Shown here: positions 1 through 60,000 of the stretch, piece by piece
Position numbering within the stretch: the stretch's first letter is position 1
Layout: each line of letters opens with the position of its first letter
Assembly (NCBI GenBank): GCA_051294905.1
Contig: CM119372.1
Span: forward strand, 23,314,001 to 23,374,000
Direction: 5' to 3'
Length of the DNA stretch: 60,000 bases
Source: Botryllus schlosseri
Lineage: Eukaryota
Position numbers and translations under genes: made by a program
The notes under the pieces: model-generated
Database searches by the model: none
Seen by the model: the letters and a program-made list of their open reading frames with translations, nothing else
What the model was told of the DNA's origin: nothing

Positions 1-710
1 GGTTACACTAACTAATCGATCCAAGAAGATAATCTCTTGATATCATTTCTGTGGCGCCATTTCTAGAAATCCACTTTATGGTGTATGAGTGGGTGAGAAT
101 GGCGCAAGCTCTCCCACGCTCTCAGGAAGATGTACTTCAGGTGGTTGTATTTCGACTACTGAATCATCGCTCTTTTTATTTGCTCTTGCCAGTATCTTTT
201 TCGACTCTGAAAAAAATATAATTCGTCCACGATGGTTTATTGGTATCATGCCAATGGTTCAAGTTGTTTTTCGTTACATATCCACATATCTACGAGTTTT
301 TGTAGTGATCTGGTATTCTCTATACGGCTACTCTCAAGGTAACGCACGTTTTATCAGCCTACTGATGCGCTCCCAGATCTTAGTGAGAAAATATACCTAA
401 ACCAGTGACCTGCTGTTAGGGGAGGCAAGTGAGGCAGTGTCACACCTGTCGTCAGGACTCAGGATGAGTAACAGAATATCGTGAAACCTTCAATGATTAT
501 AACACCAATAATTACGGGTTATTTCCATTGATATTCATGTATTACTCAATTTTAAAGCCTCACATGTGATAGCGCAATTCATCATAAACAGCTCAGAATT
601 GATACTGGTTCCGGAAATATAAACATTGTTAACGTCAGAGCACCAGAACCTCCTCAAGATCGACAATGAATGTGAAATTTGGCTTTGTTACGTACAATGA
701 CAGCGTAGAG

Positions 711-1974
711 CAGGGGTTCTCAACCCGCGGCCCGCAGACGCTTTTTCTGTGGCCCGCGAGATCTTTCAATATGATCGCAATTACTACCGGCACAGTATTC
801 TTGCATACGGTATCAATTTAGCTACTAAAGCTCTCTTATCGCTCAGTCTCTGTTTCGTTTGATTTATTCTCATTCTTCAATGTTTTCTGGTTTCTAGATA
901 TATGGTCGAGTTTAGATTCTTATTGTTCTGAATAGGTCTTCGGACAGTTCCATCTCGAGTTACACATATCACCTGAAAAAAGCGTTGTTAGCGTTGTTAG
1001 CGTTGTTAGCTAGGTCTCAGGCTAAGCAATCCATATTTTGAGGCATTGTTGAGATTGCCGACGACGTTAAAAACACATGGTTCAAATTGCTTGGTATATC
1101 GCTTACCCATGAAATCTGTTAGAAAAGGTGTTTCTCCAACAAAACGTTACTATACTGTGCGAATCTCCGCTGTTTTCGGAATTTAGCAGCAAGGACAACT
1201 TCACCTAACAAATTTCGAAGCTGCAGTTGTCTAATTTAACCGTGACAAGAAGAGTAACAGCAATGTCAGTTAATCTTTTGTCGCATGTTTCGAAACACGT
1301 TGACCCGTAGACTACTTTAACCTAGCATTGGACAAAATCTACGGACATTGCAACGCTAATTGTATTGCGATATTCCATCAGAGTGGATATATTTGTAGAC
1401 GTAATGCTGGCTGGGTAAACGTGGGGAGAGGGGACTAGCAAACAACATCAACTTAACAAAGCTGACTTCTGTAACTATTGGTGCAGGGCATCAGCCATGC
1501 AAGGAAAGGAGAATGGTTGATTGGTTTGCTCAGAAATTACCCCGGACATGAGACTTCTTCTCCTATCACTGAGCGCCCAAAGTGACAATGGCCTCTGTGA
1601 AGAAAAAGTTACCGTAGTTGTATACTTGCCCGCTCACGCATTGAAACAGAGAGTTCAGTTCTCTGGTGCAAGGGTTTGAAGGTGCACATACCGACTTGGG
1701 AACGGATGCAATGCACGCTTCATGAAGAGATTTACTTGTTCCGTCAGGAGATGACACAATCTCACTAGAAACAGCAACTGAAAGCTTACGAACGCTGTCC
1801 ATTATGCTGTAGAATGCATACAAACTAAATGTCTATAGACGACTGGTAAATAGGCTATATTAGCCTAAATATAATAGTATAGTCCACAAATATACGGTAA
1901 TAATGTTCTGCGGCCCGCAGCGCTTTTTGCTGTTAAAATGCGGCCCGTTACGCAAGGAAAGTTGAGAACCCCTG
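711..1974 (+). mobile_element. Decayed hAT (Charlie/GTF2IRD2-like) DNA transposon
   Basis: TIRs CAGGGGTTCTCAAC...GTTGAGAACCCCTG; 8-bp TSD GCGTAGAG at 703-710 and 1975-1982; degenerate transposase motif (F.LALD.STD) near 1315-1350; related copy at 51396-53049. Confidence 0.85.
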
Positions 1975-2207
1975 GCGTAGAGAAACAATGACCAGGTGAG
2001 GCACACACGGATTTGCCTCGCCCACTGTTAGATAACAATCCTACAATTGCAACGCGATATCGACTTCGCAAACCGACGTTGGTTGGTATGAATGGTGTAG
2101 TCTAGACGGCCAAGATGTAATTCGAAGCAAATTCATTCACTTACAGATGATAGCTGTTATGTATTATCCATCCGTACCTATACTTTCAATTATGGATAGG
2201 TATAGTA

Positions 2208-3283
2208 TAGGGTTACCATATTATTGTAAGACAAATTCCAGATGCTCTTTAGCGCCCACTAGCGGATTTCAAAATGAGGTATGAGCACATTGTCGATCAA
2301 TATGACGTCACACCAGCAAAGCTTTGTCTATCGACTAGAGGTGGTCATCATCCAGTTCAGGAGTATGTGGTTGTGTGTTGAAAGGTATAACCAGGGCCGA
2401 AGTCACATTTTTTCTGCCCCTCCCGCCCAAATAGCTGGTGGTTTAATGATTTGAATGAATTATGTCAATAATATTATTAGTTCTTCCATGTATTACTATA
2501 CAATTTGATCCTCTCTCCGTCCACATGATCAGAGTTAGCGTAGAACTGGTGGAGGATGATGACTTCGAAAATGCAAGGAGCGTAATTGTACATCGTTAAG
2601 TCATGTTCATGTCACACCGATAAGTTTATTTATCAGCCTAATGTCAGTGCACCCTACACCACTGAGCTATATAAATACCACACATCCGGTGGTTTCCAAC
2701 CTTTTATGGTCGAGACTTATTTTCCAACTTGAGAATGTTCCGTGGTCCAGCTCAAAATTTGATAAGCTAATTACTAATTAAAGGCCGGAACATTTGCTCC
2801 GACTTACTCACGGCCTATTTTGGAAGCTGATTACGTTCAACATCTTCGTGACCCCCAGAATAAAGGCAAACTACCCCCCAGGTTTGGTACCACTATCTTT
2901 GAATAAAGCATCCAAACGGCCTATACCGACTCAATGAATAAACCGTTATCTTGTAATTGCGATTACAATTAAACTTATTTCTGTAAATGAATGTTGTTTT
3001 TATTTATTTTTGATCGCAGTTTTTACGAGGGTGGTCCCCATATTAAAACCAATATACATTACACTAGATCGCGCTAAGCGCGAAGAAAAATTTCATCATT
3101 TCATGTAGCATAAATTTGCCTAAAAATAATATTGTTTATGTTGATTTAAGAAAAAATTATGAGCTTACTTCAAGCCTTCAAAATTCTGGACATTTAGGCA
3201 TATTTTAGAAATTCCTTCCGGACGCAGTTTTAACAGTGAAATTCCGGACATGTCCGAGAAATTCCAGACGTATGGCAACCCTA
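2208..3283. mobile_element. hAT-type non-autonomous element with TAGGGTT(A/G)CCATA termini
   Basis: Termini TAGGGTTACCATA / TATGGCAACCCTA; 8-bp TSD GTATAGTA at 2200-2207 and 3284-3291; inverted related pieces at ~27814-28550 and ~53270-58900. Confidence 0.8.
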
Positions 3284-3701
3284 GTATAGTACAGAGGTTC
3301 TCAAACTGTGGGCCATAGCCCACTGGTGGTCCACAAGAGCGTTTCGAGGTTGGCCACATAGCTATTTGGAAAATTGTACATTAGTGACAGTTATGTTTTA
3401 TTTTTAATTTTATTCGCTCAAAAAGCTTTTCAGCCGACTCAGATGAGACGTAGTGACTAGTGTTACCATATTTGAGATCCGGGAGAGAGGAAAATTTTTA
3501 CAAATGACAAAATTTATAATATCTGACTATAGAATACGGATAATTTGAATATCATTATCGGGGATACTGTTGTGTTGAAACATAAAAAGGTCATTTTTCC
3601 AACTCGACTGATATAAATTACACCACGTAACAAAATTTTGCGAAAGTTTCGATTAACTAAAAATTATATTGTATTGTGTTTTAGTATTCTAAACTAATTA
3701 C

Positions 3702-4225
3702 CAGGGCAAGTTTTTGCTACTTTTGTTACAGCTGCAGCTTCCTAAATACTCAGATGTTATGAAGTATGTTGTTTTGGCTGTTGCAAATTTTCTCCATTTT
3801 TCATGCAACTTTTTATAACTTTTTTCGAAATTTCATGCAAAACTTTTTCAAGTTTCTTGATTTTTCATTCAACCAACTTTTTACTAGAAGTACTTAGCAC
3901 TATATGTAAATATATAGCTTGAATATTTCACTGTCGTTTAAATTTGAGGTCCTGTCTGATTTGACGTACATTCAGGCAATATACTATATTATATTTTCAC
4001 CGGGTCAATTTTTTTCAGGCTATTGATTTTGTTGAAGTTACCAACACTAAGTTTTGCTACAGTGCCTTGGATACGGATTGATTCAAGTATCTCATACCCT
4101 AATAATTTCACGGAACTTGTCCATAAATGCAACTTTCTAGTGCAAAAATTGTGAAAAACAAATGCAACTTTTGTGACAAATAAATGCAACTTTCCACGGA
4201 TTTGACTGCAACAAAAATTTGCCCT
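3702..4225. mobile_element. hAT-type MITE (AGGGCAAGTTTTTG termini) nested in the Chapaev3-like element
   Basis: 8-bp TSD CTAATTAC at 3694-3701 and 4226-4233; internal TGCAACTTT repeats; related copy at 53605-54021. Confidence 0.8.
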
Positions 4226-6069
4226 ACTAATTACCAAAATACCAAAAAATTTTCTGAAGTGTCCCAAATTTTGAAGAAATGTCAATTTCTCTAATTTTCG
4301 ATTTTACCCATAATTGCTCCTCATTAATCACAATAACTCTTCATTGGAGATAAGAAAACGCTAATGAAAAGATTAATATGAACAAAGATAGCTTACTCAT
4401 GCATCAAGTAACAATGCAAACACTTTAAAATCGACAGAAGTGGTTTTGTCTGCGTGACTTTCGTCTGTGAAATGAGATAGCTTCTCTTAATATGGACCAC
4501 AAATAACACCAGGTCACAAAATTTTGCAGAATTTTACTTGAGTAAATTTTTTTATGTATTGTGTTTTGCTATTCCAAACCAATCACTAAAATACAAAATT
4601 TCTTCTGAAGTGTCCCTATAGTCCTTGAGAAATGTTACTTTTCTGATTTCTCGTTTTACTCGAAATTGCCCCTACGCATAATTCCTTACTGGACGTACAA
4701 ACACACTATCATAACGAAGGAATATGCACAAATAGTGACTACCATAGATTATAAAAGGATGGAAACTCTTCAAAAAATTTCCGAAGTGGTTTAGTTCTCA
4801 TGATTTGGGTTTATAGATTGAGAAATCTGCTGGAATTATGGATCGCAAATAATCCCCCATCATGATGCAATTCCACCACTCTCAGTATCTTCTTTCCAAA
4901 TCATACATATCTTCCTGAAATACGTCACTATGTTCCTTGCTTACATCACCTGTATTTGAACTAATAAAATCAAGGTGAAAGTGCGGGTAATGCGGTTTGA
5001 AGGACATGCCCCACTCTATTTTTTTTCATCGATCATATTGTTTACCAGAGGTTTATATTCATTGCTTCGTTTATTTCAAAGAAAATTTTCAACTACATCT
5101 CGAAATGCCTTAAATGCTCCTGCTTCTTTCGCAGTCATTTTATTGTGAAGTGCTTTACAAAAGATTGCTAACATTCACGCACAAGCAAAGAGAACCTGCC
5201 ACAGAAAAATACCGTGAAAATCGTTCATGCCCTTTTCTCGATGAAGGCATCGTTCCCTAGCTTTAACCTTGGAGTCAGAATTTCCGCATTTGATTTAGTG
5301 AGTCCCAACTAAATGATCAAGTTCGTATTGGTTCGGAATGTGTGGTTCTGGATTTATCTCTATATGGGAGATGTTGAAGTCGACATCGGGGTCATTTTTC
5401 CGTATCTTTAAGCCCTGTCGAGTCTTCTTGGATGTTTTTTGTCCGGTAGTCTTGGCAGTGAAGACTTACTGCAATACGGAACAGGTGCTCAAGAGGATAT
5501 GGCATAGAACAGTGGTCCTTAACCTTTTTTTCTCCAGCGCCCCCTTTCAAAAATTGCCAGGGTCTGGCGCCCCCCCCCCCTATTTTAAGGACTGTAGTTG
5601 TTTGCGATTACGCATGTTATTTGTTGTTCTGTGTTTGATGACGTTTTTAGAGGAATTAGTTTCCAATTCAACTGTCCTTGAAGGGTAAGTGGTCGAAGGG
5701 TAAGTGGTCGAAGTCCGATATCGGGTTTGGTACTTCATTATCAGACCACTCGACTAATTAACGGTATAATTGTATGTGCTAATCTCGGAATCAAATCCAG
5801 GTTGTTATAACAAACATTGGGTATAAGGCCTACGGGCTCATAGTATTTGGTTCGAGATCGATATACACATCCCGAATTCTCCTATGCGATTGGCAATACG
5901 GGGAAGGTAATAGTATTGGGTTTTGTTTTATTGCTTTGTGTGACTACTAAGTCAACTGAGAATGTGGTAGAAATTTGCTCACATTATATTTAGTACTGCA
6001 CCAAGCTCTTAACTTTAACATGAATGTGGGTAACAACAGTAGTTATGTAGATCGCTCGCATGACGCCAT

Positions 6070-6600
6070 TGGTTCTTATGGGCGGGGTGGCATGGTGCCG
6101 AGAAACCGGGGGTGGCATGGTGACCCTTATGTCTTATGGCGGGGGTGGCATGGTGCCATTGTGTCTTATGGCGGGGGTGGCATGGTTACCTTTTCGGGTA
6201 TAGGCTGCGGCGGCATGGTGCCGTGAAACTCGTGGTGGCATGGTGACCCTTATAACTATAGGCTGCGGTCGCATGGTGCCACTGTGTCTTATGGGTGCGG
6301 TGACATGGTTACCTTTTTCGGGTATAGACGGCGGCGGCATATGCTAACGTGAAAACTCGTGGTGGCATGCTAATGTTTTTTGGTATACGTGCGGTGACAT
6401 GCTATCGACGATAAATGTGTCTGTCATGTATTCTTACGGGATCTGTGGTGACTCACCATGAGTTCTTATGGGTGCGGTCGTGAATCGCCCTTTCGGGTAT
6501 AGGCATCTCTCGCATGTCGTACTTTCGCGTATAGGCTGTGGTGGTGATTCGCCATGTGTTCTTATGGGTTCGGTCGTGATTCGCACTTTCAACCATCTCT
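6070..6600. repeat. GC-rich subterminal tandem repeats (~30-bp units containing GGCATGGT); mirrored at ~19215-19745
   Basis: Repeated TCTTATGGCGGGGGTGGCATGGTG(C/A)C-like units that degenerate inward. Confidence 0.85.
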
Positions 6601-6734
6601 CGCGTGGTGTTGAATAGTCACCAACAATAACCGCGCAAACGGAAACGTGGCTTGCAAGAGGATTTACGCAGTGCGTGCGACAGACGGCGATTCGAATATC
6701 AACAATAACCGCGTTCGCAAACTAACACTTCCAA

Positions 6735-7450
6735 AAGATGTGAAATATTTGTAAAATCCTACGATCGCTCACAAGATACCACTTCCGGCATATCGATCTA
6801 TCACTCAATACACAACCGAAGTTGAATTATAATTGAATGCGTAAATTTATCACCTCGGCATCAAAATTCGAAAACAACAACTTGATGCTTTATGTTCTCA
6901 CTCTAATTTCATGATAAGTGTAATAAGTGCCGAATAACAGATACACCACCGGCGAGACTTGGATACCAACAAATTGTCACTTATTTCTATTCTAGCCGTA
7001 ATCCTTTGTGAAGTTAACGCTTATTCAAAAAGGTGTGAAATATTTGCAAAACCCCGCGATCACTGACAAGATAATGTCTCGGACATAACCATCTTTCACG
7101 ACTTGGTGTCATAACCATACCGATCGCTCACGCGGTGAAATTTTAGTAATCAGTTTGTCACAGAACTTGATTTCGCTGGTAAGATTTAACAAGTAACGAA
7201 TAACAGACCGCCAGTGTCGGTAACTTGAATAGCGACAAATTGTCACTTATTTCCGCTCTAACCCTAATCCTTTGTGAAGTGAACGCTTATTCAAAAGGGC
7301 GTGATATAATTTTAAAATCCGACGACCACTCACCGGCTAATGCTTCAGACATAGCAATCCCTCATGTCCGCTCACAAGGTAATATTTCGGTAATTAGTTT
7401 GTCCCAGAACCATCGCAGACGGTGATTCGAAAACCAACAATTTGTCACTC
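6735..7450. repeat. Degenerate ~260-bp internal direct repeats (2-3 copies) in the arm; mirrored at ~18365-19080
   Basis: ACAAATTGTCACTTATTTC...TAATCCTTTGTGAAGT.AACGCTTATTCAAAA at ~6970-7030 and ~7235-7296. Confidence 0.7.
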
Positions 7451-7952
7451 GCCCGCGATCGCTATATGTTTCACGCCTCCAGAATAGTGGCTGACTTTAG
7501 TTGTGTGATAAGATCCATGAAAATATGCAATCAATGTGTTAGCTTATCAACTTGAAATGAAACTCACTACACAAATCAAGTCGATTCGTATCTGAATGTT
7601 TTAAATCGACACAACTCAAATCCTTTGACAAATCCCTTAACGCGTTTTTGTTGAATCGAACGTAACCCGAATATTACTGACGCCGACTTTCAGCCGCATC
7701 GAATTATTCGCACATTACGCGTCGCTGTTTTCACACTTATAGAATCAATACCAACTATAACTCTACAAGAATCAAGAATCACAAGTATGTGCATTACACA
7801 GTTATTGTCTTTATTAACTTGAAATCAAACACTTAACAAAAACACGCAACTAATCATTTGGCAACTCTAGCATTACCAAAAAATTCCAGTATTGTTGATT
7901 GAAAATCCTTGAGTCATTATTATCAAAAATGTTATAGTACCGCATCGGGATC

Positions 7953-8069
7953 CATTCGCGGGATGTACTAAAGGTAAATCCAAATAATCCACATTCGCGG
8001 GATGTACTAAAGGTAAATCCAAATAATCCACATTCGCGGGATGTACTAAAGGTAAATCAAAATAATCCA
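7953..8069. repeat. 39-bp tandem repeat x3; mirrored at 17746-17862
   Basis: CATTCGCGGGATGTACTAAAGGTAAATCCAAATAATCCA repeated three times. Confidence 0.95.
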
Positions 8070-10909
8070 GAATGAAATATTTGGACTTTGACATAGTGTG
8101 AATTGAAATAGGATTGACAAACACGACTACCAACTTTGATCCAGCCACATTTCAAGATCATACTTTGAAACAAGTAATGTAACATTACAACTCTATTCAC
8201 GATCCCGCTTTCCATTTGTCAAAGAGATATTTTAACATCTTACCATACTCAAAAGAATTATTCACAACATTAACAATTGTTCAAAATCTAGTTTTCACTT
8301 ACTTGATTATATCACTGCAACTCATAAATTTGAATTAATTCATCCTGGCTGTATTCGTATGCTCGGTCTTTTTTATTCAATTGTAAAGGTTGTTACTATT
8401 CTGAAGACAAAGTATTTACAAATCGGTGCATATACGATTCGACTTGGACATACTATATTTCGAGTATACGAGATTCGAATGTCTGAACAATAACTGAGAA
8501 ATAATTTATCACAATTAAATCCGTAATATTACAACGTAAAAGATATTGGAATGTCAGCAACTCTGTAAGGTCATAGTTACTACCACTAATTTACCCGACC
8601 AACTCGTCATGATCATTCCTGAAATCAACACAAACGTGACCACTGACTTGAGTTAACCACAAAACAGCATCAAGTTTTAAATCCACTTGTAGCTTACGGC
8701 TTATTTGAATGCGGGTTATGTTTTGTTGTAATTGAGTGTACGGAAATAGTATTACGTCTCGACATATCACCATGTCGGCATTTGTGACAGAGAATTGAAA
8801 CATATGCACTTTACAGAGTGTGAAAATATCACTTTGAGTATCGAGTACCGTTCGAAGCTAGCGATCAATTCTTAATCATTTCAGTAACTCCCCATTGTGT
8901 GTGCTAAATGTAAAATATCGCGAGGTTATACACTCTAAGACTTTGATCATTACAAAAGTAAATTGTGATATGTTTGTTAGATGCATCCAATTCAACTAGA
9001 AGTGTCTAGTGCCCAACACTCGTAATATCAAAAAAGTACTTGCTACACTGTTATTTGCTACGTGTTATGCATTGTTGTTTATTTGTAGTATTGAATGAAA
9101 TTGTTCTTGAACCCTCAAATAATAATCCCCGACATGAAACCAAGCCGCTGAAAGTCGTTACCATCACGAAGATAGAATGTGTACGATGTTTGTCAAATGT
9201 GTCCTACCTGACCAACAGAAAACAATTTTCACTAGCTTGGTAATGAAACCGAAGTCTCCATTCGATATTTTGTTTGTGTCAAATACTTTGCAATGAACAC
9301 ATTTGGGTGGTTGAGCTTTACATCATCAGACTGTCATCTGTACATCAAGAATACATCCGACTTGTAACCGGATCGTTTACCTAACCGAGTTGTATGCACA
9401 GTTTGATATTTTTGTCATTTAGTGATTGCTGAACATACCACTTCGAAATACTGCGTTGATCTTAATTTCCATCATCGTGATAAGTGAAGTACATTTGTTT
9501 TGAATTCAAAACAATAGGCTTTTCTACGACATGGTAAATTATTGACAAGTTCTGCTTAGAAGATTGGTTGCATATCACGAAAAATAATATACCACACATA
9601 TTATTACTGTTACTCCATTCATCGGCATTTTTTCCGTTGTCGATTTTCAAACGAGTAAAATTTATTACTTGAGTTGCTCTGCTTACTATATTTAAATGTA
9701 AACTCGCCCGTCTTTCAACAACAAACAATGTTAAAAAAGTATGCAATCAAACACAACAAGTTTTACGATACTAATTATTATCCCACATAACCCATTTCTT
9801 ACCGAAGACATATGAAATATATTCATGTTACACGAAAATATTCGCTCATGCTACAAACCTGTACAATGATTGGGGGTGCTTTCAAACTGTTTCGATACCT
9901 CAAGAACTTTATTGTCTGAACGGTTGTTCATGTATCGTAATAATCAAGTAGTTCAACATAGAACTAGTATTAACAGAAACATCAGAGTTGTTTACACAAA
10001 AGTTTGTATGCGTGCAGTATGCGAATACCATGTGTAAGTCCAGCACAATTGTGGTATCCATCCGGGTTTAGTTAACACAATTTACGACACCGAGGTCACC
10101 TCATCTTTCGTAAGACAACAAACCAACCAAGGTTTCAGGATATGTCCGTGTCATAGCAATAAATCAGCTACTACAACAACAGAGTACATATGTTTTCTAG
10201 TTACGGCGCTTACGTCTTACACACAAATCAATCCACTTTGCTAACAAAAAGTGCTGGGTCATCAAGTGATTACCCTAACAACAAAACAGCTAAACGTACT
10301 ATCATACAAAATGGCCGTTATAGTCACCAACGGTACATCGTACAAGTAACAAGTCTCGAGAATCCAGTTATTGAAAAAACATGAAAGTGTTTCTACACCA
10401 AGTCGTTATGTTGACGAAAGCGTATATTGTAATATCATGATCGATTTGCATTCGTGGTCACAAAATGTCACTACTCTAAATAATTATTTTTCACTCAAAC
10501 ACAAACGCATACTTGTCGCCAATCGTTTTCATCAAGCACGAGTTCAAGAAACCTGCTACGACATGAATTGTTATTTTTTTATGTTGTGTAAATAGGTAAT
10601 AATTAATTTTAGTAACACTATATCAACATCATCTAGTTGCGCGAATAGATTTACACGTGGTCTTGTGGTTTTAATCGAAGTACACAGCGCGGTCTAACGC
10701 GGAGTCATCTCTATTGTACAGCAACTCGGAAATCGAAATGCATGCATTAACATTTAAACAGCGATCGCGTTTCGTGACGCGAAAAATATGTTCACCACCG
10801 CGATACTCTGCACAGGGCGTGCAAATCCTTTTCACACTCGTAATAGTATACCAACGGCTACCGGCGACAACGTTTAACAATACCAACGACACTAAACATA
10901 CGATACCTA

Positions 10910-11700
10910 CCCAAGTAAAATTTCCATTTTCACCTGGAGGTCAGCCGTTACCTGACTAAAAATACCATTGTCCTTTGGAGATTTATCGTTTACCCAGTGT
11001 AACAATCCCCTTTTCACTTGGAAATATATTTTTGACCTGGATAACAAACCCCTTTTCACTTGGAAATCTATTTTTGCCCTGGATAACAAACCCCTTTTCA
11101 CTTGGAAATCTATTTTTGCCCTGGATAACAAACCTTTTTCACTTGGAAATATATTTTTTCTCTTGGTAACAAACCTTTTTCACTTGGAAATATATTTTTT
11201 CTCTGGTTAACAAACCTTTTTCACTTGGAAATATATTTTTTCTCTTGGTAACAAACCTTTTTCACTTGGAAATATATTTTTTCTCTGGTTAACAAACCTT
11301 TTTCACTTGGAAATATATTTTTTCTCTGGTTAACAAACCTTTTTCACTTGGAAATATATTTTTTCTCTTGGTAACAAACCTTTTTCACTTGGAAATATAT
11401 TTTTTCTCTGGGCAACAAACCTTTTTCCCCGGGTAACAAACCTTTTTCCCTGAGCAACAAGCCATTTTCACTTGGTGGGTCGTCGTTTACCTGAGTAAAA
11501 ATATCATTTTCCTTTGGAGATCTGGCGTTTACCCAGTGTAACAATACATTTTCTCTTGGTCATCTAGCTTTTCCTAGAGTAACTAATCATTTCTCCTGGG
11601 TAACAAACCCTTTTCGTCTGGAAAACTATCATTTACCCGAGTACCAATACCGTTTTCACTTGGAAATCTATCTTTTCCCTGGGTAACAATATCATTTTCG
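10910..11700. repeat. 41/42-bp minisatellite array; mirrored at ~14155-14905 with one fewer 41-bp unit
   Basis: Unit AACAAACCTTTTTCACTTGGAAATATATTTTTTCTCTTGGT; homogeneous core ~11040-11420 with diverged 42-bp flanking units. Confidence 0.95.
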
Positions 11701-12440
11701 TTTTGAAAACTGACAACCACACCGGACAATTTGATATTTTTGTATATTGTTACAACGGGTAGTGACAAAATATACACCAACAACGACTCCGATACATTTG
11801 TCTAATCAAATATTCACTTGCTCTGATGCATCCCATCAAAATCATTGGTTACTCACATACAATAACAATGTGCTGTTGTACATCGACATGTATGTTTTCG
11901 GAATTGGCGAATAAAGGGGTTTCCGATATGTCTGTGATGTCCGGGTTCGTGCTTTGGATTTTCCGGAGTCAAAATGTCTGAATAAAACACCTCCTTGACT
12001 TTGGTAACTGGTTGATACACGGATAATGGTGTTCGGAAAACGGATGAATTTATGTTCCCCATCGCGCTAATAACTCCGGGTTACTTGTGAGTTTCCTCAG
12101 GTCTGTTTACTATATTGTGTCTTTACTGGTCAATACATGTCGCTCCAGTCAGCTGCAACCGGATCACTAATATGAGAAAGTGTGTGGGCCTGATCCGGAT
12201 ATTCACTCATGAACCAACGACCAATATTCAAGTAAACATGTTACAGACCGTGTTTTGTCTCCATGAAAAATACCAATGCATACACCATCACATACAAGTA
12301 ACGTCACGATTGTTCACAAGTATTCGCGTAAACGAGGTGTACATACAATGTGTCGGTGTACAAACATCATGGAAAACAAATTCATGTTCTCAAGTATCAT
12401 CATGCGACGACTCTGTACATTCAATGTGGGTATAGATGAC

Positions 12441-13415
12441 TTGGGGACAGACAAGCAGCCATATTTGGACGTAACACGATCTTAGTATGAGCCGCCTCAA
12501 CCCAACTTGTGAAAAATGAATCTCACACGAGTACAACCCTTTCACGGGTTCACACCTTGATTTTGCAAGATTTTTCGGATTCTCATGTAGACTTGCATCG
12601 TGATCCAGACCTCGACTTAATCGGGTTGCGTAACTCGCTCAACCCCTACGTATCGTTGGTCATAACCTGCTAATTTTTTCGCTGAGACCGCAGTGTTTCA
12701 CCTGGTTTTATGTATTTGGTGATTACCATCGTTATCAATCTTTCACGCGATGAATATGTCGGATGTCGCTACTCCCACATAACGACTCCAGCTAAACATC
12801 GTGAGCAGTGACTCCGGATTGAAATCGCAAACAGGGACTCTGTGTGTGTGTGTGAATCTCGAGTTCGATTACGATTAGATAATGTAATCCAGGGTGTGTC
12901 TCTGCGAGCTGAAGGCGGATTTCGTGTTAATCACACCGCAAGAGGGTGCTATCTCGTAACTCGACAGGTCAACATAAATCGCGGTTGGAAACTTTTGGTC
13001 TAGTTGATCCAGCTACGTATTGAAACGTTGTACCCACACAGCCCATTGAGAAAACGTTGTCGTTACCTGACCATATCCACGAGTAAATATAGGGCTACGC
13101 GTAACTGTCCATAGATTCCTCTGGGCCCACACCGTGGTTTTACGACACAGACAAGATGCAGCGGTGGAAATATTGAAAATGAAAAACGATACCTTGGTGA
13201 CATTTGATTTGGATTTTACACCTGATGAACCATACACTCGATTGGTACATTGGGATGACAACTCTATCGTCGAGGTCGAGGGAAAAGAAATGTACAGATT
13301 TGTTGGTGTTGTGGATATTCAGCGAAAATCGGGATGCGTGATAGTACACGGTTCGCATATTTGACTGAGAATATATCGGTATGCATAATGCACTGTCCAT
13401 TGTATCATGTCGTGT
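12441..13415. other. Unique 975-bp spacer (loop) of the giant palindrome
   Basis: Arm symmetry stops at ...TAGATGAC (12440) and resumes at GTCATCTA (13416). Confidence 0.95.
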
Positions 13416-16400
13416 GTCATCTATGCCCACATTGAATGTACAGAGTCGTCGCATGATGATACTTGAGAACATGAATTTGTTTTCCATGATGTTTGTACAC
13501 CGACACATTGTATGTACACCTCGTTTACGCGAATACTTGTGAACAATCGTGACGTTACTTGTATGTGATGGTGTATGCATTGGTATTTTTCATGGAGACA
13601 AAACACGGTCTGTAACATGTTTACTTGAATATTGGTCGTTGGTTCATGAGTGAATATCCGGATCAGGCCCACACACTTTCTCATATTAGTGATCCGGTTG
13701 CAGCTGACTGGAGCGACATGTATTGACCAGTAAAGACACAATATAGTAAACAGACCTGAGGAAACTCACAAGTAACCCGGAGTTATTAGCGCGATGGGGA
13801 ACATAAATGCATCCGTTTTCCGAACACCATTATCCGTGTATCAACCAGTTACCAAAGTCAAGGAGGTGTTTTATTCAGACATTTTGACTCTGGAAAATCC
13901 AAAGCACGAACCCGGACATCACAGACATATCGGAAACCCCTTTATTCGCCAATTCCGAAAACATACATGTCGATGTACAACAGCACATTGTTATTGTATG
14001 TGAGTAACCAATGATTTTGATGGGATGCATCAGAGCAAGTGAATATTTGATTAGACAAATGTATCGGAGTCGTTGTTGGTGTATATTTTGTCACTACCCG
14101 TTGTAACAATATACAAAAATATCAAATTGTCCGGTGTGGTTGTCAGTTTTCAAAACGAAAATGATATTGTTACCCAGGGAAAAGATAGATTTCCAAGTGA
14201 AAACGGTATTGGTACTCGGGTAAATGATAGTTTTCCAGACGAAAAGGGTTTGTTACCCAGGAGAAATGATTAGTTACTCTAGGAAAAGCTAGATGACCAA
14301 GAGAAAATGTATTGTTACACTGGGTAAACGCCAGATCTCCAAAGGAAAATGATATTTTTACTCAGGTAAACGACGACCCACCAAGTGAAAATGGCTTGTT
14401 GCTCAGGGAAAAAGGTTTGTTACCCGGGGAAAAAGGTTTGTTGCCCAGAGAAAAAATATATTTCCAAGTGAAAAAGGTTTGTTAACCAGAGAAAAAATAT
14501 ATTTCCAAGTGAAAAAGGTTTGTTAACCAGAGAAAAAATATATTTCCAAGTGAAAAAGGTTTGTTACCAAGAGAAAAAATATATTTCCAAGTGAAAAAGG
14601 TTTGTTAACCAGAGAAAAAATATATTTCCAAGTGAAAAAGGTTTGTTACCAAGAGAAAAAATATATTTCCAAGTGAAAAAGGTTTGTTATCCAGGGCAAA
14701 AATAGATTTCCAAGTGAAAAGGGGTTTGTTATCCAGGGCAAAAATAGATTTCCAAGTGAAAAGGGGTTTGTTATCCAGGTCAAAAATATATTTCCAAGTG
14801 AAAAGGGGATTGTTACACTGGGTAAACGATAAATCTCCAAAGGACAATGGTATTTTTAGTCAGGTAACGGCTGACCTCCAGGTGAAAATGGAAATTTTAC
14901 TTGGGTAGGTATCGTATGTTTAGTGTCGTTGGTATTGTTAAACGTTGTCGCCGGTAGCCGTTGGTATACTATTACGAGTGTGAAAAGGATTTGCACGCCC
15001 TGTGCAGAGTATCGCGGTGGTGAACATATTTTTCGCGTCACGAAACGCGATCGCTGTTTAAATGTTAATGCATGCATTTCGATTTCCGAGTTGCTGTACA
15101 ATAGAGATGACTCCGCGTTAGACCGCGCTGTGTACTTCGATTAAAACCACAAGACCACGTGTAAATCTATTCGCGCAACTAGATGATGTTGATATAGTGT
15201 TACTAAAATTAATTATTACCTATTTACACAACATAAAAAAATAACAATTCATGTCGTAGCAGGTTTCTTGAACTCGTGCTTGATGAAAACGATTGGCGAC
15301 AAGTATGCGTTTGTGTTTGAGTGAAAAATAATTATTTAGAGTAGTGACATTTTGTGACCACGAATGCAAATCGATCATGATATTACAATATACGCTTTCG
15401 TCAACATAACGACTTGGTGTAGAAACACTTTCATGTTTTTTCAATAACTGGATTCTCGAGACTTGTTACTTGTACGATGTACCGTTGGTGACTATAACGG
15501 CCATTTTGTATGATAGTACGTTTAGCTGTTTTGTTGTTAGGGTAATCACTTGATGACCCAGCACTTTTTGTTAGCAAAGTGGATTGATTTGTGTGTAAGA
15601 CGTAAGCGCCGTAACTAGAAAACATATGTACTCTGTTGTTGTAGTAGCTGATTTATTGCTATGACACGGACATATCCTGAAACCTTGGTTGGTTTGTTGT
15701 CTTACGAAAGATGAGGTGACCTCGGTGTCGTAAATTGTGTTAACTAAACCCGGATGGATACCACAATTGTGCTGGACTTACACATGGTATTCGCATACTG
15801 CACGCATACAAACTTTTGTGTAAACAACTCTGATGTTTCTGTTAATACTAGTTCTATGTTGAACTACTTGATTATTACGATACATGAACAACCGTTCAGA
15901 CAATAAAGTTCTTGAGGTATCGAAACAGTTTGAAAGCACCCCCAATCATTGTACAGGTTTGTAGCATGAGCGAATATTTTCGTGTAACATGAATATATTT
16001 CATATGTCTTCGGTAAGAAATGGGTTATGTGGGATAATAATTAGTATCGTAAAACTTGTTGTGTTTGATTGCATACTTTTTTAACATTGTTTGTTGTTGA
16101 AAGACGGGCGAGTTTACATTTAAATATAGTAAGCAGAGCAACTCAAGTAATAAATTTTACTCGTTTGAAAATCGACAACGGGAAAAATGCCGATGAATGG
16201 AGTAACAGTAATAATATGTGTGGTATATTATTTTTCGTGATATGCAACCAATCTTCTAAGCAGAACTTGTCAATAATTTACCATGTCGTAGAAAAGCCTA
16301 TTGTTATGAATTCAAAACAAATGTACTTCACTTATCACGATGATGGAAATTAAGATCAACGCAGTATTTCGAAGTGGTATGTTCAGCAATCACTAAATGA

Positions 16401-19400
16401 CAAAAATATCAAACTGTGCATACAACTCGGTTAGGTAAACGATCCGGTTACAAGTCGGATGTATTCTTGATGTACAGATGACAGTCTGATGATGTAAAGC
16501 TCAACCACCCAAATGTGTTCATTGCAAAGTATTTGACACAAACAAAATATCGAATGGAGACTTCGGTTTCATTACCAAGCTAGTGAAAATTGTTTTCTGT
16601 TGGTCAGGTAGGACACATTTGACAAACATCGTACACATTCTATCTTCGTGATGGTAACGACTTTCAGCGGCTTGGTTTCATGTCGGGGATTATTATTTGA
16701 GGGTTCAAGAACAATTTCATTCAATACTACAAATAAACAACAATGCATAACACGTAGCAAATAACAGTGTAGCAAGTACTTTTTTGATATTACGAGTGTT
16801 GGGCACTAGACACTTCTAGTTGAATTGGATGCATCTAACAAACATATCACAATTTACTTTTGTAATGATCAAAGTCTTAGAGTGTATAACCTCGCGATAT
16901 TTTAAATTTAGCACACACAATGGGGAGTTACTGAAATGATTAAGAATTGATCGCTAGCTTCGAACGGTACTCGATACTCAAAGTGATATTTTCACACTCT
17001 GTAAAGTGCATATGTTTCAATTCTCTGTCACAAATTCCGACATGGTGATATGTCGAGACGTAATACTATTTCCGTACACTCAATTACAACAAAACATAAC
17101 CCGCATTCAAATAAGCCGTAAGCTACAAGTGGATTTAAAACTTGATGCTGTTTTGTGGTTAACTCAAGTCAGTGGTCACGTTTGTGTTGATTTCAGGAAT
17201 GATCATGACGAGTTGGTCGGGTAAATTAGTGGTAGTAACTATGACCTTACAGAGTTGCTGACATTCCAATATCTTTTACGCTGTAATATTACGGATTTAA
17301 TTGTGATAAATTATTTCTCAGTTATTGTTCAGACATTCAAATCTCGTATACTCGAAATATAGTATGTCCAAGTCGAATCGTATATGCACCGATTTGTAAA
17401 TACTTTGTCTTCAGAATAGTAACAACCTTTACAATTGAATAAAAAAGACCGAGCATACGAATACAACCAGGATGAATTAATTCAAATTTATGAGTTGCAG
17501 TGATATAATCAAGTAAGTGAAAACTAGATTTTGAACAATTGTTAATGTTGTGAATAATTCTTTTGAGTATGGTAAGATGTTAAAATATCTCTTTGACAAA
17601 TGGAAAGCGGGATCGTGAATAGAGTTGTAATGTTACATTACTTGATTCAAAGTATGATCTTGAAATGTGGCTGGATCAAAGTTGGTAGTCGTGTTTGTCA
17701 ATCCTATTTCAATTCACACTATGTCAAAGTCCAAATATTTCATTCTGGATTATTTGGATTTACCTTTAGTACATCCCGCGAATGTGGATTATTTGGATTT
17801 ACCTTTAGTACATCCCGCGAATGTGGATTATTTGGATTTACCTTTAGTACATCCCGCGAATGGATCCCGATGCGGTACTATAACATTTTTGATAATAATG
17901 ACTCAAGGATTTTCAATCAACAATACTGGAATTTTTTGGTAATGCTAGAGTTGCCAAATGATTAGTTGCGTGTTTTTGTTAAGTGTTTGATTTCAAGTTA
18001 ATAAAGACAATAACTGTGTAATGCACATACTTGTGATTCTTGATTCTTGTAGAGTTATAGTTGGTATTGATTCTATAAGTGTGAAAACAGCGACGCGTAA
18101 TGTGCGAATAATTCGATGCGGCTGAAAGTCGGCGTCAGTAATATTCGGGTTACGTTCGATTCAACAAAAACGCGTTAAGGGATTTGTCAAAGGATTTGAG
18201 TTGTGTCGATTTAAAACATTCAGATACGAATCGACTTGATTTGTGTAGTGAGTTTCATTTCAAGTTGATAAGCTAACACATTGATTGCATATTTTCATGG
18301 ATCTTATCACACAACTAAAGTCAGCCACTATTCTGGAGGCGTGAAACATATAGCGATCGCGGGCGAGTGACAAATTGTTGGTTTTCGAATCACCGTCTGC
18401 GATGGTTCTGGGACAAACTAATTACCGAAATATTACCTTGTGAGCGGACATGAGGGATTGCTATGTCTGAAGCATTAGCCGGTGAGTGGTCGTCGGATTT
18501 TAAAATTATATCACGCCCTTTTGAATAAGCGTTCACTTCACAAAGGATTAGGGTTAGAGCGGAAATAAGTGACAATTTGTCGCTATTCAAGTTACCGACA
18601 CTGGCGCTCTGTTATTCGTTACTTGTTAAATCTTACCAGCGAAATCAAGTTCTGTGACAAACTGATTACTAAAATTTCACCGCGTGAGCGATCGGTATGG
18701 TTATGACACCAAGTCGTGAAAGATGGTTATGTCCGAGACATTATCTTGTCAGTGATCGCGGGGTTTTGCAAATATTTCACACCTTTTTGAATAAGCGTTA
18801 ACTTCACAAAGGATTACGGCTAGAATAGAAATAAGTGACAATTTGTTGGTATCCAAGTCTCGCCGGTGGTGTATCTGTTATTCGGCACTTATTACACTTA
18901 TCATGAAATTAGAGTGAGAACATAAAGCATCAAGTTGTTGTTTTCGAATTTTGATGCCGAGGTGATAAATTTACGCATTCAATTATAATTCAACTTCGGT
19001 TGTGTATTGAGTGATAGATCGATATGCCGGAAGTGGTATCTTGTGAGCGATCGTAGGATTTTACAAATATTTCACATCTTTTGGAAGTGTTAGTTTGCGA
19101 ACGCGGTTATTGTTGATATTCGAATCGCCGTCTGTCGCACGCACTGCGTAAATCCTCTTGCAAGCCACGTTTCCGTTTGCGCGGTTATTGTTGGTGACTA
19201 TTCAACACCACGCGAGAGATGGTTGAAAGTGCGAATCACGACCGAACCCATAAGAACACATGGCGAATCACCACCACAGCCTATACGCGAAAGTACGACA
19301 TGCGAGAGATGCCTATACCCGAAAGGGCGATTCACGACCGCACCCATAAGAACTCATGGTGAGTCACCACAGATCCCGTAAGAATACATGACAGACACAT

Positions 19401-19777
19401 TTATCGTCGTTAGCATGTCACCGCACGTATACCAAAAAACATTAGCATGCCACCACGAGTTTTCACGTTAGCATATGCCGCCGCCGTCTATACCCGAAAA
19501 AGGTAACCATGTCACCGCACCCATAAGACACAGTGGCACCATGCGACCGCAGCCTATAGTTATAAGTGTCACCATGCCACCACGAGTTTCACGGCACCAT
19601 GCCGCCGCAGCCTATACCCGAAAAGGTAACCATGCCACCCCCGCCATAAGACACAATGGCACCATGCTACCCCCGCCATAAGACATAAGGGTCACCATGC
19701 CACCCCCGGTTTCTCGGCACCATGCCACCCCGCCCATAAGAACCAATGGCGTCATGCGAGCGATCTACATAACTACT
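13416..19777 (-). repeat. Right arm of giant inverted repeat (6362 bp)
   Basis: Reverse complement of 6038-12440 with ~16 substitutions seen by eye and one 41-bp unit missing. Confidence 0.97.
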
Positions 19778-20895
19778 AACAACAGTAAGCAGTATCCTCC
19801 TTTATGATACGATGAAGAAATATTCTGACGATATGATTTTGTAGCTCTCAAATACAAGTATATTTAGTTAATCATTTGGGCCACAAAGCTTCAAAACATC
19901 TTTAATGTACAAAGGACATCAGTCTCAAAAGTTGTACAGTACGGTGCCATTGTCGATTTCGACACGCAGTGCGCTTCAGGATACCATACCTAGTTCAAAA
20001 CATTTTGTGGAAAATAACCCGAGCTATCAGTATAAGTACCAGTCTATTAATATTTTCATCATTTCATAACACCACAAAACTGCGATGCAATGAAAAGATA
20101 GGAAGGAGTCGAAATGTCTTGGAAGCTAACGTGACGGGAGTGTTTTAACGGGTAATTGGCAATCCAAATGTAGGCTACGCCAAATTCATTTTAAATGAAT
20201 TAAAATGAACCACTGTATTCATGAAAACATCGTCGGTGGATATTTCGCGATGAGCGCAACGAAAAACGTTGTGATTTGACAGATTCTGTCGAATGTTGGT
20301 TTGCAATTTGAGCTCAGGGATATATAGAACCATTGTTCTGCTATATAATCATATGTCCTTACTACACCATTCACTGTGAGGCCATTTTTCTTCAGCGCCC
20401 CCATACCGCCCCTTGAACTCATCGCCCCCCCCCCTGAACGTTTCCGCCCTTTCAAAATCCAAATCGCCCCCTGGTGGGCGATGTAGACAAGGTTAACCAC
20501 CACTGGCATAGAAGGATATGCAGTGTCAAGTCATTTTTTAGTTAATCTGAACCTTGGAATGTCACCCATACAGAAATAACAGTCATCTATAAGGTTTCGA
20601 ATTCCCCTTCAGATTCTTTAATAGCAAATGACATTGAATGCCGATCTTCCCTTAGCCATCCATCCATATTTCATCGGCATGTTTTGAAGATTACATGAAA
20701 TGCCCAGTTTTTATCTTTGTCACCAATCTTCATGCCAAAGTAAAGTTCATAAGTATAAAAAACCTTACTTCTATCTATAATTTGTACTTAACTTGTTTCA
20801 AACTGATATACAGACCACAGATATATCAAAAAACAGTCAGCAGGCAGACTACATTTGTGATGTTGATAATACTGATGAGATTATACGCACTAGAT

Positions 20896-22383
20896 CAGAG
20901 GTCTCAAACACGCGGCCCGCGAAAGCATTTTGTGCGGCCCGCGACGGCATTTTGGAAATTCAAATGTTCAATAATATATTCGAATGCCATATATCTTTTT
21001 TAGATATAAGAGCTTAAAGTTCACGCTAAAACTACTATAAAAATCACTGAAATCTCAAAGAACTTCACTATCACTTTTAAAAGCTACCACGCGATAAAGA
21101 TCAGCTATTACGTCACATTTCTAGTTCATGATGATAAAACTTTACCCGTAGATGTTTTGTGACTGAAAATTGTGATTTGGTTTGGTGCGACCTTCTCGTA
21201 AAATTACTCGATTTCGGATGACTGGGTGATTAAATAAAAATGATTCGAGTTGAGTCGGGTCAAACATTAAAATCAGAGATAGACTAGTGACTCGGAACGG
21301 TGACTTGGTTATCCTACGGACGCAACGATCTGTGAAACTGTCATAGGGAGTAGTAATACATCAAAATGTCGTAGTTTGCGCTGCGTAGGGTAGATAGCCT
21401 AGCTATCGAATCAGGCCAGTATGGCAACCATTGGTATTCTGTGACCCCCGTGACGTATAGTTGGTTACATGCTGGGTGTTGTTTGTTCTCTTTATCCATG
21501 TTATTATCGGTGGTGAGTAAGGTAGTAGTACGCTCTACAGCTGCAACACCAATGAATTCTTCGCCGATTGGACATTTCTATTCCAGGATTTTTTACACGG
21601 GGTCCGTAGACCCCATCGGGGTACGAATAAGCTGCACATCAGGATGTACGAGATGCATTGTGGAATTAGGCCTATGGTGGGGAATATAGTCTTGGCCCAT
21701 TTATGCAACTGGAAAATAGTATTCGCGCTACGCGCGATTTTATGTGATGGGCTTTCTGATTTTAATATAGGTACCATAAGAAATTGTGTTGAAAATGGAC
21801 ATTTGGACAATGCTATTATTATGGCTGAATAATGATTATATTGATATGTTCCAGTAATAATCGAAGGCAAAACCGAACGTTGATTTAATGTGACTTTGGC
21901 AATGATAGTAACAATATAGCCGATACTTATCACGACTATATCAAAACCCGGAGTAGTCTACACCGCTTAAATGCTCTGATATCAGATGAATCTTCAGTAG
22001 ATTTTAAAATAATCCACATAAAATTGTGGCACGTCAAAGTTCCACTGGCTGCAATATTACAAACCGACAGTTTGTCAACGTCATGATGCATCTTCTCGCA
22101 TGATGTCTATAACTCATTATTTTAACAAATTATGCCTGGCACAAATACAATTTTATTCAAATATTAGAAATGTGATTTTTTCCCGTATCAAGCGTGAATA
22201 GTACAATAGTGCAATAGTAAATTACATTTTCACGACGATTGTGGGATGCCTGCCAGCAAGCTCCCGTCAAATAAGGTATAATTGGAAATTATATTGAATA
22301 TCTCTATTGTTCATGCTGCGGCCCGCGGCATCATCAAAAACTAGGAAATTGGCCCGTGAGCACATTTGAGTTTGAGACCTCTG
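20896..22383. mobile_element. hAT-type non-autonomous element (CAGAGGTCTCAAAC termini) nested in the Chapaev3-like element
   Basis: TIRs CAGAGGTCTCAAAC / GTTTGAGACCTCTG; 8-bp TSD CACTAGAT; shorter copy at 50639-51387. Confidence 0.85.
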
Positions 22384-22901
22384 CACTAGATCCACAATCA
22401 GTGCATTAACATAACAAAACGATAAGGAATTTGAGATTGCTTGCCGTAGTCAATGCTGACTGAGACTGAGAAGATGATTGTTACTAACAGCCAACTATTA
22501 TGAATTAAATAATGGATTAAAGTGACGTCACAGTTAATAGGAAATTCAACAAAGGAGCTTGAAAAACATGGTGCGGGAAGTTTAAAAGGCTCAAAATGAC
22601 ATTTTTAAACGACACTTGGGGCAAATAAACGCCAGAAACATGTTTTACTAAGGAATATGGTATAGGAAATATCAAAAAATCGGCTTAACAAAATTTTTGT
22701 TACATGGTGTTATTTATAGGTCTTGCCGGCCTTTTTTAGTCAGCCTCGCCGTCACTGCCGCCGAAATCCAGATTTCGTGTCATTGCTGGTGTTTTTTAGT
22801 TGTGCCTCTACAATCGCTTGGCTGTCATAGCTATTAAGGAAGTCGAATTGCCAAAAAAGAGGGCAATTCCTCCTAAAGAAGGACGTATGGTAACCCTATA
22901 G

Positions 22902-23851
22902 CAGTGTTGGGATGACTCGAGTCATGACTTGACTCGAGTCAGACTCGAGTCACCTTTTTCGTATGACTTGACTTGACTCGAGTCACTTTGCAAAAATGAC
23001 TTGACTTGACTTGACTCGGCGCTTCAGAAACGTGGATTGACTCGTGACTCGAAGCAAAATTCACGAGTCAATTTCAAGTCATTATAAGTAACCGGCGTCG
23101 ATTAAAGCAACTTATCTTATGTACGTTCTGATGGTTGTTCTCGATACGCCGGTGTCACTTGTGAGAGCAACCAGTCATTCACTGATCCCCTTTGTCACAT
23201 CACAAATAAATTGACCGCTCACGAAACGATCACAGCTTACGCTGTTGTAGTCGTAGTAGCGACGTATCTTTGTTTCTTAGACGTCTCAGTGCTTATTGCG
23301 CAGTGCTCACCTTTAATAACTCTCTAGTATGATTTAAATCGAACGAATATAGTTTATGCCTTTATATTCTCACGGACGTGTGGATCGGTAGTGTCTATTG
23401 TGCCACATCAATTTGTTCAACGTCTCGAGGCTTCGTATTCGATCCTCTGCGTTGGCTGATAAAATCTGACTGTAGCATGTAGCTATAGTTACTCATGTAT
23501 TTTATTAGAAGTTGTGCGTGTGCGCGAGCGACACAACACCTTTTTGCATGTATATTTAACTTTATAATCGTTATTTGATTCAAGATAAATGGCCAATTAA
23601 TCTGTCCTTCACCCAGTTATCAAAATGTAATGACTTTGCAGCATCACTCATACTTCGAAAATCCAATTTGACTTGAATCGTGACTTGACTTGAATTGACT
23701 CGACTTGACTCGAGTCACCTCCAAAAAACGAGTGACTTGACTTGACTCGAGTCACATTTGAAAATCGATTGACTTGACTTGACTCGAGTCAAAATGTGCA
23801 ATGACTCGAGTTGACTCGTGACTCGAAGGTAGTGATTTGATCCCAACACTG
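22902..23851 (+). mobile_element. MITE with CAGTGTTGGGAT termini and GACTCGAGTC/GACTT subterminal arrays, copy 1
   Basis: TIRs CAGTGTTGGGAT / ATCCCAACACTG; direct homologue at 24079-25084. Confidence 0.9.
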
Positions 23852-24078
23852 GCATGAAGTTCAGTTCACATCAAACTATAGAGTTCATTCTCACAAACAT
23901 GGTGATAGTATATGTCTGTACACCAAGCTTGGCTCGTTGTCACGATGCAGTTCTCCCAAAGGATTGAAGGAAAAAACAGAAATTGGATCAGAATTTGAAT
24001 GAGAGCATAGAAACATGTCACAAATTAGATCACAATTAGAATAAGAGCGACGAAAGACACGCGCATTAACGTTGTAAC

Positions 24079-25084
24079 CAGTGTTGGGATGACTCGAGTC
24101 ATGACTTGACTCGAGTCAGACTCGAGTCAACTTTTTCGTATGACTTGACTTGACTCGAGTCACTTTGGAAAAATGACTTGACTTGACTTGACTCGGAGCT
24201 TCAAAAATGTGCATTGACTCGTGACTCGGCGTAAAATTTACGAGTCAATTTCAAGTCATCAAGTTAGCGGCGTCGAATAAATCACTGTATCTTGTGTATT
24301 ATGTTCGGATTGTTCGAGATACGGCAGTGTCACTTGTAAGAGCAACCAGTCACTCACTGATTCCACGTTCCACTGATCCTCCATTGTTAGGTCACAAATA
24401 AATTGACCGCAAACTGAACGATCACAGCTTACGTTGTCGAAGTAGTAGTAGAAGATTAATCTAAATAGCAATGTGTCTCTGTTTCTTAGACGGCCTAATG
24501 CTTACGTTGCACAGTGCTCACATTTACCAACCCTCTTGTATGATTTAAATCGAACAAATATAGTTTGGACGTTTATATTTTCACGGATGTGTAGATGGGT
24601 AGTGTATAGGCTATTGTACCATATCAATTTGTTTCAACTTCTCGAAGCTTCGCATTAGGTCCAATATTTTGGCTGATAATAACGTACTGTAGCATGTAGC
24701 TGTAGAGTTACTCACTTATTTTATTAGCATAGCTCTACGTGTGCGTGAGGGATACAACGTCTTTTTGCATGTATACTTAACTAGATATTCGTTATTTGAT
24801 TCTAGATAAATGATCAATTAATCTGTCTTTCACACAGCTAGCAAAATGTAATGACTTTGAATCATCATTCATGCTTCAAGAATACAATTTGACTTGAATT
24901 GTGACTTGACTCGTGACTTGACTTGACTTGACTCGACTTGACTCGAGTCACCTCCAAAAAACGAGTGACTTGACTTGACTCGAGTCACCTTTGAAAATCG
25001 ATTGACTTGACTTGACTCGAGTCAAAATCTGCAATGACTCGAGATGACTCGTGACTCGAAAGTAGTGACTTGATCCCAACACTG
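24079..25084 (+). mobile_element. MITE with CAGTGTTGGGAT termini, copy 2
   Basis: Same TIRs and internal sequence as copy 1 but diverged; followed by CCCTATAG, which also precedes copy 1. Confidence 0.9.
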
Positions 25085-25764
25085 CCCTATAGTAGTGACA
25101 GGTATGGAGTCACAATGTACAAGTCGAAAATGGGAGGGGGAAACGGTGTATTTCGCCGAGTCAAGTCTATTCAAGTCATTTTCAAAAAAGGGTCTCGACT
25201 CAAATCAAGTCACACGAAAAAGGGGACTCGAGTCTTCCCAACACTGTCGCCGACCTCACTGCGATTGCAGTGACTTCATGCCCAATTACAATGAGCCGAG
25301 CTATAAGTCGGCAGCAAAAAGAACCGATGAAGAACGCCTGAAAGAGACTGGCTGAGAGAGTGCAAGAAAATGAAAGACCTGATGAAATGAAGAAATGCAT
25401 TGAACTGTACAAAAATTATCATGTCGTGGAGCACAAAGCCTTAAAACAGGCTAAAAGCACCGTTGTGTAATAATGTTAATATCAAATCAAAGCGGATTTT
25501 ACTCTTTCCTGAACAGATGAAGTTGATGGAGCAGTGGGTGGATTTGAATAGCCTATATAGGCTACGGGTTTTTCAGATTCATAGTATATTTGCTAACAAC
25601 ATATTTCCATGTGGAATAGCGTTCTGAATGGAATCAAAACGGCTTCCTGATCACAATTTCAAATCATCCAATCTCCAATTTGAAGTTGTAAATTTACAGT
25701 AAATCGATCATGATGAAGGTTCAGTCCATTATAATGTATGCGACTTTCGCTGTGCAGTGTGCAA

Positions 25765-26985
25765 GGGATAAGTAAAAATAACTCTTTTTTTTAATCGAAA
25801 AATGGAGTCCTTAAATCCCGACAAATGTCTTAAAACTTCAATAAAAATTGACTTTATGGGAGTGCCCCTATTTTCCAGCCAGCAACCCCCCAATTTCTGC
25901 GCGCGAGGGGGTAAAATTACCCATCTCGACAACCACTGGTCGAAAAGTCATGATTTATAGCTCAAAAGCTGCCAAAACATAATGCTTCTATCCGTCTTAA
26001 AAAGAAAGTTTTTTCTATTGTGAACACAAAACGAGTTACAGCCATTAAACAGTGAAATATTGAAGCGGGTAAATGTTAGTGCAGTGGTTCTCAAACTGGG
26101 GGGCGTGAAAGCATCTGAAGGGAGGTGCGAAGCTGCGGTCAACTGAAAAAGTTTTCCGCGCTTTGCGCGATTTACTTCCAATTCATGGTTATTGCTGTGT
26201 GTATAGTCCGAATTTCTTATTAGAGAATTCTCCCACCAATAATCATAACCTTCCATGCCATCAAACTATCCGTTGGGATTGCTAGCATTCTGGTTGCATG
26301 TTGTAATATGATGATAAAGGGAGCGCCAAATTTTTCACTATTATAAAAGGGGGCGTGTCCAAAAAGTTTGAGAATCACTGTGTTGTTGTGATTTACACAA
26401 AAATAGCTAAATAAATAATCTCATTTATAAAATCTTACTGGTAAAAGCTCACCACTCAAGGGGGGCCGACGACCACAGCCATGTTCTAGATCAGGGGTCA
26501 CCAACGTGGTACCCGCGGGGCCAGGGTAGCCCGCAAGGACCAGATGAGTCACCCGCGGGCCTGTTCTAAAAATAGATGGAGTAACAGCTCTTACCAGCGA
26601 GCTTTTATAAAAATAAGATTGATTTATTTAGCTGTTCTTGTGTAAATCACACTAACATGTAACTTAGTTACTCCCACCAATTACCCACTTCACAATTTTA
26701 CTGTTTTCTGGCTGTAACTCGTTTTGTGTTCACAACAGAGAAAACTATCTTCAAGGCAGATAGAAACATGATGTTTTGGCAGCTTTTGAGCTATATATGA
26801 TGAATATACGACCAGTGGTTGTAGCGATGGACAATTTTACCCCCACGCGCGCAGAAATTGGGGGGTAGCCGCCTGGAAAATGGGGGCAATTCCCTAACGT
26901 CAGTTTTATTGAAGTTTTAGGTCATTTGTCGGGATTTGAGAACCCCCTTTTTTCGAAAAAAGAAGAAGTTATTTTCACTCTGCCA
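25765..26985. mobile_element. Old element with ~310-bp diverged inverted arms and smaller MITEs nested between them
   Basis: 25765-26080 is approximately the reverse complement of 26675-26985 (AAATCCCGACAAATG..., AGCTCAAAAGCTGCCAAAACAT, GTGAACACAAAACGAGTTACAGCC); a CAGTGGTTCTCAAAC MITE lies at ~26082-26380. Confidence 0.6.
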
Positions 26986-27158
26986 TGCGTAATTTGCGTA
27001 TATTTGCCTCGTACTATATTCCATGCATGGTCGGCATATTCTATAAATCAATGCATCGTGTATGTATGGGCGAATAATGATAATAATAAAACGTAAAGAA
27101 GGTTTTCCCAATAAATGATGTGTATTCTGCTTGAGAAAATATCGAAGTTCATACGTAC

Positions 27159-27308
27159 TCTTTCTGCAAACACCCGAGAAAATGTTAAGAACCAATTCGT
27201 CAATGTCTCTCTGCGTCTTCAACACCTTTCCGGATAACGGGTGAATGCAGTGACATATCGATGCATGATCACATTTAACTGGAGCGAAATAACCATTTGC
27301 ATCGCAGG
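27159..27308 (-). CDS. Gene A exon 6: thyroglobulin type-1 domain, C-terminal part
   Basis: (S)CDANGYFAPVKCDHASICHCIHPLSGKVLKTQRDIDELVLNIFSGVCRK; acceptor tttttcag; putative donor gtacgt. Confidence 0.85.
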
Positions 27309-30300
27309 CTGAAAAACATGCCTTCTATGATTTATCTGCTACGTTCAAGGCGAGACCCGGCTGCGCATGAAATTGCTTCCGCGATTCGTTTCTGGTCACA
27401 ACCTGGGTTGCATTTAAAACAAAAATCAATTTAAAACAAACATGTTTAAAACATGGCCCTAACTCAAAACAAGGTTTTTATTGTTGTTTTTTTAAGCCAT
27501 GACGTCATGAATATTCAATTATGACATCATATTGTATTGACATTGTCAATTGAAAATACAGGGTAAATATATCGCTTATTTGGCGAAATATCTGTACTAT
27601 TAATGTTGAACTGACAATTTTGAGGGTTCCGACTATCCCATATCGATATACGTCGGCTATATCGGGTGGTAATTGTCCGTAGGCTCATAAAACATGTTTT
27701 TTCGAAAGTATTTACACAATTATGGCATAATTTTACAACTTGAAAAAAAAACAATTTTTTTTAATAAGGGCTTTTGTTTAAAACACCGTTTGTTTTAAAT
27801 GCAACCCTAAACTAGGGTTGCCATACATCCGGAATTTCGCAGTAGAAACTGCGTCCGGGAGGAAATTTTAAAATATGCCCAAATGTCCGGAATTTTGAAG
27901 GCTTGAAGTAGGCTAAAAATATAACAACATAAAAATACAACATAAAAATTTAGTTTTAAGCAGATTTATGCTATTCGAAAAAATTTTTCGCGATGCGCGC
28001 GATTTAATACTACGTATACTGATATTAATATGGGGACCACGCACCGCCCTCGCAAAAAGTGCATTCAAAAATAAATAAAAATAACCATCATTTGCTGAAA
28101 TAAGTCTAATTGTAATAGCAATTATATAATAACGGTATATTCCTAGAGTTGGTTAAGGCCATTTGGATGTTTTAGTTTAGTCAAAAACAATTGTTCTGAA
28201 CCTGGGGGTCGGTTGCCTTTATTCTAGAGATCGCGAAGATGTTGAACGTCATCAGTTTCCAAAATAGGCCGTGAGTAAGTCTGGGCAAGCTAACTCTTTT
28301 ATTAATCAGCCTATCATTTTTTGAGTTGGACCACGGAAAATTTTCAAATTTGAAATGAGCTCGCGGCCATAAAAGGTTGGAAACCACCGGATGTGTAGCC
28401 TACTGGTGTATTTTATAGTAATATGTTGAAGAGCCAATATTATTGACAAGAATTCATTCACAGATTTTAACAAGCAGATGGATATTCTACGGTAAGCCCG
28501 CAAGAAGTTGCATCAACTACCCTATGGTGGGCTTACGATTGGTACTTTTATGGGCGGAAGTGGACTGCTTTTAAAGTCGCCGCGCACAGAGAAAAACGTG
28601 TACCGCGCACAAGAAAGCTGTAGTGATGACCCTTTTTTTAGTTGTTGCGCACTGTTGTTCAAGGGACCGCGCAGTGAGTTGGTGAGTGCGCGCAGACTCA
28701 TGAAAAATTAGAGGGAACATTGGTTAGCCTACAATACACAACCAGATAACCGCACCGAACTAACAGCAGAGGTGGTTAAAGTAGTCAAGAAAGCTATTCA
28801 AGTAGAAGTAGAAGTAGTGACGAAAAATCTATCCAAGTACGAGTGGAAGTACTTCTTCCATAAGCCCCCTAAAACTACTTGAAGTAGAAGTAGAATTGAC
28901 CGACTTTAAATCTACTCAAGTAGTTTTGAAAACAGTCTTAATTCGTTCGCATGGACTGTCAAAAGCTGCAAATTGAGCTATGCGGAAGGTGCAGAGAGCT
29001 TGATTGGTATTGATGCATCCCATGAGGTATCAATTTTCGACAGAATAAGCATTCTTTCGCACCATGGGATGCAAATTATAGTATTGATATGAAAATGCGA
29101 TACTAACCCTTTGTTTACTAGATGACCACGTTTTAGAGAACATCATGGCATGGCGCCCTGCCCCATATTATAAGGCTCCAAGTTTAGGTGAAGAGCAATA
29201 CGGAGAAGTTGTACCGGATACGGTTTCAACACTGTGCGCGATTATTATACGTTAATAACAAATATTTTGGATCGTAAAATTTATATTTAGAGTAGCTTTA
29301 TTTTCAGAAAATAGAGGCATTACTACAGTTGCTTTTATTCTTCAATATGTATGTTCTACAGACAAAAGAACTGAAAGTAATTAGAACTCAAAGTATGATA
29401 TTCGGAATTGAAACTGAAATACAAATACCACTTCTAAAAAGCGGAAAATATATTTCATGTCTTTTGTCCATAAAGCTTCAAAGGTGATCTTATAAAACAG
29501 GTGTAACGTTAAAAAAAGCCGGATTTTCCTGATTAGCAGGAGACGCCATGGGCTGCTAGATTACGATATGATAGATAATTGCTAGATTGCGAAACGGTGG
29601 CCATATTTACTGTGATGAAATATTTGATATCGGCGACAATGCGGTGTGAACGGAACCAAGCAATCCGGTACCTAAATTATATTCAGTGATACTTTCGTGA
29701 AAATATATTTGTCACTCCATAACTACTGTACGCGAAGTGCAACAAAATTTTCTGACTTTTCTTGACTCTAATGAATATTAGATGTTGGCACTCCGTGAAA
29801 GCAGCTCCGAAATTCCTCAGGATATATTTTGTATTTGGGGAATAAACTACTTTTACTTGACAAACTGAAAATAGCGAAAAGTAAGTAAGTAGATCACAAA
29901 ATATTACGAATTAGAAGTAGCAAAAATCAGATCCACTTGAGTAAGTACCAGAAGTAGAGGAAAACTATGTGAGTACTTCCAAGAAGTAGAAATACTTCGT
30001 TACAGATCACCTCTGCCTAACAGTATAGCAGGCCTGTCAAACACACAACCGGCGGACCGGATAACGTCCACCATGCAGACGATTACATCCGACCGCGAAG
30101 AAATCTGTTGCAGACCCAAGTAATAACCAGAGCTCGCATTAGAGATGGCCCAATTCAAAACCTATGTTCCGCTCCGCTCCTGTACATTCGATGGGCGAAG
30201 CTTTGCTATAGTGTAACGTCATAATCAGCTAGTGGGCGCTATATTTTATCCACAAAAATATGGTAACCTTACCCTAAACGCAAAAGTTAATTCTCTCCGA

Positions 30301-33300
30301 AGAAGACTTGTCCCAATCCGCGGAATATCTTATGCAGTAGCCCAGGAATAGGGAACCCATGACTTAAATTTCAGTGATTTGAACACTTCAGATTAGACAG
30401 CATGCTAGCAATATACGTGAAGCACAAACACTTTGTATTAATTAAAATAATACCAATTCACTCACAAGGTCGTTCTCTATCAGTGAGTACAAAGTCCCGG
30501 CCTTCGGTGTTCTCAAAAGATGCTATTAGAGCTCTCATGCAAGGAGTATCAACAGGAGGCGGTGAGGGCACTGGTGGTGTGGGTCTTTCCGGCAGCGTCA
30601 CAGCACTAACAATGAAAACGTCGTTAAGGCCGGAACGAAAAACTGACATCTCGGTTGCATCGCACAGTACCAATTTAGAAATCATATTTCATTCACAGTG
30701 TGCGTTTACACTGAGCTTATAATTCAAGAATATGGTGGGCAGTCGTCAATACCAGGATCGCTTCCACAGCTTATTTGACATAACCGGAGATATAGGACGT
30801 TATCATCCCTCCCAAGCACGCTGAAGAGAATATGACAACGGAAAGCTTCGAACTTCTTACAGTTCGTTAAATATAGCCCCACCAGGTGAAGTTCAGCTTT
30901 TCCTCGTCTGATTTGTCAAGACAGTCGTCAACGCCGTCGCACAAATACGCACTCGGTAAGCAAGACTCCCCGCGCGATGTGTTGCACGAATATGTGTAGA
31001 CACTGCAATCTGTCAAAGTCAGGCGTTTATCTATGGGCAGGAACCCTCATAGCCTATTTAATGCTGTCAGCAGAGTATCTTTAAAGGCCCATAGGAAGAC
31101 ATCAACCATACAAATCCTCAGGAAAGACTAATAGATCGATACATGGACATCGAGTGGAGGGGGGTAATGTTACTGCGTGAAAACATGTTTAATAGCTTCT
31201 TGGAGGTATAGAACTTCAATATACAATTGACAAGCATATTCATATTGAAATGAACTCGAAAATTTTCGGCTGGAAAGTACATTGTATATCAACAATCGTA
31301 TCACATAATATGACGTCGCCGGCATGAAATTTCCAATAATCGGGGCGGAGAGAGCGCGAAGCGAGCGCGAAGCTCCAAATTGGAGCCTTGGAGTCGGCCA
31401 ATCAAGCATGTGCCTATAGACAGAGTTTGTGTGCCATCTAAAAATAGTAGCCTACATTAAGCTTAAGCGCTCTCTCCGCCCGATTATTCGAAATTTTATG
31501 CCGGTGACGTCATATTTTGTGATACGATGCTCTTTCCAATTCTCTACTATAGTTGCTGACGATTATCCCTGACGAGTGTCAGCCGAAAATATTCGGGTTC
31601 ATTTCAAGTACATGGTTAATATTATAACAAATCCCACATGTAGAAACGAATGTATGAAACGAATATAAGAATATACTTTCTCATATCATATCTAAAACTA
31701 ATCAAGTAATTGCAGAAAATTTCTACTTCGCATTGCCAGCAATAATATCCAGGCTGTAGGCCCAACGGCATAGGGCAGTAATCGGGAACCTTCAGCGTAT
31801 AAAGAGCCATTTAAACCCATTTTCAGTCATATAAGATCATCCGAGTCGCAAACTCTAGTGAGCCGATCCGACGTCTTATGGAAATGGTCGAAACTCCATT
31901 GTAAGAATAACACCTCTTCGAATCTTCCAAGCTTAGGCTACAGTGTGCTGGCTGCTGATGTTGTCGACGCTAACACAGGATAGATACCGGAATCATCAGC
32001 AAATAATAAATGGAATATATGCATTATGCAATCTCAATATGCGTTTATGCGTTTCGGTTTCGCTCATTTATTTTAAATCTTAATGGTGATAGGCAACGAG
32101 CGCTGATGAGAATCGTTCTATGGTAATACCAAGAATTGTTCCGCGAAGCTGGAAGAAAATTGTCAAGTTCAATAAACCTGTCCCGAAAGTTATTATTGTA
32201 TTGCAAGAAAGTCGACTGATAGCCCACTGATAGCCTGAACGACCAGAAGAAGATGAAGTGTCACGGGCTATGACCTCGCGAGGGACAAGAGGCAAAGGGA
32301 AAGCACTGACTCTGAAGATTATATCCAGCCAACCAGAAGGTTCAATAGCTACTAGGGTGAAATAAAGGGAACGGACTCGTGTATCAGCTGCGGCAGGCCG
32401 ATTGCATTCTCGAACCAAAGCTCGGTATGTACCTGTATGCAATGTCAAACTGAAAATTGTATTATGCAGGCGTTCTGCAACACGAAAGATCAATTCATCG
32501 TGACGGGCGAACAATTAACTAACAATACAACAATAATCTGCGGGACCTGCAAAAGCGAATGCCAAATATCTAGCTGCTGTGGTAACCTAATCCGAAATGA
32601 GGATGCCAAGTTTTACAAATCGTGCGCAAGGTGCACGAAATCGAAGAGGCAAAAGTCCGCAAACATTAACAAGTAACGTTCATTATGGCAGGTCCGAATA
32701 TTTTTAAGATACTAACAATCAATGTCAACGGAATGAGTCTAGACAGTAAAAGAGAACTAATATTTAAATAAATTAAGGACACAGGCGCCGACATAATTTG
32801 TCTGCAAGAAACGCACTCCACCCTGGATACTGAAAGAACTTGGGCTGCAGAATGGAAGGGAAAGTCATTTTGCAATTCCGGAAACGGGAAAACGGCAGGA
32901 ACAGCAGTTCTACTAACGCACAGAAGGAAATCATACAGAACACTGAACCAGACGATGGATACGGAAGGAAGAATACTACTAATCCGAATCAAGTCATGTA
33001 AAATCAATCTCACTATCACTAACGTATACGGTCACAATAACAGAACAAAAAGAAGAGCACTCTTGCGTCAACTCGCAACAAGAATAAGCAGGAAAGAACG
33101 GCACGACAGCTGCTAACTCGACCGCGAACCGCCCAACATAACAAGACTTGGAGAAGACGCCCGATACAATCGCTCAGTAATGAGGACCATAGGAGTGACC
33201 GACGCATTTCGTGACACAAATGGGGATAAAAAAGACTACACATATTTCTACCTTAAGGAAAGTCCAGATTGGACAGGATCTACACCTCGAAAGGTATAAT

Positions 33301-36300
33301 ACCTCTAAATTGCAAACATATAACCTGCACCCTTACAGACCACGACGCGGTGACTGCGACCTTGCGCGTAAAAGGAAAGAGTCCGAGGCCTATAATTCAT
33401 GGAAGAATAACACACAAATATACGAAAAGGAGGCGTTCCAAAATGACTTCCAAGTAAAATGGCGAAGATGGAAGACGCTGCATCCAGCCCAGGAATATAT
33501 AGAAGTTCTATATATCCCTGATCCAGCCATATACGAAACAAAAATCGAATGGTGGAAAGCCGTCAAGAGGAAATCAAAGCACCTCGCTGTGAGACACGCA
33601 GGGGAAACCCTAAAAGAAAAGCAGATCATCAGATTGAAGGAGGAGAAAGAGCTCGAAGAGGTAAGACAAAATGTTCTACGAAATAACATCTCTGAACATC
33701 TCTTCCATACAGAAAAATAAAGAAGAAAATATGGAAGAGGAAAGCGGGAGAGCTATCCAAGCTTCAGGCGGAAGCAAAAGCCTAGCGAGAAACGATCCTG
33801 GACAACAATCCTTACTTCCTTTGTCAGACTATAAGGAAGAGGAAGGAGGCGGTGAACATCGAAGAACTAAAAGACGCAAATGGAACAACAACCTCGGATG
33901 ACGAACAAATAAGAACAATCATCGAAAAATACTACACTGAGCTATACGGTGAGAAACAAACAAACCAACCAACAAACTGCAAGTAGTTTTCTCAGGTATC
34001 AGAAAAAACAGCTAACGATGTAACAGCAGGAGAAAATAGACGCTCCCATCACCGAAGATGAGGTCCGTTTAGCCATTGCACAACAAAACAGGAATCGAAC
34101 TCCGGGGGAGGATGGGATCAGCGTGGAATTATAAATTGAGAACAGAGACACAATAGCCGAAGATTTGACCAACGTGTTCAATGAAATTTACACTACGCAG
34201 GAAGTATCGAGCGGCCTCGCAAGAGGAATTCTTAAAGGTCATTTACAAGAACGGTGATGCAAAAAAATATAGAAAATTACAGACCAATAACACTTTTGAA
34301 CTGTGACTATGAAATACTAAGCAAAATTCTTTCCAACAGAGTAAAGGCGGCGCTGCCGAACATCACGCATCGGCGCTGCCGAACATCACGCATTCGTAAA
34401 CCAGCCCAACACCATTGGGCAGCTGAGCCTCTTGATCAGGGAAGCAGCATCAGAAATGAGATCCAAAGAACAAGGCGCGATAATATCTATCGATTTCAAA
34501 AAGGCATACGACACGGTAGATCACAATTACCTACAGGAAGCACTAAAAGCGGCAGGCTTCGGGTCAACCTTTCGTGAATTCTACCGGCAAGTATACGAAA
34601 AGAGCAAATCGCGAGTTGGAGGGAGAATTGGTAACGAAATAGAAATTCAGACGGGAATTAAACAAGGCGAACCTATTTCCATGTATCTGTTCACCATTGT
34701 CACCGAATCTTTGTTACAGAGCCTCAACCAGAACCTAGCCGGGTACAAACTGACCGGACTCAGGAACAGAATCACCACCCCGGCGTACGCCGATGACGTG
34801 ACAATAACGCTGGCGAAAGTACAAGATTGCGAAAAGGCCGTGCGCATCATCACCCATTTCGGAAAAGCAAGCGGACTACAAATTAATTGGGAAAAAAACA
34901 AAAGGAATAAAATTTGGAGCAGAAGGCCAGTACAATACAACATAACGGCGATCAAATGAGCCGATGAGGTTAGTATATTAGGAGCAACAATAGCCCACAA
35001 ATTGCAAGCAACGGAACAGCAATGGGAAGCGGCAATTGACAAAACAGATCGAAGCATTCAAGAACTGAAAAAGATGAAATTTCAAAGGTATGAAAAAATA
35101 GAACTAACAAGGACCAATATTCTTCCTTTGTTCGCATATTACGCCACCACCTCGAGAATGCCGAAGGACCTGAAGACCAAACTGAGAGGACTCATTATGT
35201 CATTCCTGTTCGGCATGGAGAAGAAGGGGGATTACAACTAGACAATTCAAAAGGAGTAGATCGGAGGGCTAGGCTTGACCGATATACCAAGAATCAAGGA
35301 TCTCATCTTCATCAAGCCTGCGATCCAGTATTTAAAAGACTCGGGGAAAAACACAGAGACAGAAAATGACGGAAGATTGGAGCACCAGCTGGCAATCATC
35401 CTCAACAGGAACAGAAAAAAACAAATTACCTAATAACAGACCTCATGCATTTCAGCCGCAACCACACTGGGTGGAAGTGAACGAAACAATGAGGGAACTG
35501 GGAACCCTGGACGCAGACTACGAAAAAGGAAGTTCGAAGGACACATACCGGGCGACAATCGCAAGGCAACACAGAAGGGAAATCATGGACATGGAAGGCC
35601 CGAGCTGGAAGAACGTACGGGCAAAATACCTCACGCGAAAGCAAAGAGACTTCAACTGGGATGCGGCGCATCAAATACTTCCAACCATGGATAAGTTGAA
35701 CGCACGCCTGGTCACACCAACATGTAAGTGTGTGCTCTGCGAAATCCGAAGTGAATCTCATGTCCATATTTTTACCCAGTGTGATACAATTACACCAGTT
35801 CTAAACCTCATTTTAGGAGCGTGGGAACAAGTCACGGCAAATACCGAACAAAGAGCGAACATGCAGACCATACTTCATATGGCACATAAACGACCAATCA
35901 GGGAAGGCCATGAGCGAACTCTAATGATTCCAATCTCTATGTTCAAACAGGCGATATGGACTGGAAGAAACAAGAAGCTACACGAGACGCGCAAGATAGA
36001 TCGCCAGTGGCTGCTGAATTCCTTCAAGCGGAGAATAACGATGAGGAAACCGATCCCGCAAGACCCGCAGCTAGAAAACATCATCTCGAACATAAAGAAC
36101 AACATAATGGGGTGCACCTTCCGATGAAGCGAAGCGAAATTGAAATTCGGAATTATTGAGTTTATGAAATTTGAGTGTTGTGCCTTCTTACCGCTATGTG
36201 CTTTCCATTGTGGAATTTAACATACCATAAGAGCGTAATCAACAAAATGTAGCTTTCGAATAATAGCGAACGTGAAATCGCGGATCGGTAGGCCTATACA

Positions 36301-38458
36301 TTCGTAGTTGTTGTACTCGCAACTTCATACCAGTGATGACATCAATGTTCTTTATGGTGCGAAATGGTCTCGGTTGATAAACTGAAATCTCGTATAAAGT
36401 CCCTGGTTCCAAAACATCCCCGGTATTGATGTAGTAGTAGCCGTCGGCTTGTCGGTCTCTCTTTCCTTTCAGATTTTTAGTGTATGCGGCTTGTACGTCA
36501 GCAAGAAACTATAAGCACAAAAATGAATAACAAAAAAGTTCAGTCACAATCTAGAAAATTTTCAGTCGGCCAACTCGCGGAAAACCGTCCGCACCTCGGC
36601 AAAATGCACACAGTCAGAGCTCGTGAAATCTAAAATCCAAGCGATATTGACCGCCCGCTCACCACCAAATAAATACTTTCAGGCCATTTGCCGCTGTCAG
36701 TATTCCGAGCCTATTCCGACGACGATTTACCGATAGATTCGCAACTGCCTCTAGCCAATACAGTTATCCCTCAATGTCGTTAAATAGGCTGTACATCGGC
36801 CCTAACACCACATATACATACCAGTTGAGGAAAGTTGTTTATGCCGACATAGTGCGAAAGGCGTCAAATCACAAATTACCAAGCCAAATGCCCAGAGAAA
36901 GTGCTGGAATTTGAAAATGCGACCATCATAATTATGAGCCAGTATCAAAATTTGTTACTATTCCTTCCTTCGATAATCCAATTTCTTCAACGATCATCAT
37001 CATCATCATTGGTTTATTAGCAATTTTATCAGTTCAATACACCACAAAAAATGCGATACAATGAAAAGACAGGAAGATGTCGAAGCGACAAAGAGCAGTC
37101 TATGGAATCTGACACCCACCTTGGCCTAGGCGATGTAAAGAGGAGGCATGCACACTGAATGAAAGTAAAGAAGATAGTATAGAAAAAAGAAAGCGACAAT
37201 AAATAGGGCGGCATGTCATGGGAAGCGAGATCGATAGGTCAGTCGTGGTCCGGTAATCTTGAGGATGGACTGTATTTATTTAGTAGTAATTGCTTGTATT
37301 TCGACTTGAATGTGGACATAGCCTACTCGTCGACTGTCGGATGGCCGGCGGGATACTGTTCCACACATCAGGTCCGGCATATTTGATAGAGCGATGATCT
37401 TTTCGGTCGATCATATGATATTTGGACGACGTGGACGCGCGTGTGTTGTACTTGTGTGCACGATAGCCTATTCGCAGCAAATTTTTACGTTACGGCCTAT
37501 CATAACTCCGGGTAATTCCATTCTTACTTTGACTTGGACGTTGACGAGGTACTTGCTGACTTTGCGCAGATGTCTGAAGCGAGCTTGGATCGAGGTCTGA
37601 TTTTTCTGCGCAAGACACAATGTACAGACATCAACATTGTAGAATTTATATGCATTTGAAAGGTTCGGGAACGGACGCAGTCTCTGTCATTTTCTATGCA
37701 AATGTGAGCCCGGATTCAGCCATCTATGAGAGGCATCATATCGAATAATAAAATGGTCTCCTTCTTCTCGGAAGACAAATATTTCCGGTAGTGATTACGC
37801 GTCACATATTCAATGCCACTACTCACGAACAACGGACATTAGGGTTGTTCAAAAAATTACTTTTTTTTTCAAGCTTCACTCGCTTAGTGATAAAATTGTC
37901 ATGTTGCCTAAAAAACGCTACACACCAAATTTGGGTCAATTCCGACCAGTAAAGACCGTGCAATCTTAAATTGAAATTTCGGCCATTTTTAAATTTATAG
38001 TATTTACGGTGAAAAATTTTGGCACTTCGATATGACTAAATATCGTGTTCCAGGTATGCCTGAAGGGAAAGTGATGCTTTTTTCACGGGTTTACATCTTT
38101 CTAACCTCAATTTGGTGTGTAGCGTTTTTTTTTTAGGCAACCTGACAATTTCATCACTAAGCGGATGAAATTTGGAAAAAAAAGTTATTTTTGAACAATC
38201 CTATTGGACATTGACGCCATCCGTTGAATTTAATCGCGATGGCGGTATCAAATTGAAGTCAAGCTTTAGCCCTATTGATATCATTTGATATATTTATAAA
38301 CCGTTGTCATAAGTCTACGAAACCCCTATTTTAAATCTAAATCAGAATATTACCGATAATATTTCAATCTGGAATTGATCGTCTGTCCGCCACGGTTTCC
38401 ATGCATCAACGGTCATAGTAAGCAGACAGCAGAAGACCGCGAAATGTAAAACACTCAT
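27159..38458 (-). CDS. Gene A (spliced): secreted FN3-like / LDLa / Pro-rich / thyroglobulin type-1 protein; 3' end unresolved
   Basis: Exons 38354-38458, 37528-37605, 36331-36508, 30883-31009, 30466-30605, 27159-27308; all GT-AG and in frame; four exon lengths (78/178/127/150) identical to paralogue B. Confidence 0.85.
28767..30015. mobile_element. hAT-type element with CAGAGGTG termini and AGTAGA subterminal repeats (intronic)
   Basis: TSD ACTAACAG/CCTAACAG (7/8); related to the 266-bp MITEs at 44049 and 46269. Confidence 0.75.
30466..30605 (-). CDS. Gene A exon 5: Pro-rich linker and start of thyroglobulin type-1 domain
   Basis: AVTLPERPTPPVPSPPPVDTPCMRALIASFENTEGRDFVLTDRERP; ttag acceptor, gtgagt donor. 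Confidence 0.85.
30883..31009 (-). CDS. Gene A exon 4: LDL-receptor class A repeat
   Basis: DCSVYTYSCNTSRGESCLPSAYLCDGVDDCLDKSDEEKLNFT(C); canonical C..CDG..DC.D.SDE motif. Confidence 0.9.
31243..31610. mobile_element. Palindromic MITE (intronic)
   Basis: Inverted arms TGAAATGAACTCGAAAATTTTCGGCTG...ATATGACGTCGCCGGCATGAAATTTC versus their reverse complement at ~31465-31610. Confidence 0.65.
32150..36200 (+). mobile_element. Decayed L1/Tx1-clade LINE retrotransposon in an intron of gene A (antisense); boundaries approximate
   Basis: ORF2 from ATG 32685: APE endonuclease (KILTINVNG, DIICLQETH), RT (NYRPITLLNCDY, SIDFKKAYDTVDH, GIKQG, YADD), C-terminal C..C...H...C zinc finger; stop at 36127. 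Confidence 0.92.
32685..36127 (+). pseudogene. LINE ORF2 (endonuclease-reverse transcriptase), disrupted
   Basis: Split across track ORFs 33211, 34254, 34432, 35002 and 35366 by frameshifts and stops. Confidence 0.9.
36331..36508 (-). CDS. Gene A exon 3: FN3-like domain, C-terminal half
   Basis: FLADVQAAYTKNLKGKRDRQADGYYYINTGDVLEPGTLYEISVYQPRPFRTIKNIDVIT; L.PGT.Y.ISV is the FN3 tyrosine-corner motif. Confidence 0.85.
36990..37490 (-). mobile_element. 5'-truncated CR1/L2-group LINE 3' end with (ATG)n tail
   Basis: HKYNTR...RSIKYAGPDVWNSIP resembles the ORF2 C-terminus of this group; 3' UTR shared with 53070-53240; (CAT)n at ~36994-37010. Confidence 0.7.
37528..37605 (-). CDS. Gene A exon 2: FN3-like N-terminal strands
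   Basis: KNQTSIQARFRHLRKVSKYLVNVQVK; gcag acceptor, gtaaga donor; 78 bp as in paralogue B. Confidence 0.85.
37840..38203. mobile_element. MITE with TAGGGTTGTTCAAAAA termini, largely palindromic
   Basis: Inverted termini; imperfect TSD ACGGACAT/TTGGACAT; relatives at 55536-56404 and ~57370-57850. Confidence 0.7.
38354..38458 (-). CDS. Gene A exon 1: start codon and signal peptide
   Basis: MSVLHFAVFCCLLTMTVDAWKPWRTDDQFQIEILS followed by gtaata donor. Confidence 0.8.
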
Positions 38459-38625
38459 ATCATATATATGTAGGCTACTTCAAAATCTACAGAAATACTC
38501 ATCCAAGTTGTTTCATCTACTCAATCCGCAGTTCTTAAAGTTCATGCATTCCACAAAGTTACGTATGTTCCGTGCACAAGGCATGCGTAAGGCTCGGTCA
38601 TTCCTAACGTGATCCAGTTAAATTA

Positions 38626-39900
38626 CACTGGTCAACACAATTTTTGGTGACTTTGATCAGACAATTCATTCTGACTAAATTTTGGACACTGAATTCAAAA
38701 ATGACTTACGTTTTTCTCCATCACGTCAAGTTTATGGGTTAGGCACCCACCAAATCGTCTCATAACCAACATAATGGAACTACTTTTAATATTTTGTGTT
38801 TATTATATAAAACGTTTCAAAAACCACAAGCAGTCGAAAGTAAATCAATAGACTTCAAATAAACATTTGCACTGCTTTAGTTGGTTGATTTAAACTGAAA
38901 TTGCTTCCACAGGACTAATAAAGTGCGAGTGTCGGGGTTCAAATTTACGCTAATAACCCATAATTCTGTAGGTTGTCTAGTTCGATATTTGAGCAATAGT
39001 CAGCTAACACATGTAACCCCCAATCTATTCTGGTATCTTACCCCCTTCATCTTCAGATGTTGGGGAACATTTTCTCCTTGCCCATCTCTGACTATGTCAA
39101 GGCTGTCCGACATAAACATATGGCAGTGGCACATGTGTATCAGGGTTAGCCTACATGTGCAATTGTGCAATGTGCATCCTTATTGTCTGACCGTGAGCAC
39201 TAAGAAAACACAATATTTTAAAGCTGACACATATGATCCAATCGTGCTCGTGATATTGCAACAATTTATTGCTTCTGTATTATTCTCAATGTTTTTTTAA
39301 TATTCATGAAGACTATCTGTGTATGCAAATTTTAGTGCACCTAAGATGTTGCCATTTTGGAGAATGCCACACTTAAGGATCATTTTTGAGCTACTTATAG
39401 GCATTTGTCATTCACTTGAGTTATAAATCGGGATTCCTAACTCCTCCAGGAATCGATGGTAGCAGCATCATGCCAATGCCAGCATCACGGAAGTACACAA
39501 AGCTACCGAAAGTAGGCCTACGAAGAAAAGACCGTTTCTCCTGATCGAAAGTAAAATACCTTCTTTACCTTGCCAAGTAATCTTTTCTCACTTCGTATGG
39601 ATGTTAAAAATTCCGAAGATTTCTATTCCAAGTCCCAAAGCTTATGTCAGATCAATAATTTGCATTGATCGTCTACTCTACGTTCTGAATCATCTTCGAT
39701 TTCAAAATCTTCATCATTAGGCCTGCTATACCTAAGATCTTCATCTTGATCCGAATTATCGAGCTTACAGGAGTTTCAAGTTACACTGGATAAGCTGAAT
39801 TGGGCATTGGACCTATAGCTGATAGTAGATGTAATGTTTATTTTTCTTGCCATACCCTGCAGTTTGTGTCTGAAATATCCTCGGATGATTGCATCCTCTA
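38626..39900 (-). mobile_element. Second decayed Chapaev3-like fragment
   Basis: Terminus CACTGGTCAACAC...GAATTCAAAAATGAC...TTTTTCTCCATCACGTCAAG; degenerate transposase words (G.KNKH...SAIGPMPNS) on the minus strand near 39790-39860. Confidence 0.55.
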
Positions 39901-39959
39901 AGCATAAATGGCTGAAAGCATCGGCCTAGACTAGATCGATACCAATACCTTTTTCTCAA

Positions 39960-41050
39960 TAATTCAATTGAGCCCATGGCTACATAACTTATTATATGGT
40001 AAAAGCGTGGATTTTTATATGGTATGAAAGAGTAGTATGACTCCGATAATATCTTCTACTGATATAGACTATGCTTGAATTAGCATTATGACATCAAGTC
40101 ATGCCATACGTTCGCGTTCACGGCGATCCTGTTATAAATGCACAATTGCTCAATGCTCAAGTTCACACGAACCATAGCCTTTTAGGGGTCATAACTATCG
40201 CAAAGATTTGCTATTTCCGATCGAAAGCGTAACATCATCCTTTGGTTATTGTTGAATCCCAATTACTGACCGAACAGGTACTTCGTACGATAGGCGATGT
40301 GAAGTCATTTAAATACTATTAATCTCATCATTGAACTACTTAATGGTTTGTTCTGATCAGCATAATATTGATCCTTCCTATAGCGAAATGGATGAGCGAG
40401 TAATACACAAACCTCGGATTGCTGCCTGCCCAAGACATCGACAAATTAACTAAGCGAGTAATTGTCTTTGTCAGAATTTCACCAACTTCCACCTGTTCAC
40501 GATAACGTATACGGTGGTTGTACAAGCCTCTGTAAAAGTGATCAGATCTCGCCTCTCATATTTTGATTTCACTTACAAGCGACCTAACAACTCATACTAC
40601 CGCAAACTTTTACCTTCGGTCTCTTGCCCATTTTATTTAATTATTTCCTGTATCTTCTCATTCAATGTGAATGGTATTACTGAGCACACGTTCCTTTTCA
40701 CCTTCGTTTATCTTATTCTAATTGCAGATGATGTGGAATTTTGATACAACCATTTACGCCAAATGGTCACCAATTGTTCCTATTGGTCATTGCGTCGCTA
40801 CCTTTGCAATGACAAAGATGCGGTTTATGTTGAAACTCAATTTCTATGGTGTTCCATTAAGTGCAATAAGGCGACAATATCAATATATCACTATCAATTT
40901 TTCCATCGCAACTTTAGCAAACTTTAAACAGGGCGTCACAAGCCACGGGTCAACCAAGTTATAGCGTGAAATCCTGGGTTTCAAGAATGTTATATGTTCC
41001 CGTTGTTTGCTTGTTTGTTGTTTGCTGCTGATTGCAACAATAATAACACG
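39960..41050 (-). mobile_element. Possible highly decayed non-LTR retrotransposon fragment
   Basis: Only scattered degenerate words resembling RLE-type LINE motifs (TGRKW-like, GR.GLG-like, WRHD-like); no open frame. Confidence 0.3.
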
Positions 41051-41439
41051 ATATTATCTTGAATTGATGAAAACGCAGACACTCTGAACACGCTTATGTC
41101 ATGAAGCCAACACTAACAGGGTAGTCTCGTTATTTTGGCAGATTTTGTACAGGTATATATGCGGTTATTCATAAGATTTAATGCATGTGGTGCTGATGAT
41201 TGCCTAAAAAGGTTTCTTTTTTACTGGGTCGAGTAAGGGGAATTCAAGCAGCGGGGGGTGGCGGAGGAGGCTCCTCAAACCCTGCATCACTCAGCGGCTC
41301 ATCTTCACCTTTGATCGCATCAGTCAAAATCTGTTGTGATTCTGCAATGGAATCATATGAAATTTAGCGTTAACATGAGCTTACATGGTTATAGTTCGCG
41401 TGTGTGAATTGTTAATTAAGTATGGATCATATATATATA

Positions 41440-41483
41440 TGTATTGTATATGTTTGTATGTGTGTATGTGTGTGTGTGTGTGC

Positions 41484-41553
<70 letters not shown>

Positions 41554-41593
41554 GCGTGTGTGTGTGTGTGTGTGCGTGTGTGTGTGTGTGTGT
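41440..41593. repeat. (TG)n microsatellite
   Basis: ~150 bp of imperfect TG dinucleotide repeat. Confidence 0.98.
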
Positions 41594-41917
41594 AAACAGT
41601 TGAATAGAAGTCATTCGAGTTCAACACACATTCGCTTCATTCTGTCATAGAACACAAAATAGGATCGAGCAAGATTCAGTTTTTATGGTGTTCGACATCT
41701 AAATACATATTCAGACAGAGAGTGAGATCTCCAGACCAATCATATTGCAGTCACACGTCAATGGTGACGTTTCAGAGATTGTGAAATCACCATATCTAAA
41801 TTTGCATGTAATTGTAAATATATGTCGCGACTATGCCTGATATTGCAGCAGATTGACGGATTTACTGTGCCTGAAGTACAATGGTAGCTAACCAAATACT
41901 AAAGGTTGAGTTGTTTC

Positions 41918-44461
41918 CAGGGCTTCGGAGCCGGAGCCGGAGCCCCGGAGCCGTGCATTTTTACCGGAGCTGGAGCCGGAGCCGGAGCTCTACATAAAAT
42001 TCAGCCGGAGCCGGAGCCGGAGCTGGAGCCAGTTATTTGAGGGGTAGCTCCGGCTCCGACGTGTTTCATTAGATGCTATTATATATGCAACAACCATATC
42101 TGCTGGGTTCACATAATTCAACAGCAGGCCTTCGCGCGAAATTAAGAATCTTTTCTTTTTTGGCGCTACCTTTTCCGACTAACCATGTTCCTGGGGATTT
42201 AGCAGCAGAGCAGTCATATGTTCAATTTTCATACATAAGTGCCGAACCTCGGTATGCGAAATATGTCTATGAATATTGTGGGTATTCGGCATACCCGCAA
42301 TTTCATCGTCAGCGCAACCTTGTTGGCCAATTGTACGGTTCGGAAATAATGATTGCTATGTATTACGCGAAATGGGAGAGAGGATAAAAACGTGATTTCG
42401 TTGCACATGTCGATATGATGAGCACGAGCCCAGAAATTCCATCTCTTCGTTGCTATGAATCGAATGAGCAAATACTCGTTCTTTCGTGATAGTTCTTTAA
42501 TCGGGCCGCGAAATTGGACAGTGTTATTGAGTATGCAATTATGCATGCGGATTGGAATTCATTACTGCGCATGATCGTCATTCACTCCAGTAAGGATTTT
42601 GGAGCGTGAATAGGGGACGGCAGAAGAGTAGGCCAAAACGCAGTTACATTCAGCAAACAATTGTCGCGGTGCGTGCTACTCAATGCGATGTCATGGTACT
42701 TTATGTTGGAGACAAATTACTGATTTGATACGCTATTTCCAATTTGTAATCATCTGTTTCGTAAATTCATTCTTGATGTCTGCTTGATACTCTAGTATTC
42801 CCGGATTATCGCGCACTGTGACTTGTAAATGTGCAATGTGCATACTGCATAGTTTAATTCGTTATGGGCATGGCGCAATGTGCATGGCACAGTGTTTAAT
42901 TCGATTATTCGCTTCGTTTCAACGGGAAAATATTATATTCCGATAAACTTGATCGACACCGGATGGACCGGTAACGAGTGCACCAATATCGAACATCAAG
43001 CCATTGGCCATTTGGTAAAAATCGAATTTCTGTTGATCAGGTCGTGATGTCCGCCCATATTGCTCTTACTACAGTTACAGTTGAATATTAATCGCTTATT
43101 TAAAGATTGAATTGAGCTGTATGGCTGAATGTTAAGGAGTACAGTGCCAGTGTGAAAACGCCGCATCAGAATATTCATACTGTACAGTGTACACCGCAAT
43201 CGCATTGAGTAAAGTGCGTTCTCGTTCTATAGTGCAACTATGATGTTATCGACAATTGACAAGTATTCATTATGACGTCACAAGCCGACACGGGTAAATT
43301 ACCTACGGGTAAATTAGTAATCCATATACACCAGGAGTGGCCAACCTTTTTGGCTAAAGGGCCACATGAAATTGACGAACGAATGCGCTGCCCACTAACT
43401 GCGCCAAGCGCGTAAAATTTTCAAAGTTAATATTTTTATTACTCTGGTATATTTCGGGTCGACTGTATACCGCCCGCTGGGCTCAGTTTGCAAGGACTGA
43501 ACTATTCAGCATCTGGACATATCGATATCGAAGATTTCCGCTAATATACGACAATCATTTTGTGCCTACATTTGATCGTCCACGATCTTTCTGCGAGCGC
43601 AAACGCGAATATACTTTCTCTCGTAATTGCGAATATATATAGTTAGACTCAATCGGCTAAATCAGGCGTTTTTTTCATTTTCAGGAGGGGGTAGGCTACA
43701 AAGCAAGAAAACGTATGACAATTAAACACGCGAAGAGTGAAGAAAAATTTTATTACACTTTTAGTTTATTGTGATGTACGACGATTTACTAAAAATGTGA
43801 CTGGACCCTGGATCTGTCAATGCGTCGGAACTGATATTTTAGTCATCAACATCCCAAGTGTCGCGGCCAGACAAATCATATTTTTGTTTGGCCTTGCAAG
43901 TTCACAATCTGAGCAATTCAATTTCGATAATATAACAGGATCTCGATAATATAATGGGAAATTAGCTCGCGGGCTACTCAAAACCTTCTTGCTGGCCACA
44001 TATGGCCCGCAGGCCGTGGGTTGCCCACCCTTGATATAGACAGACACCCAGAGGTGGTCAGTAACGAAGTACTTCTACTTTTTGAAGTACTTGAAGTAGA
44101 TTTTGCTTACTCAAACTACTTTTTAAGTAGTTATGATCTTAAACTACTTCTACTTCTACTTTACAGTTTTCCGTTTTGTAGGCAAAAATAAGCGTAGAAT
44201 ATCTACTTACTTACTTACTTGTGAACCCCCACTCCTACTTCTACTTGAGTAGAAATTTCAGCGTTACTTCTACTTCTACTTGAGTAGCGGCGGTGACTAC
44301 TTTGACCACCTCTGCAGACACCTTCCATAGTTTTCAGAGCCGGAGCCGGAGCAGTGGTAATAATGCGGCTCCGGAGCTGGAGCCGGGGCTAATGTATGAT
44401 AGAAGAAAGCTCCGGAGCCGGAGCTGGAGCAATGCAAATTTACTGCTGCTCCAGAGCCCTG
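41918..44461. mobile_element. hAT-type non-autonomous element with CAGGGCT termini and (GGAGCC)n subterminal arrays, with nested MITEs
   Basis: TSD GTTGTTTC/GTTGTATC (7/8); nested elements at 43332-44033 and 44049-44314; inverted partial copy from 54485. Confidence 0.8.
44049..44314 (+). mobile_element. 266-bp MITE (CAGAGGTGGTCA termini)
   Basis: Perfect 8-bp TSD CAGACACC; close copy at 46269-46534. Confidence 0.9.
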
Positions 44462-44806
44462 GTTGTATCAGTATAACTTGACCTGTGCCCGCTGCTGCCC
44501 TGGTAGTGAATTCTCAATCCACAAATACACTCAATACAGTTATTCAGATACGTCATTGTCGTAGGTAGCGTAAAAGAGTCGCATATCTTAGAACCTTGGA
44601 AACCAGTTTATAAACTCAGGGTACATCATGCAATAATGAGAGAATATCGAAGTATGAAGTACGTTACCATGATATGGTGAGTAGTAGGCCGATCATGTGT
44701 ATCAGATATATTGCGTTAATGGGACCAGGAGTCCGACACAATATGAAGCTACGATTGATTGCCATCTTCTAATGTCCAAACATCTAAAACTTCGTAATGA
44801 ACCTAC

Positions 44807-44956
44807 TTTTTCGGCAGAAATCTGAAAAATCCCAATGCACGAAAGGATGGTAATCGGTCTGCGTTTTCAGTATTTCCCCGGTTAATGGATGGATGCAATG
44901 GCAGTTGGATAGAGAATCACATTTCATCTGTTCATAATGTCCATCCCTACCACAAT
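44807..44956 (-). CDS. Gene B exon 6: thyroglobulin type-1 domain, C-terminal part
   Basis: (Y)CGRDGHYEQMKCDSLSNCHCIHPLTGEILKTQTDYHPFVHWDFSDFCRK; tttccag acceptor. Confidence 0.87.
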
Positions 44957-47900
44957 CTGGAAAGTGTAACAATTACTCCATGAGATAATCCGCGTAATGT
45001 ATAAGGAATAAGTTTATAACTAAAGTTTGCCACATCCCTACTCGGATTGAAAAGTATGTAAGTCGGTATATATAAGCACATCCAAAAACCATTGAATTAT
45101 AGAAAAATAAGATATAAAGTCCTAGTTGAATCAGTTGATGTGATGAAAGAATAATTCGTTTTTCAAAATTATGGTTTTTGATCAATTCCAAATTGGATAG
45201 AACATTTCCGAATTCAGAATAAAAATATATTGTCATAGATAACTGCAATGGCGTGTTGATTTTCAATTAATTCCAATATTTAGAAGACAATTCATCCTTT
45301 TCCTCATAGGTCTCCATAAAAGGCAGTCTACAGTAAGGATCCAATATTGTCACGAACCACGTGAAGGCATTTCTTATTTCAACCAGAATACATAATTGGG
45401 TGATAGAGCCACATACTTCGATTTAGAAATGATGCTGATATTTTGTAACGAAAAACACCGTTAAACTTACTGTCATAAATTTCAAGTATAATTCTTCCAT
45501 TGATAGAAAATCGTATCGAAAATGGTTCCTTGAAACGCGTTACTTACACGGGCGGTCCATGTACCTAACATCTGATCCATTACTTCCCGAATTCTCCAAA
45601 ACTGCTGCCAACGCCATCATGCACGGTGTGTCCGAAGGAGGCGGGGGCGGAGCTGGTCTCCGCGGCAACTTTACAGCGCTGAATTTGATGGTAAAATTGT
45701 CAAATAGCAAAAAATATGTATTGCTTATTGACCCACTTCTCGACATCAGAGTTTCAGAAATACAATGTATTGTAAACGTGTGAATGGTTATAATTTCGGT
45801 TTAATATCTCTCGCATCTGAGGAATCCAGATGTTACATTTTTGTTACATCTTTTGTCTACGGAAGTCTGAGCCTCTGCGGCTAAAATGCAAATTCGGTAT
45901 CGTCGTCTAAAAAGCAAAGTCAAACAGGCCTATAGATGCGGTATCAAATGACGATTGGCTTATCCACAGAAAATTGCATTTACAGCTATAAGATGCTACG
46001 TCAATACAAATTAGCCAGCTCTGCCTAAATGACGCGATTTAGGGAAGTCCTTTGAAAGATTTCGCGAGGGCAACGTTGCAATGAAACTCAAGATGTTATT
46101 CTGACTTTGCTCCACTTTGAAAATGATCTCAGGGCAGGCATGGGCAATGTCAACACTTGATAATACTGGGATACAGGACAATAGGTGACTAATGACTGTA
46201 ATAGCTATACGTCGTTGCCTTGTCATACACAACCCCTGGAAATATCCCTTTCAATTCTTATCAGTAACCAGAGGTGGTCAGTAACGAAGTTCTTCTACTT
46301 TTTGAAGTACTTGAAGTAGATTTTGCCTACTCAAACTACTTTTTAAGTAGTTCTGATTTTAGACTACTTCTACTTCTACTTGACAGTTTTCAGTTTTCTA
46401 GGCAAAAATAAGCGTAGAATGCCTACTTACTTACTTACTTCTGAACAACCACTCCTACTTCTACTTGAGTAGAAATTCCGGCGTTACTTCTACTTCTACT
46501 TGAGTAGCCACGGTGACTACTTTGACCACCTCTGTCAGTAACTCATTTAAACCTGCATTGGTTTTCAAGAGTTGACAAATCTTAAGTACCAAGTTGAGTT
46601 GATCTTTTCCTCGTCGGAGTCGTCGAGACAATCAGCGAAATCATCACATAGCTGCGTAAATGATAAACAAGCTGCGCCGTGAATTGCCTCGCAAGAATAT
46701 GTGTATTCGTCGCAATCTGAAGAATATGTACATGGGATCACTCATGTTGGCCTCGAAACGGATGATATTACCCCTAACCCAGACAGTTCATATCCGTAAC
46801 AACTCGTTCTAATGCTGAATCGACGACAAGAAGCACAGTAAATAAAAGCATATAGTGATGCTGACAATGGCGGTCCAATTCTAATATTACCAAGACGCTT
46901 GGAATTGTATGGATTGGATGGCAAGGAAAGTCTTCTGTAATTTGCGAAGATGCGGCGGGCGTCGATGGCGTCGAAAGAAATTGAACATGTAATACAATCA
47001 ATAAGCAGGGATATCTAGTTCTAGATATCCCTGTCAATAAGTGCAGTGGCGTAGCAGCCACTTGGCGGTTCTGGCTCTGCGCCAGGGGCGGCAGGCTCCA
47101 AGGGGGCAGCAAAATGAGGCTGCACAGTGAGACAGAGAGATATGGTATTCTTTTTCGCCTGCACCATCGAGATGCTTTGACGACGGAGATGCAATACGCA
47201 GGACCGTAACTGCCGCACCCCAAACCCCCCAATTGGAGGGGCGAGCTCGAAGGGGGCCCAAAATTATTTCGTGAATTAGCATTTTGAAAAAAATTTCGCG
47301 TTACGTGCGATTTCAAGGTGCCAAATATAATGATTATTTGGTACTCTTCCCCCAAGAAAAGAGCACGCAATATTTTTAGACATGGACATATCGGCGTTGG
47401 CCAATACCGCGACACGACGCACCAAGACATATAACGATTTAGGACATATTACATGCGACTCCAAGAAGTGTGCTAGAACTATCGCCATAGCGTAAAAACC
47501 TTGACCGAAAAGGACTGCCCTTACGGTTACGCTGACCGAAAACTGCATCATATATACAAAGTACATATAGCTTTAATTGTCCTCAGCCTAGGCGCCTAAA
47601 TGACTGGCGCCGAATGTTCCTGTCTTGGCAATCTGAACCTCAAAAGACTAATTCCATCCCGCAGGGAAAAAATATACGCCAGTGAAGAAAAACCAATTTG
47701 AAATCGTGTGCGTCTTTTAGTTAAATACGTTTGCCGATTCTATATTTTTTGATGTAGCAGACAGGAGGTCACGAAATAACATCATGTAACGAAGTCGTAC
47801 CAACGGGTCCGCCCGCCGAAGATGTTTAATTATTATTTACCGGCCCTACAGTTTCCAAGACACCTCACCCAGCTCTACCGGTAAATCTGATAAAGTGAGC

Positions 47901-50451
47901 AGAGAGGACAAGAAAATGATAGCAATATATGCAATTCCCGATCTTATTGACCGATTTTATCATTATCTATGTAAAATTTTTGCGCTTAGCGCTGGCTCAC
48001 TAAACAGCACGGCTAATTTCGTGGAAAAAGCGATCAACACGATGGTGGGGTGAGGTGGGGTGGGGTTTATCACCCTATGGGAGCCTAAGACCCAAGTTTT
48101 TATGGGGCCTGACGAAGTGCTGTTTCGTTCCTGTCAACGGGTATGCGCCCGAAGATGTTTAATTATTATTGAGGGGTCCTACCTTTTCAAATAGGGGAGA
48201 TGTGGTACCGATGGATCACTGGGACCGAAAATACTTTGAAAATTCTCTATGATAATTCCATGATTACACTCCGTGAACTTGTCTACAATTGCATGCTAGC
48301 AACATCTTTCCTCACATACAAAAAAATTCGACGTGCGCGAACTATGGGGTCTCTTACAGATGTTTTTTGTTTTAGGGGGTGTAAACTAAATTTAGATCGA
48401 CATATACATTTTTCTTTGTAACCTCCAACACGAACAAACCAGCAATCATTTTTATTGTGAAGTCTAGGGCTTGTATCAGGCTATATAATGGAAACTATTA
48501 TTTTTTTCAGTACTTTCCTTGAGTGGAATTTTTTTCGAATCATGTACAAAATTAGTAGGGTGGGGACCGATGATACAATAGCCAAATCAAGCAGAATAAT
48601 CAAGCATACTAATCATGAAACAAATGAAACATGACTACGTACAGAAAATCTTTATGTAATAATTGCATATGATGTTTTATCGCTATAACGAGGTCTTTGG
48701 AAGTCACACTGTCGATTTTCGGGCAATATGTATGTAGCCTCAAATTTAAAAGTCTGAGCCTGAATCAAAACGTGATTTTATGACAACATTTGAGTCAATA
48801 TTTAATCTATTTTTGGACGGTTGCGACTGAAAATTCTTCTTTGGCTTGCTGTAGCTTAGATTATAATACTGAGCAAGAAAAGTTGTCACATCTGCGTTTT
48901 TTAGGGTATATGTGTCATAGGTCCCCGGGTCGTGGGCCATTGGACCCACCGGGTGGGGACCGATGACACGTTCGAGCAACAAATTTTAAACGTCTATAAA
49001 TATTTTTTGAAAAGACGGATATTCATGTATATGTGCGCAATAGGTAGAGCTTGTATCAAAGTGCTGAGCCAGCAAAAGATCTGCTGTTTTCGGCTGAACA
49101 TTTTGGGGCCAGCGATCATTTTCCAATTTTTGATCCATCGGTACCACATCTCCCCTACATCTCACTCAGCTCTACCGGTAAATCTGAGTACTTCAGCAGA
49201 AGGGGATGAAAATTGATAGAAATATATATGCAATCCCCGATGATACTGACCGATTCAATCATGAATTCTTTAAATTTTTCGCGCTTGGCGCGTCTAGGCG
49301 AGTGTGGATACAGTGGTTAGTTAATGCAAAGCTACTTGATTCGACACCATATTCATGCTCGTGTCTGAAACTTTATCTGGCCATTGGTGTTTCAATTGCG
49401 AGGTGTGTGAGGAGCTTCTCAAAGCTTAAACTGATTAAATCTTATTTACGTTCTACCAGGAATGATGATCGGCTATCCGCTCTATGCCTTCTGTCTATAT
49501 GGAAAGAGACTACTTTCAAAAACTTGAATTTGGGGATATTATCGCTGATTTTGCTTTGAGGCGGCAATTGATTTTCTATTTTCACAATACATTCGTTCGC
49601 TATTTCTTGTCTTTATTATTTTTGGCCTTATTAACGTTGAGGCGGCGAGGCTGAGACGCGGCATATTATTTGTAATTATTTTTATTGACAAGATTGTTTG
49701 AACATGAATATATGTCGAAATTTGTTGCGGTCTAGCTAGGGGGGCGGCATTTTAAGCGAGAGCCAGGGGAGGCAGCACATGCTGCTACGCCAGTGAATAA
49801 GTGTCCTTACCGGTAAATACATCGACTGTTTTGATTAGTCGACGTCTTCTCAGCCGATAAACCGATAATTCATGGAGGGTCCCAGCATTCAAGACGGGTC
49901 CCGTATCGATATAATAGTAACCATCGCTGGCTCTGTCTCTCTTTCGTTTCAGCGTTTCAGCGTAGGGGGACCTTGCGTCCGCCAAATACTGCAGATATAG
50001 TCCGTCAATTGAATGATGTATGGCTACTTCGTAAATTTTGTAATTATTCCCACCTTAACGCTCACGCTGACGGAGTATTTCCAGACATGTCGCAGCTGCC
50101 GAAAGCGAGCTTGAATAGATGTGCTGTTCTTCTGTAAGAAATCAGGAACCGTAATCAATGGTTCGAAATCATCCACAACGACGTAGGCTATATACCGGTA
50201 TCCAAGTATCGATATATATTTGTCGAATTAATTGATATTTTTAATCTTCCATGCCTGCGTGAAACCTTGAAGTCACGCAAATGCTGAGTAGAATGTGCCA
50301 GTGTGCCACGTTTCACTATTATCTAAATTGCGAAATCTCTCACCGATATAATTTCAATCTCGAATTTCTTCTCGCTGAGCCAGGGTCTTTTTGAGGCCGC
50401 TGTAATAGCGGCAAATACGCAGCAAACGGCAACGAAACGTAGCGTAACCAT
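44807..50451 (-). CDS. Gene B (spliced): paralogue of gene A, secreted FN3-like / LDLa / Pro-rich / thyroglobulin type-1 protein; 3' end unresolved (read-through stop at 44784)
   Basis: Exons 50344-50451, 50054-50131, 49811-49988, 46590-46716, 45548-45678, 44807-44956; GT-AG introns; in frame for ~257 aa. Confidence 0.87.
45548..45678 (-). CDS. Gene B exon 5: Pro-rich linker and start of thyroglobulin domain
   Basis: AVKLPRRPAPPPPPSDTPCMMALAAVLENSGSNGSDVRYMDRP; ttcag acceptor, gtaagt donor. Confidence 0.87.
46269..46534 (+). mobile_element. 266-bp MITE (CAGAGGTGGTCA termini), intronic
   Basis: Perfect 8-bp TSD TCAGTAAC. Confidence 0.9.
46590..46716 (-). CDS. Gene B exon 4: LDL-receptor class A repeat
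   Basis: DCDEYTYSCEAIHGAACLSFTQLCDDFADCLDDSDEEKINST(C). Confidence 0.9.
47044..49795 (+). mobile_element. Decayed hAT transposon in intron 3 of gene B
   Basis: TIRs CAGTGGCGTAGCAGC / GCTGCTACGCCAGTG; perfect TSD AATAAGTG; hAT C-terminal dimerisation motif (RSFSKLKLIKSYLRST...RLSAL) at ~49380-49500. Confidence 0.88.
48194..49155. mobile_element. Tc1/mariner-pogo-type non-autonomous element nested in the hAT
   Basis: TIRs GGGGAGATGTGGTACCGATGGATCA / TGATCCATCGGTACCACATCTCCCC flanked by TA on both sides. Confidence 0.8.
49811..49988 (-). CDS. Gene B exon 3: FN3-like domain, C-terminal half
   Basis: YLADARSPYAETLKRKRDRASDGYYYIDTGPVLNAGTLHELSVYRLRRRRLIKTVDVFT; ctgcag acceptor, gtaagg donor. Confidence 0.87.
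50054..50131 (-). CDS. Gene B exon 2
   Basis: KNSTSIQARFRQLRHVWKYSVSVSVK; ttacag acceptor, gtggga donor. Confidence 0.85.
50344..50451 (-). CDS. Gene B exon 1: start codon and signal peptide
   Basis: gccATGG context; MVTLRFVAVCCVFAAITAASKRPWLSEKKFEIEIIS; gtgaga donor. Confidence 0.85.
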
Positions 50452-50638
50452 GGCAATATTATCTTATTGAAATAAATGTACAAAATTAATGATCATTTTT
50501 CTGATTTGCTATAGCTGAGTCATATATTAGTTGCGGATTAGCGCGTCCTAGAAAACATTTTGAATCCAAAACTGTCAACAAAATAAGAATTTAAGGGTAA
50601 TTCTATTGTATATGAGTTTTGCTTAATAATCTATAGAG

Positions 50639-51387
50639 CAGAGGTCTCAAACACGCGGCCCGCGAGAACATTTTGTGCGGCCCGCAACGACATTTTCGAT
50701 TTTCAAGTATTTGACAATATATTCAATTGCGGCATATCTTTTTTAGATTTGAGAACTTCAAGTTGACTCTAAAACTACTCCTGAAACATGAAATCACAAG
50801 GGGCACGGTCGCAATAAACACTGCTATTACTATGACACAATAATTATCAGAAGTTGTTATTGATCTGTTCCAATCGAAGGCAAACCTAACGCTGATTTAC
50901 TTTGACTTTGGAAATGACAGGAACAAAACCCTACTTATCAGGACTATAATACCATAGATCCAGATTAGGCAACACTGCTCAAATGCTCCGATGTCAGATC
51001 AATCTTTGATAAATTCTAAAATATCCTACCTTCAATTGTGGCACGTCACATGTCCACTTAGCTGCAATATTAAAACGCGACAGATTTTACGTTGTCATGA
51101 TGCATTTGTTCTCTCGCATGGTATCTACAACTCACTATTTTGACAAATTGTGCCCAGCATAAAAATAATTTTATTCAAATATTTGAAAATGTGATTTTTT
51201 TCGTGCCAAGCATGAATATGGTAACGGTAAATTACACTACACGATGTTTCTGGAATGGGATTCTGCAAGGTCCCTTTAAATAAGGCCTATTTGGAAATTT
51301 AAACCCCTATTATTGATGCTATGCGGGCCACGGCGTAAGCAAAACTAGTAAATTGGCCCACAAGCACATTTGAGTTTGAGACCTATG
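50639..51387. mobile_element. hAT-type MITE, same family as 20896-22383
   Basis: CAGAGGTCTCAAACACGCGGCCCGCG start; TSD CTATAGAG/CTCTAGAG (7/8). Confidence 0.8.
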
Positions 51388-51395
51388 CTCTAGAG

Positions 51396-53049
51396 CACGG
51401 GCTCTCAACCCGCGGCCCGCAGACGTTTACTTTGCGGCCCGCGACATCTTTCAATATGAACGCAGTTACTGCTGGCACAGTATTGTTTCATCTTAATTTA
51501 ACTACTTAGCTCTCTTATGGCACCGTCTCTGTTTCGTTTGATTACTCATTCTTTGAGGTGTTCTGGTTTCTTGATATATGCTCAAGTTTAGATTGTTATT
51601 GTTTTGAATCGGTATTCGGTTGGACTCTGGTTCAAGAAAATCCCGCTGCGTAGTACCATTTTAAAGAGTGTTTCACTCACCGCGAATGGTTTGAACAGAA
51701 ACAAGAACAAGGAACGGGAAATGAAACAGCGAAAACTGGATTTGTAACTCTGTCTGTGACAATGAATTTACTTTCTCAGATATACATGTATGGGAAACCG
51801 ATGTGTTATATTTGTCGAAGATCAGTTGTCGTAACAAAGCATAGAAGCTTAAAATGATGCCACGACAGTTTCGTCTGGAGTTAGACATAGACATATCGCC
51901 TGATCTTAGAAATAACCGTTGCTAGCTAGGTGTCAAGCCCATGCCCAGCAATCCATATTTCGAGGCATTGTTAAAATTGCCGATGACGTTTCAGACGCAT
52001 CGTTCAAAATTGCTTGGAATAACGTTAATTTCAAGAAATCTGCCAGAGAAGGTGTGATTTCAATGAAACTTTAACCAAGTGTGCGAAAATTCGCTGTTTC
52101 CGGAACTTTGCAGCAAGGACAACATCACCTGACAGATTTCGAAGCTACAGTTGCCTGATTCAACCGTTACCAGAAGAGTAACAGCAACGTCAGTCGATCT
52201 TTTATCGCATGTTCTGAAACACGTTGTCGCGTAGACTACTTTAGCCTAGCATTGGACGAATCCACCAGCTCCACAGACATTGCATAGCTAATTATCTAGG
52301 TGCATTGTATCAGAGTGGACATATTTGCGGAGGAAATGCTGGCAGGGCAAACGTGGTGAGGGGGCCAGCGAAAAACATTAACGTGACGAAGCTGACTTCT
52401 GTAACTATTGGTGCAGGGCTACAACCATGGAAGTACAGGAGAAGGGTTGAATGGTTTGCTCACAAATGACCCAGAACGACAGACTCCCTTCTCATATCAC
52501 TGAGAGCTCAAAGTGATAATGGCCTCTGTTACGAAAAATTTACCGTAATTTTATACTTGCTCGCTCACGCATTGGAACTGAGAGTTCGGTTCTCTAGTGC
52601 AAGGGTTCGAAGGTGCATATACTGACTTGGCAATGAATGCAATGCACGGATTGCACGATCCATGAAGCGATTTACTAGCGCCGCTGGAAGATATACATAT
52701 TCTCACAAAAAATAGCAACTGCAAAACCTACGAACGCTGTCCAATAATGCTTTAGAATGCATAAATAAGTATTTAATGCCCGTTTACGATGGTGGATAGG
52801 CTACATAGTAGCCTAAATTTAATAGTTGCCCAATGCCCACGAATACATGGTAATATTGTTCTGCGGCACGCAGAGTCTTTTGCTGTTGAAATGCGGCCCG
52901 TTATACAAGGGAAGTTGAGAACCCCTGGGCTACATAGTAGCCTAAATTTATTAGTTGCCCACGAATACATGATAATGTTGTTCTGCGGCCCGCAGCGTCT
53001 TTTGCTGTTGAAATGCGGCCCGTTATACAAGGGAAGTTGAGAGCCCCTG
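51396..53049 (+). mobile_element. Decayed hAT, same family as 711-1974, with tandemly duplicated right end
   Basis: Collinear similarity to 711-1974; FSLALDEST motif at ~52240-52267; right terminus present twice (ends 52927 and 53049). Confidence 0.85.
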
Positions 53050-53069
53050 TTCTATACTATCTTCTTTAC

Positions 53070-53240
53070 TTTTAATCAGTGTGCATGCCTCCTCTTTACA
53101 TCGCCTAGGCCAAGGTGGGTGTCTGATTCCATAGACTACTCCAAGTCGCTTCGACATCTTGCTGTCTTTTCATCGTATCGCATTTTTATGGTGTATTGAA
53201 CCGATAAAATTGCTAATAAACCAATGATGATAATGATGAC
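53070..53240 (+). mobile_element. LINE 3'-UTR fragment with (ATG)n tail
   Basis: Reverse-complement match to ~36995-37165. Confidence 0.7.
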
Positions 53241-53604
53241 AATATTATTTTGGGGCAGATTCATGCTACATGAACTTTTTCTTCGCGCCGTGCGCGATTT
53301 AGTATCACATATGTTGGATATAATATGGGGACTACCATTCTCGCCAAAACTGCGATCCAAAATAAATAAAATGACATTCATTCAAAGAAATAAGTCTAAT
53401 TGTAATCTCAATTACAAGATAATGGTATATTGATAGAGTCGGTTTACGCCGTTTGGATGCTTTATTCAAAGATAGTGGTTCTAAACCTGGAGGTGTTTGC
53501 CTTTATTCTAGGGTTCGCGAAGATGTTGAACGTTATCTAACCAGCTTCCAAAATAGGCTGTGGGTAAGTCCGGGCAAATGTGCCGACCTTTAATTAGTAA
53601 TCAG

Positions 53605-54021
53605 TAGGGCAAGTTTTTGTTGAAGTTAAATTCGTTGAAAGTTGCATTTATTTTTGACAAAAGTTGCAGTAAAAAGTTGCATTTATATTTTCACGAAAGT
53701 TGCACTAAAAGGCCACATTTTGCTTGGTTGACTAAAAAAAAAATTCCGGCTCAGCTCCCGAAATACTTCGATGCTGGTTTACGGTGTTTCAGTCGAATTT
53801 GGCCGTGTATTTCACCGAAATCGAAAATACTTTCATGAAAAATCGAAAAAGTTGAAAAATGTTGCAAAAAGTTGCATGAAAAAAATGGACAAAAGTTGCA
53901 AAAAGTTGCACTATAAGATTCCTTCAAACAGCTTAAAACAGCATTCTACATATCTTACGAGTATTTAGGAAGCTGCCGGAAGCTGTAAAAAAAGTTGAAA
54001 AACTTGCAAAAACTTGCCCTA
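53605..54021. mobile_element. hAT-type MITE (TAGGGCAAGTTTTTG termini)
   Basis: Perfect 8-bp TSD GTAATCAG; same family as 3702-4225. Confidence 0.85.
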
Positions 54022-54632
54022 GTAATCAGCTTATCAAATTTTGAGCTATAGGCCACGGAACATTTTCAAATAGGAAATGGAGTCACGACCGTAAAAGGTT
54101 GGAAACCACCGGATGTGCGGTGTTTATATAGCTCAGTGGTGCAGTGCGCACAGGCAGTAAGCTAATAAATATTCTTATCGGTGTGACATGAACATGACTT
54201 AACGATGTATGTGTAATTACGCTCCTTGCAAGTTCGAAGTCATAATCTTCCACCAGCTCTACCGCTAACTCTGATCGCGTGGGCGGAGAGAGGTCAAATT
54301 ATATTGTAATGTATGGAAGAACCAATATTATTGACATTATTCATTCAAATGATTGAACGACCAAATGCATATAGTAAGCCCCAAGAAGTTGCATCGATTA
54401 CCCTACGGTGGGCCCAAGATCAGTGTATATTTTGGCGGGAGGGGGCTAAAAAATGTGGCTTCGGCCCTGGTTACAACTTACAACCAGGGCTTTGGAGCAG
54501 CTGTAAATTTTAACTGCTCCAGCTCCGGAGCTTTCTTCTATCATACATTAGCTCCGGCTCCAGCTCCGGAGCTGCATTTCTACCACTGCTCCGGTTCCGG
54601 CTCCGGAAACTATCGAATGGGTCTGTCTATAT

Positions 54633-55326
54633 CAGGGATGGCCAACCCGTGGCCCGCACGCCCACTGTGGCCCGCGAGAGGGTTTTGAGGGGCCTGCGAG
54701 GTAATTTATTGTTATATTACCGAAATCCTGTTCTATTATCGACTATGAATTGCTCAGTTTGTGAACTTGCAAGGCCAACCAAAAATTACAAGTCTGGCTG
54801 CGACACTTGGGATTTTGATGACCAAACTATCAGTTCCGACGCATTGGCAGATCCAGGGTCCAGTCACATTTTTAGTACATCGTCGTACATCACAATAAAC
54901 TAAAATAGTAGTGAGCTTTTTCTTCACGCTTCGCGTGTTTAATTATCACACGATTTCTTGCTTGGTAGCCTACCCACTCCTGAAAATGAAAAAGACGCAT
55001 AATTTACCCGATTGAGTCTAACTGCATTCACAATTAAAGGGAGAATGTCTTTTCGCGTTTGTGCTCGTAGAAAGATCGTCGACGATGAAATGTAGGCACA
55101 AAATGATTGTCGCATATTAGCGTAAACCTTCGATATCGATATGTCCAGATGCCGAATAGTCATGTCCTTGCAAACTGAGCCCAGCTGGCGGTATACAGTA
55201 CACCCACAATATACTAAAGTTCATTTATAAACTTTGAAAATTTTACGTGCTTGGCACTGCTAGTGGACCGCGCACTCGTTGGTCAATTGCATGTGCCCCT
55301 TTAGCCGAAAAGGTTGGTCATCCCTG
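54633..55326 (-). mobile_element. MITE (CAGGGATGGCCAACC termini), inverted homologue of 43332-44033
   Basis: TSD GTCTATAT/GTCTATGT; same insertion site within the GGAGCC element as the 43332 copy. Confidence 0.8.
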
Positions 55327-55902
55327 GTCTATGTAGATTACTAATCTAGGTTAGTTATCAATGGTAGGCCTAATCTAGAGTCCGTCAGCCGTCAGTAACA
55401 TCGGATTCGGATGCAGCAACGAAGACATAGGTGTCGCCGTGCCGGCTTTTAACGTCATAATGAGTACTTGTCAATTGTCGATAACATCATAGTTGCACTA
55501 GAACGCACTTTACTCCATGCCATTGCTGTACACAGTAGGGCTCTAACAAATCACTTTTTTTTCTCAAATCGTACTGGCTACTTGATAAAATTGTTAGGTT
55601 ACCTAATTTAAGCCTACATACACAAAATTTGGTTCAATTACAGCCAGTAACCGCTTTGCTACAGGAGAAGTAAGTTTATATTTATTATATTAAAATAAAT
55701 AATAAAAATTTGAAAATTTTCTGTTCACCCCATGAGAGTGTTAGGCTGTCTATAGAAACGATGCTCACCAAATTTGGTTCAATTTCAACCAGTGGAAGCG
55801 GAGTTATTGCCGTCGAAAAATTTTGATTTGAATAAAATAGTATTTACGGTGACCGATTCTTTGTTTATTTATTATAGTTGTGCTCACCGTAAATACTAGT
55901 AA

Positions 55903-56292
55903 AGGCCTCCGCAGATCCAATTAAAATTTTTAATTTATCATGGAAAATTGAAAAAAAAAATTTCCAAATTTTTTTGCCAACCCCATGAAATTGTTGAGCT
56001 GTCTTCAAAGACGTTGCAAAACAAATTGGAGTCAATTCCGACCAGTAGAAGCGGAGTTATGTGAGTTTTTCGATGGTAATCCGCAGATTATCCTTCATTG
56101 GTGGATAATCCGCGATTTATCAACGAAAAACTCACATAACTCAGCTTCTGCTGGTCGGAATTGACTAAAATTTGTTTTGCAACGTCTTTGAAGACAGCTC
56201 AACAATTTCATGGGGTTGGCAGAAAAATGTGGAATTTTTTTTTTCAATTTTCCATGATAAATTAAAATTTTTAATTGGATCTGCGGAGTCCT
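55903..56292. repeat. Near-perfect ~390-bp palindrome (hairpin MITE) inside element 55536-56404
   Basis: AGGCCTCCGCAGATCCAATTAAAA...TTTTAATTGGATCTGCGGAGTCCT with a loop of ~10 nt near 56095. Confidence 0.9.
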
Positions 56293-56557
56293 ATACTTGT
56301 TAGAATCGAACCAAATTTGGTGTGCAGCGTTTTTTAGGGTAACCTGACAATTTAATCAGTGAATGGCTGGAATCCGAAAAAAAAGTTATTTTTGAACAGC
56401 CCTATTGTACATGTACGACGTACGTACGGTGTAGGCCTACTGTAAGTAATGCGATGGCGGCTTGGCAGTTAGCATAGATTTCCCTGCGCTAGAGGGATAT
56501 TCTTGTTACCTCGCTGCAAAATGCCACGGACAACGAGGCATTTTCAGGAAAATAATA

Positions 56558-56661
56558 AATTAGATTAGAATTAGAATTAGAGCATAGGACCATTTTGCAA
56601 ATTAGATTAGAATTAGAATTAGAGCATAGAAACATTTCACAAATTAGATTAGAATTAGATT
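56558..56661. repeat. ~42-bp tandem repeat containing (ATTAGA)n
   Basis: AATTAGATTAGAATTAGAATTAGAGCATAG repeated about 2.5 times. Confidence 0.85.
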
Positions 56662-58728
56662 CAGGGTTGTAACCAAGTAACATGGTTCCGAGTCACGAGT
56701 CAATCATACTTTTGTGGTTTTGACTCGAGTCGAGTCGAGTCATTTTCAATTCATCACAGACTCGAGTCCGAGTCCAAGTCACCGTTTAAAGGGTCAAGTC
56801 CGAGTCATGGTGTTATGACTCGAGTCGAGTCCAAGTCACAGTATTGAAGTCATGTTCAACTCATGTTTTCAATCCTGCTTGGGTGATATCGAATTCCTTG
56901 TTTGCGAAACATGCTCATTTTGTCCCTATCAGAGTCTTGGCACGTGTTTATTTAGGCAGATAACGGACAGGTCCTGGCCTCATTTGCCGATGCTAAAGAT
57001 AACTTTACTGATCTTAGAACTTAAAACCAAATATCTCTCTTGTCAGTCTGATACATCACCAATACAAGCATTCAGTTTTTATTATGAACACATCGACGAT
57101 AGCTCACGAATAGCTGATAGAGAACCAACGAATTCACGTCTACATACTATCTGATAGAGAACGTCAAGATACTAGTTGATAGAGAATCAATAGATGCCTG
57201 TTTATGTAGAGGTATTTACAACAGGCCAGCATGCTGTAAAAGCGTGCATGCAACTATGTGCATTGTGCAGTGACAACCGAACAGATACCTTTTGATTATA
57301 CTAAAGGTTTTCCCAATTGCATTACAGACTACATCGCAGTTACTGCATTGGAGAAATAATTGTACAATGAGGCTGTTCAAAAACATTTTTTCAAATTTTC
57401 CGGCTACTTCTTAAAATTGCTACACTGCCTAAAAAATCAAATTTGGCTCAATTCCAACCAGTAGAAAGTAATGCTATGAAAAAAATTTTTTGACTAATTA
57501 CAAATAGAGATTTTCGAATTTTACCGGCTATCTCATGATATTGTTACATCGTGTAAAAATATGATTCATCGCAAATTTGACTCAATTCCAACTAGAAAAA
57601 GTGAAGTTATTAGAGTAGAATGTTTTGGATATGAAAAAATAGTCGGCTTACTACTATGTAATTATATTATATGAAAGAATTTCTCACTAAAATACTCCAT
57701 TTATTTTCAAATCCAAAATATTCTCCTCTCACATCATTGATTCCACTTTTTCAAATTAAGCCAGAGTCAGTGTTCCTTCTATGCAACATAACAATTTTAT
57801 CATGTAACCACCCAGTAAAATAAAAAAGAAGTTATTTTAGAACAGCCATATTGTACAAACATCACACAACATCAGCCATTCATTATTACTCACGTGCACA
57901 ATGCACATACCTAACAAAACGTCAAATGGACGAGGGGCATTGTGTGTTTTCACAGACAGCAGATCAAATCAATGAGTTACACCTCAAAAATACTAATGTG
58001 GAAAGGAGATCCTCAAATATGTTAAAGCGGCATGGCCGTAGAATGAATTCACATCTACTGACAATACAATACACGTCACAATACACGTACACAATACAAT
58101 ACACGTTCCACTAGTGCACTAGATGCAGGAATTGACAAGCATTTTTGAACCACACTGAAGAGCATTGAATACTCATTCTTTCTAGTCGCATAAAAATGCA
58201 AAGAATCATCGCCTTCAAATCTACACATGAGCTTATCAGTCTCTTCACCATCTGAGTCATTTCATTGGCTCTAATTGAACTTTGATTCAATTGTTTGCTT
58301 GTATAATTGAAAAGTCTTGAGTACTTTAATTGCGGAGGATCTATTACCTCTTCATCACTGGACAATTTTGTACAATGCATTGCTACTATGTATCATTTTC
58401 TGTTGTTTTTACGGCGGCATATCTGATATCAGACAAGTGCAACGAAAGCAGTGGTGACAAATAGCGATGTCGGCAGAATTCGTCGGATGCGTTAGCCATT
58501 ATGATTCGCAAATTTCTTCATCTTCAAGTCATATAAAATAAGCCGAGTCAATGACTTCGGTCGAGTCATGCGTAATGACTCGAGTACAAGTCGAGTCAAT
58601 CCAAATATTGACTCGAGTCGAGTCATTTTCCCATTTCAAGAAAATGACTCGAGTCAAGTCGAGTCATAAAAAAATCGTGACTCGAGTCTGACTCGAGTCG
58701 AGTCATGACTCGAGTCATTACAACCCTG
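56662..58728. mobile_element. hAT-type non-autonomous element with CAGGGTTGTAA termini and GACTCGAGTC arrays; nested MITE at ~57370-57850
   Basis: TIRs CAGGGTTGTAA / TTACAACCCTG; perfect 8-bp TSD ATTAGATT. Confidence 0.85.
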
Positions 58729-60000
58729 ATTAGATTACATGCATTTCGCTCTAATTATCTAGTTGTCCAAGTCTGGTCGATAGACAAAGCTTTGCTAGTG
58801 TGAGGACATATTGATCGACAAAGTGCTCATACCTCATTTTGAAATCCGCTAGTGGGCGCTAAAAGCGTCCAGAATTTGTGTTACAAAAATATGGTAACAC
58901 TCTGTTAGATGCTCGGAAAACCGGTTTCACCGTTTATCTTCCGTTGAGTTGACTTATTTTCGCGACAGATGCAGAAAAAGATGTCTTCACGTGCATTTTT
59001 TGGCTCTGCTAATTGAATGGGACGGCCCGCAAGACCATTTTGTGCGACTAGCGAAAGTCTCAAGATATGTTACAAAAATATTGATAAAATGTGTACTAAA
59101 ATCGAATTACTGCATATCTGTATATCACGTCATTTATGTCTTTCTTCTCGTACCACGTGACTTACCATTTAGTAGCCCGTGTATTTGAATTATGCGCCAG
59201 ACTCTTTTGCCAAATCCTACTGTATATTCCATACATATTCGACCAATATATCTGAGGAAATACTGTCGTTGCATTCACGTTGAAGTTGTCAGATCGAGGA
59301 CTAACGGAAGGAACGTGGGTCTACCACTGCGAGTTAAATAGCATATCATCTACCTAGCCACACATTACGTGGAATTCGGGTTACAACTCCAGCAGCTTTA
59401 TCAGACGACGTCTTTTATACTATACAATCAAATAACATTATTGAATTTTGACTTATAATCTCAGAGTGCGGCCCGCGAATGGATTTGCATGTTGAATGCG
59501 GCCGGCGAGCTAAAAAGTTTGCCCATCCCTGCTATAGACTTTCTAATATGGATACCAAAAGACGTAGCTTAGCAGAACCCCGGCCAATCATTTATATGCA
59601 TAATTTGATATTATCGCTTTGATTGGTTACTTCCGGAGGAGCTATTAATTTAAATTCCCGTCGCTGTAAAGCAGTGGTTCCCAACCTTTTTCCATCCGCG
59701 TACCACTTCGAGGTTATATGCAGTGCTCGCGTACCACCTACATAATTTACGCACGACGTACGCGGTGAAAATGTTTTCACCATTTATGACGTCATAATCC
59801 CGTAATTGGCCTATGTGGGGTGTAGGGCGATTTTTACCTAAAAATTTGGAGAATTTTGACCGAATTTTGACTTCACGTACGCAAATTAGGTGTTTTCGCA
59901 CATAATGTTAAAATTGTACTACTTATATTCAATTTTGGTAAGGACTGTCTGTCCTTACGAAGTAGTATGGCCTGAAAAAGCCTTTTTGACTTAAAAACTG

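What the first reader, a model, noticed from the sequence alone, without database searches (positions are those of the whole stretch)
6038..19777. 13.7-kb palindromic ('snap-back') Maverick/Polinton-like element integrated as a unit
Seen: 93% of the element is two inverted arms (6403 and 6362 bp) around a 975-bp loop; it ends exactly in AGTAGT...ACTACT and is flanked by the 6-bp duplication AACAAC. Known: (AGT)2-type termini and 6-bp TSDs are hallmarks of Mavericks/Polintons (protein-primed PolB plus retroviral-like integrase), whose TIRs are normally hundreds of bp to ~1 kb. No intact PolB, integrase, ATPase or capsid ORF is visible here. Inference: a defective satellite-like genome produced by fold-back/template switching during strand-displacement replication. 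It would carry one end twice, retain near-full Maverick length (possibly packageable), and be mobilised in trans by a helper, analogous to copy-back defective viral genomes and hairpin derivatives of linear plasmids.
Basis: partly seen in the sequence, partly recalled or inferred. Interest (0 to 1): 0.92.

Follow-up and report, generated by a model that had tools for sequence, protein, structure and literature searches.

The report
Palindromic non-coding Maverick satellite family
The 13.7-kb palindrome is a real, gene-less hitch-hiker of Maverick virus-like transposons and belongs to a family of several hundred similar copies, which matters because such long-armed, genome-sized parasites of Mavericks seem not to have been described.

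Summary
Window 6038-19777 has two inverted arms (6403 and 6362 nt, 99.75% identical), a 975-bp loop, AGTAGT...ACTACT ends and an AACAAC duplication. Eight paralogous copies of the interrupted host repeat show an uninterrupted site.

It is not a one-off defective genome. Motif counts point to several hundred copies in this 495-Mb genome. I read twelve other copies with 4.8-8.1 kb arms, each with its own perfect 6-bp duplication. Nine of the sixteen elements compared with the window carry its loop motif. A copy's two arms are 99.5-100% identical in two shared blocks, while different copies are only 82-89% identical (medians), so the arms evolve in concert.

The window element has no detectable Maverick gene. 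Autonomous Mavericks in the same genome share its ends (58 of 65 terminal bases). They encode a protein-primed polymerase, an integrase with a chromodomain, a probable packaging ATPase (weak match) and a double-jelly-roll capsid protein.

Best reading: a non-autonomous palindromic Maverick derivative mobilised in trans. The fold-back origin, capsid packaging and the mechanism that keeps the arms alike are inferred, not shown. I rate it a new variant of a known kind.

The parts
6032..6037 (.). Left copy of the 6-bp target-site duplication AACAAC
   Evidence: Read directly. Paralogous empty sites have a single hexamer.
6038..12440 (+). Left arm of the palindrome (6403 nt), non-coding
   Evidence: No ORF over 149 aa. 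No similarity to Maverick proteins. No Rfam family.
6038..6102 (+). Terminal 65 nt starting (AGT)2, shared with autonomous Mavericks; presumed origin and integrase-binding end
   Evidence: 58 of 65 nt match the terminus of autonomous copy C5 and 52 of 65 that of C13-inner. Other non-autonomous copies match at 54-60 of 65.
6089..6369 (+). Subterminal tandem repeats (periods 32, 65 and 123 bp) with the GGTGGCATGGTG motif; mirrored at 19446-19726
   Evidence: This part of the arm varies most between subfamilies.
7124..7991 (+). Well-conserved arm block (93-97% identity in many copies)
   Evidence: block A.
10999..11475 (+). 41-bp tandem array, 11.5 units; the mirror at 14381-14816 has 10.5 units, the only indel between the arms
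12441..13415 (.). Unique 975-bp loop, non-coding; its 18-nt motif is in 9 of the 16 elements compared with the window
   Evidence: Loop motif has 629 genome matches. Loop ORFs are interrupted by stops in other copies.
13416..19777 (-). Right arm (6362 nt), reverse complement of the left arm, ending (ACT)2
19778..19783 (.). Right copy of the target-site duplication AACAAC
5698..6037 (.). Left part of the host interspersed repeat that the element interrupted
   Evidence: many paralogues at 85-91% identity covering query positions 261-600.
19784..20377 (.). Right part of the same host repeat
   Evidence: It is contiguous with the left part in 8 paralogues.

Best explanation
The element is a non-autonomous, gene-less derivative of a Maverick/Polinton. 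It keeps only the cis-acting ends. The rest is two roughly 6.4-kb non-coding inverted arms around a 1-kb loop. It is one of several hundred copies of a family that descends from a single palindromic ancestor. Shown: it was inserted as a unit with a 6-bp duplication. Its ends match those of autonomous Mavericks in the same genome, and those encode a protein-primed polymerase, an integrase and a capsid protein, plus a probable packaging ATPase on a weak match. The two arms of each copy evolve in concert. Inferred: the helper's integrase inserts it and the helper's polymerase replicates it from the (AGT)2 ends. The ancestor arose by copy-back (fold-back) duplication of one end. The 13-16 kb size is kept because a near-genome length is needed, most plausibly for packaging into helper capsids. 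The arms stay identical because the displaced single strand snaps back into a hairpin in which mismatches are repaired, or because of gene conversion between the arms in the chromosome.
For: Anatomy and duplication. Paralogous empty sites in 8 copies of the host repeat. Twelve further copies with 4.8-8.1 kb arms that are 98.9-99.98% identical as aligned, the lower values inflated by out-of-register tandem repeats. A perfect and different 6-bp duplication in 16 of 17 elements read. Loop motif in 9 of the 16 elements compared. Genome counts with reversed-pattern controls of 0: terminal motif 148+152, loop motif 336+293, arm motif 321+336. On contig C1, 15 of 21 arm-motif pairs have the loop motif between them. 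Concerted evolution: arm identity within a copy is 99.5-100% in 13 of 13 copies for block A and 12 of 13 for block B, against between-copy medians of 89% and 86%. Helpers: rve plus Chromo integrase. PolB with PF03175 at 32.3 bits against a cutoff of 25.8 and E = 1e-116 to PF03175 proteins. 36 PolB matches scored, 29 without an in-frame stop. Capsid protein model with pLDDT 87.6 matching iridovirus, PBCV-1, Sputnik and mavirus capsid proteins at E = 1e-16 to 1e-12. Termini shared with the helper at 58 of 65 nt. Near-identical copies elsewhere (98-100%) indicate recent movement. One copy has (AGT)3 against (ACT)2, as expected from slippage in jumping-back initiation. Of 41 terminal-motif pairs within 20 kb among the 100 matches listed, none is shorter than 9.3 kb and 38 are 11.8-17.2 kb. 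PMC8097293 (passages read) reports a constrained Maverick size of about 17 kb +/- 10%.
Against: No read or contig spans this locus; the public runs gave only contigs of about 150 bases or less. Nothing shows extrachromosomal, protein-linked or encapsidated palindromic DNA. The terminal and loop motifs were absent from the viral contig collection, and the terminal motif from the metagenome collection. Arm identity could come from gene conversion in the chromosome and need not involve replication. The fold-back origin is not demonstrable. The PolB-bearing C11 type could be a recombinant rather than a progenitor. The size clustering may reflect shared descent rather than selection. My sample of copies was chosen by similarity to the window, so it is biased towards young relatives. 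Tree topologies differ between blocks, so lineages are mosaics and 'single origin' rests on homology of loop and arms, not on one tree.
Confidence: 0.85

Rival explanations
1. Assembly or sequencing artefact: a fold-back chimeric read was built into the assembly as a palindrome.
For: Palindromes with near-identical arms are a known failure mode of long-read data. No spanning read could be examined.
Against: The arms differ at 16 positions and by one 41-bp unit. The same architecture recurs at 12 other sequenced loci, each with its own 6-bp duplication and sequence 75-97% identical to the window's. Eight paralogous empty sites fit the insertion exactly. In one search, contig records 16 (run X2) and 32 (run X8), from two samples, cross the loop/right-arm junction at 13415/13416.
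Confidence: 0.02
2. The palindromic family is real and Maverick-mobilised, but the arms are kept identical only by gene conversion between closely spaced inverted repeats in the chromosome, as in sex-chromosome palindromes (recalled). Size is not under selection and virions play no part: it is an integrase-dependent transposon only.
For: The spacer is only about 1 kb, which favours arm-to-arm conversion. The autonomous copies, whose inverted ends are about 14 kb apart, have more divergent ends (96.6% over 916 bp in C5, 98.3% over 647 bp in C13-inner). All 13 palindromic copies are 99.8% identical or better outside the tandem arrays. Motifs were not found in viral contig collections.
Against: It does not explain why no short derivatives were seen among 41 terminal-motif pairs, nor why a gene-less element keeps 13-16 kb. 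The (AGT)3 versus (ACT)2 end variation suggests polymerase-level end replication. Block-wise mosaicism between copies fits template switching among co-replicating molecules, though ectopic conversion could also produce it.
Confidence: 0.3
3. A Foldback-like transposon family of another superfamily that only resembles Mavericks at its ends.
For: It has very long inverted arms rich in tandem sub-repeats and no coding capacity, as in Drosophila Foldback elements (recalled).
Against: The terminal 65 nt match autonomous Mavericks as closely as they match other family members. The terminal 640 bp are 81% identical to autonomous copy C5. The duplication is 6 bp and the end motif is (AGT)2//(ACT)2, both Maverick traits (PMC8097293). 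A PolB-bearing relative (C11) shares 1.9-kb ends and inner arm DNA.
Confidence: 0.03
4. Each palindromic copy is made afresh by fold-back replication of a half-length template.
For: Arms are nearly identical in every copy. Loop orientation differs between copies.
Against: Arm lengths and loop boundaries are similar, with loops of about 0.9-1.0 kb in most copies. The 975-bp loop recurs at full length at 91-98% identity in the 39 other loci scored. Independent fold-backs would give different turn-around points. No half-length elements were seen among the terminal-motif pairs.
Confidence: 0.07

Closest known systems
Autonomous Mavericks/Polintons (for example the vertebrate Mavericks of Barreat and Katzourakis 2021, PMC8097293)
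   Same: The (AGT)2//(ACT)2 end motif, the 6-bp target-site duplication, inverted ends and an overall length of 13-16 kb. The paper gives 12.7-24.6 kb with a mean of 16.9 kb.
   Different: No genes at all. The inverted ends are 6.4 kb, against 46-1447 bp (mean 402 bp) in that survey. 93% of the element is inverted repeat. There are several hundred copies.
Butterfly polintons with about 2-kb TIRs (Pannagram preprint, 10.1101/2025.02.07.637071, passages read)
   Same: Unusually long inverted ends that duplicate internal sequence.
   Different: Those ends carry the hexon and adenain genes and the elements stay coding. Here the arms are three times longer and non-coding.
Copy-back and snap-back defective viral genomes, and adenovirus defective genomes with long inverted repetitions (recalled; Daniell and Mullenbach 1978 seen only as a citation in PMC13506859)
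   Same: One end present twice in inverted orientation, loss of genes, dependence on a helper, and a hairpin-forming single strand. PMC13506859 defines snap-back genomes as highly symmetric palindromes (passage read).
   Different: Those arise afresh during infections and are not inherited. This is a germ-line, integrated and diversified lineage that has moved hundreds of times.
Foldback (FB) transposons and MITE-type non-autonomous DNA transposons (recalled)
   Same: Non-coding, mobilised in trans, with long arms that contain tandem sub-repeats.
   Different: Maverick ends and a 6-bp duplication. The length is close to that of the helper rather than miniaturised.

Membership tests
Maverick/Polinton, autonomous element | [quoted passage not shown] | tested here: not met
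   tblastn with PolB ORFs from copies C5 and C11 found nothing in 6038-19777. The longest reading frame is 149 aa.
Maverick/Polinton, autonomous element | Encodes a retroviral-like (rve) integrase | tested here: not met
   No match in the element to the rve-Chromo ORF of C5.
Maverick/Polinton, autonomous element | Encodes capsid, packaging ATPase and protease genes | tested here: not met
   No tblastn match with any of the 34 ORFs from C5, C11, C8b and C8a.
Maverick/Polinton-derived non-autonomous element | 6-bp target-site duplication | tested here: met
   AACAAC on both sides. Present in 16 of 17 family elements read. Empty paralogous sites support it.
Maverick/Polinton-derived non-autonomous element | (AGT)2//(ACT)2 end motif and inverted ends | tested here: met
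   The motif is described in PMC8097293.
Maverick/Polinton-derived non-autonomous element | Termini shared with an autonomous element of the same genome | tested here: met
   58 of 65 nt match C5 and 52 of 65 match C13-inner. 81% identity over about 640 bp to C5.
Maverick/Polinton-derived non-autonomous element | Actual mobilisation by the helper's integrase and polymerase | not testable with these tools
   Inferred from the shared ends, the duplications and near-identical copies at other loci.
Helper (C13-inner, C5) as a Maverick | pPolB, rve integrase, A32-like ATPase, double-jelly-roll capsid protein, inverted ends, 6-bp duplication | tested here: met
   PF03175 at 32.3 bits and rve at 60.3 bits plus Chromo. 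The ATPase match is weak (RNA_helicase 22.2 bits against a cutoff of 21.5; Pox_A32 below its cutoff). Capsid fold at E = 1e-16. Duplications CTCGTT and GTCGTT. No protease was identified.
Copy-back/snap-back defective viral genome | Inverted duplication of one genome end with loss of the rest | tested here: inconclusive
   The arms equal the right 5.7 kb of the PolB-bearing C11 type, but the direction of derivation is unknown. The inner arm and the loop have no counterpart in the autonomous copies.
Copy-back/snap-back defective viral genome | Generated anew during helper replication | tested here: not met
   The loop and turn-around points are shared across diverged copies, so the structure is inherited.
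Foldback (FB) transposons | Own terminal sequences and a 9-bp duplication (recalled) | tested here: not met
   The duplication is 6 bp and the ends are those of Mavericks.

The most novel reading that the evidence does not exclude
These palindromes are true satellite genomes of Maverick virions. On this reading a gene-less half-length remnant doubled itself by copy-back to reach the length the helper's capsid accepts. It is replicated by the helper's protein-primed polymerase and regains identical arms at every cycle through a snap-back hairpin. It has out-multiplied its helper by roughly an order of magnitude. That would be genomic evidence that animal-type Mavericks make size-selective particles and have defective-interfering-like satellites. 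When transcribed, the copies could also be a standing source of long hairpin RNA against the helper's ends.
Probability: 0.25. Interest if true: 0.85.

Novelty: new variant of a known kind. Interest (0 to 1): 0.72.

Why it matters
Mavericks are widely suspected to be viruses, but particles have not been seen (PMC8097293). A gene-less parasite would normally shrink. One that instead keeps a near-genome length in hundreds of copies, and keeps 6-kb arms identical while lineages diverge by 10-25%, makes two questions testable. The first is whether Mavericks package DNA by size. The second is whether their replication passes through a single-strand snap-back intermediate, as the panhandle model for adenovirus-like replication predicts. 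Several hundred long palindromes, about 1% of the genome by estimate, are also potential fragile sites, sources of hairpin RNA and traps for genome assembly and repeat annotation.

Tried and rejected
1. Reads. I laid four public runs on 5000-13500. All were short contigs of about 150 bases or less, so they say nothing about spanning, about an empty allele or about copy number. The depth figures are sums over repeats and I did not use them.

2. Motif scans. The terminal and loop motifs had 0 matches in viral contigs and the terminal motif 0 matches in metagenome contigs. Exact-match scans of other species' data are weak tests, so this says little about packaging or distribution.

3. Rfam at gathering thresholds found nothing in 5500-20300.

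4. Loop ORFs of 60-149 aa are interrupted by stops in homologous loops, so I rejected them as genes.

5. A mismatch gradient along the arms was confounded by out-of-register alignment in the 41-bp arrays and I abandoned it.

6. PDB sequence searches with the PolB fragment, the capsid ORF and the 188-aa ORF gave nothing usable. No protease was identified.

7. Earlier findings of this scan held nothing.

8. Two older papers were not held.

10. I rejected the idea that the inner arms plus loop form a separate, smaller element nested inside a Maverick shell. Copies first found through their inner parts extend out to Maverick ends with duplications.
Full report
**Observation.** The inverted-repeat scan finds arms at 6038-11405/14410-19777 and at 11130-12440/13416-14726. 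Together these are two arms, 6038-12440 and 13416-19777, around a 975-bp loop. A global alignment of the left arm with the reverse complement of the right arm gives 16 mismatches and a single 41-bp indel over 6362 aligned bases, which is 99.75%. The indel is one unit of a 41-bp tandem array: 11.5 units on the left and 10.5 on the right. The element begins AGTAGT and ends ACTACT, and AACAAC flanks it on both sides.

**Real insertion or artefact.** Both flanks belong to an interspersed host repeat. In eight paralogous copies the match to the left flank and the match to the right flank abut with exactly six bases of overlap. Examples are C8:9798666-9799004 with C8:9798076-9798671, and C11:10002697-10003034 with C11:10003029-10003623. 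That is what an uninterrupted target with one hexamer looks like. The arms are not identical, and the same architecture recurs elsewhere (next paragraph). I put an assembly artefact at about 2%. The one direct test I could run was uninformative. The public runs were available only as contigs of about 150 bases or less. Records 16 (run X2) and 32 (run X8), from two samples, do cross the loop/right-arm junction.

**A family, not a one-off.** The window lies in a 495-Mb genome of 219 contigs. The terminal 600 bp have many matches, mostly as inverted pairs 12-16 kb apart. I fetched 16 further elements in pieces.
- Twelve are palindromic like the window's, with arm spans of 4.8-8.1 kb at 98.9-99.98% identity as aligned. 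The lower values are inflated by out-of-register alignment in tandem arrays. Outside those arrays the arms are 99.8% identical or better.
- Sixteen of the 17 elements read, the window's included, have a perfect 6-bp duplication, each different: GGTGTG, GTAACT, CATGAA, CTCGTT, CTAATA, TTTGTG, AACGTC, CACAGA, TGCGAT, GATAAC, CACCTG, CCCGGC, GTCGGT, CGCGTC, GACCCA, GTCGTT and AACAAC. The exception, C6a, is a chimera of two lineages.
- Between copies the arms are homologous but only 75-97% identical.
- An 18-nt loop motif is present in 9 of the 16 elements compared with the window. The loop is 92-93% identical over its full length in two copies and shares two conserved patches with the more distant ones, in either orientation.

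The palindrome, including its turn-around region, was therefore inherited from one ancestor.

**Copy number.** Exact-pattern counts allowing one mismatch, each with a reversed-pattern control of 0, are:
- terminal motif: 148 forward and 152 reverse;
- loop motif: 336 and 293;
- arm motif: 321 and 336.

On contig C1, 15 of 21 arm-motif pairs have the loop motif between them. The motifs miss diverged copies; for example, 4 of the 16 elements compared lack the arm motif. I conclude only that there are several hundred copies, which is very roughly 1% of the genome (estimate). Copies 98-100% identical to parts of the window's arms lie at other loci, which indicates recent movement.

**Concerted evolution.** I built alignments and trees for three shared blocks.
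- Block A: the two arms of a copy are 99.5-100% identical in 13 of 13 copies. Between copies the median is 89% (range 78.5-99.9%).
- Block B: the two arms are 99.5-100% identical in 12 of 13 copies, the chimera C6a being the exception. The between-copy median is 86%.
- Block C, next to the loop: 7 of 9 copies exceed 99%, while C16 (95.0%) and C9 (97.3%) do not. The between-copy median is 82%.

In the trees the two arms of a copy are sisters almost everywhere. Tree topologies differ between blocks, so the lineages are mosaics.

**Coding capacity.** No reading frame in 5500-13500 exceeds 149 aa. tblastn with 34 ORFs from gene-bearing relatives finds nothing inside the element. Rfam finds nothing. 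Loop ORFs are broken in other copies.

**Helpers.** Copy C5 (15.5 kb, inverted ends 916 bp at 96.6%) and an element nested inside another family member on contig C13 (16.3 kb, inverted ends 647 bp at 98.3%, duplication GTCGTT) are Mavericks.
- A 1295-aa ORF matches PF03175 above its cutoff. The C5 fragment matches PF03175-bearing proteins at E = 1e-116.
- A 359-aa ORF is rve plus Chromo.
- A 215-aa ORF is a weak AAA/A32-like ATPase.
- A 432-aa ORF, modelled from 37 sequences at pLDDT 87.6, matches the double-jelly-roll capsid proteins of an iridovirus, PBCV-1, Sputnik and mavirus at E = 1e-16 to 1e-12.
- No protease was identified.

The genome holds at least 36 PolB matches, 29 of them without an in-frame stop. 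The first 65 nt of C5 match the window's terminus at 58 of 65 positions. That is the same range as between non-autonomous copies, 54-60 of 65. The (AGT)2//(ACT)2 motif, the 6-bp duplication, an inverted-end range of 46-1447 bp and a constrained size near 17 kb are described for vertebrate Mavericks in PMC8097293 (passages read). That paper also links the end repeat to jumping-back initiation.

**Intermediate form.** Copy C11 (14.8 kb, duplication AACGTC) has 1.9-kb inverted ends equal to window 6038-8340. It carries a PolB gene with one in-frame stop, 95% identical in DNA to the C13 polymerase. DNA homologous to window 8773-12090 is present on one side only. Ten of the 36 PolB matches are of this type, starting near residue 158. 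Whether C11 is a progenitor or a recombinant I cannot tell.

**Mechanism.** Shown: insertion as a unit with a Maverick-type duplication, ends shared with gene-bearing Mavericks, absence of genes, many recent copies, and concerted evolution of the arms. Inferred:
- Integration by the helper's integrase and replication by its protein-primed polymerase. One copy with (AGT)3 against (ACT)2 is the kind of end variation that jumping-back produces.
- Origin by one copy-back event.
- A length requirement. Among 41 terminal-motif pairs within 20 kb in the 100 matches listed, none is shorter than 9.3 kb and 38 are 11.8-17.2 kb. This is odd for a gene-less element and fits a capsid limit. Size-dependent packaging and dimerisation of small adenovirus vector genomes is recalled knowledge, not checked here.
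- Arm homogenisation, either in a snap-back hairpin of the displaced strand or by gene conversion in the chromosome. The shorter, widely spaced inverted ends of the autonomous copies are more divergent (96.6% and 98.3%). That fits either model and does not decide between them.

**Comparison with what is known.** I searched the held literature four times and read passages of six papers.
- The phrases 'non-autonomous Polinton' and 'non-autonomous Maverick' (singular, plural and unhyphenated forms) occur in one held paper only.
- The longest inverted ends I found described are 1447 bp in vertebrates (PMC8097293) and about 2 kb, gene-bearing, in butterflies (10.1101/2025.02.07.637071).
- A 2026 preprint describes 52-nt terminal palindromes in protist virophages, which is a different feature.
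- I found no description of whole-element palindromic, non-coding Maverick derivatives.

Repbase and Dfam could not be searched, and a species genome paper may mention the family. I therefore rate it a new variant of a known kind.

**Verdict.** It needs correcting on one point: this is a transposed member of a large, old family with concerted arms, not a freshly made defective genome. Interest 0.72.

Noticed in passing
window 32356-36127 (+ strand): Degraded LINE-type retrotransposon. ORF fragments match Exo_endo_phos (32772-33116), RVT_1 (34345-34959) and zf-RVT (35336-36127). This explains the strong AT skew at 32-36 kb seen.
   Followed up: partly
window 31160-31270 (- strand): A 38-aa fragment is 66% identical to the C-terminal part of the Maverick polymerase of copy C5. 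It is an isolated Maverick remnant outside the palindromic element.
   Followed up: no
window 5698-6037 and 19784-20377: The palindromic element sits inside a copy of an abundant host repeat, with 2141 and 3381 first-look candidates and paralogues at 84-91% identity. I did not classify the repeat.
   Followed up: partly
L025/L026 (G000:C11:3271754-3286594): A second tier of elements has 1.9-kb inverted ends, a polymerase gene, no integrase or capsid genes, and palindrome-type arm DNA on one side only. Ten of the 36 polymerase matches in the genome are of this type, starting near residue 158.
   Followed up: partly
L039-L041 (G000:C13:18335848-18360442): A 16.3-kb gene-bearing Maverick (duplication GTCGTT) is inserted inside a non-autonomous family member (duplication CGCGTC). 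Helpers therefore also land in their own satellites.
   Followed up: yes
L023:191-201 against L024 right end: Copy C2b has (AGT)3 at its left end but (ACT)2 at its right end, with an intact TTTGTG duplication. This is a variation in the number of terminal repeats.
   Followed up: no
G000:C1:40.35-40.82 Mb: At least five family copies lie within about 460 kb near the end of contig C1. This may be a region that accumulates these elements.
   Followed up: no
L027:6002-7639 and L013:7302-8096: The centres of copies C8b and C8a carry extra ORFs of 546 aa (weak zf-BED match, E = 0.06) and 265 aa, with no family assignment. They are probably nested insertions of other elements.
   Followed up: no
blocks 7124-7991, 9883-10311 and 11700-12368 across copies: The closest relative of the window copy changes from block to block: C6b, then C16 (identical), then C16's right arm and C8a. 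In C16 and C9 the two arms differ near the loop (95.0% and 97.3%). This shows recombination or partial conversion between lineages.
   Followed up: partly

What the first reader, a model, noticed from the sequence alone, without database searches (positions are those of the whole stretch)
27159..50451. Hidden tandem pair of secreted genes with an unusual FN3-like + LDLa + poly-Pro + thyroglobulin-1 architecture
Seen: two six-exon minus-strand genes can be reconstructed by hand. They share identical intron phases, four identical exon lengths (78, 178, 127, 150 bp), signal peptides and conserved cysteines, although the proteins are substantially diverged. Known: LDLa is a Ca2+-dependent ligand-binding module, and thyroglobulin type-1 domains occur in cathepsin inhibitors (thyropins), IGFBPs, nidogen and SMOC. 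I do not recognise a named ~260-aa protein with this combination. Inference: a lineage-specific, exon-shuffled secreted family (protease regulation, matrix or immune recognition) expanding in tandem.
Basis: partly seen in the sequence, partly recalled or inferred. Interest (0 to 1): 0.72.

Follow-up and report, generated by a model that had tools for sequence, protein, structure and literature searches.

The report
Sea-squirt secreted FN3-LDLa-thyroglobulin gene pair
Two neighbouring sea-squirt genes encode small secreted proteins that join a fibronectin-type domain, an LDL-receptor module and a thyroglobulin-type domain, an undescribed combination that may act as an extracellular protease regulator but whose function is untested.

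Summary
The genes are real, but each has seven exons, not six. Gene A (289 aa) ends in an exon at 41341-41244. Gene B (302 aa) most likely ends at 206-76, beyond a 27-kb intron. Both read signal peptide - FN3 - LDLa - poly-Pro - thyroglobulin type-1 (Tg1) - tail, 54% identical through exon 6, dN 0.36, dS about 2.3. Four unnamed full-length relatives on 1.0-1.6 kb contigs and two uncharacterised Styela clava proteins share the architecture. One public contig joins B exons 5 and 6. A relative's model confirms the FN3 fold (Z 12, rmsd 1.8). Both Styela proteins are listed, undescribed, in a 2026 paper; one was recovered from endostyle lysate. So this is an old ascidian family and an old duplicate pair, not a fresh expansion; only some domain borders fit exon shuffling. 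Best guess at mechanism (0.4): a secreted thyropin-like cathepsin regulator held on sulfated glycans by a basic FN3 domain. Against it, the CWCV tryptophan is missing in 8 of 8 members, as is the LDLa ligand-binding tryptophan. The scan's earlier notes hold no match to this family.

The parts
50344..50451 (-). Gene A exon 1 (108 nt): start codon, signal peptide, first FN3 strand
50054..50131 (-). Gene A exon 2 (78 nt): FN3 strands, conserved N-glycosylation sequon
49811..49988 (-). Gene A exon 3 (178 nt): second half of the basic FN3 domain
46590..46716 (-). Gene A exon 4 (127 nt): LDLa module, four acidic calcium ligands kept, Gln at the ligand-binding aromatic position
45548..45678 (-). Gene A exon 5 (131 nt): end of sixth LDLa cysteine codon, poly-Pro linker, Tg1 helix with first cysteine
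44807..44956 (-). Gene A exon 6 (150 nt): rest of Tg1 domain, CHCI in place of CWCV
41244..41341 (-).
   Evidence: low read depth in 1 of 4 runs; junction not seen in reads
38354..38458 (-). Gene B exon 1 (105 nt): start codon, signal peptide, first FN3 strand
37528..37605 (-). Gene B exon 2 (78 nt): FN3 strands
36331..36508 (-). Gene B exon 3 (178 nt): second half of FN3
   Evidence: contig piece 36347-36501 in run X1
30883..31009 (-). Gene B exon 4 (127 nt): LDLa module, acidic ligands kept, Tyr at the aromatic position
30466..30605 (-). Gene B exon 5 (140 nt): poly-Pro linker and Tg1 helix
   Evidence: joined to exon 6 in X1 contig 1
27159..27308 (-). Gene B exon 6 (150 nt): rest of Tg1 domain
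76..206 (-). Probable gene B exon 7, coding part to TAA (131 nt): Pro-rich tail like those of A and the relatives; 26,952-nt intron 6 before it
   Evidence: best of 319 acceptors; junction inferred, not seen in reads

Best explanation
Identity (about 0.95): two old tandem paralogues of an ascidian family of soluble secreted glycoproteins of about 250-375 aa: signal peptide, FN3 domain, one LDLa module, poly-Pro spacer, one six-cysteine Tg1 domain, variable tail. Mechanism (about 0.4, inferred): a tethered thyropin-like regulator. The Lys/Arg-rich FN3 domain holds the protein on sulfated glycans of mucus, tunic or matrix; the calcium-bound LDLa packs against FN3 as a structural unit rather than a receptor-type ligand site; the stiff poly-Pro arm holds the Tg1 domain out, and its loops dampen secreted papain-like cathepsins. 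Shown: gene structure, splicing of one B junction, domain order, FN3 fold in a relative, purifying selection. Inferred: secretion, disulfide pairing, glycan binding, the protease target.
For: Gene models and dN 0.36 / dS 2.3. Six full-length relatives with all three domains, 25-60% identical to A. X1 contig of 747 nt joins B exon 5 (0 differences) to exon 6 (4 differences). AlphaFold model of relative P0004, pLDDT 83.8, matches fibronectin FN3 at Z 12.0, rmsd 1.8 over 83 residues. FN3 net charge +12 in A, +7 in B, +14 and +15 in P0001 and P0002. Six Tg1 cysteines and the Pro two residues before the second one in 8 of 8 members. Family profile hits thyroglobulin, saxiphilin, IGFBP-2 and p41 Tg1 domains. 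Invertebrate thyropins with atypical Tg1 domains do inhibit cathepsins and are modulated by glycosaminoglycans (PMC10889554, passages). The distant Styela member was detected as protein in endostyle lysate (PMC12992692).
Against: The CWCV signature is absent in 8 of 8 members (CHCI, CYCV, CHCM, CHCL, CECV), and the residue before the third cysteine is Gln in only 1 of 8. Saxiphilin's G-x-x-x-P before the second cysteine has no Gly at that place in A or B. Tg1 is only 'occasionally employed as an inhibitor' (PMC7863939, passages). The basic FN3 is not family-wide: net -2 in P0004 and -4 in P0010. No binding or inhibition was tested. Read depth on the exons is low, and no junction of gene A was tested with reads.
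Confidence: 0.4

Rival explanations
1. Non-inhibitory extracellular adaptor, like the Tg1 domains of nidogen: FN3-LDLa binds one matrix, mucus or tunic component and Tg1 another, so the protein cross-links or organises a secreted layer.
For: CWCV replaced in all members; inhibition not shown for nidogen, IGFBP or TROP2 Tg1 domains (PMC7863939); FN3 folds matched are mostly matrix and adhesion proteins; distant member found in endostyle lysate.
Against: No partner identified; a shared FN3 fold shows no function; a single small copy of each module is unlike most structural matrix proteins (own knowledge).
Confidence: 0.33
2. IGFBP-like carrier: the N-terminal FN3-LDLa head and the C-terminal Tg1 domain clamp a small signalling peptide (for example an insulin-like peptide) and control its availability.
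For: Same layout as IGFBPs (head, linker, terminal Tg1); the IGFBP-2 C-domain is the best hit made of a single Tg1 domain and covers profile positions 176-258, E 6.7e-08.
Against: No IGFBP N-terminal domain in Pfam scans; thyroglobulin and saxiphilin score higher; the LDLa lacks the Trp that binds ligand lysines in 8 of 8 members (PMC8239462).
Confidence: 0.12
3. Part of the endostyle iodination system: a small Tyr-bearing Tg1 protein that is iodinated or that protects the thyroglobulin-like precursor from proteolysis.
For: Sc.CG.S6.110 (P0010) came down with anti-bovine-thyroglobulin from endostyle; 13-14 Tyr in A and B.
Against: That pull-down took 10 of the 12 Styela Tg1 proteins, so it shows cross-reaction; the closer relative Sc.CG.S60.17 (P0005) was one of the two not taken; the demonstrated precursor is a 17-kb multi-Tg1 gene.
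Confidence: 0.07
4. The conserved poly-Pro stretch is a docking site (PRAD-like, as in PRiMA/ColQ, recalled) that anchors a cholinesterase-type oligomer.
For: R-P-[TA]-x-P-rich linker kept in 7 of 8 members; faint PRIMA1 Pfam matches, E 0.34 and 0.54, in 2 of 14 proteins scanned.
Against: Matches are far below the cut-off (about 11 bits against 38.6) and explained by composition; all 12 cysteines are accounted for by LDLa and Tg1, none is free; P0010 lacks the stretch.
Confidence: 0.03

Closest known systems
Styela clava uncharacterized protein LOC120345934 (XP_039271470; Sc.CG.S60.17)
   Same: Same full architecture and cysteine pattern; 43% identical to A and 39% to B over shared columns.
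   Different: Shorter Tg1 first loop and tail; only a database prediction; listed without description in Supplementary Dataset 3 of PMC12992692 and not among the ten proteins of its pull-down.
Styela clava uncharacterized protein LOC120327509 (XP_039249750; Sc.CG.S6.110)
   Same: FN3-like region, LDLa and Tg1 in the same order; detected as protein in endostyle lysate.
   Different: 25% identical; no poly-Pro linker; acidic FN3; long repeat tail.
Thyropins (MEROPS I31: p41 invariant-chain fragment, equistatin, saxiphilin, tick IrThy)
   Same: Six-cysteine type-1A Tg1 domain in a secreted protein.
   Different: No CWCV; combined with FN3 and LDLa, which none of the thyropins named in PMC10889554 or PMC7863939 is described as having; inhibition untested.
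IGF-binding proteins
   Same: About 250-300 aa, secreted, linker followed by a C-terminal Tg1 domain.
   Different: Head is FN3-LDLa, not the cysteine-rich IGFBP N-domain.
ScTG-like thyroid-hormone precursor (Sc.CG.S284.31, PMC12992692)
   Same: Ascidian secreted Tg1-domain protein.
   Different: Very large multi-Tg1 protein (17,373-nt coding sequence); here one Tg1 in a 290-300 aa protein.

Membership tests
Thyroglobulin type-1 domain (PF00086), type 1A | Score above the Pfam gathering cut-off | tested here: met
   Exon 6 alone: 21.7 (A) and 22.4 (B) against 20.6; P0002 41.3
Thyroglobulin type-1 domain (PF00086), type 1A | Six cysteines in Tg1 spacing | tested here: met
   8 of 8 full-length members; pairing itself inferred
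Thyroglobulin type-1 domain (PF00086), type 1A | CWCV signature | tested here: not met
   CHCI in A and B; Trp in 0 of 8 members; signature per PMC7863939
Thyropins (MEROPS I31) | Inhibition of papain-like or aspartic cathepsins | not testable with these tools
   Needs an enzyme assay
LDLa module (PF00057) | Six cysteines and four acidic calcium ligands | tested here: met
   D-D-D-E in A, B, P0002, P0005, P0010; one ligand changed in P0001, P0003, P0004; sixth cysteine 12-13 residues after the fifth. Pfam 36.1 for B, 21.5 (below 24.1) for A exon alone
LDLR-family ligand-binding repeats | Conserved Trp/Phe two residues before the fourth cysteine, usually in repeat doublets | tested here: not met
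   Gln in A, Tyr in B; Trp or Phe in 0 of 8, Tyr in 2 of 8; single module (position read from VLDLR alignment; rule from PMC8239462)
Fibronectin type III domain | Seven-stranded FN3 beta-sandwich | tested here: met
   In relative P0004 (42-44% identical to A and B): Z 12.0, rmsd 1.8, 83 residues to fibronectin; Foldseek top ten all FN3. A and B themselves were not folded
Fibronectin type III domain | Pfam fn3 sequence match | tested here: not met
   No fn3 match for the exon translations or for P0001-P0005, P0010; the domain is seen only by structure
IGFBP | N-terminal IGFBP (IB) domain | tested here: not met
   Absent from Pfam scans; N-terminal region is FN3 without cysteines in A and B
Thyroglobulin / TG-like hormone precursors | Large protein with many Tg1 repeats | tested here: not met
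   One Tg1 domain, 289-302 aa
Family of Styela LOC120345934 | Full-length homology with the same domain order | tested here: met
   43% and 39% identity, same 12-cysteine pattern

The most novel reading that the evidence does not exclude
An ascidian-invented, glycan-anchored protease guard: FN3, LDLa and a Tg1 domain that has lost the CWCV tryptophan were fused into a tethered cathepsin inhibitor that protects the endostyle mucus net or its iodinated proteins. It would be the first functionally defined FN3-LDLa-Tg1 protein and would show inhibition without the signature tryptophan.
Probability: 0.15. Interest if true: 0.6.

Novelty: new variant of a known kind. Interest (0 to 1): 0.37.

Why it matters
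It defines a conserved, undescribed secreted family in the sister group of vertebrates, built from three familiar modules in an order not found in the searches made here. It gives a small, expressible test of what a Tg1 domain needs in order to inhibit a cathepsin, and puts an architecture on two of the twelve Styela Tg1 proteins that a 2026 thyroid-hormone study listed but left aside. It does not open a new class of system: novel module orders are common in ascidian secreted proteins, and no function is shown.

Tried and rejected
First guess for B exon 7 at 25623: rejected; the X1 contig leaves at 27159 and X1 has no depth on 25300-25836, DNA likeness to A exon 7 was at background (25 against mean 21), and it scored -13 against the tails. 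Six-exon read-through models: possible on paper but the X1 contig ends its match exactly at the donor. Further copies in the window: none by tblastn or by domain profiles on six frames. Whole-genome copy count: no genome held. Run search: no RNA holder listed; five runs held a 0.04 share of the words of A exons 1-3, which is no evidence. In the lay the joint tables were crowded by intron repeats (15 of 187 joints shown, none a junction of these genes); X5 gave no listed exon piece and X12 almost no exon depth. ESM Atlas: no usable hit for P0001 or P0005, which shows neither absence nor novelty. First fold, 3-sequence alignment: pLDDT 46, not used. LDLa and Tg1 parts were barely tested by the fold searches. 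Profile search of the 90% library was crowded (8000 candidates) and missed known members. Literature: no paper holds the Styela accessions in its main text, none holds three of FN3/LDLa/thyroglobulin/ascidian or all of thyroglobulin type-1/LDLa/ascidian; searches listed no description of the family; subscription papers are not searched. No complex was predicted: no ascidian cathepsin was in hand and a Tg1-cathepsin pair would pass by likeness to a solved structure. Earlier scan notes: nothing by sequence, near place or words.

Full report
Observation. Splicing by coordinates gives two minus-strand genes with GT-AG introns in the same phases (0,0,1,2,1,1). Gene A: 50451-50344, 50131-50054, 49988-49811, 46716-46590, 45678-45548, 44956-44807. 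Gene B: 38458-38354, 37605-37528, 36508-36331, 31009-30883, 30605-30466, 27308-27159. Exons 2, 3, 4 and 6 have equal lengths (78, 178, 127, 150 nt), and 139 of 256 aligned residues are identical through exon 6; Nei-Gojobori dN is 0.36 and dS about 2.3, near saturation. Pfam finds LDLa on exon 4 and Thyroglobulin_1 on exon 6 of both, and nothing on exons 1-3 or 5. This is far beyond chance. No third copy lies in the window; no whole genome is held.

Correction: seven exons. Exon 6 ends at a GT in both genes. For A, an acceptor at 41341 gives an acidic Pro-rich tail and a 289-aa protein; it is the best of 87 candidates by gapped score against two relatives' tails and 4th by ungapped score. For B my first candidate (25623) was wrong: a 747-nt contig of run X1 lies on exon 5 (record 126-263, no difference), continues on exon 6 (266-415, 4 differences) and leaves at 27159, while X1 has no depth on 25300-25836. 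Of 319 candidate acceptors downstream, 206 stands alone (43 against mean -32, sd 16), giving a 131-nt exon to TAA at 76, a 302-aa protein and a 26,952-nt intron. This last junction is inferred, since 206 lay outside the stretch laid. The lay covered 25300-41400 only, so no junction of A was tested; the bin with A exon 7 has depth 0.61+2.2 in X8 and 0 in the other three runs. X1 is not on record as RNA, but the join across the intron shows a spliced molecule; a second X1 contig covers B exon 3.

Relatives. A two-row profile of exon 3 found one protein among 205 candidates, P0001 (281 aa, on a 1030-nt contig). It is a natural full-length sequence with the whole architecture, which supports the models independently. 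Searches with it found P0002 and P0003 (3 hits among 1384 candidates) and, among 33 hits in the 1.84-billion library, P0004, P0005, P0010 and five fragments. P0005 and P0010 are Styela clava 'uncharacterized protein' LOC120345934 and LOC120327509; the rest are unnamed. Identity to A is 54, 60, 46, 44, 43 and 25% for P0001-P0005 and P0010; B is 51% (made with the earlier tail of B). Profiles built from these eight find the family FN3 in none of the 26 other hits held (best 1.4 bits). Genomic fragments P0006 and P0007 read through an intron at the same FN3/LDLa border and stop at the same place after LDLa, so intron positions are conserved. The only named carrier is an ascidian; no Ciona, amphioxus or vertebrate protein was named among the members, within the reach of a single-sequence search. 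Notes of the scan on this genome also call it a sea squirt (unchecked). A is nearer P0002 and fragment P0011 (69% over 48 aa), B nearer fragment P0009 (75% over 53 aa), which suggests the duplication predates the split from those sources; tree support is only 81/82.

Anatomy. N-terminal hydrophobic stretch, no transmembrane segment. A model of P0004 from an 18-row alignment has mean pLDDT 83.8; residues 23-114 match fibronectin FN3 at Z 12.0, rmsd 1.8 over 83 residues, and the ten best Foldseek rows are FN3 domains. FN3 is strongly basic in A (+12), B (+7), P0001 and P0002, not in P0004 or P0010. The LDLa keeps six cysteines and, in A and B, all four acidic calcium ligands, but the aromatic residue that binds ligand lysines in LDLR-family repeats (PMC8239462, passages) is Gln in A, Tyr in B and Trp or Phe in 0 of 8 members. 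The Tg1 domain has six cysteines but CHCI for CWCV; Trp is absent in 8 of 8. All 12 cysteines can pair within the two modules. Exon shuffling is only partly visible: phase-1 introns mark the FN3/LDLa border and the end of Tg1, but the other domain borders fall inside exons.

Mechanism. Most likely (0.4) a secreted thyropin-like regulator tethered to sulfated glycans: FN3 as anchor, LDLa as calcium-stiffened spacer, poly-Pro arm, Tg1 as cathepsin-binding head. Basis: anatomy above, and that a tick thyropin with an atypical Tg1 inhibits cathepsins and is tuned by glycosaminoglycans (PMC10889554, passages). Against: the missing signature and the statement that Tg1 is only occasionally an inhibitor (PMC7863939, passages). 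Rivals: non-inhibitory matrix or mucus adaptor (0.33), IGFBP-like peptide carrier (0.12; IGFBP-2 C-domain E 6.7e-08, but no IGFBP head), part of endostyle iodination (0.07), PRAD-like anchor (0.03). That ascidians are rich in sulfated glycans, and the PRAD idea, are recalled, not from a call.

What is in print. PMC12992692 (read: abstract, introduction, first results, discussion; supplement rows by search) lists both Styela proteins among twelve Tg1 proteins: XP_039271470 is Sc.CG.S60.17 and XP_039249750 is Sc.CG.S6.110. The second was among ten proteins pulled from endostyle lysate with anti-bovine-thyroglobulin; the first was not. The parts read describe neither, and the legend of Supplementary Figure 1b names only signal peptides and Tg1 domains; the figure itself could not be seen. 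PMC13078365 (passages) adds nothing on the family. Searches found no description of an FN3-LDLa-Tg1 protein; the 2006 survey of the Tg1 superfamily by Novinec and colleagues was seen only as a reference and may bear on this.

Verdict. A real, old pair of paralogues from an undescribed ascidian secreted family with a new order of known modules; predicted relatives already stand in RefSeq. Function open and easy to test. Interest 0.37; new variant of a known kind.

Noticed in passing
window 6039-19776: A 13.7-kb foldback-type insertion inside the inferred intron 6 of gene B: two inverted arms of about 6.4 kb, 99.1% identical, with internal tandem repeats, a spacer of about 975 nt and an 8-bp target duplication (6031-6038 and 19777-19784), which argues for a real transposon rather than an assembly artefact.
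   Followed up: partly
window 13071-13364 (+): A 97-codon stop-free frame in the spacer of the foldback element; no significant Pfam match (best E 0.11).
   Followed up: partly
window about 32100-36130 (+): A broken LINE-type retrotransposon (endonuclease, RVT_1 and zf-RVT pieces in different frames) in intron 3 of gene B, opposite to the gene.
   Followed up: partly
window 22902-23851, 24079-25084 and 56700-58730: Copies of a roughly 1-kb element whose ends are rich in short GACTCGAGTCAAGTC-type repeats; the first two are 82% alike.
   Followed up: no
window 41451-41593; 44048-44314 and 46268-46534; 55895-56300: A (TG)n microsatellite in A intron 6, two 94% identical MITE-like copies in introns of A, and a 400-nt palindromic element; many small repeats in the introns draw most of the reads laid.
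   Followed up: no
P0010 (Styela clava XP_039249750), C-terminal third: The distant family member ends in about eight copies of a 12-residue Pro/Lys/Asp-rich unit, and the two RefSeq versions differ by two units.
   Followed up: no
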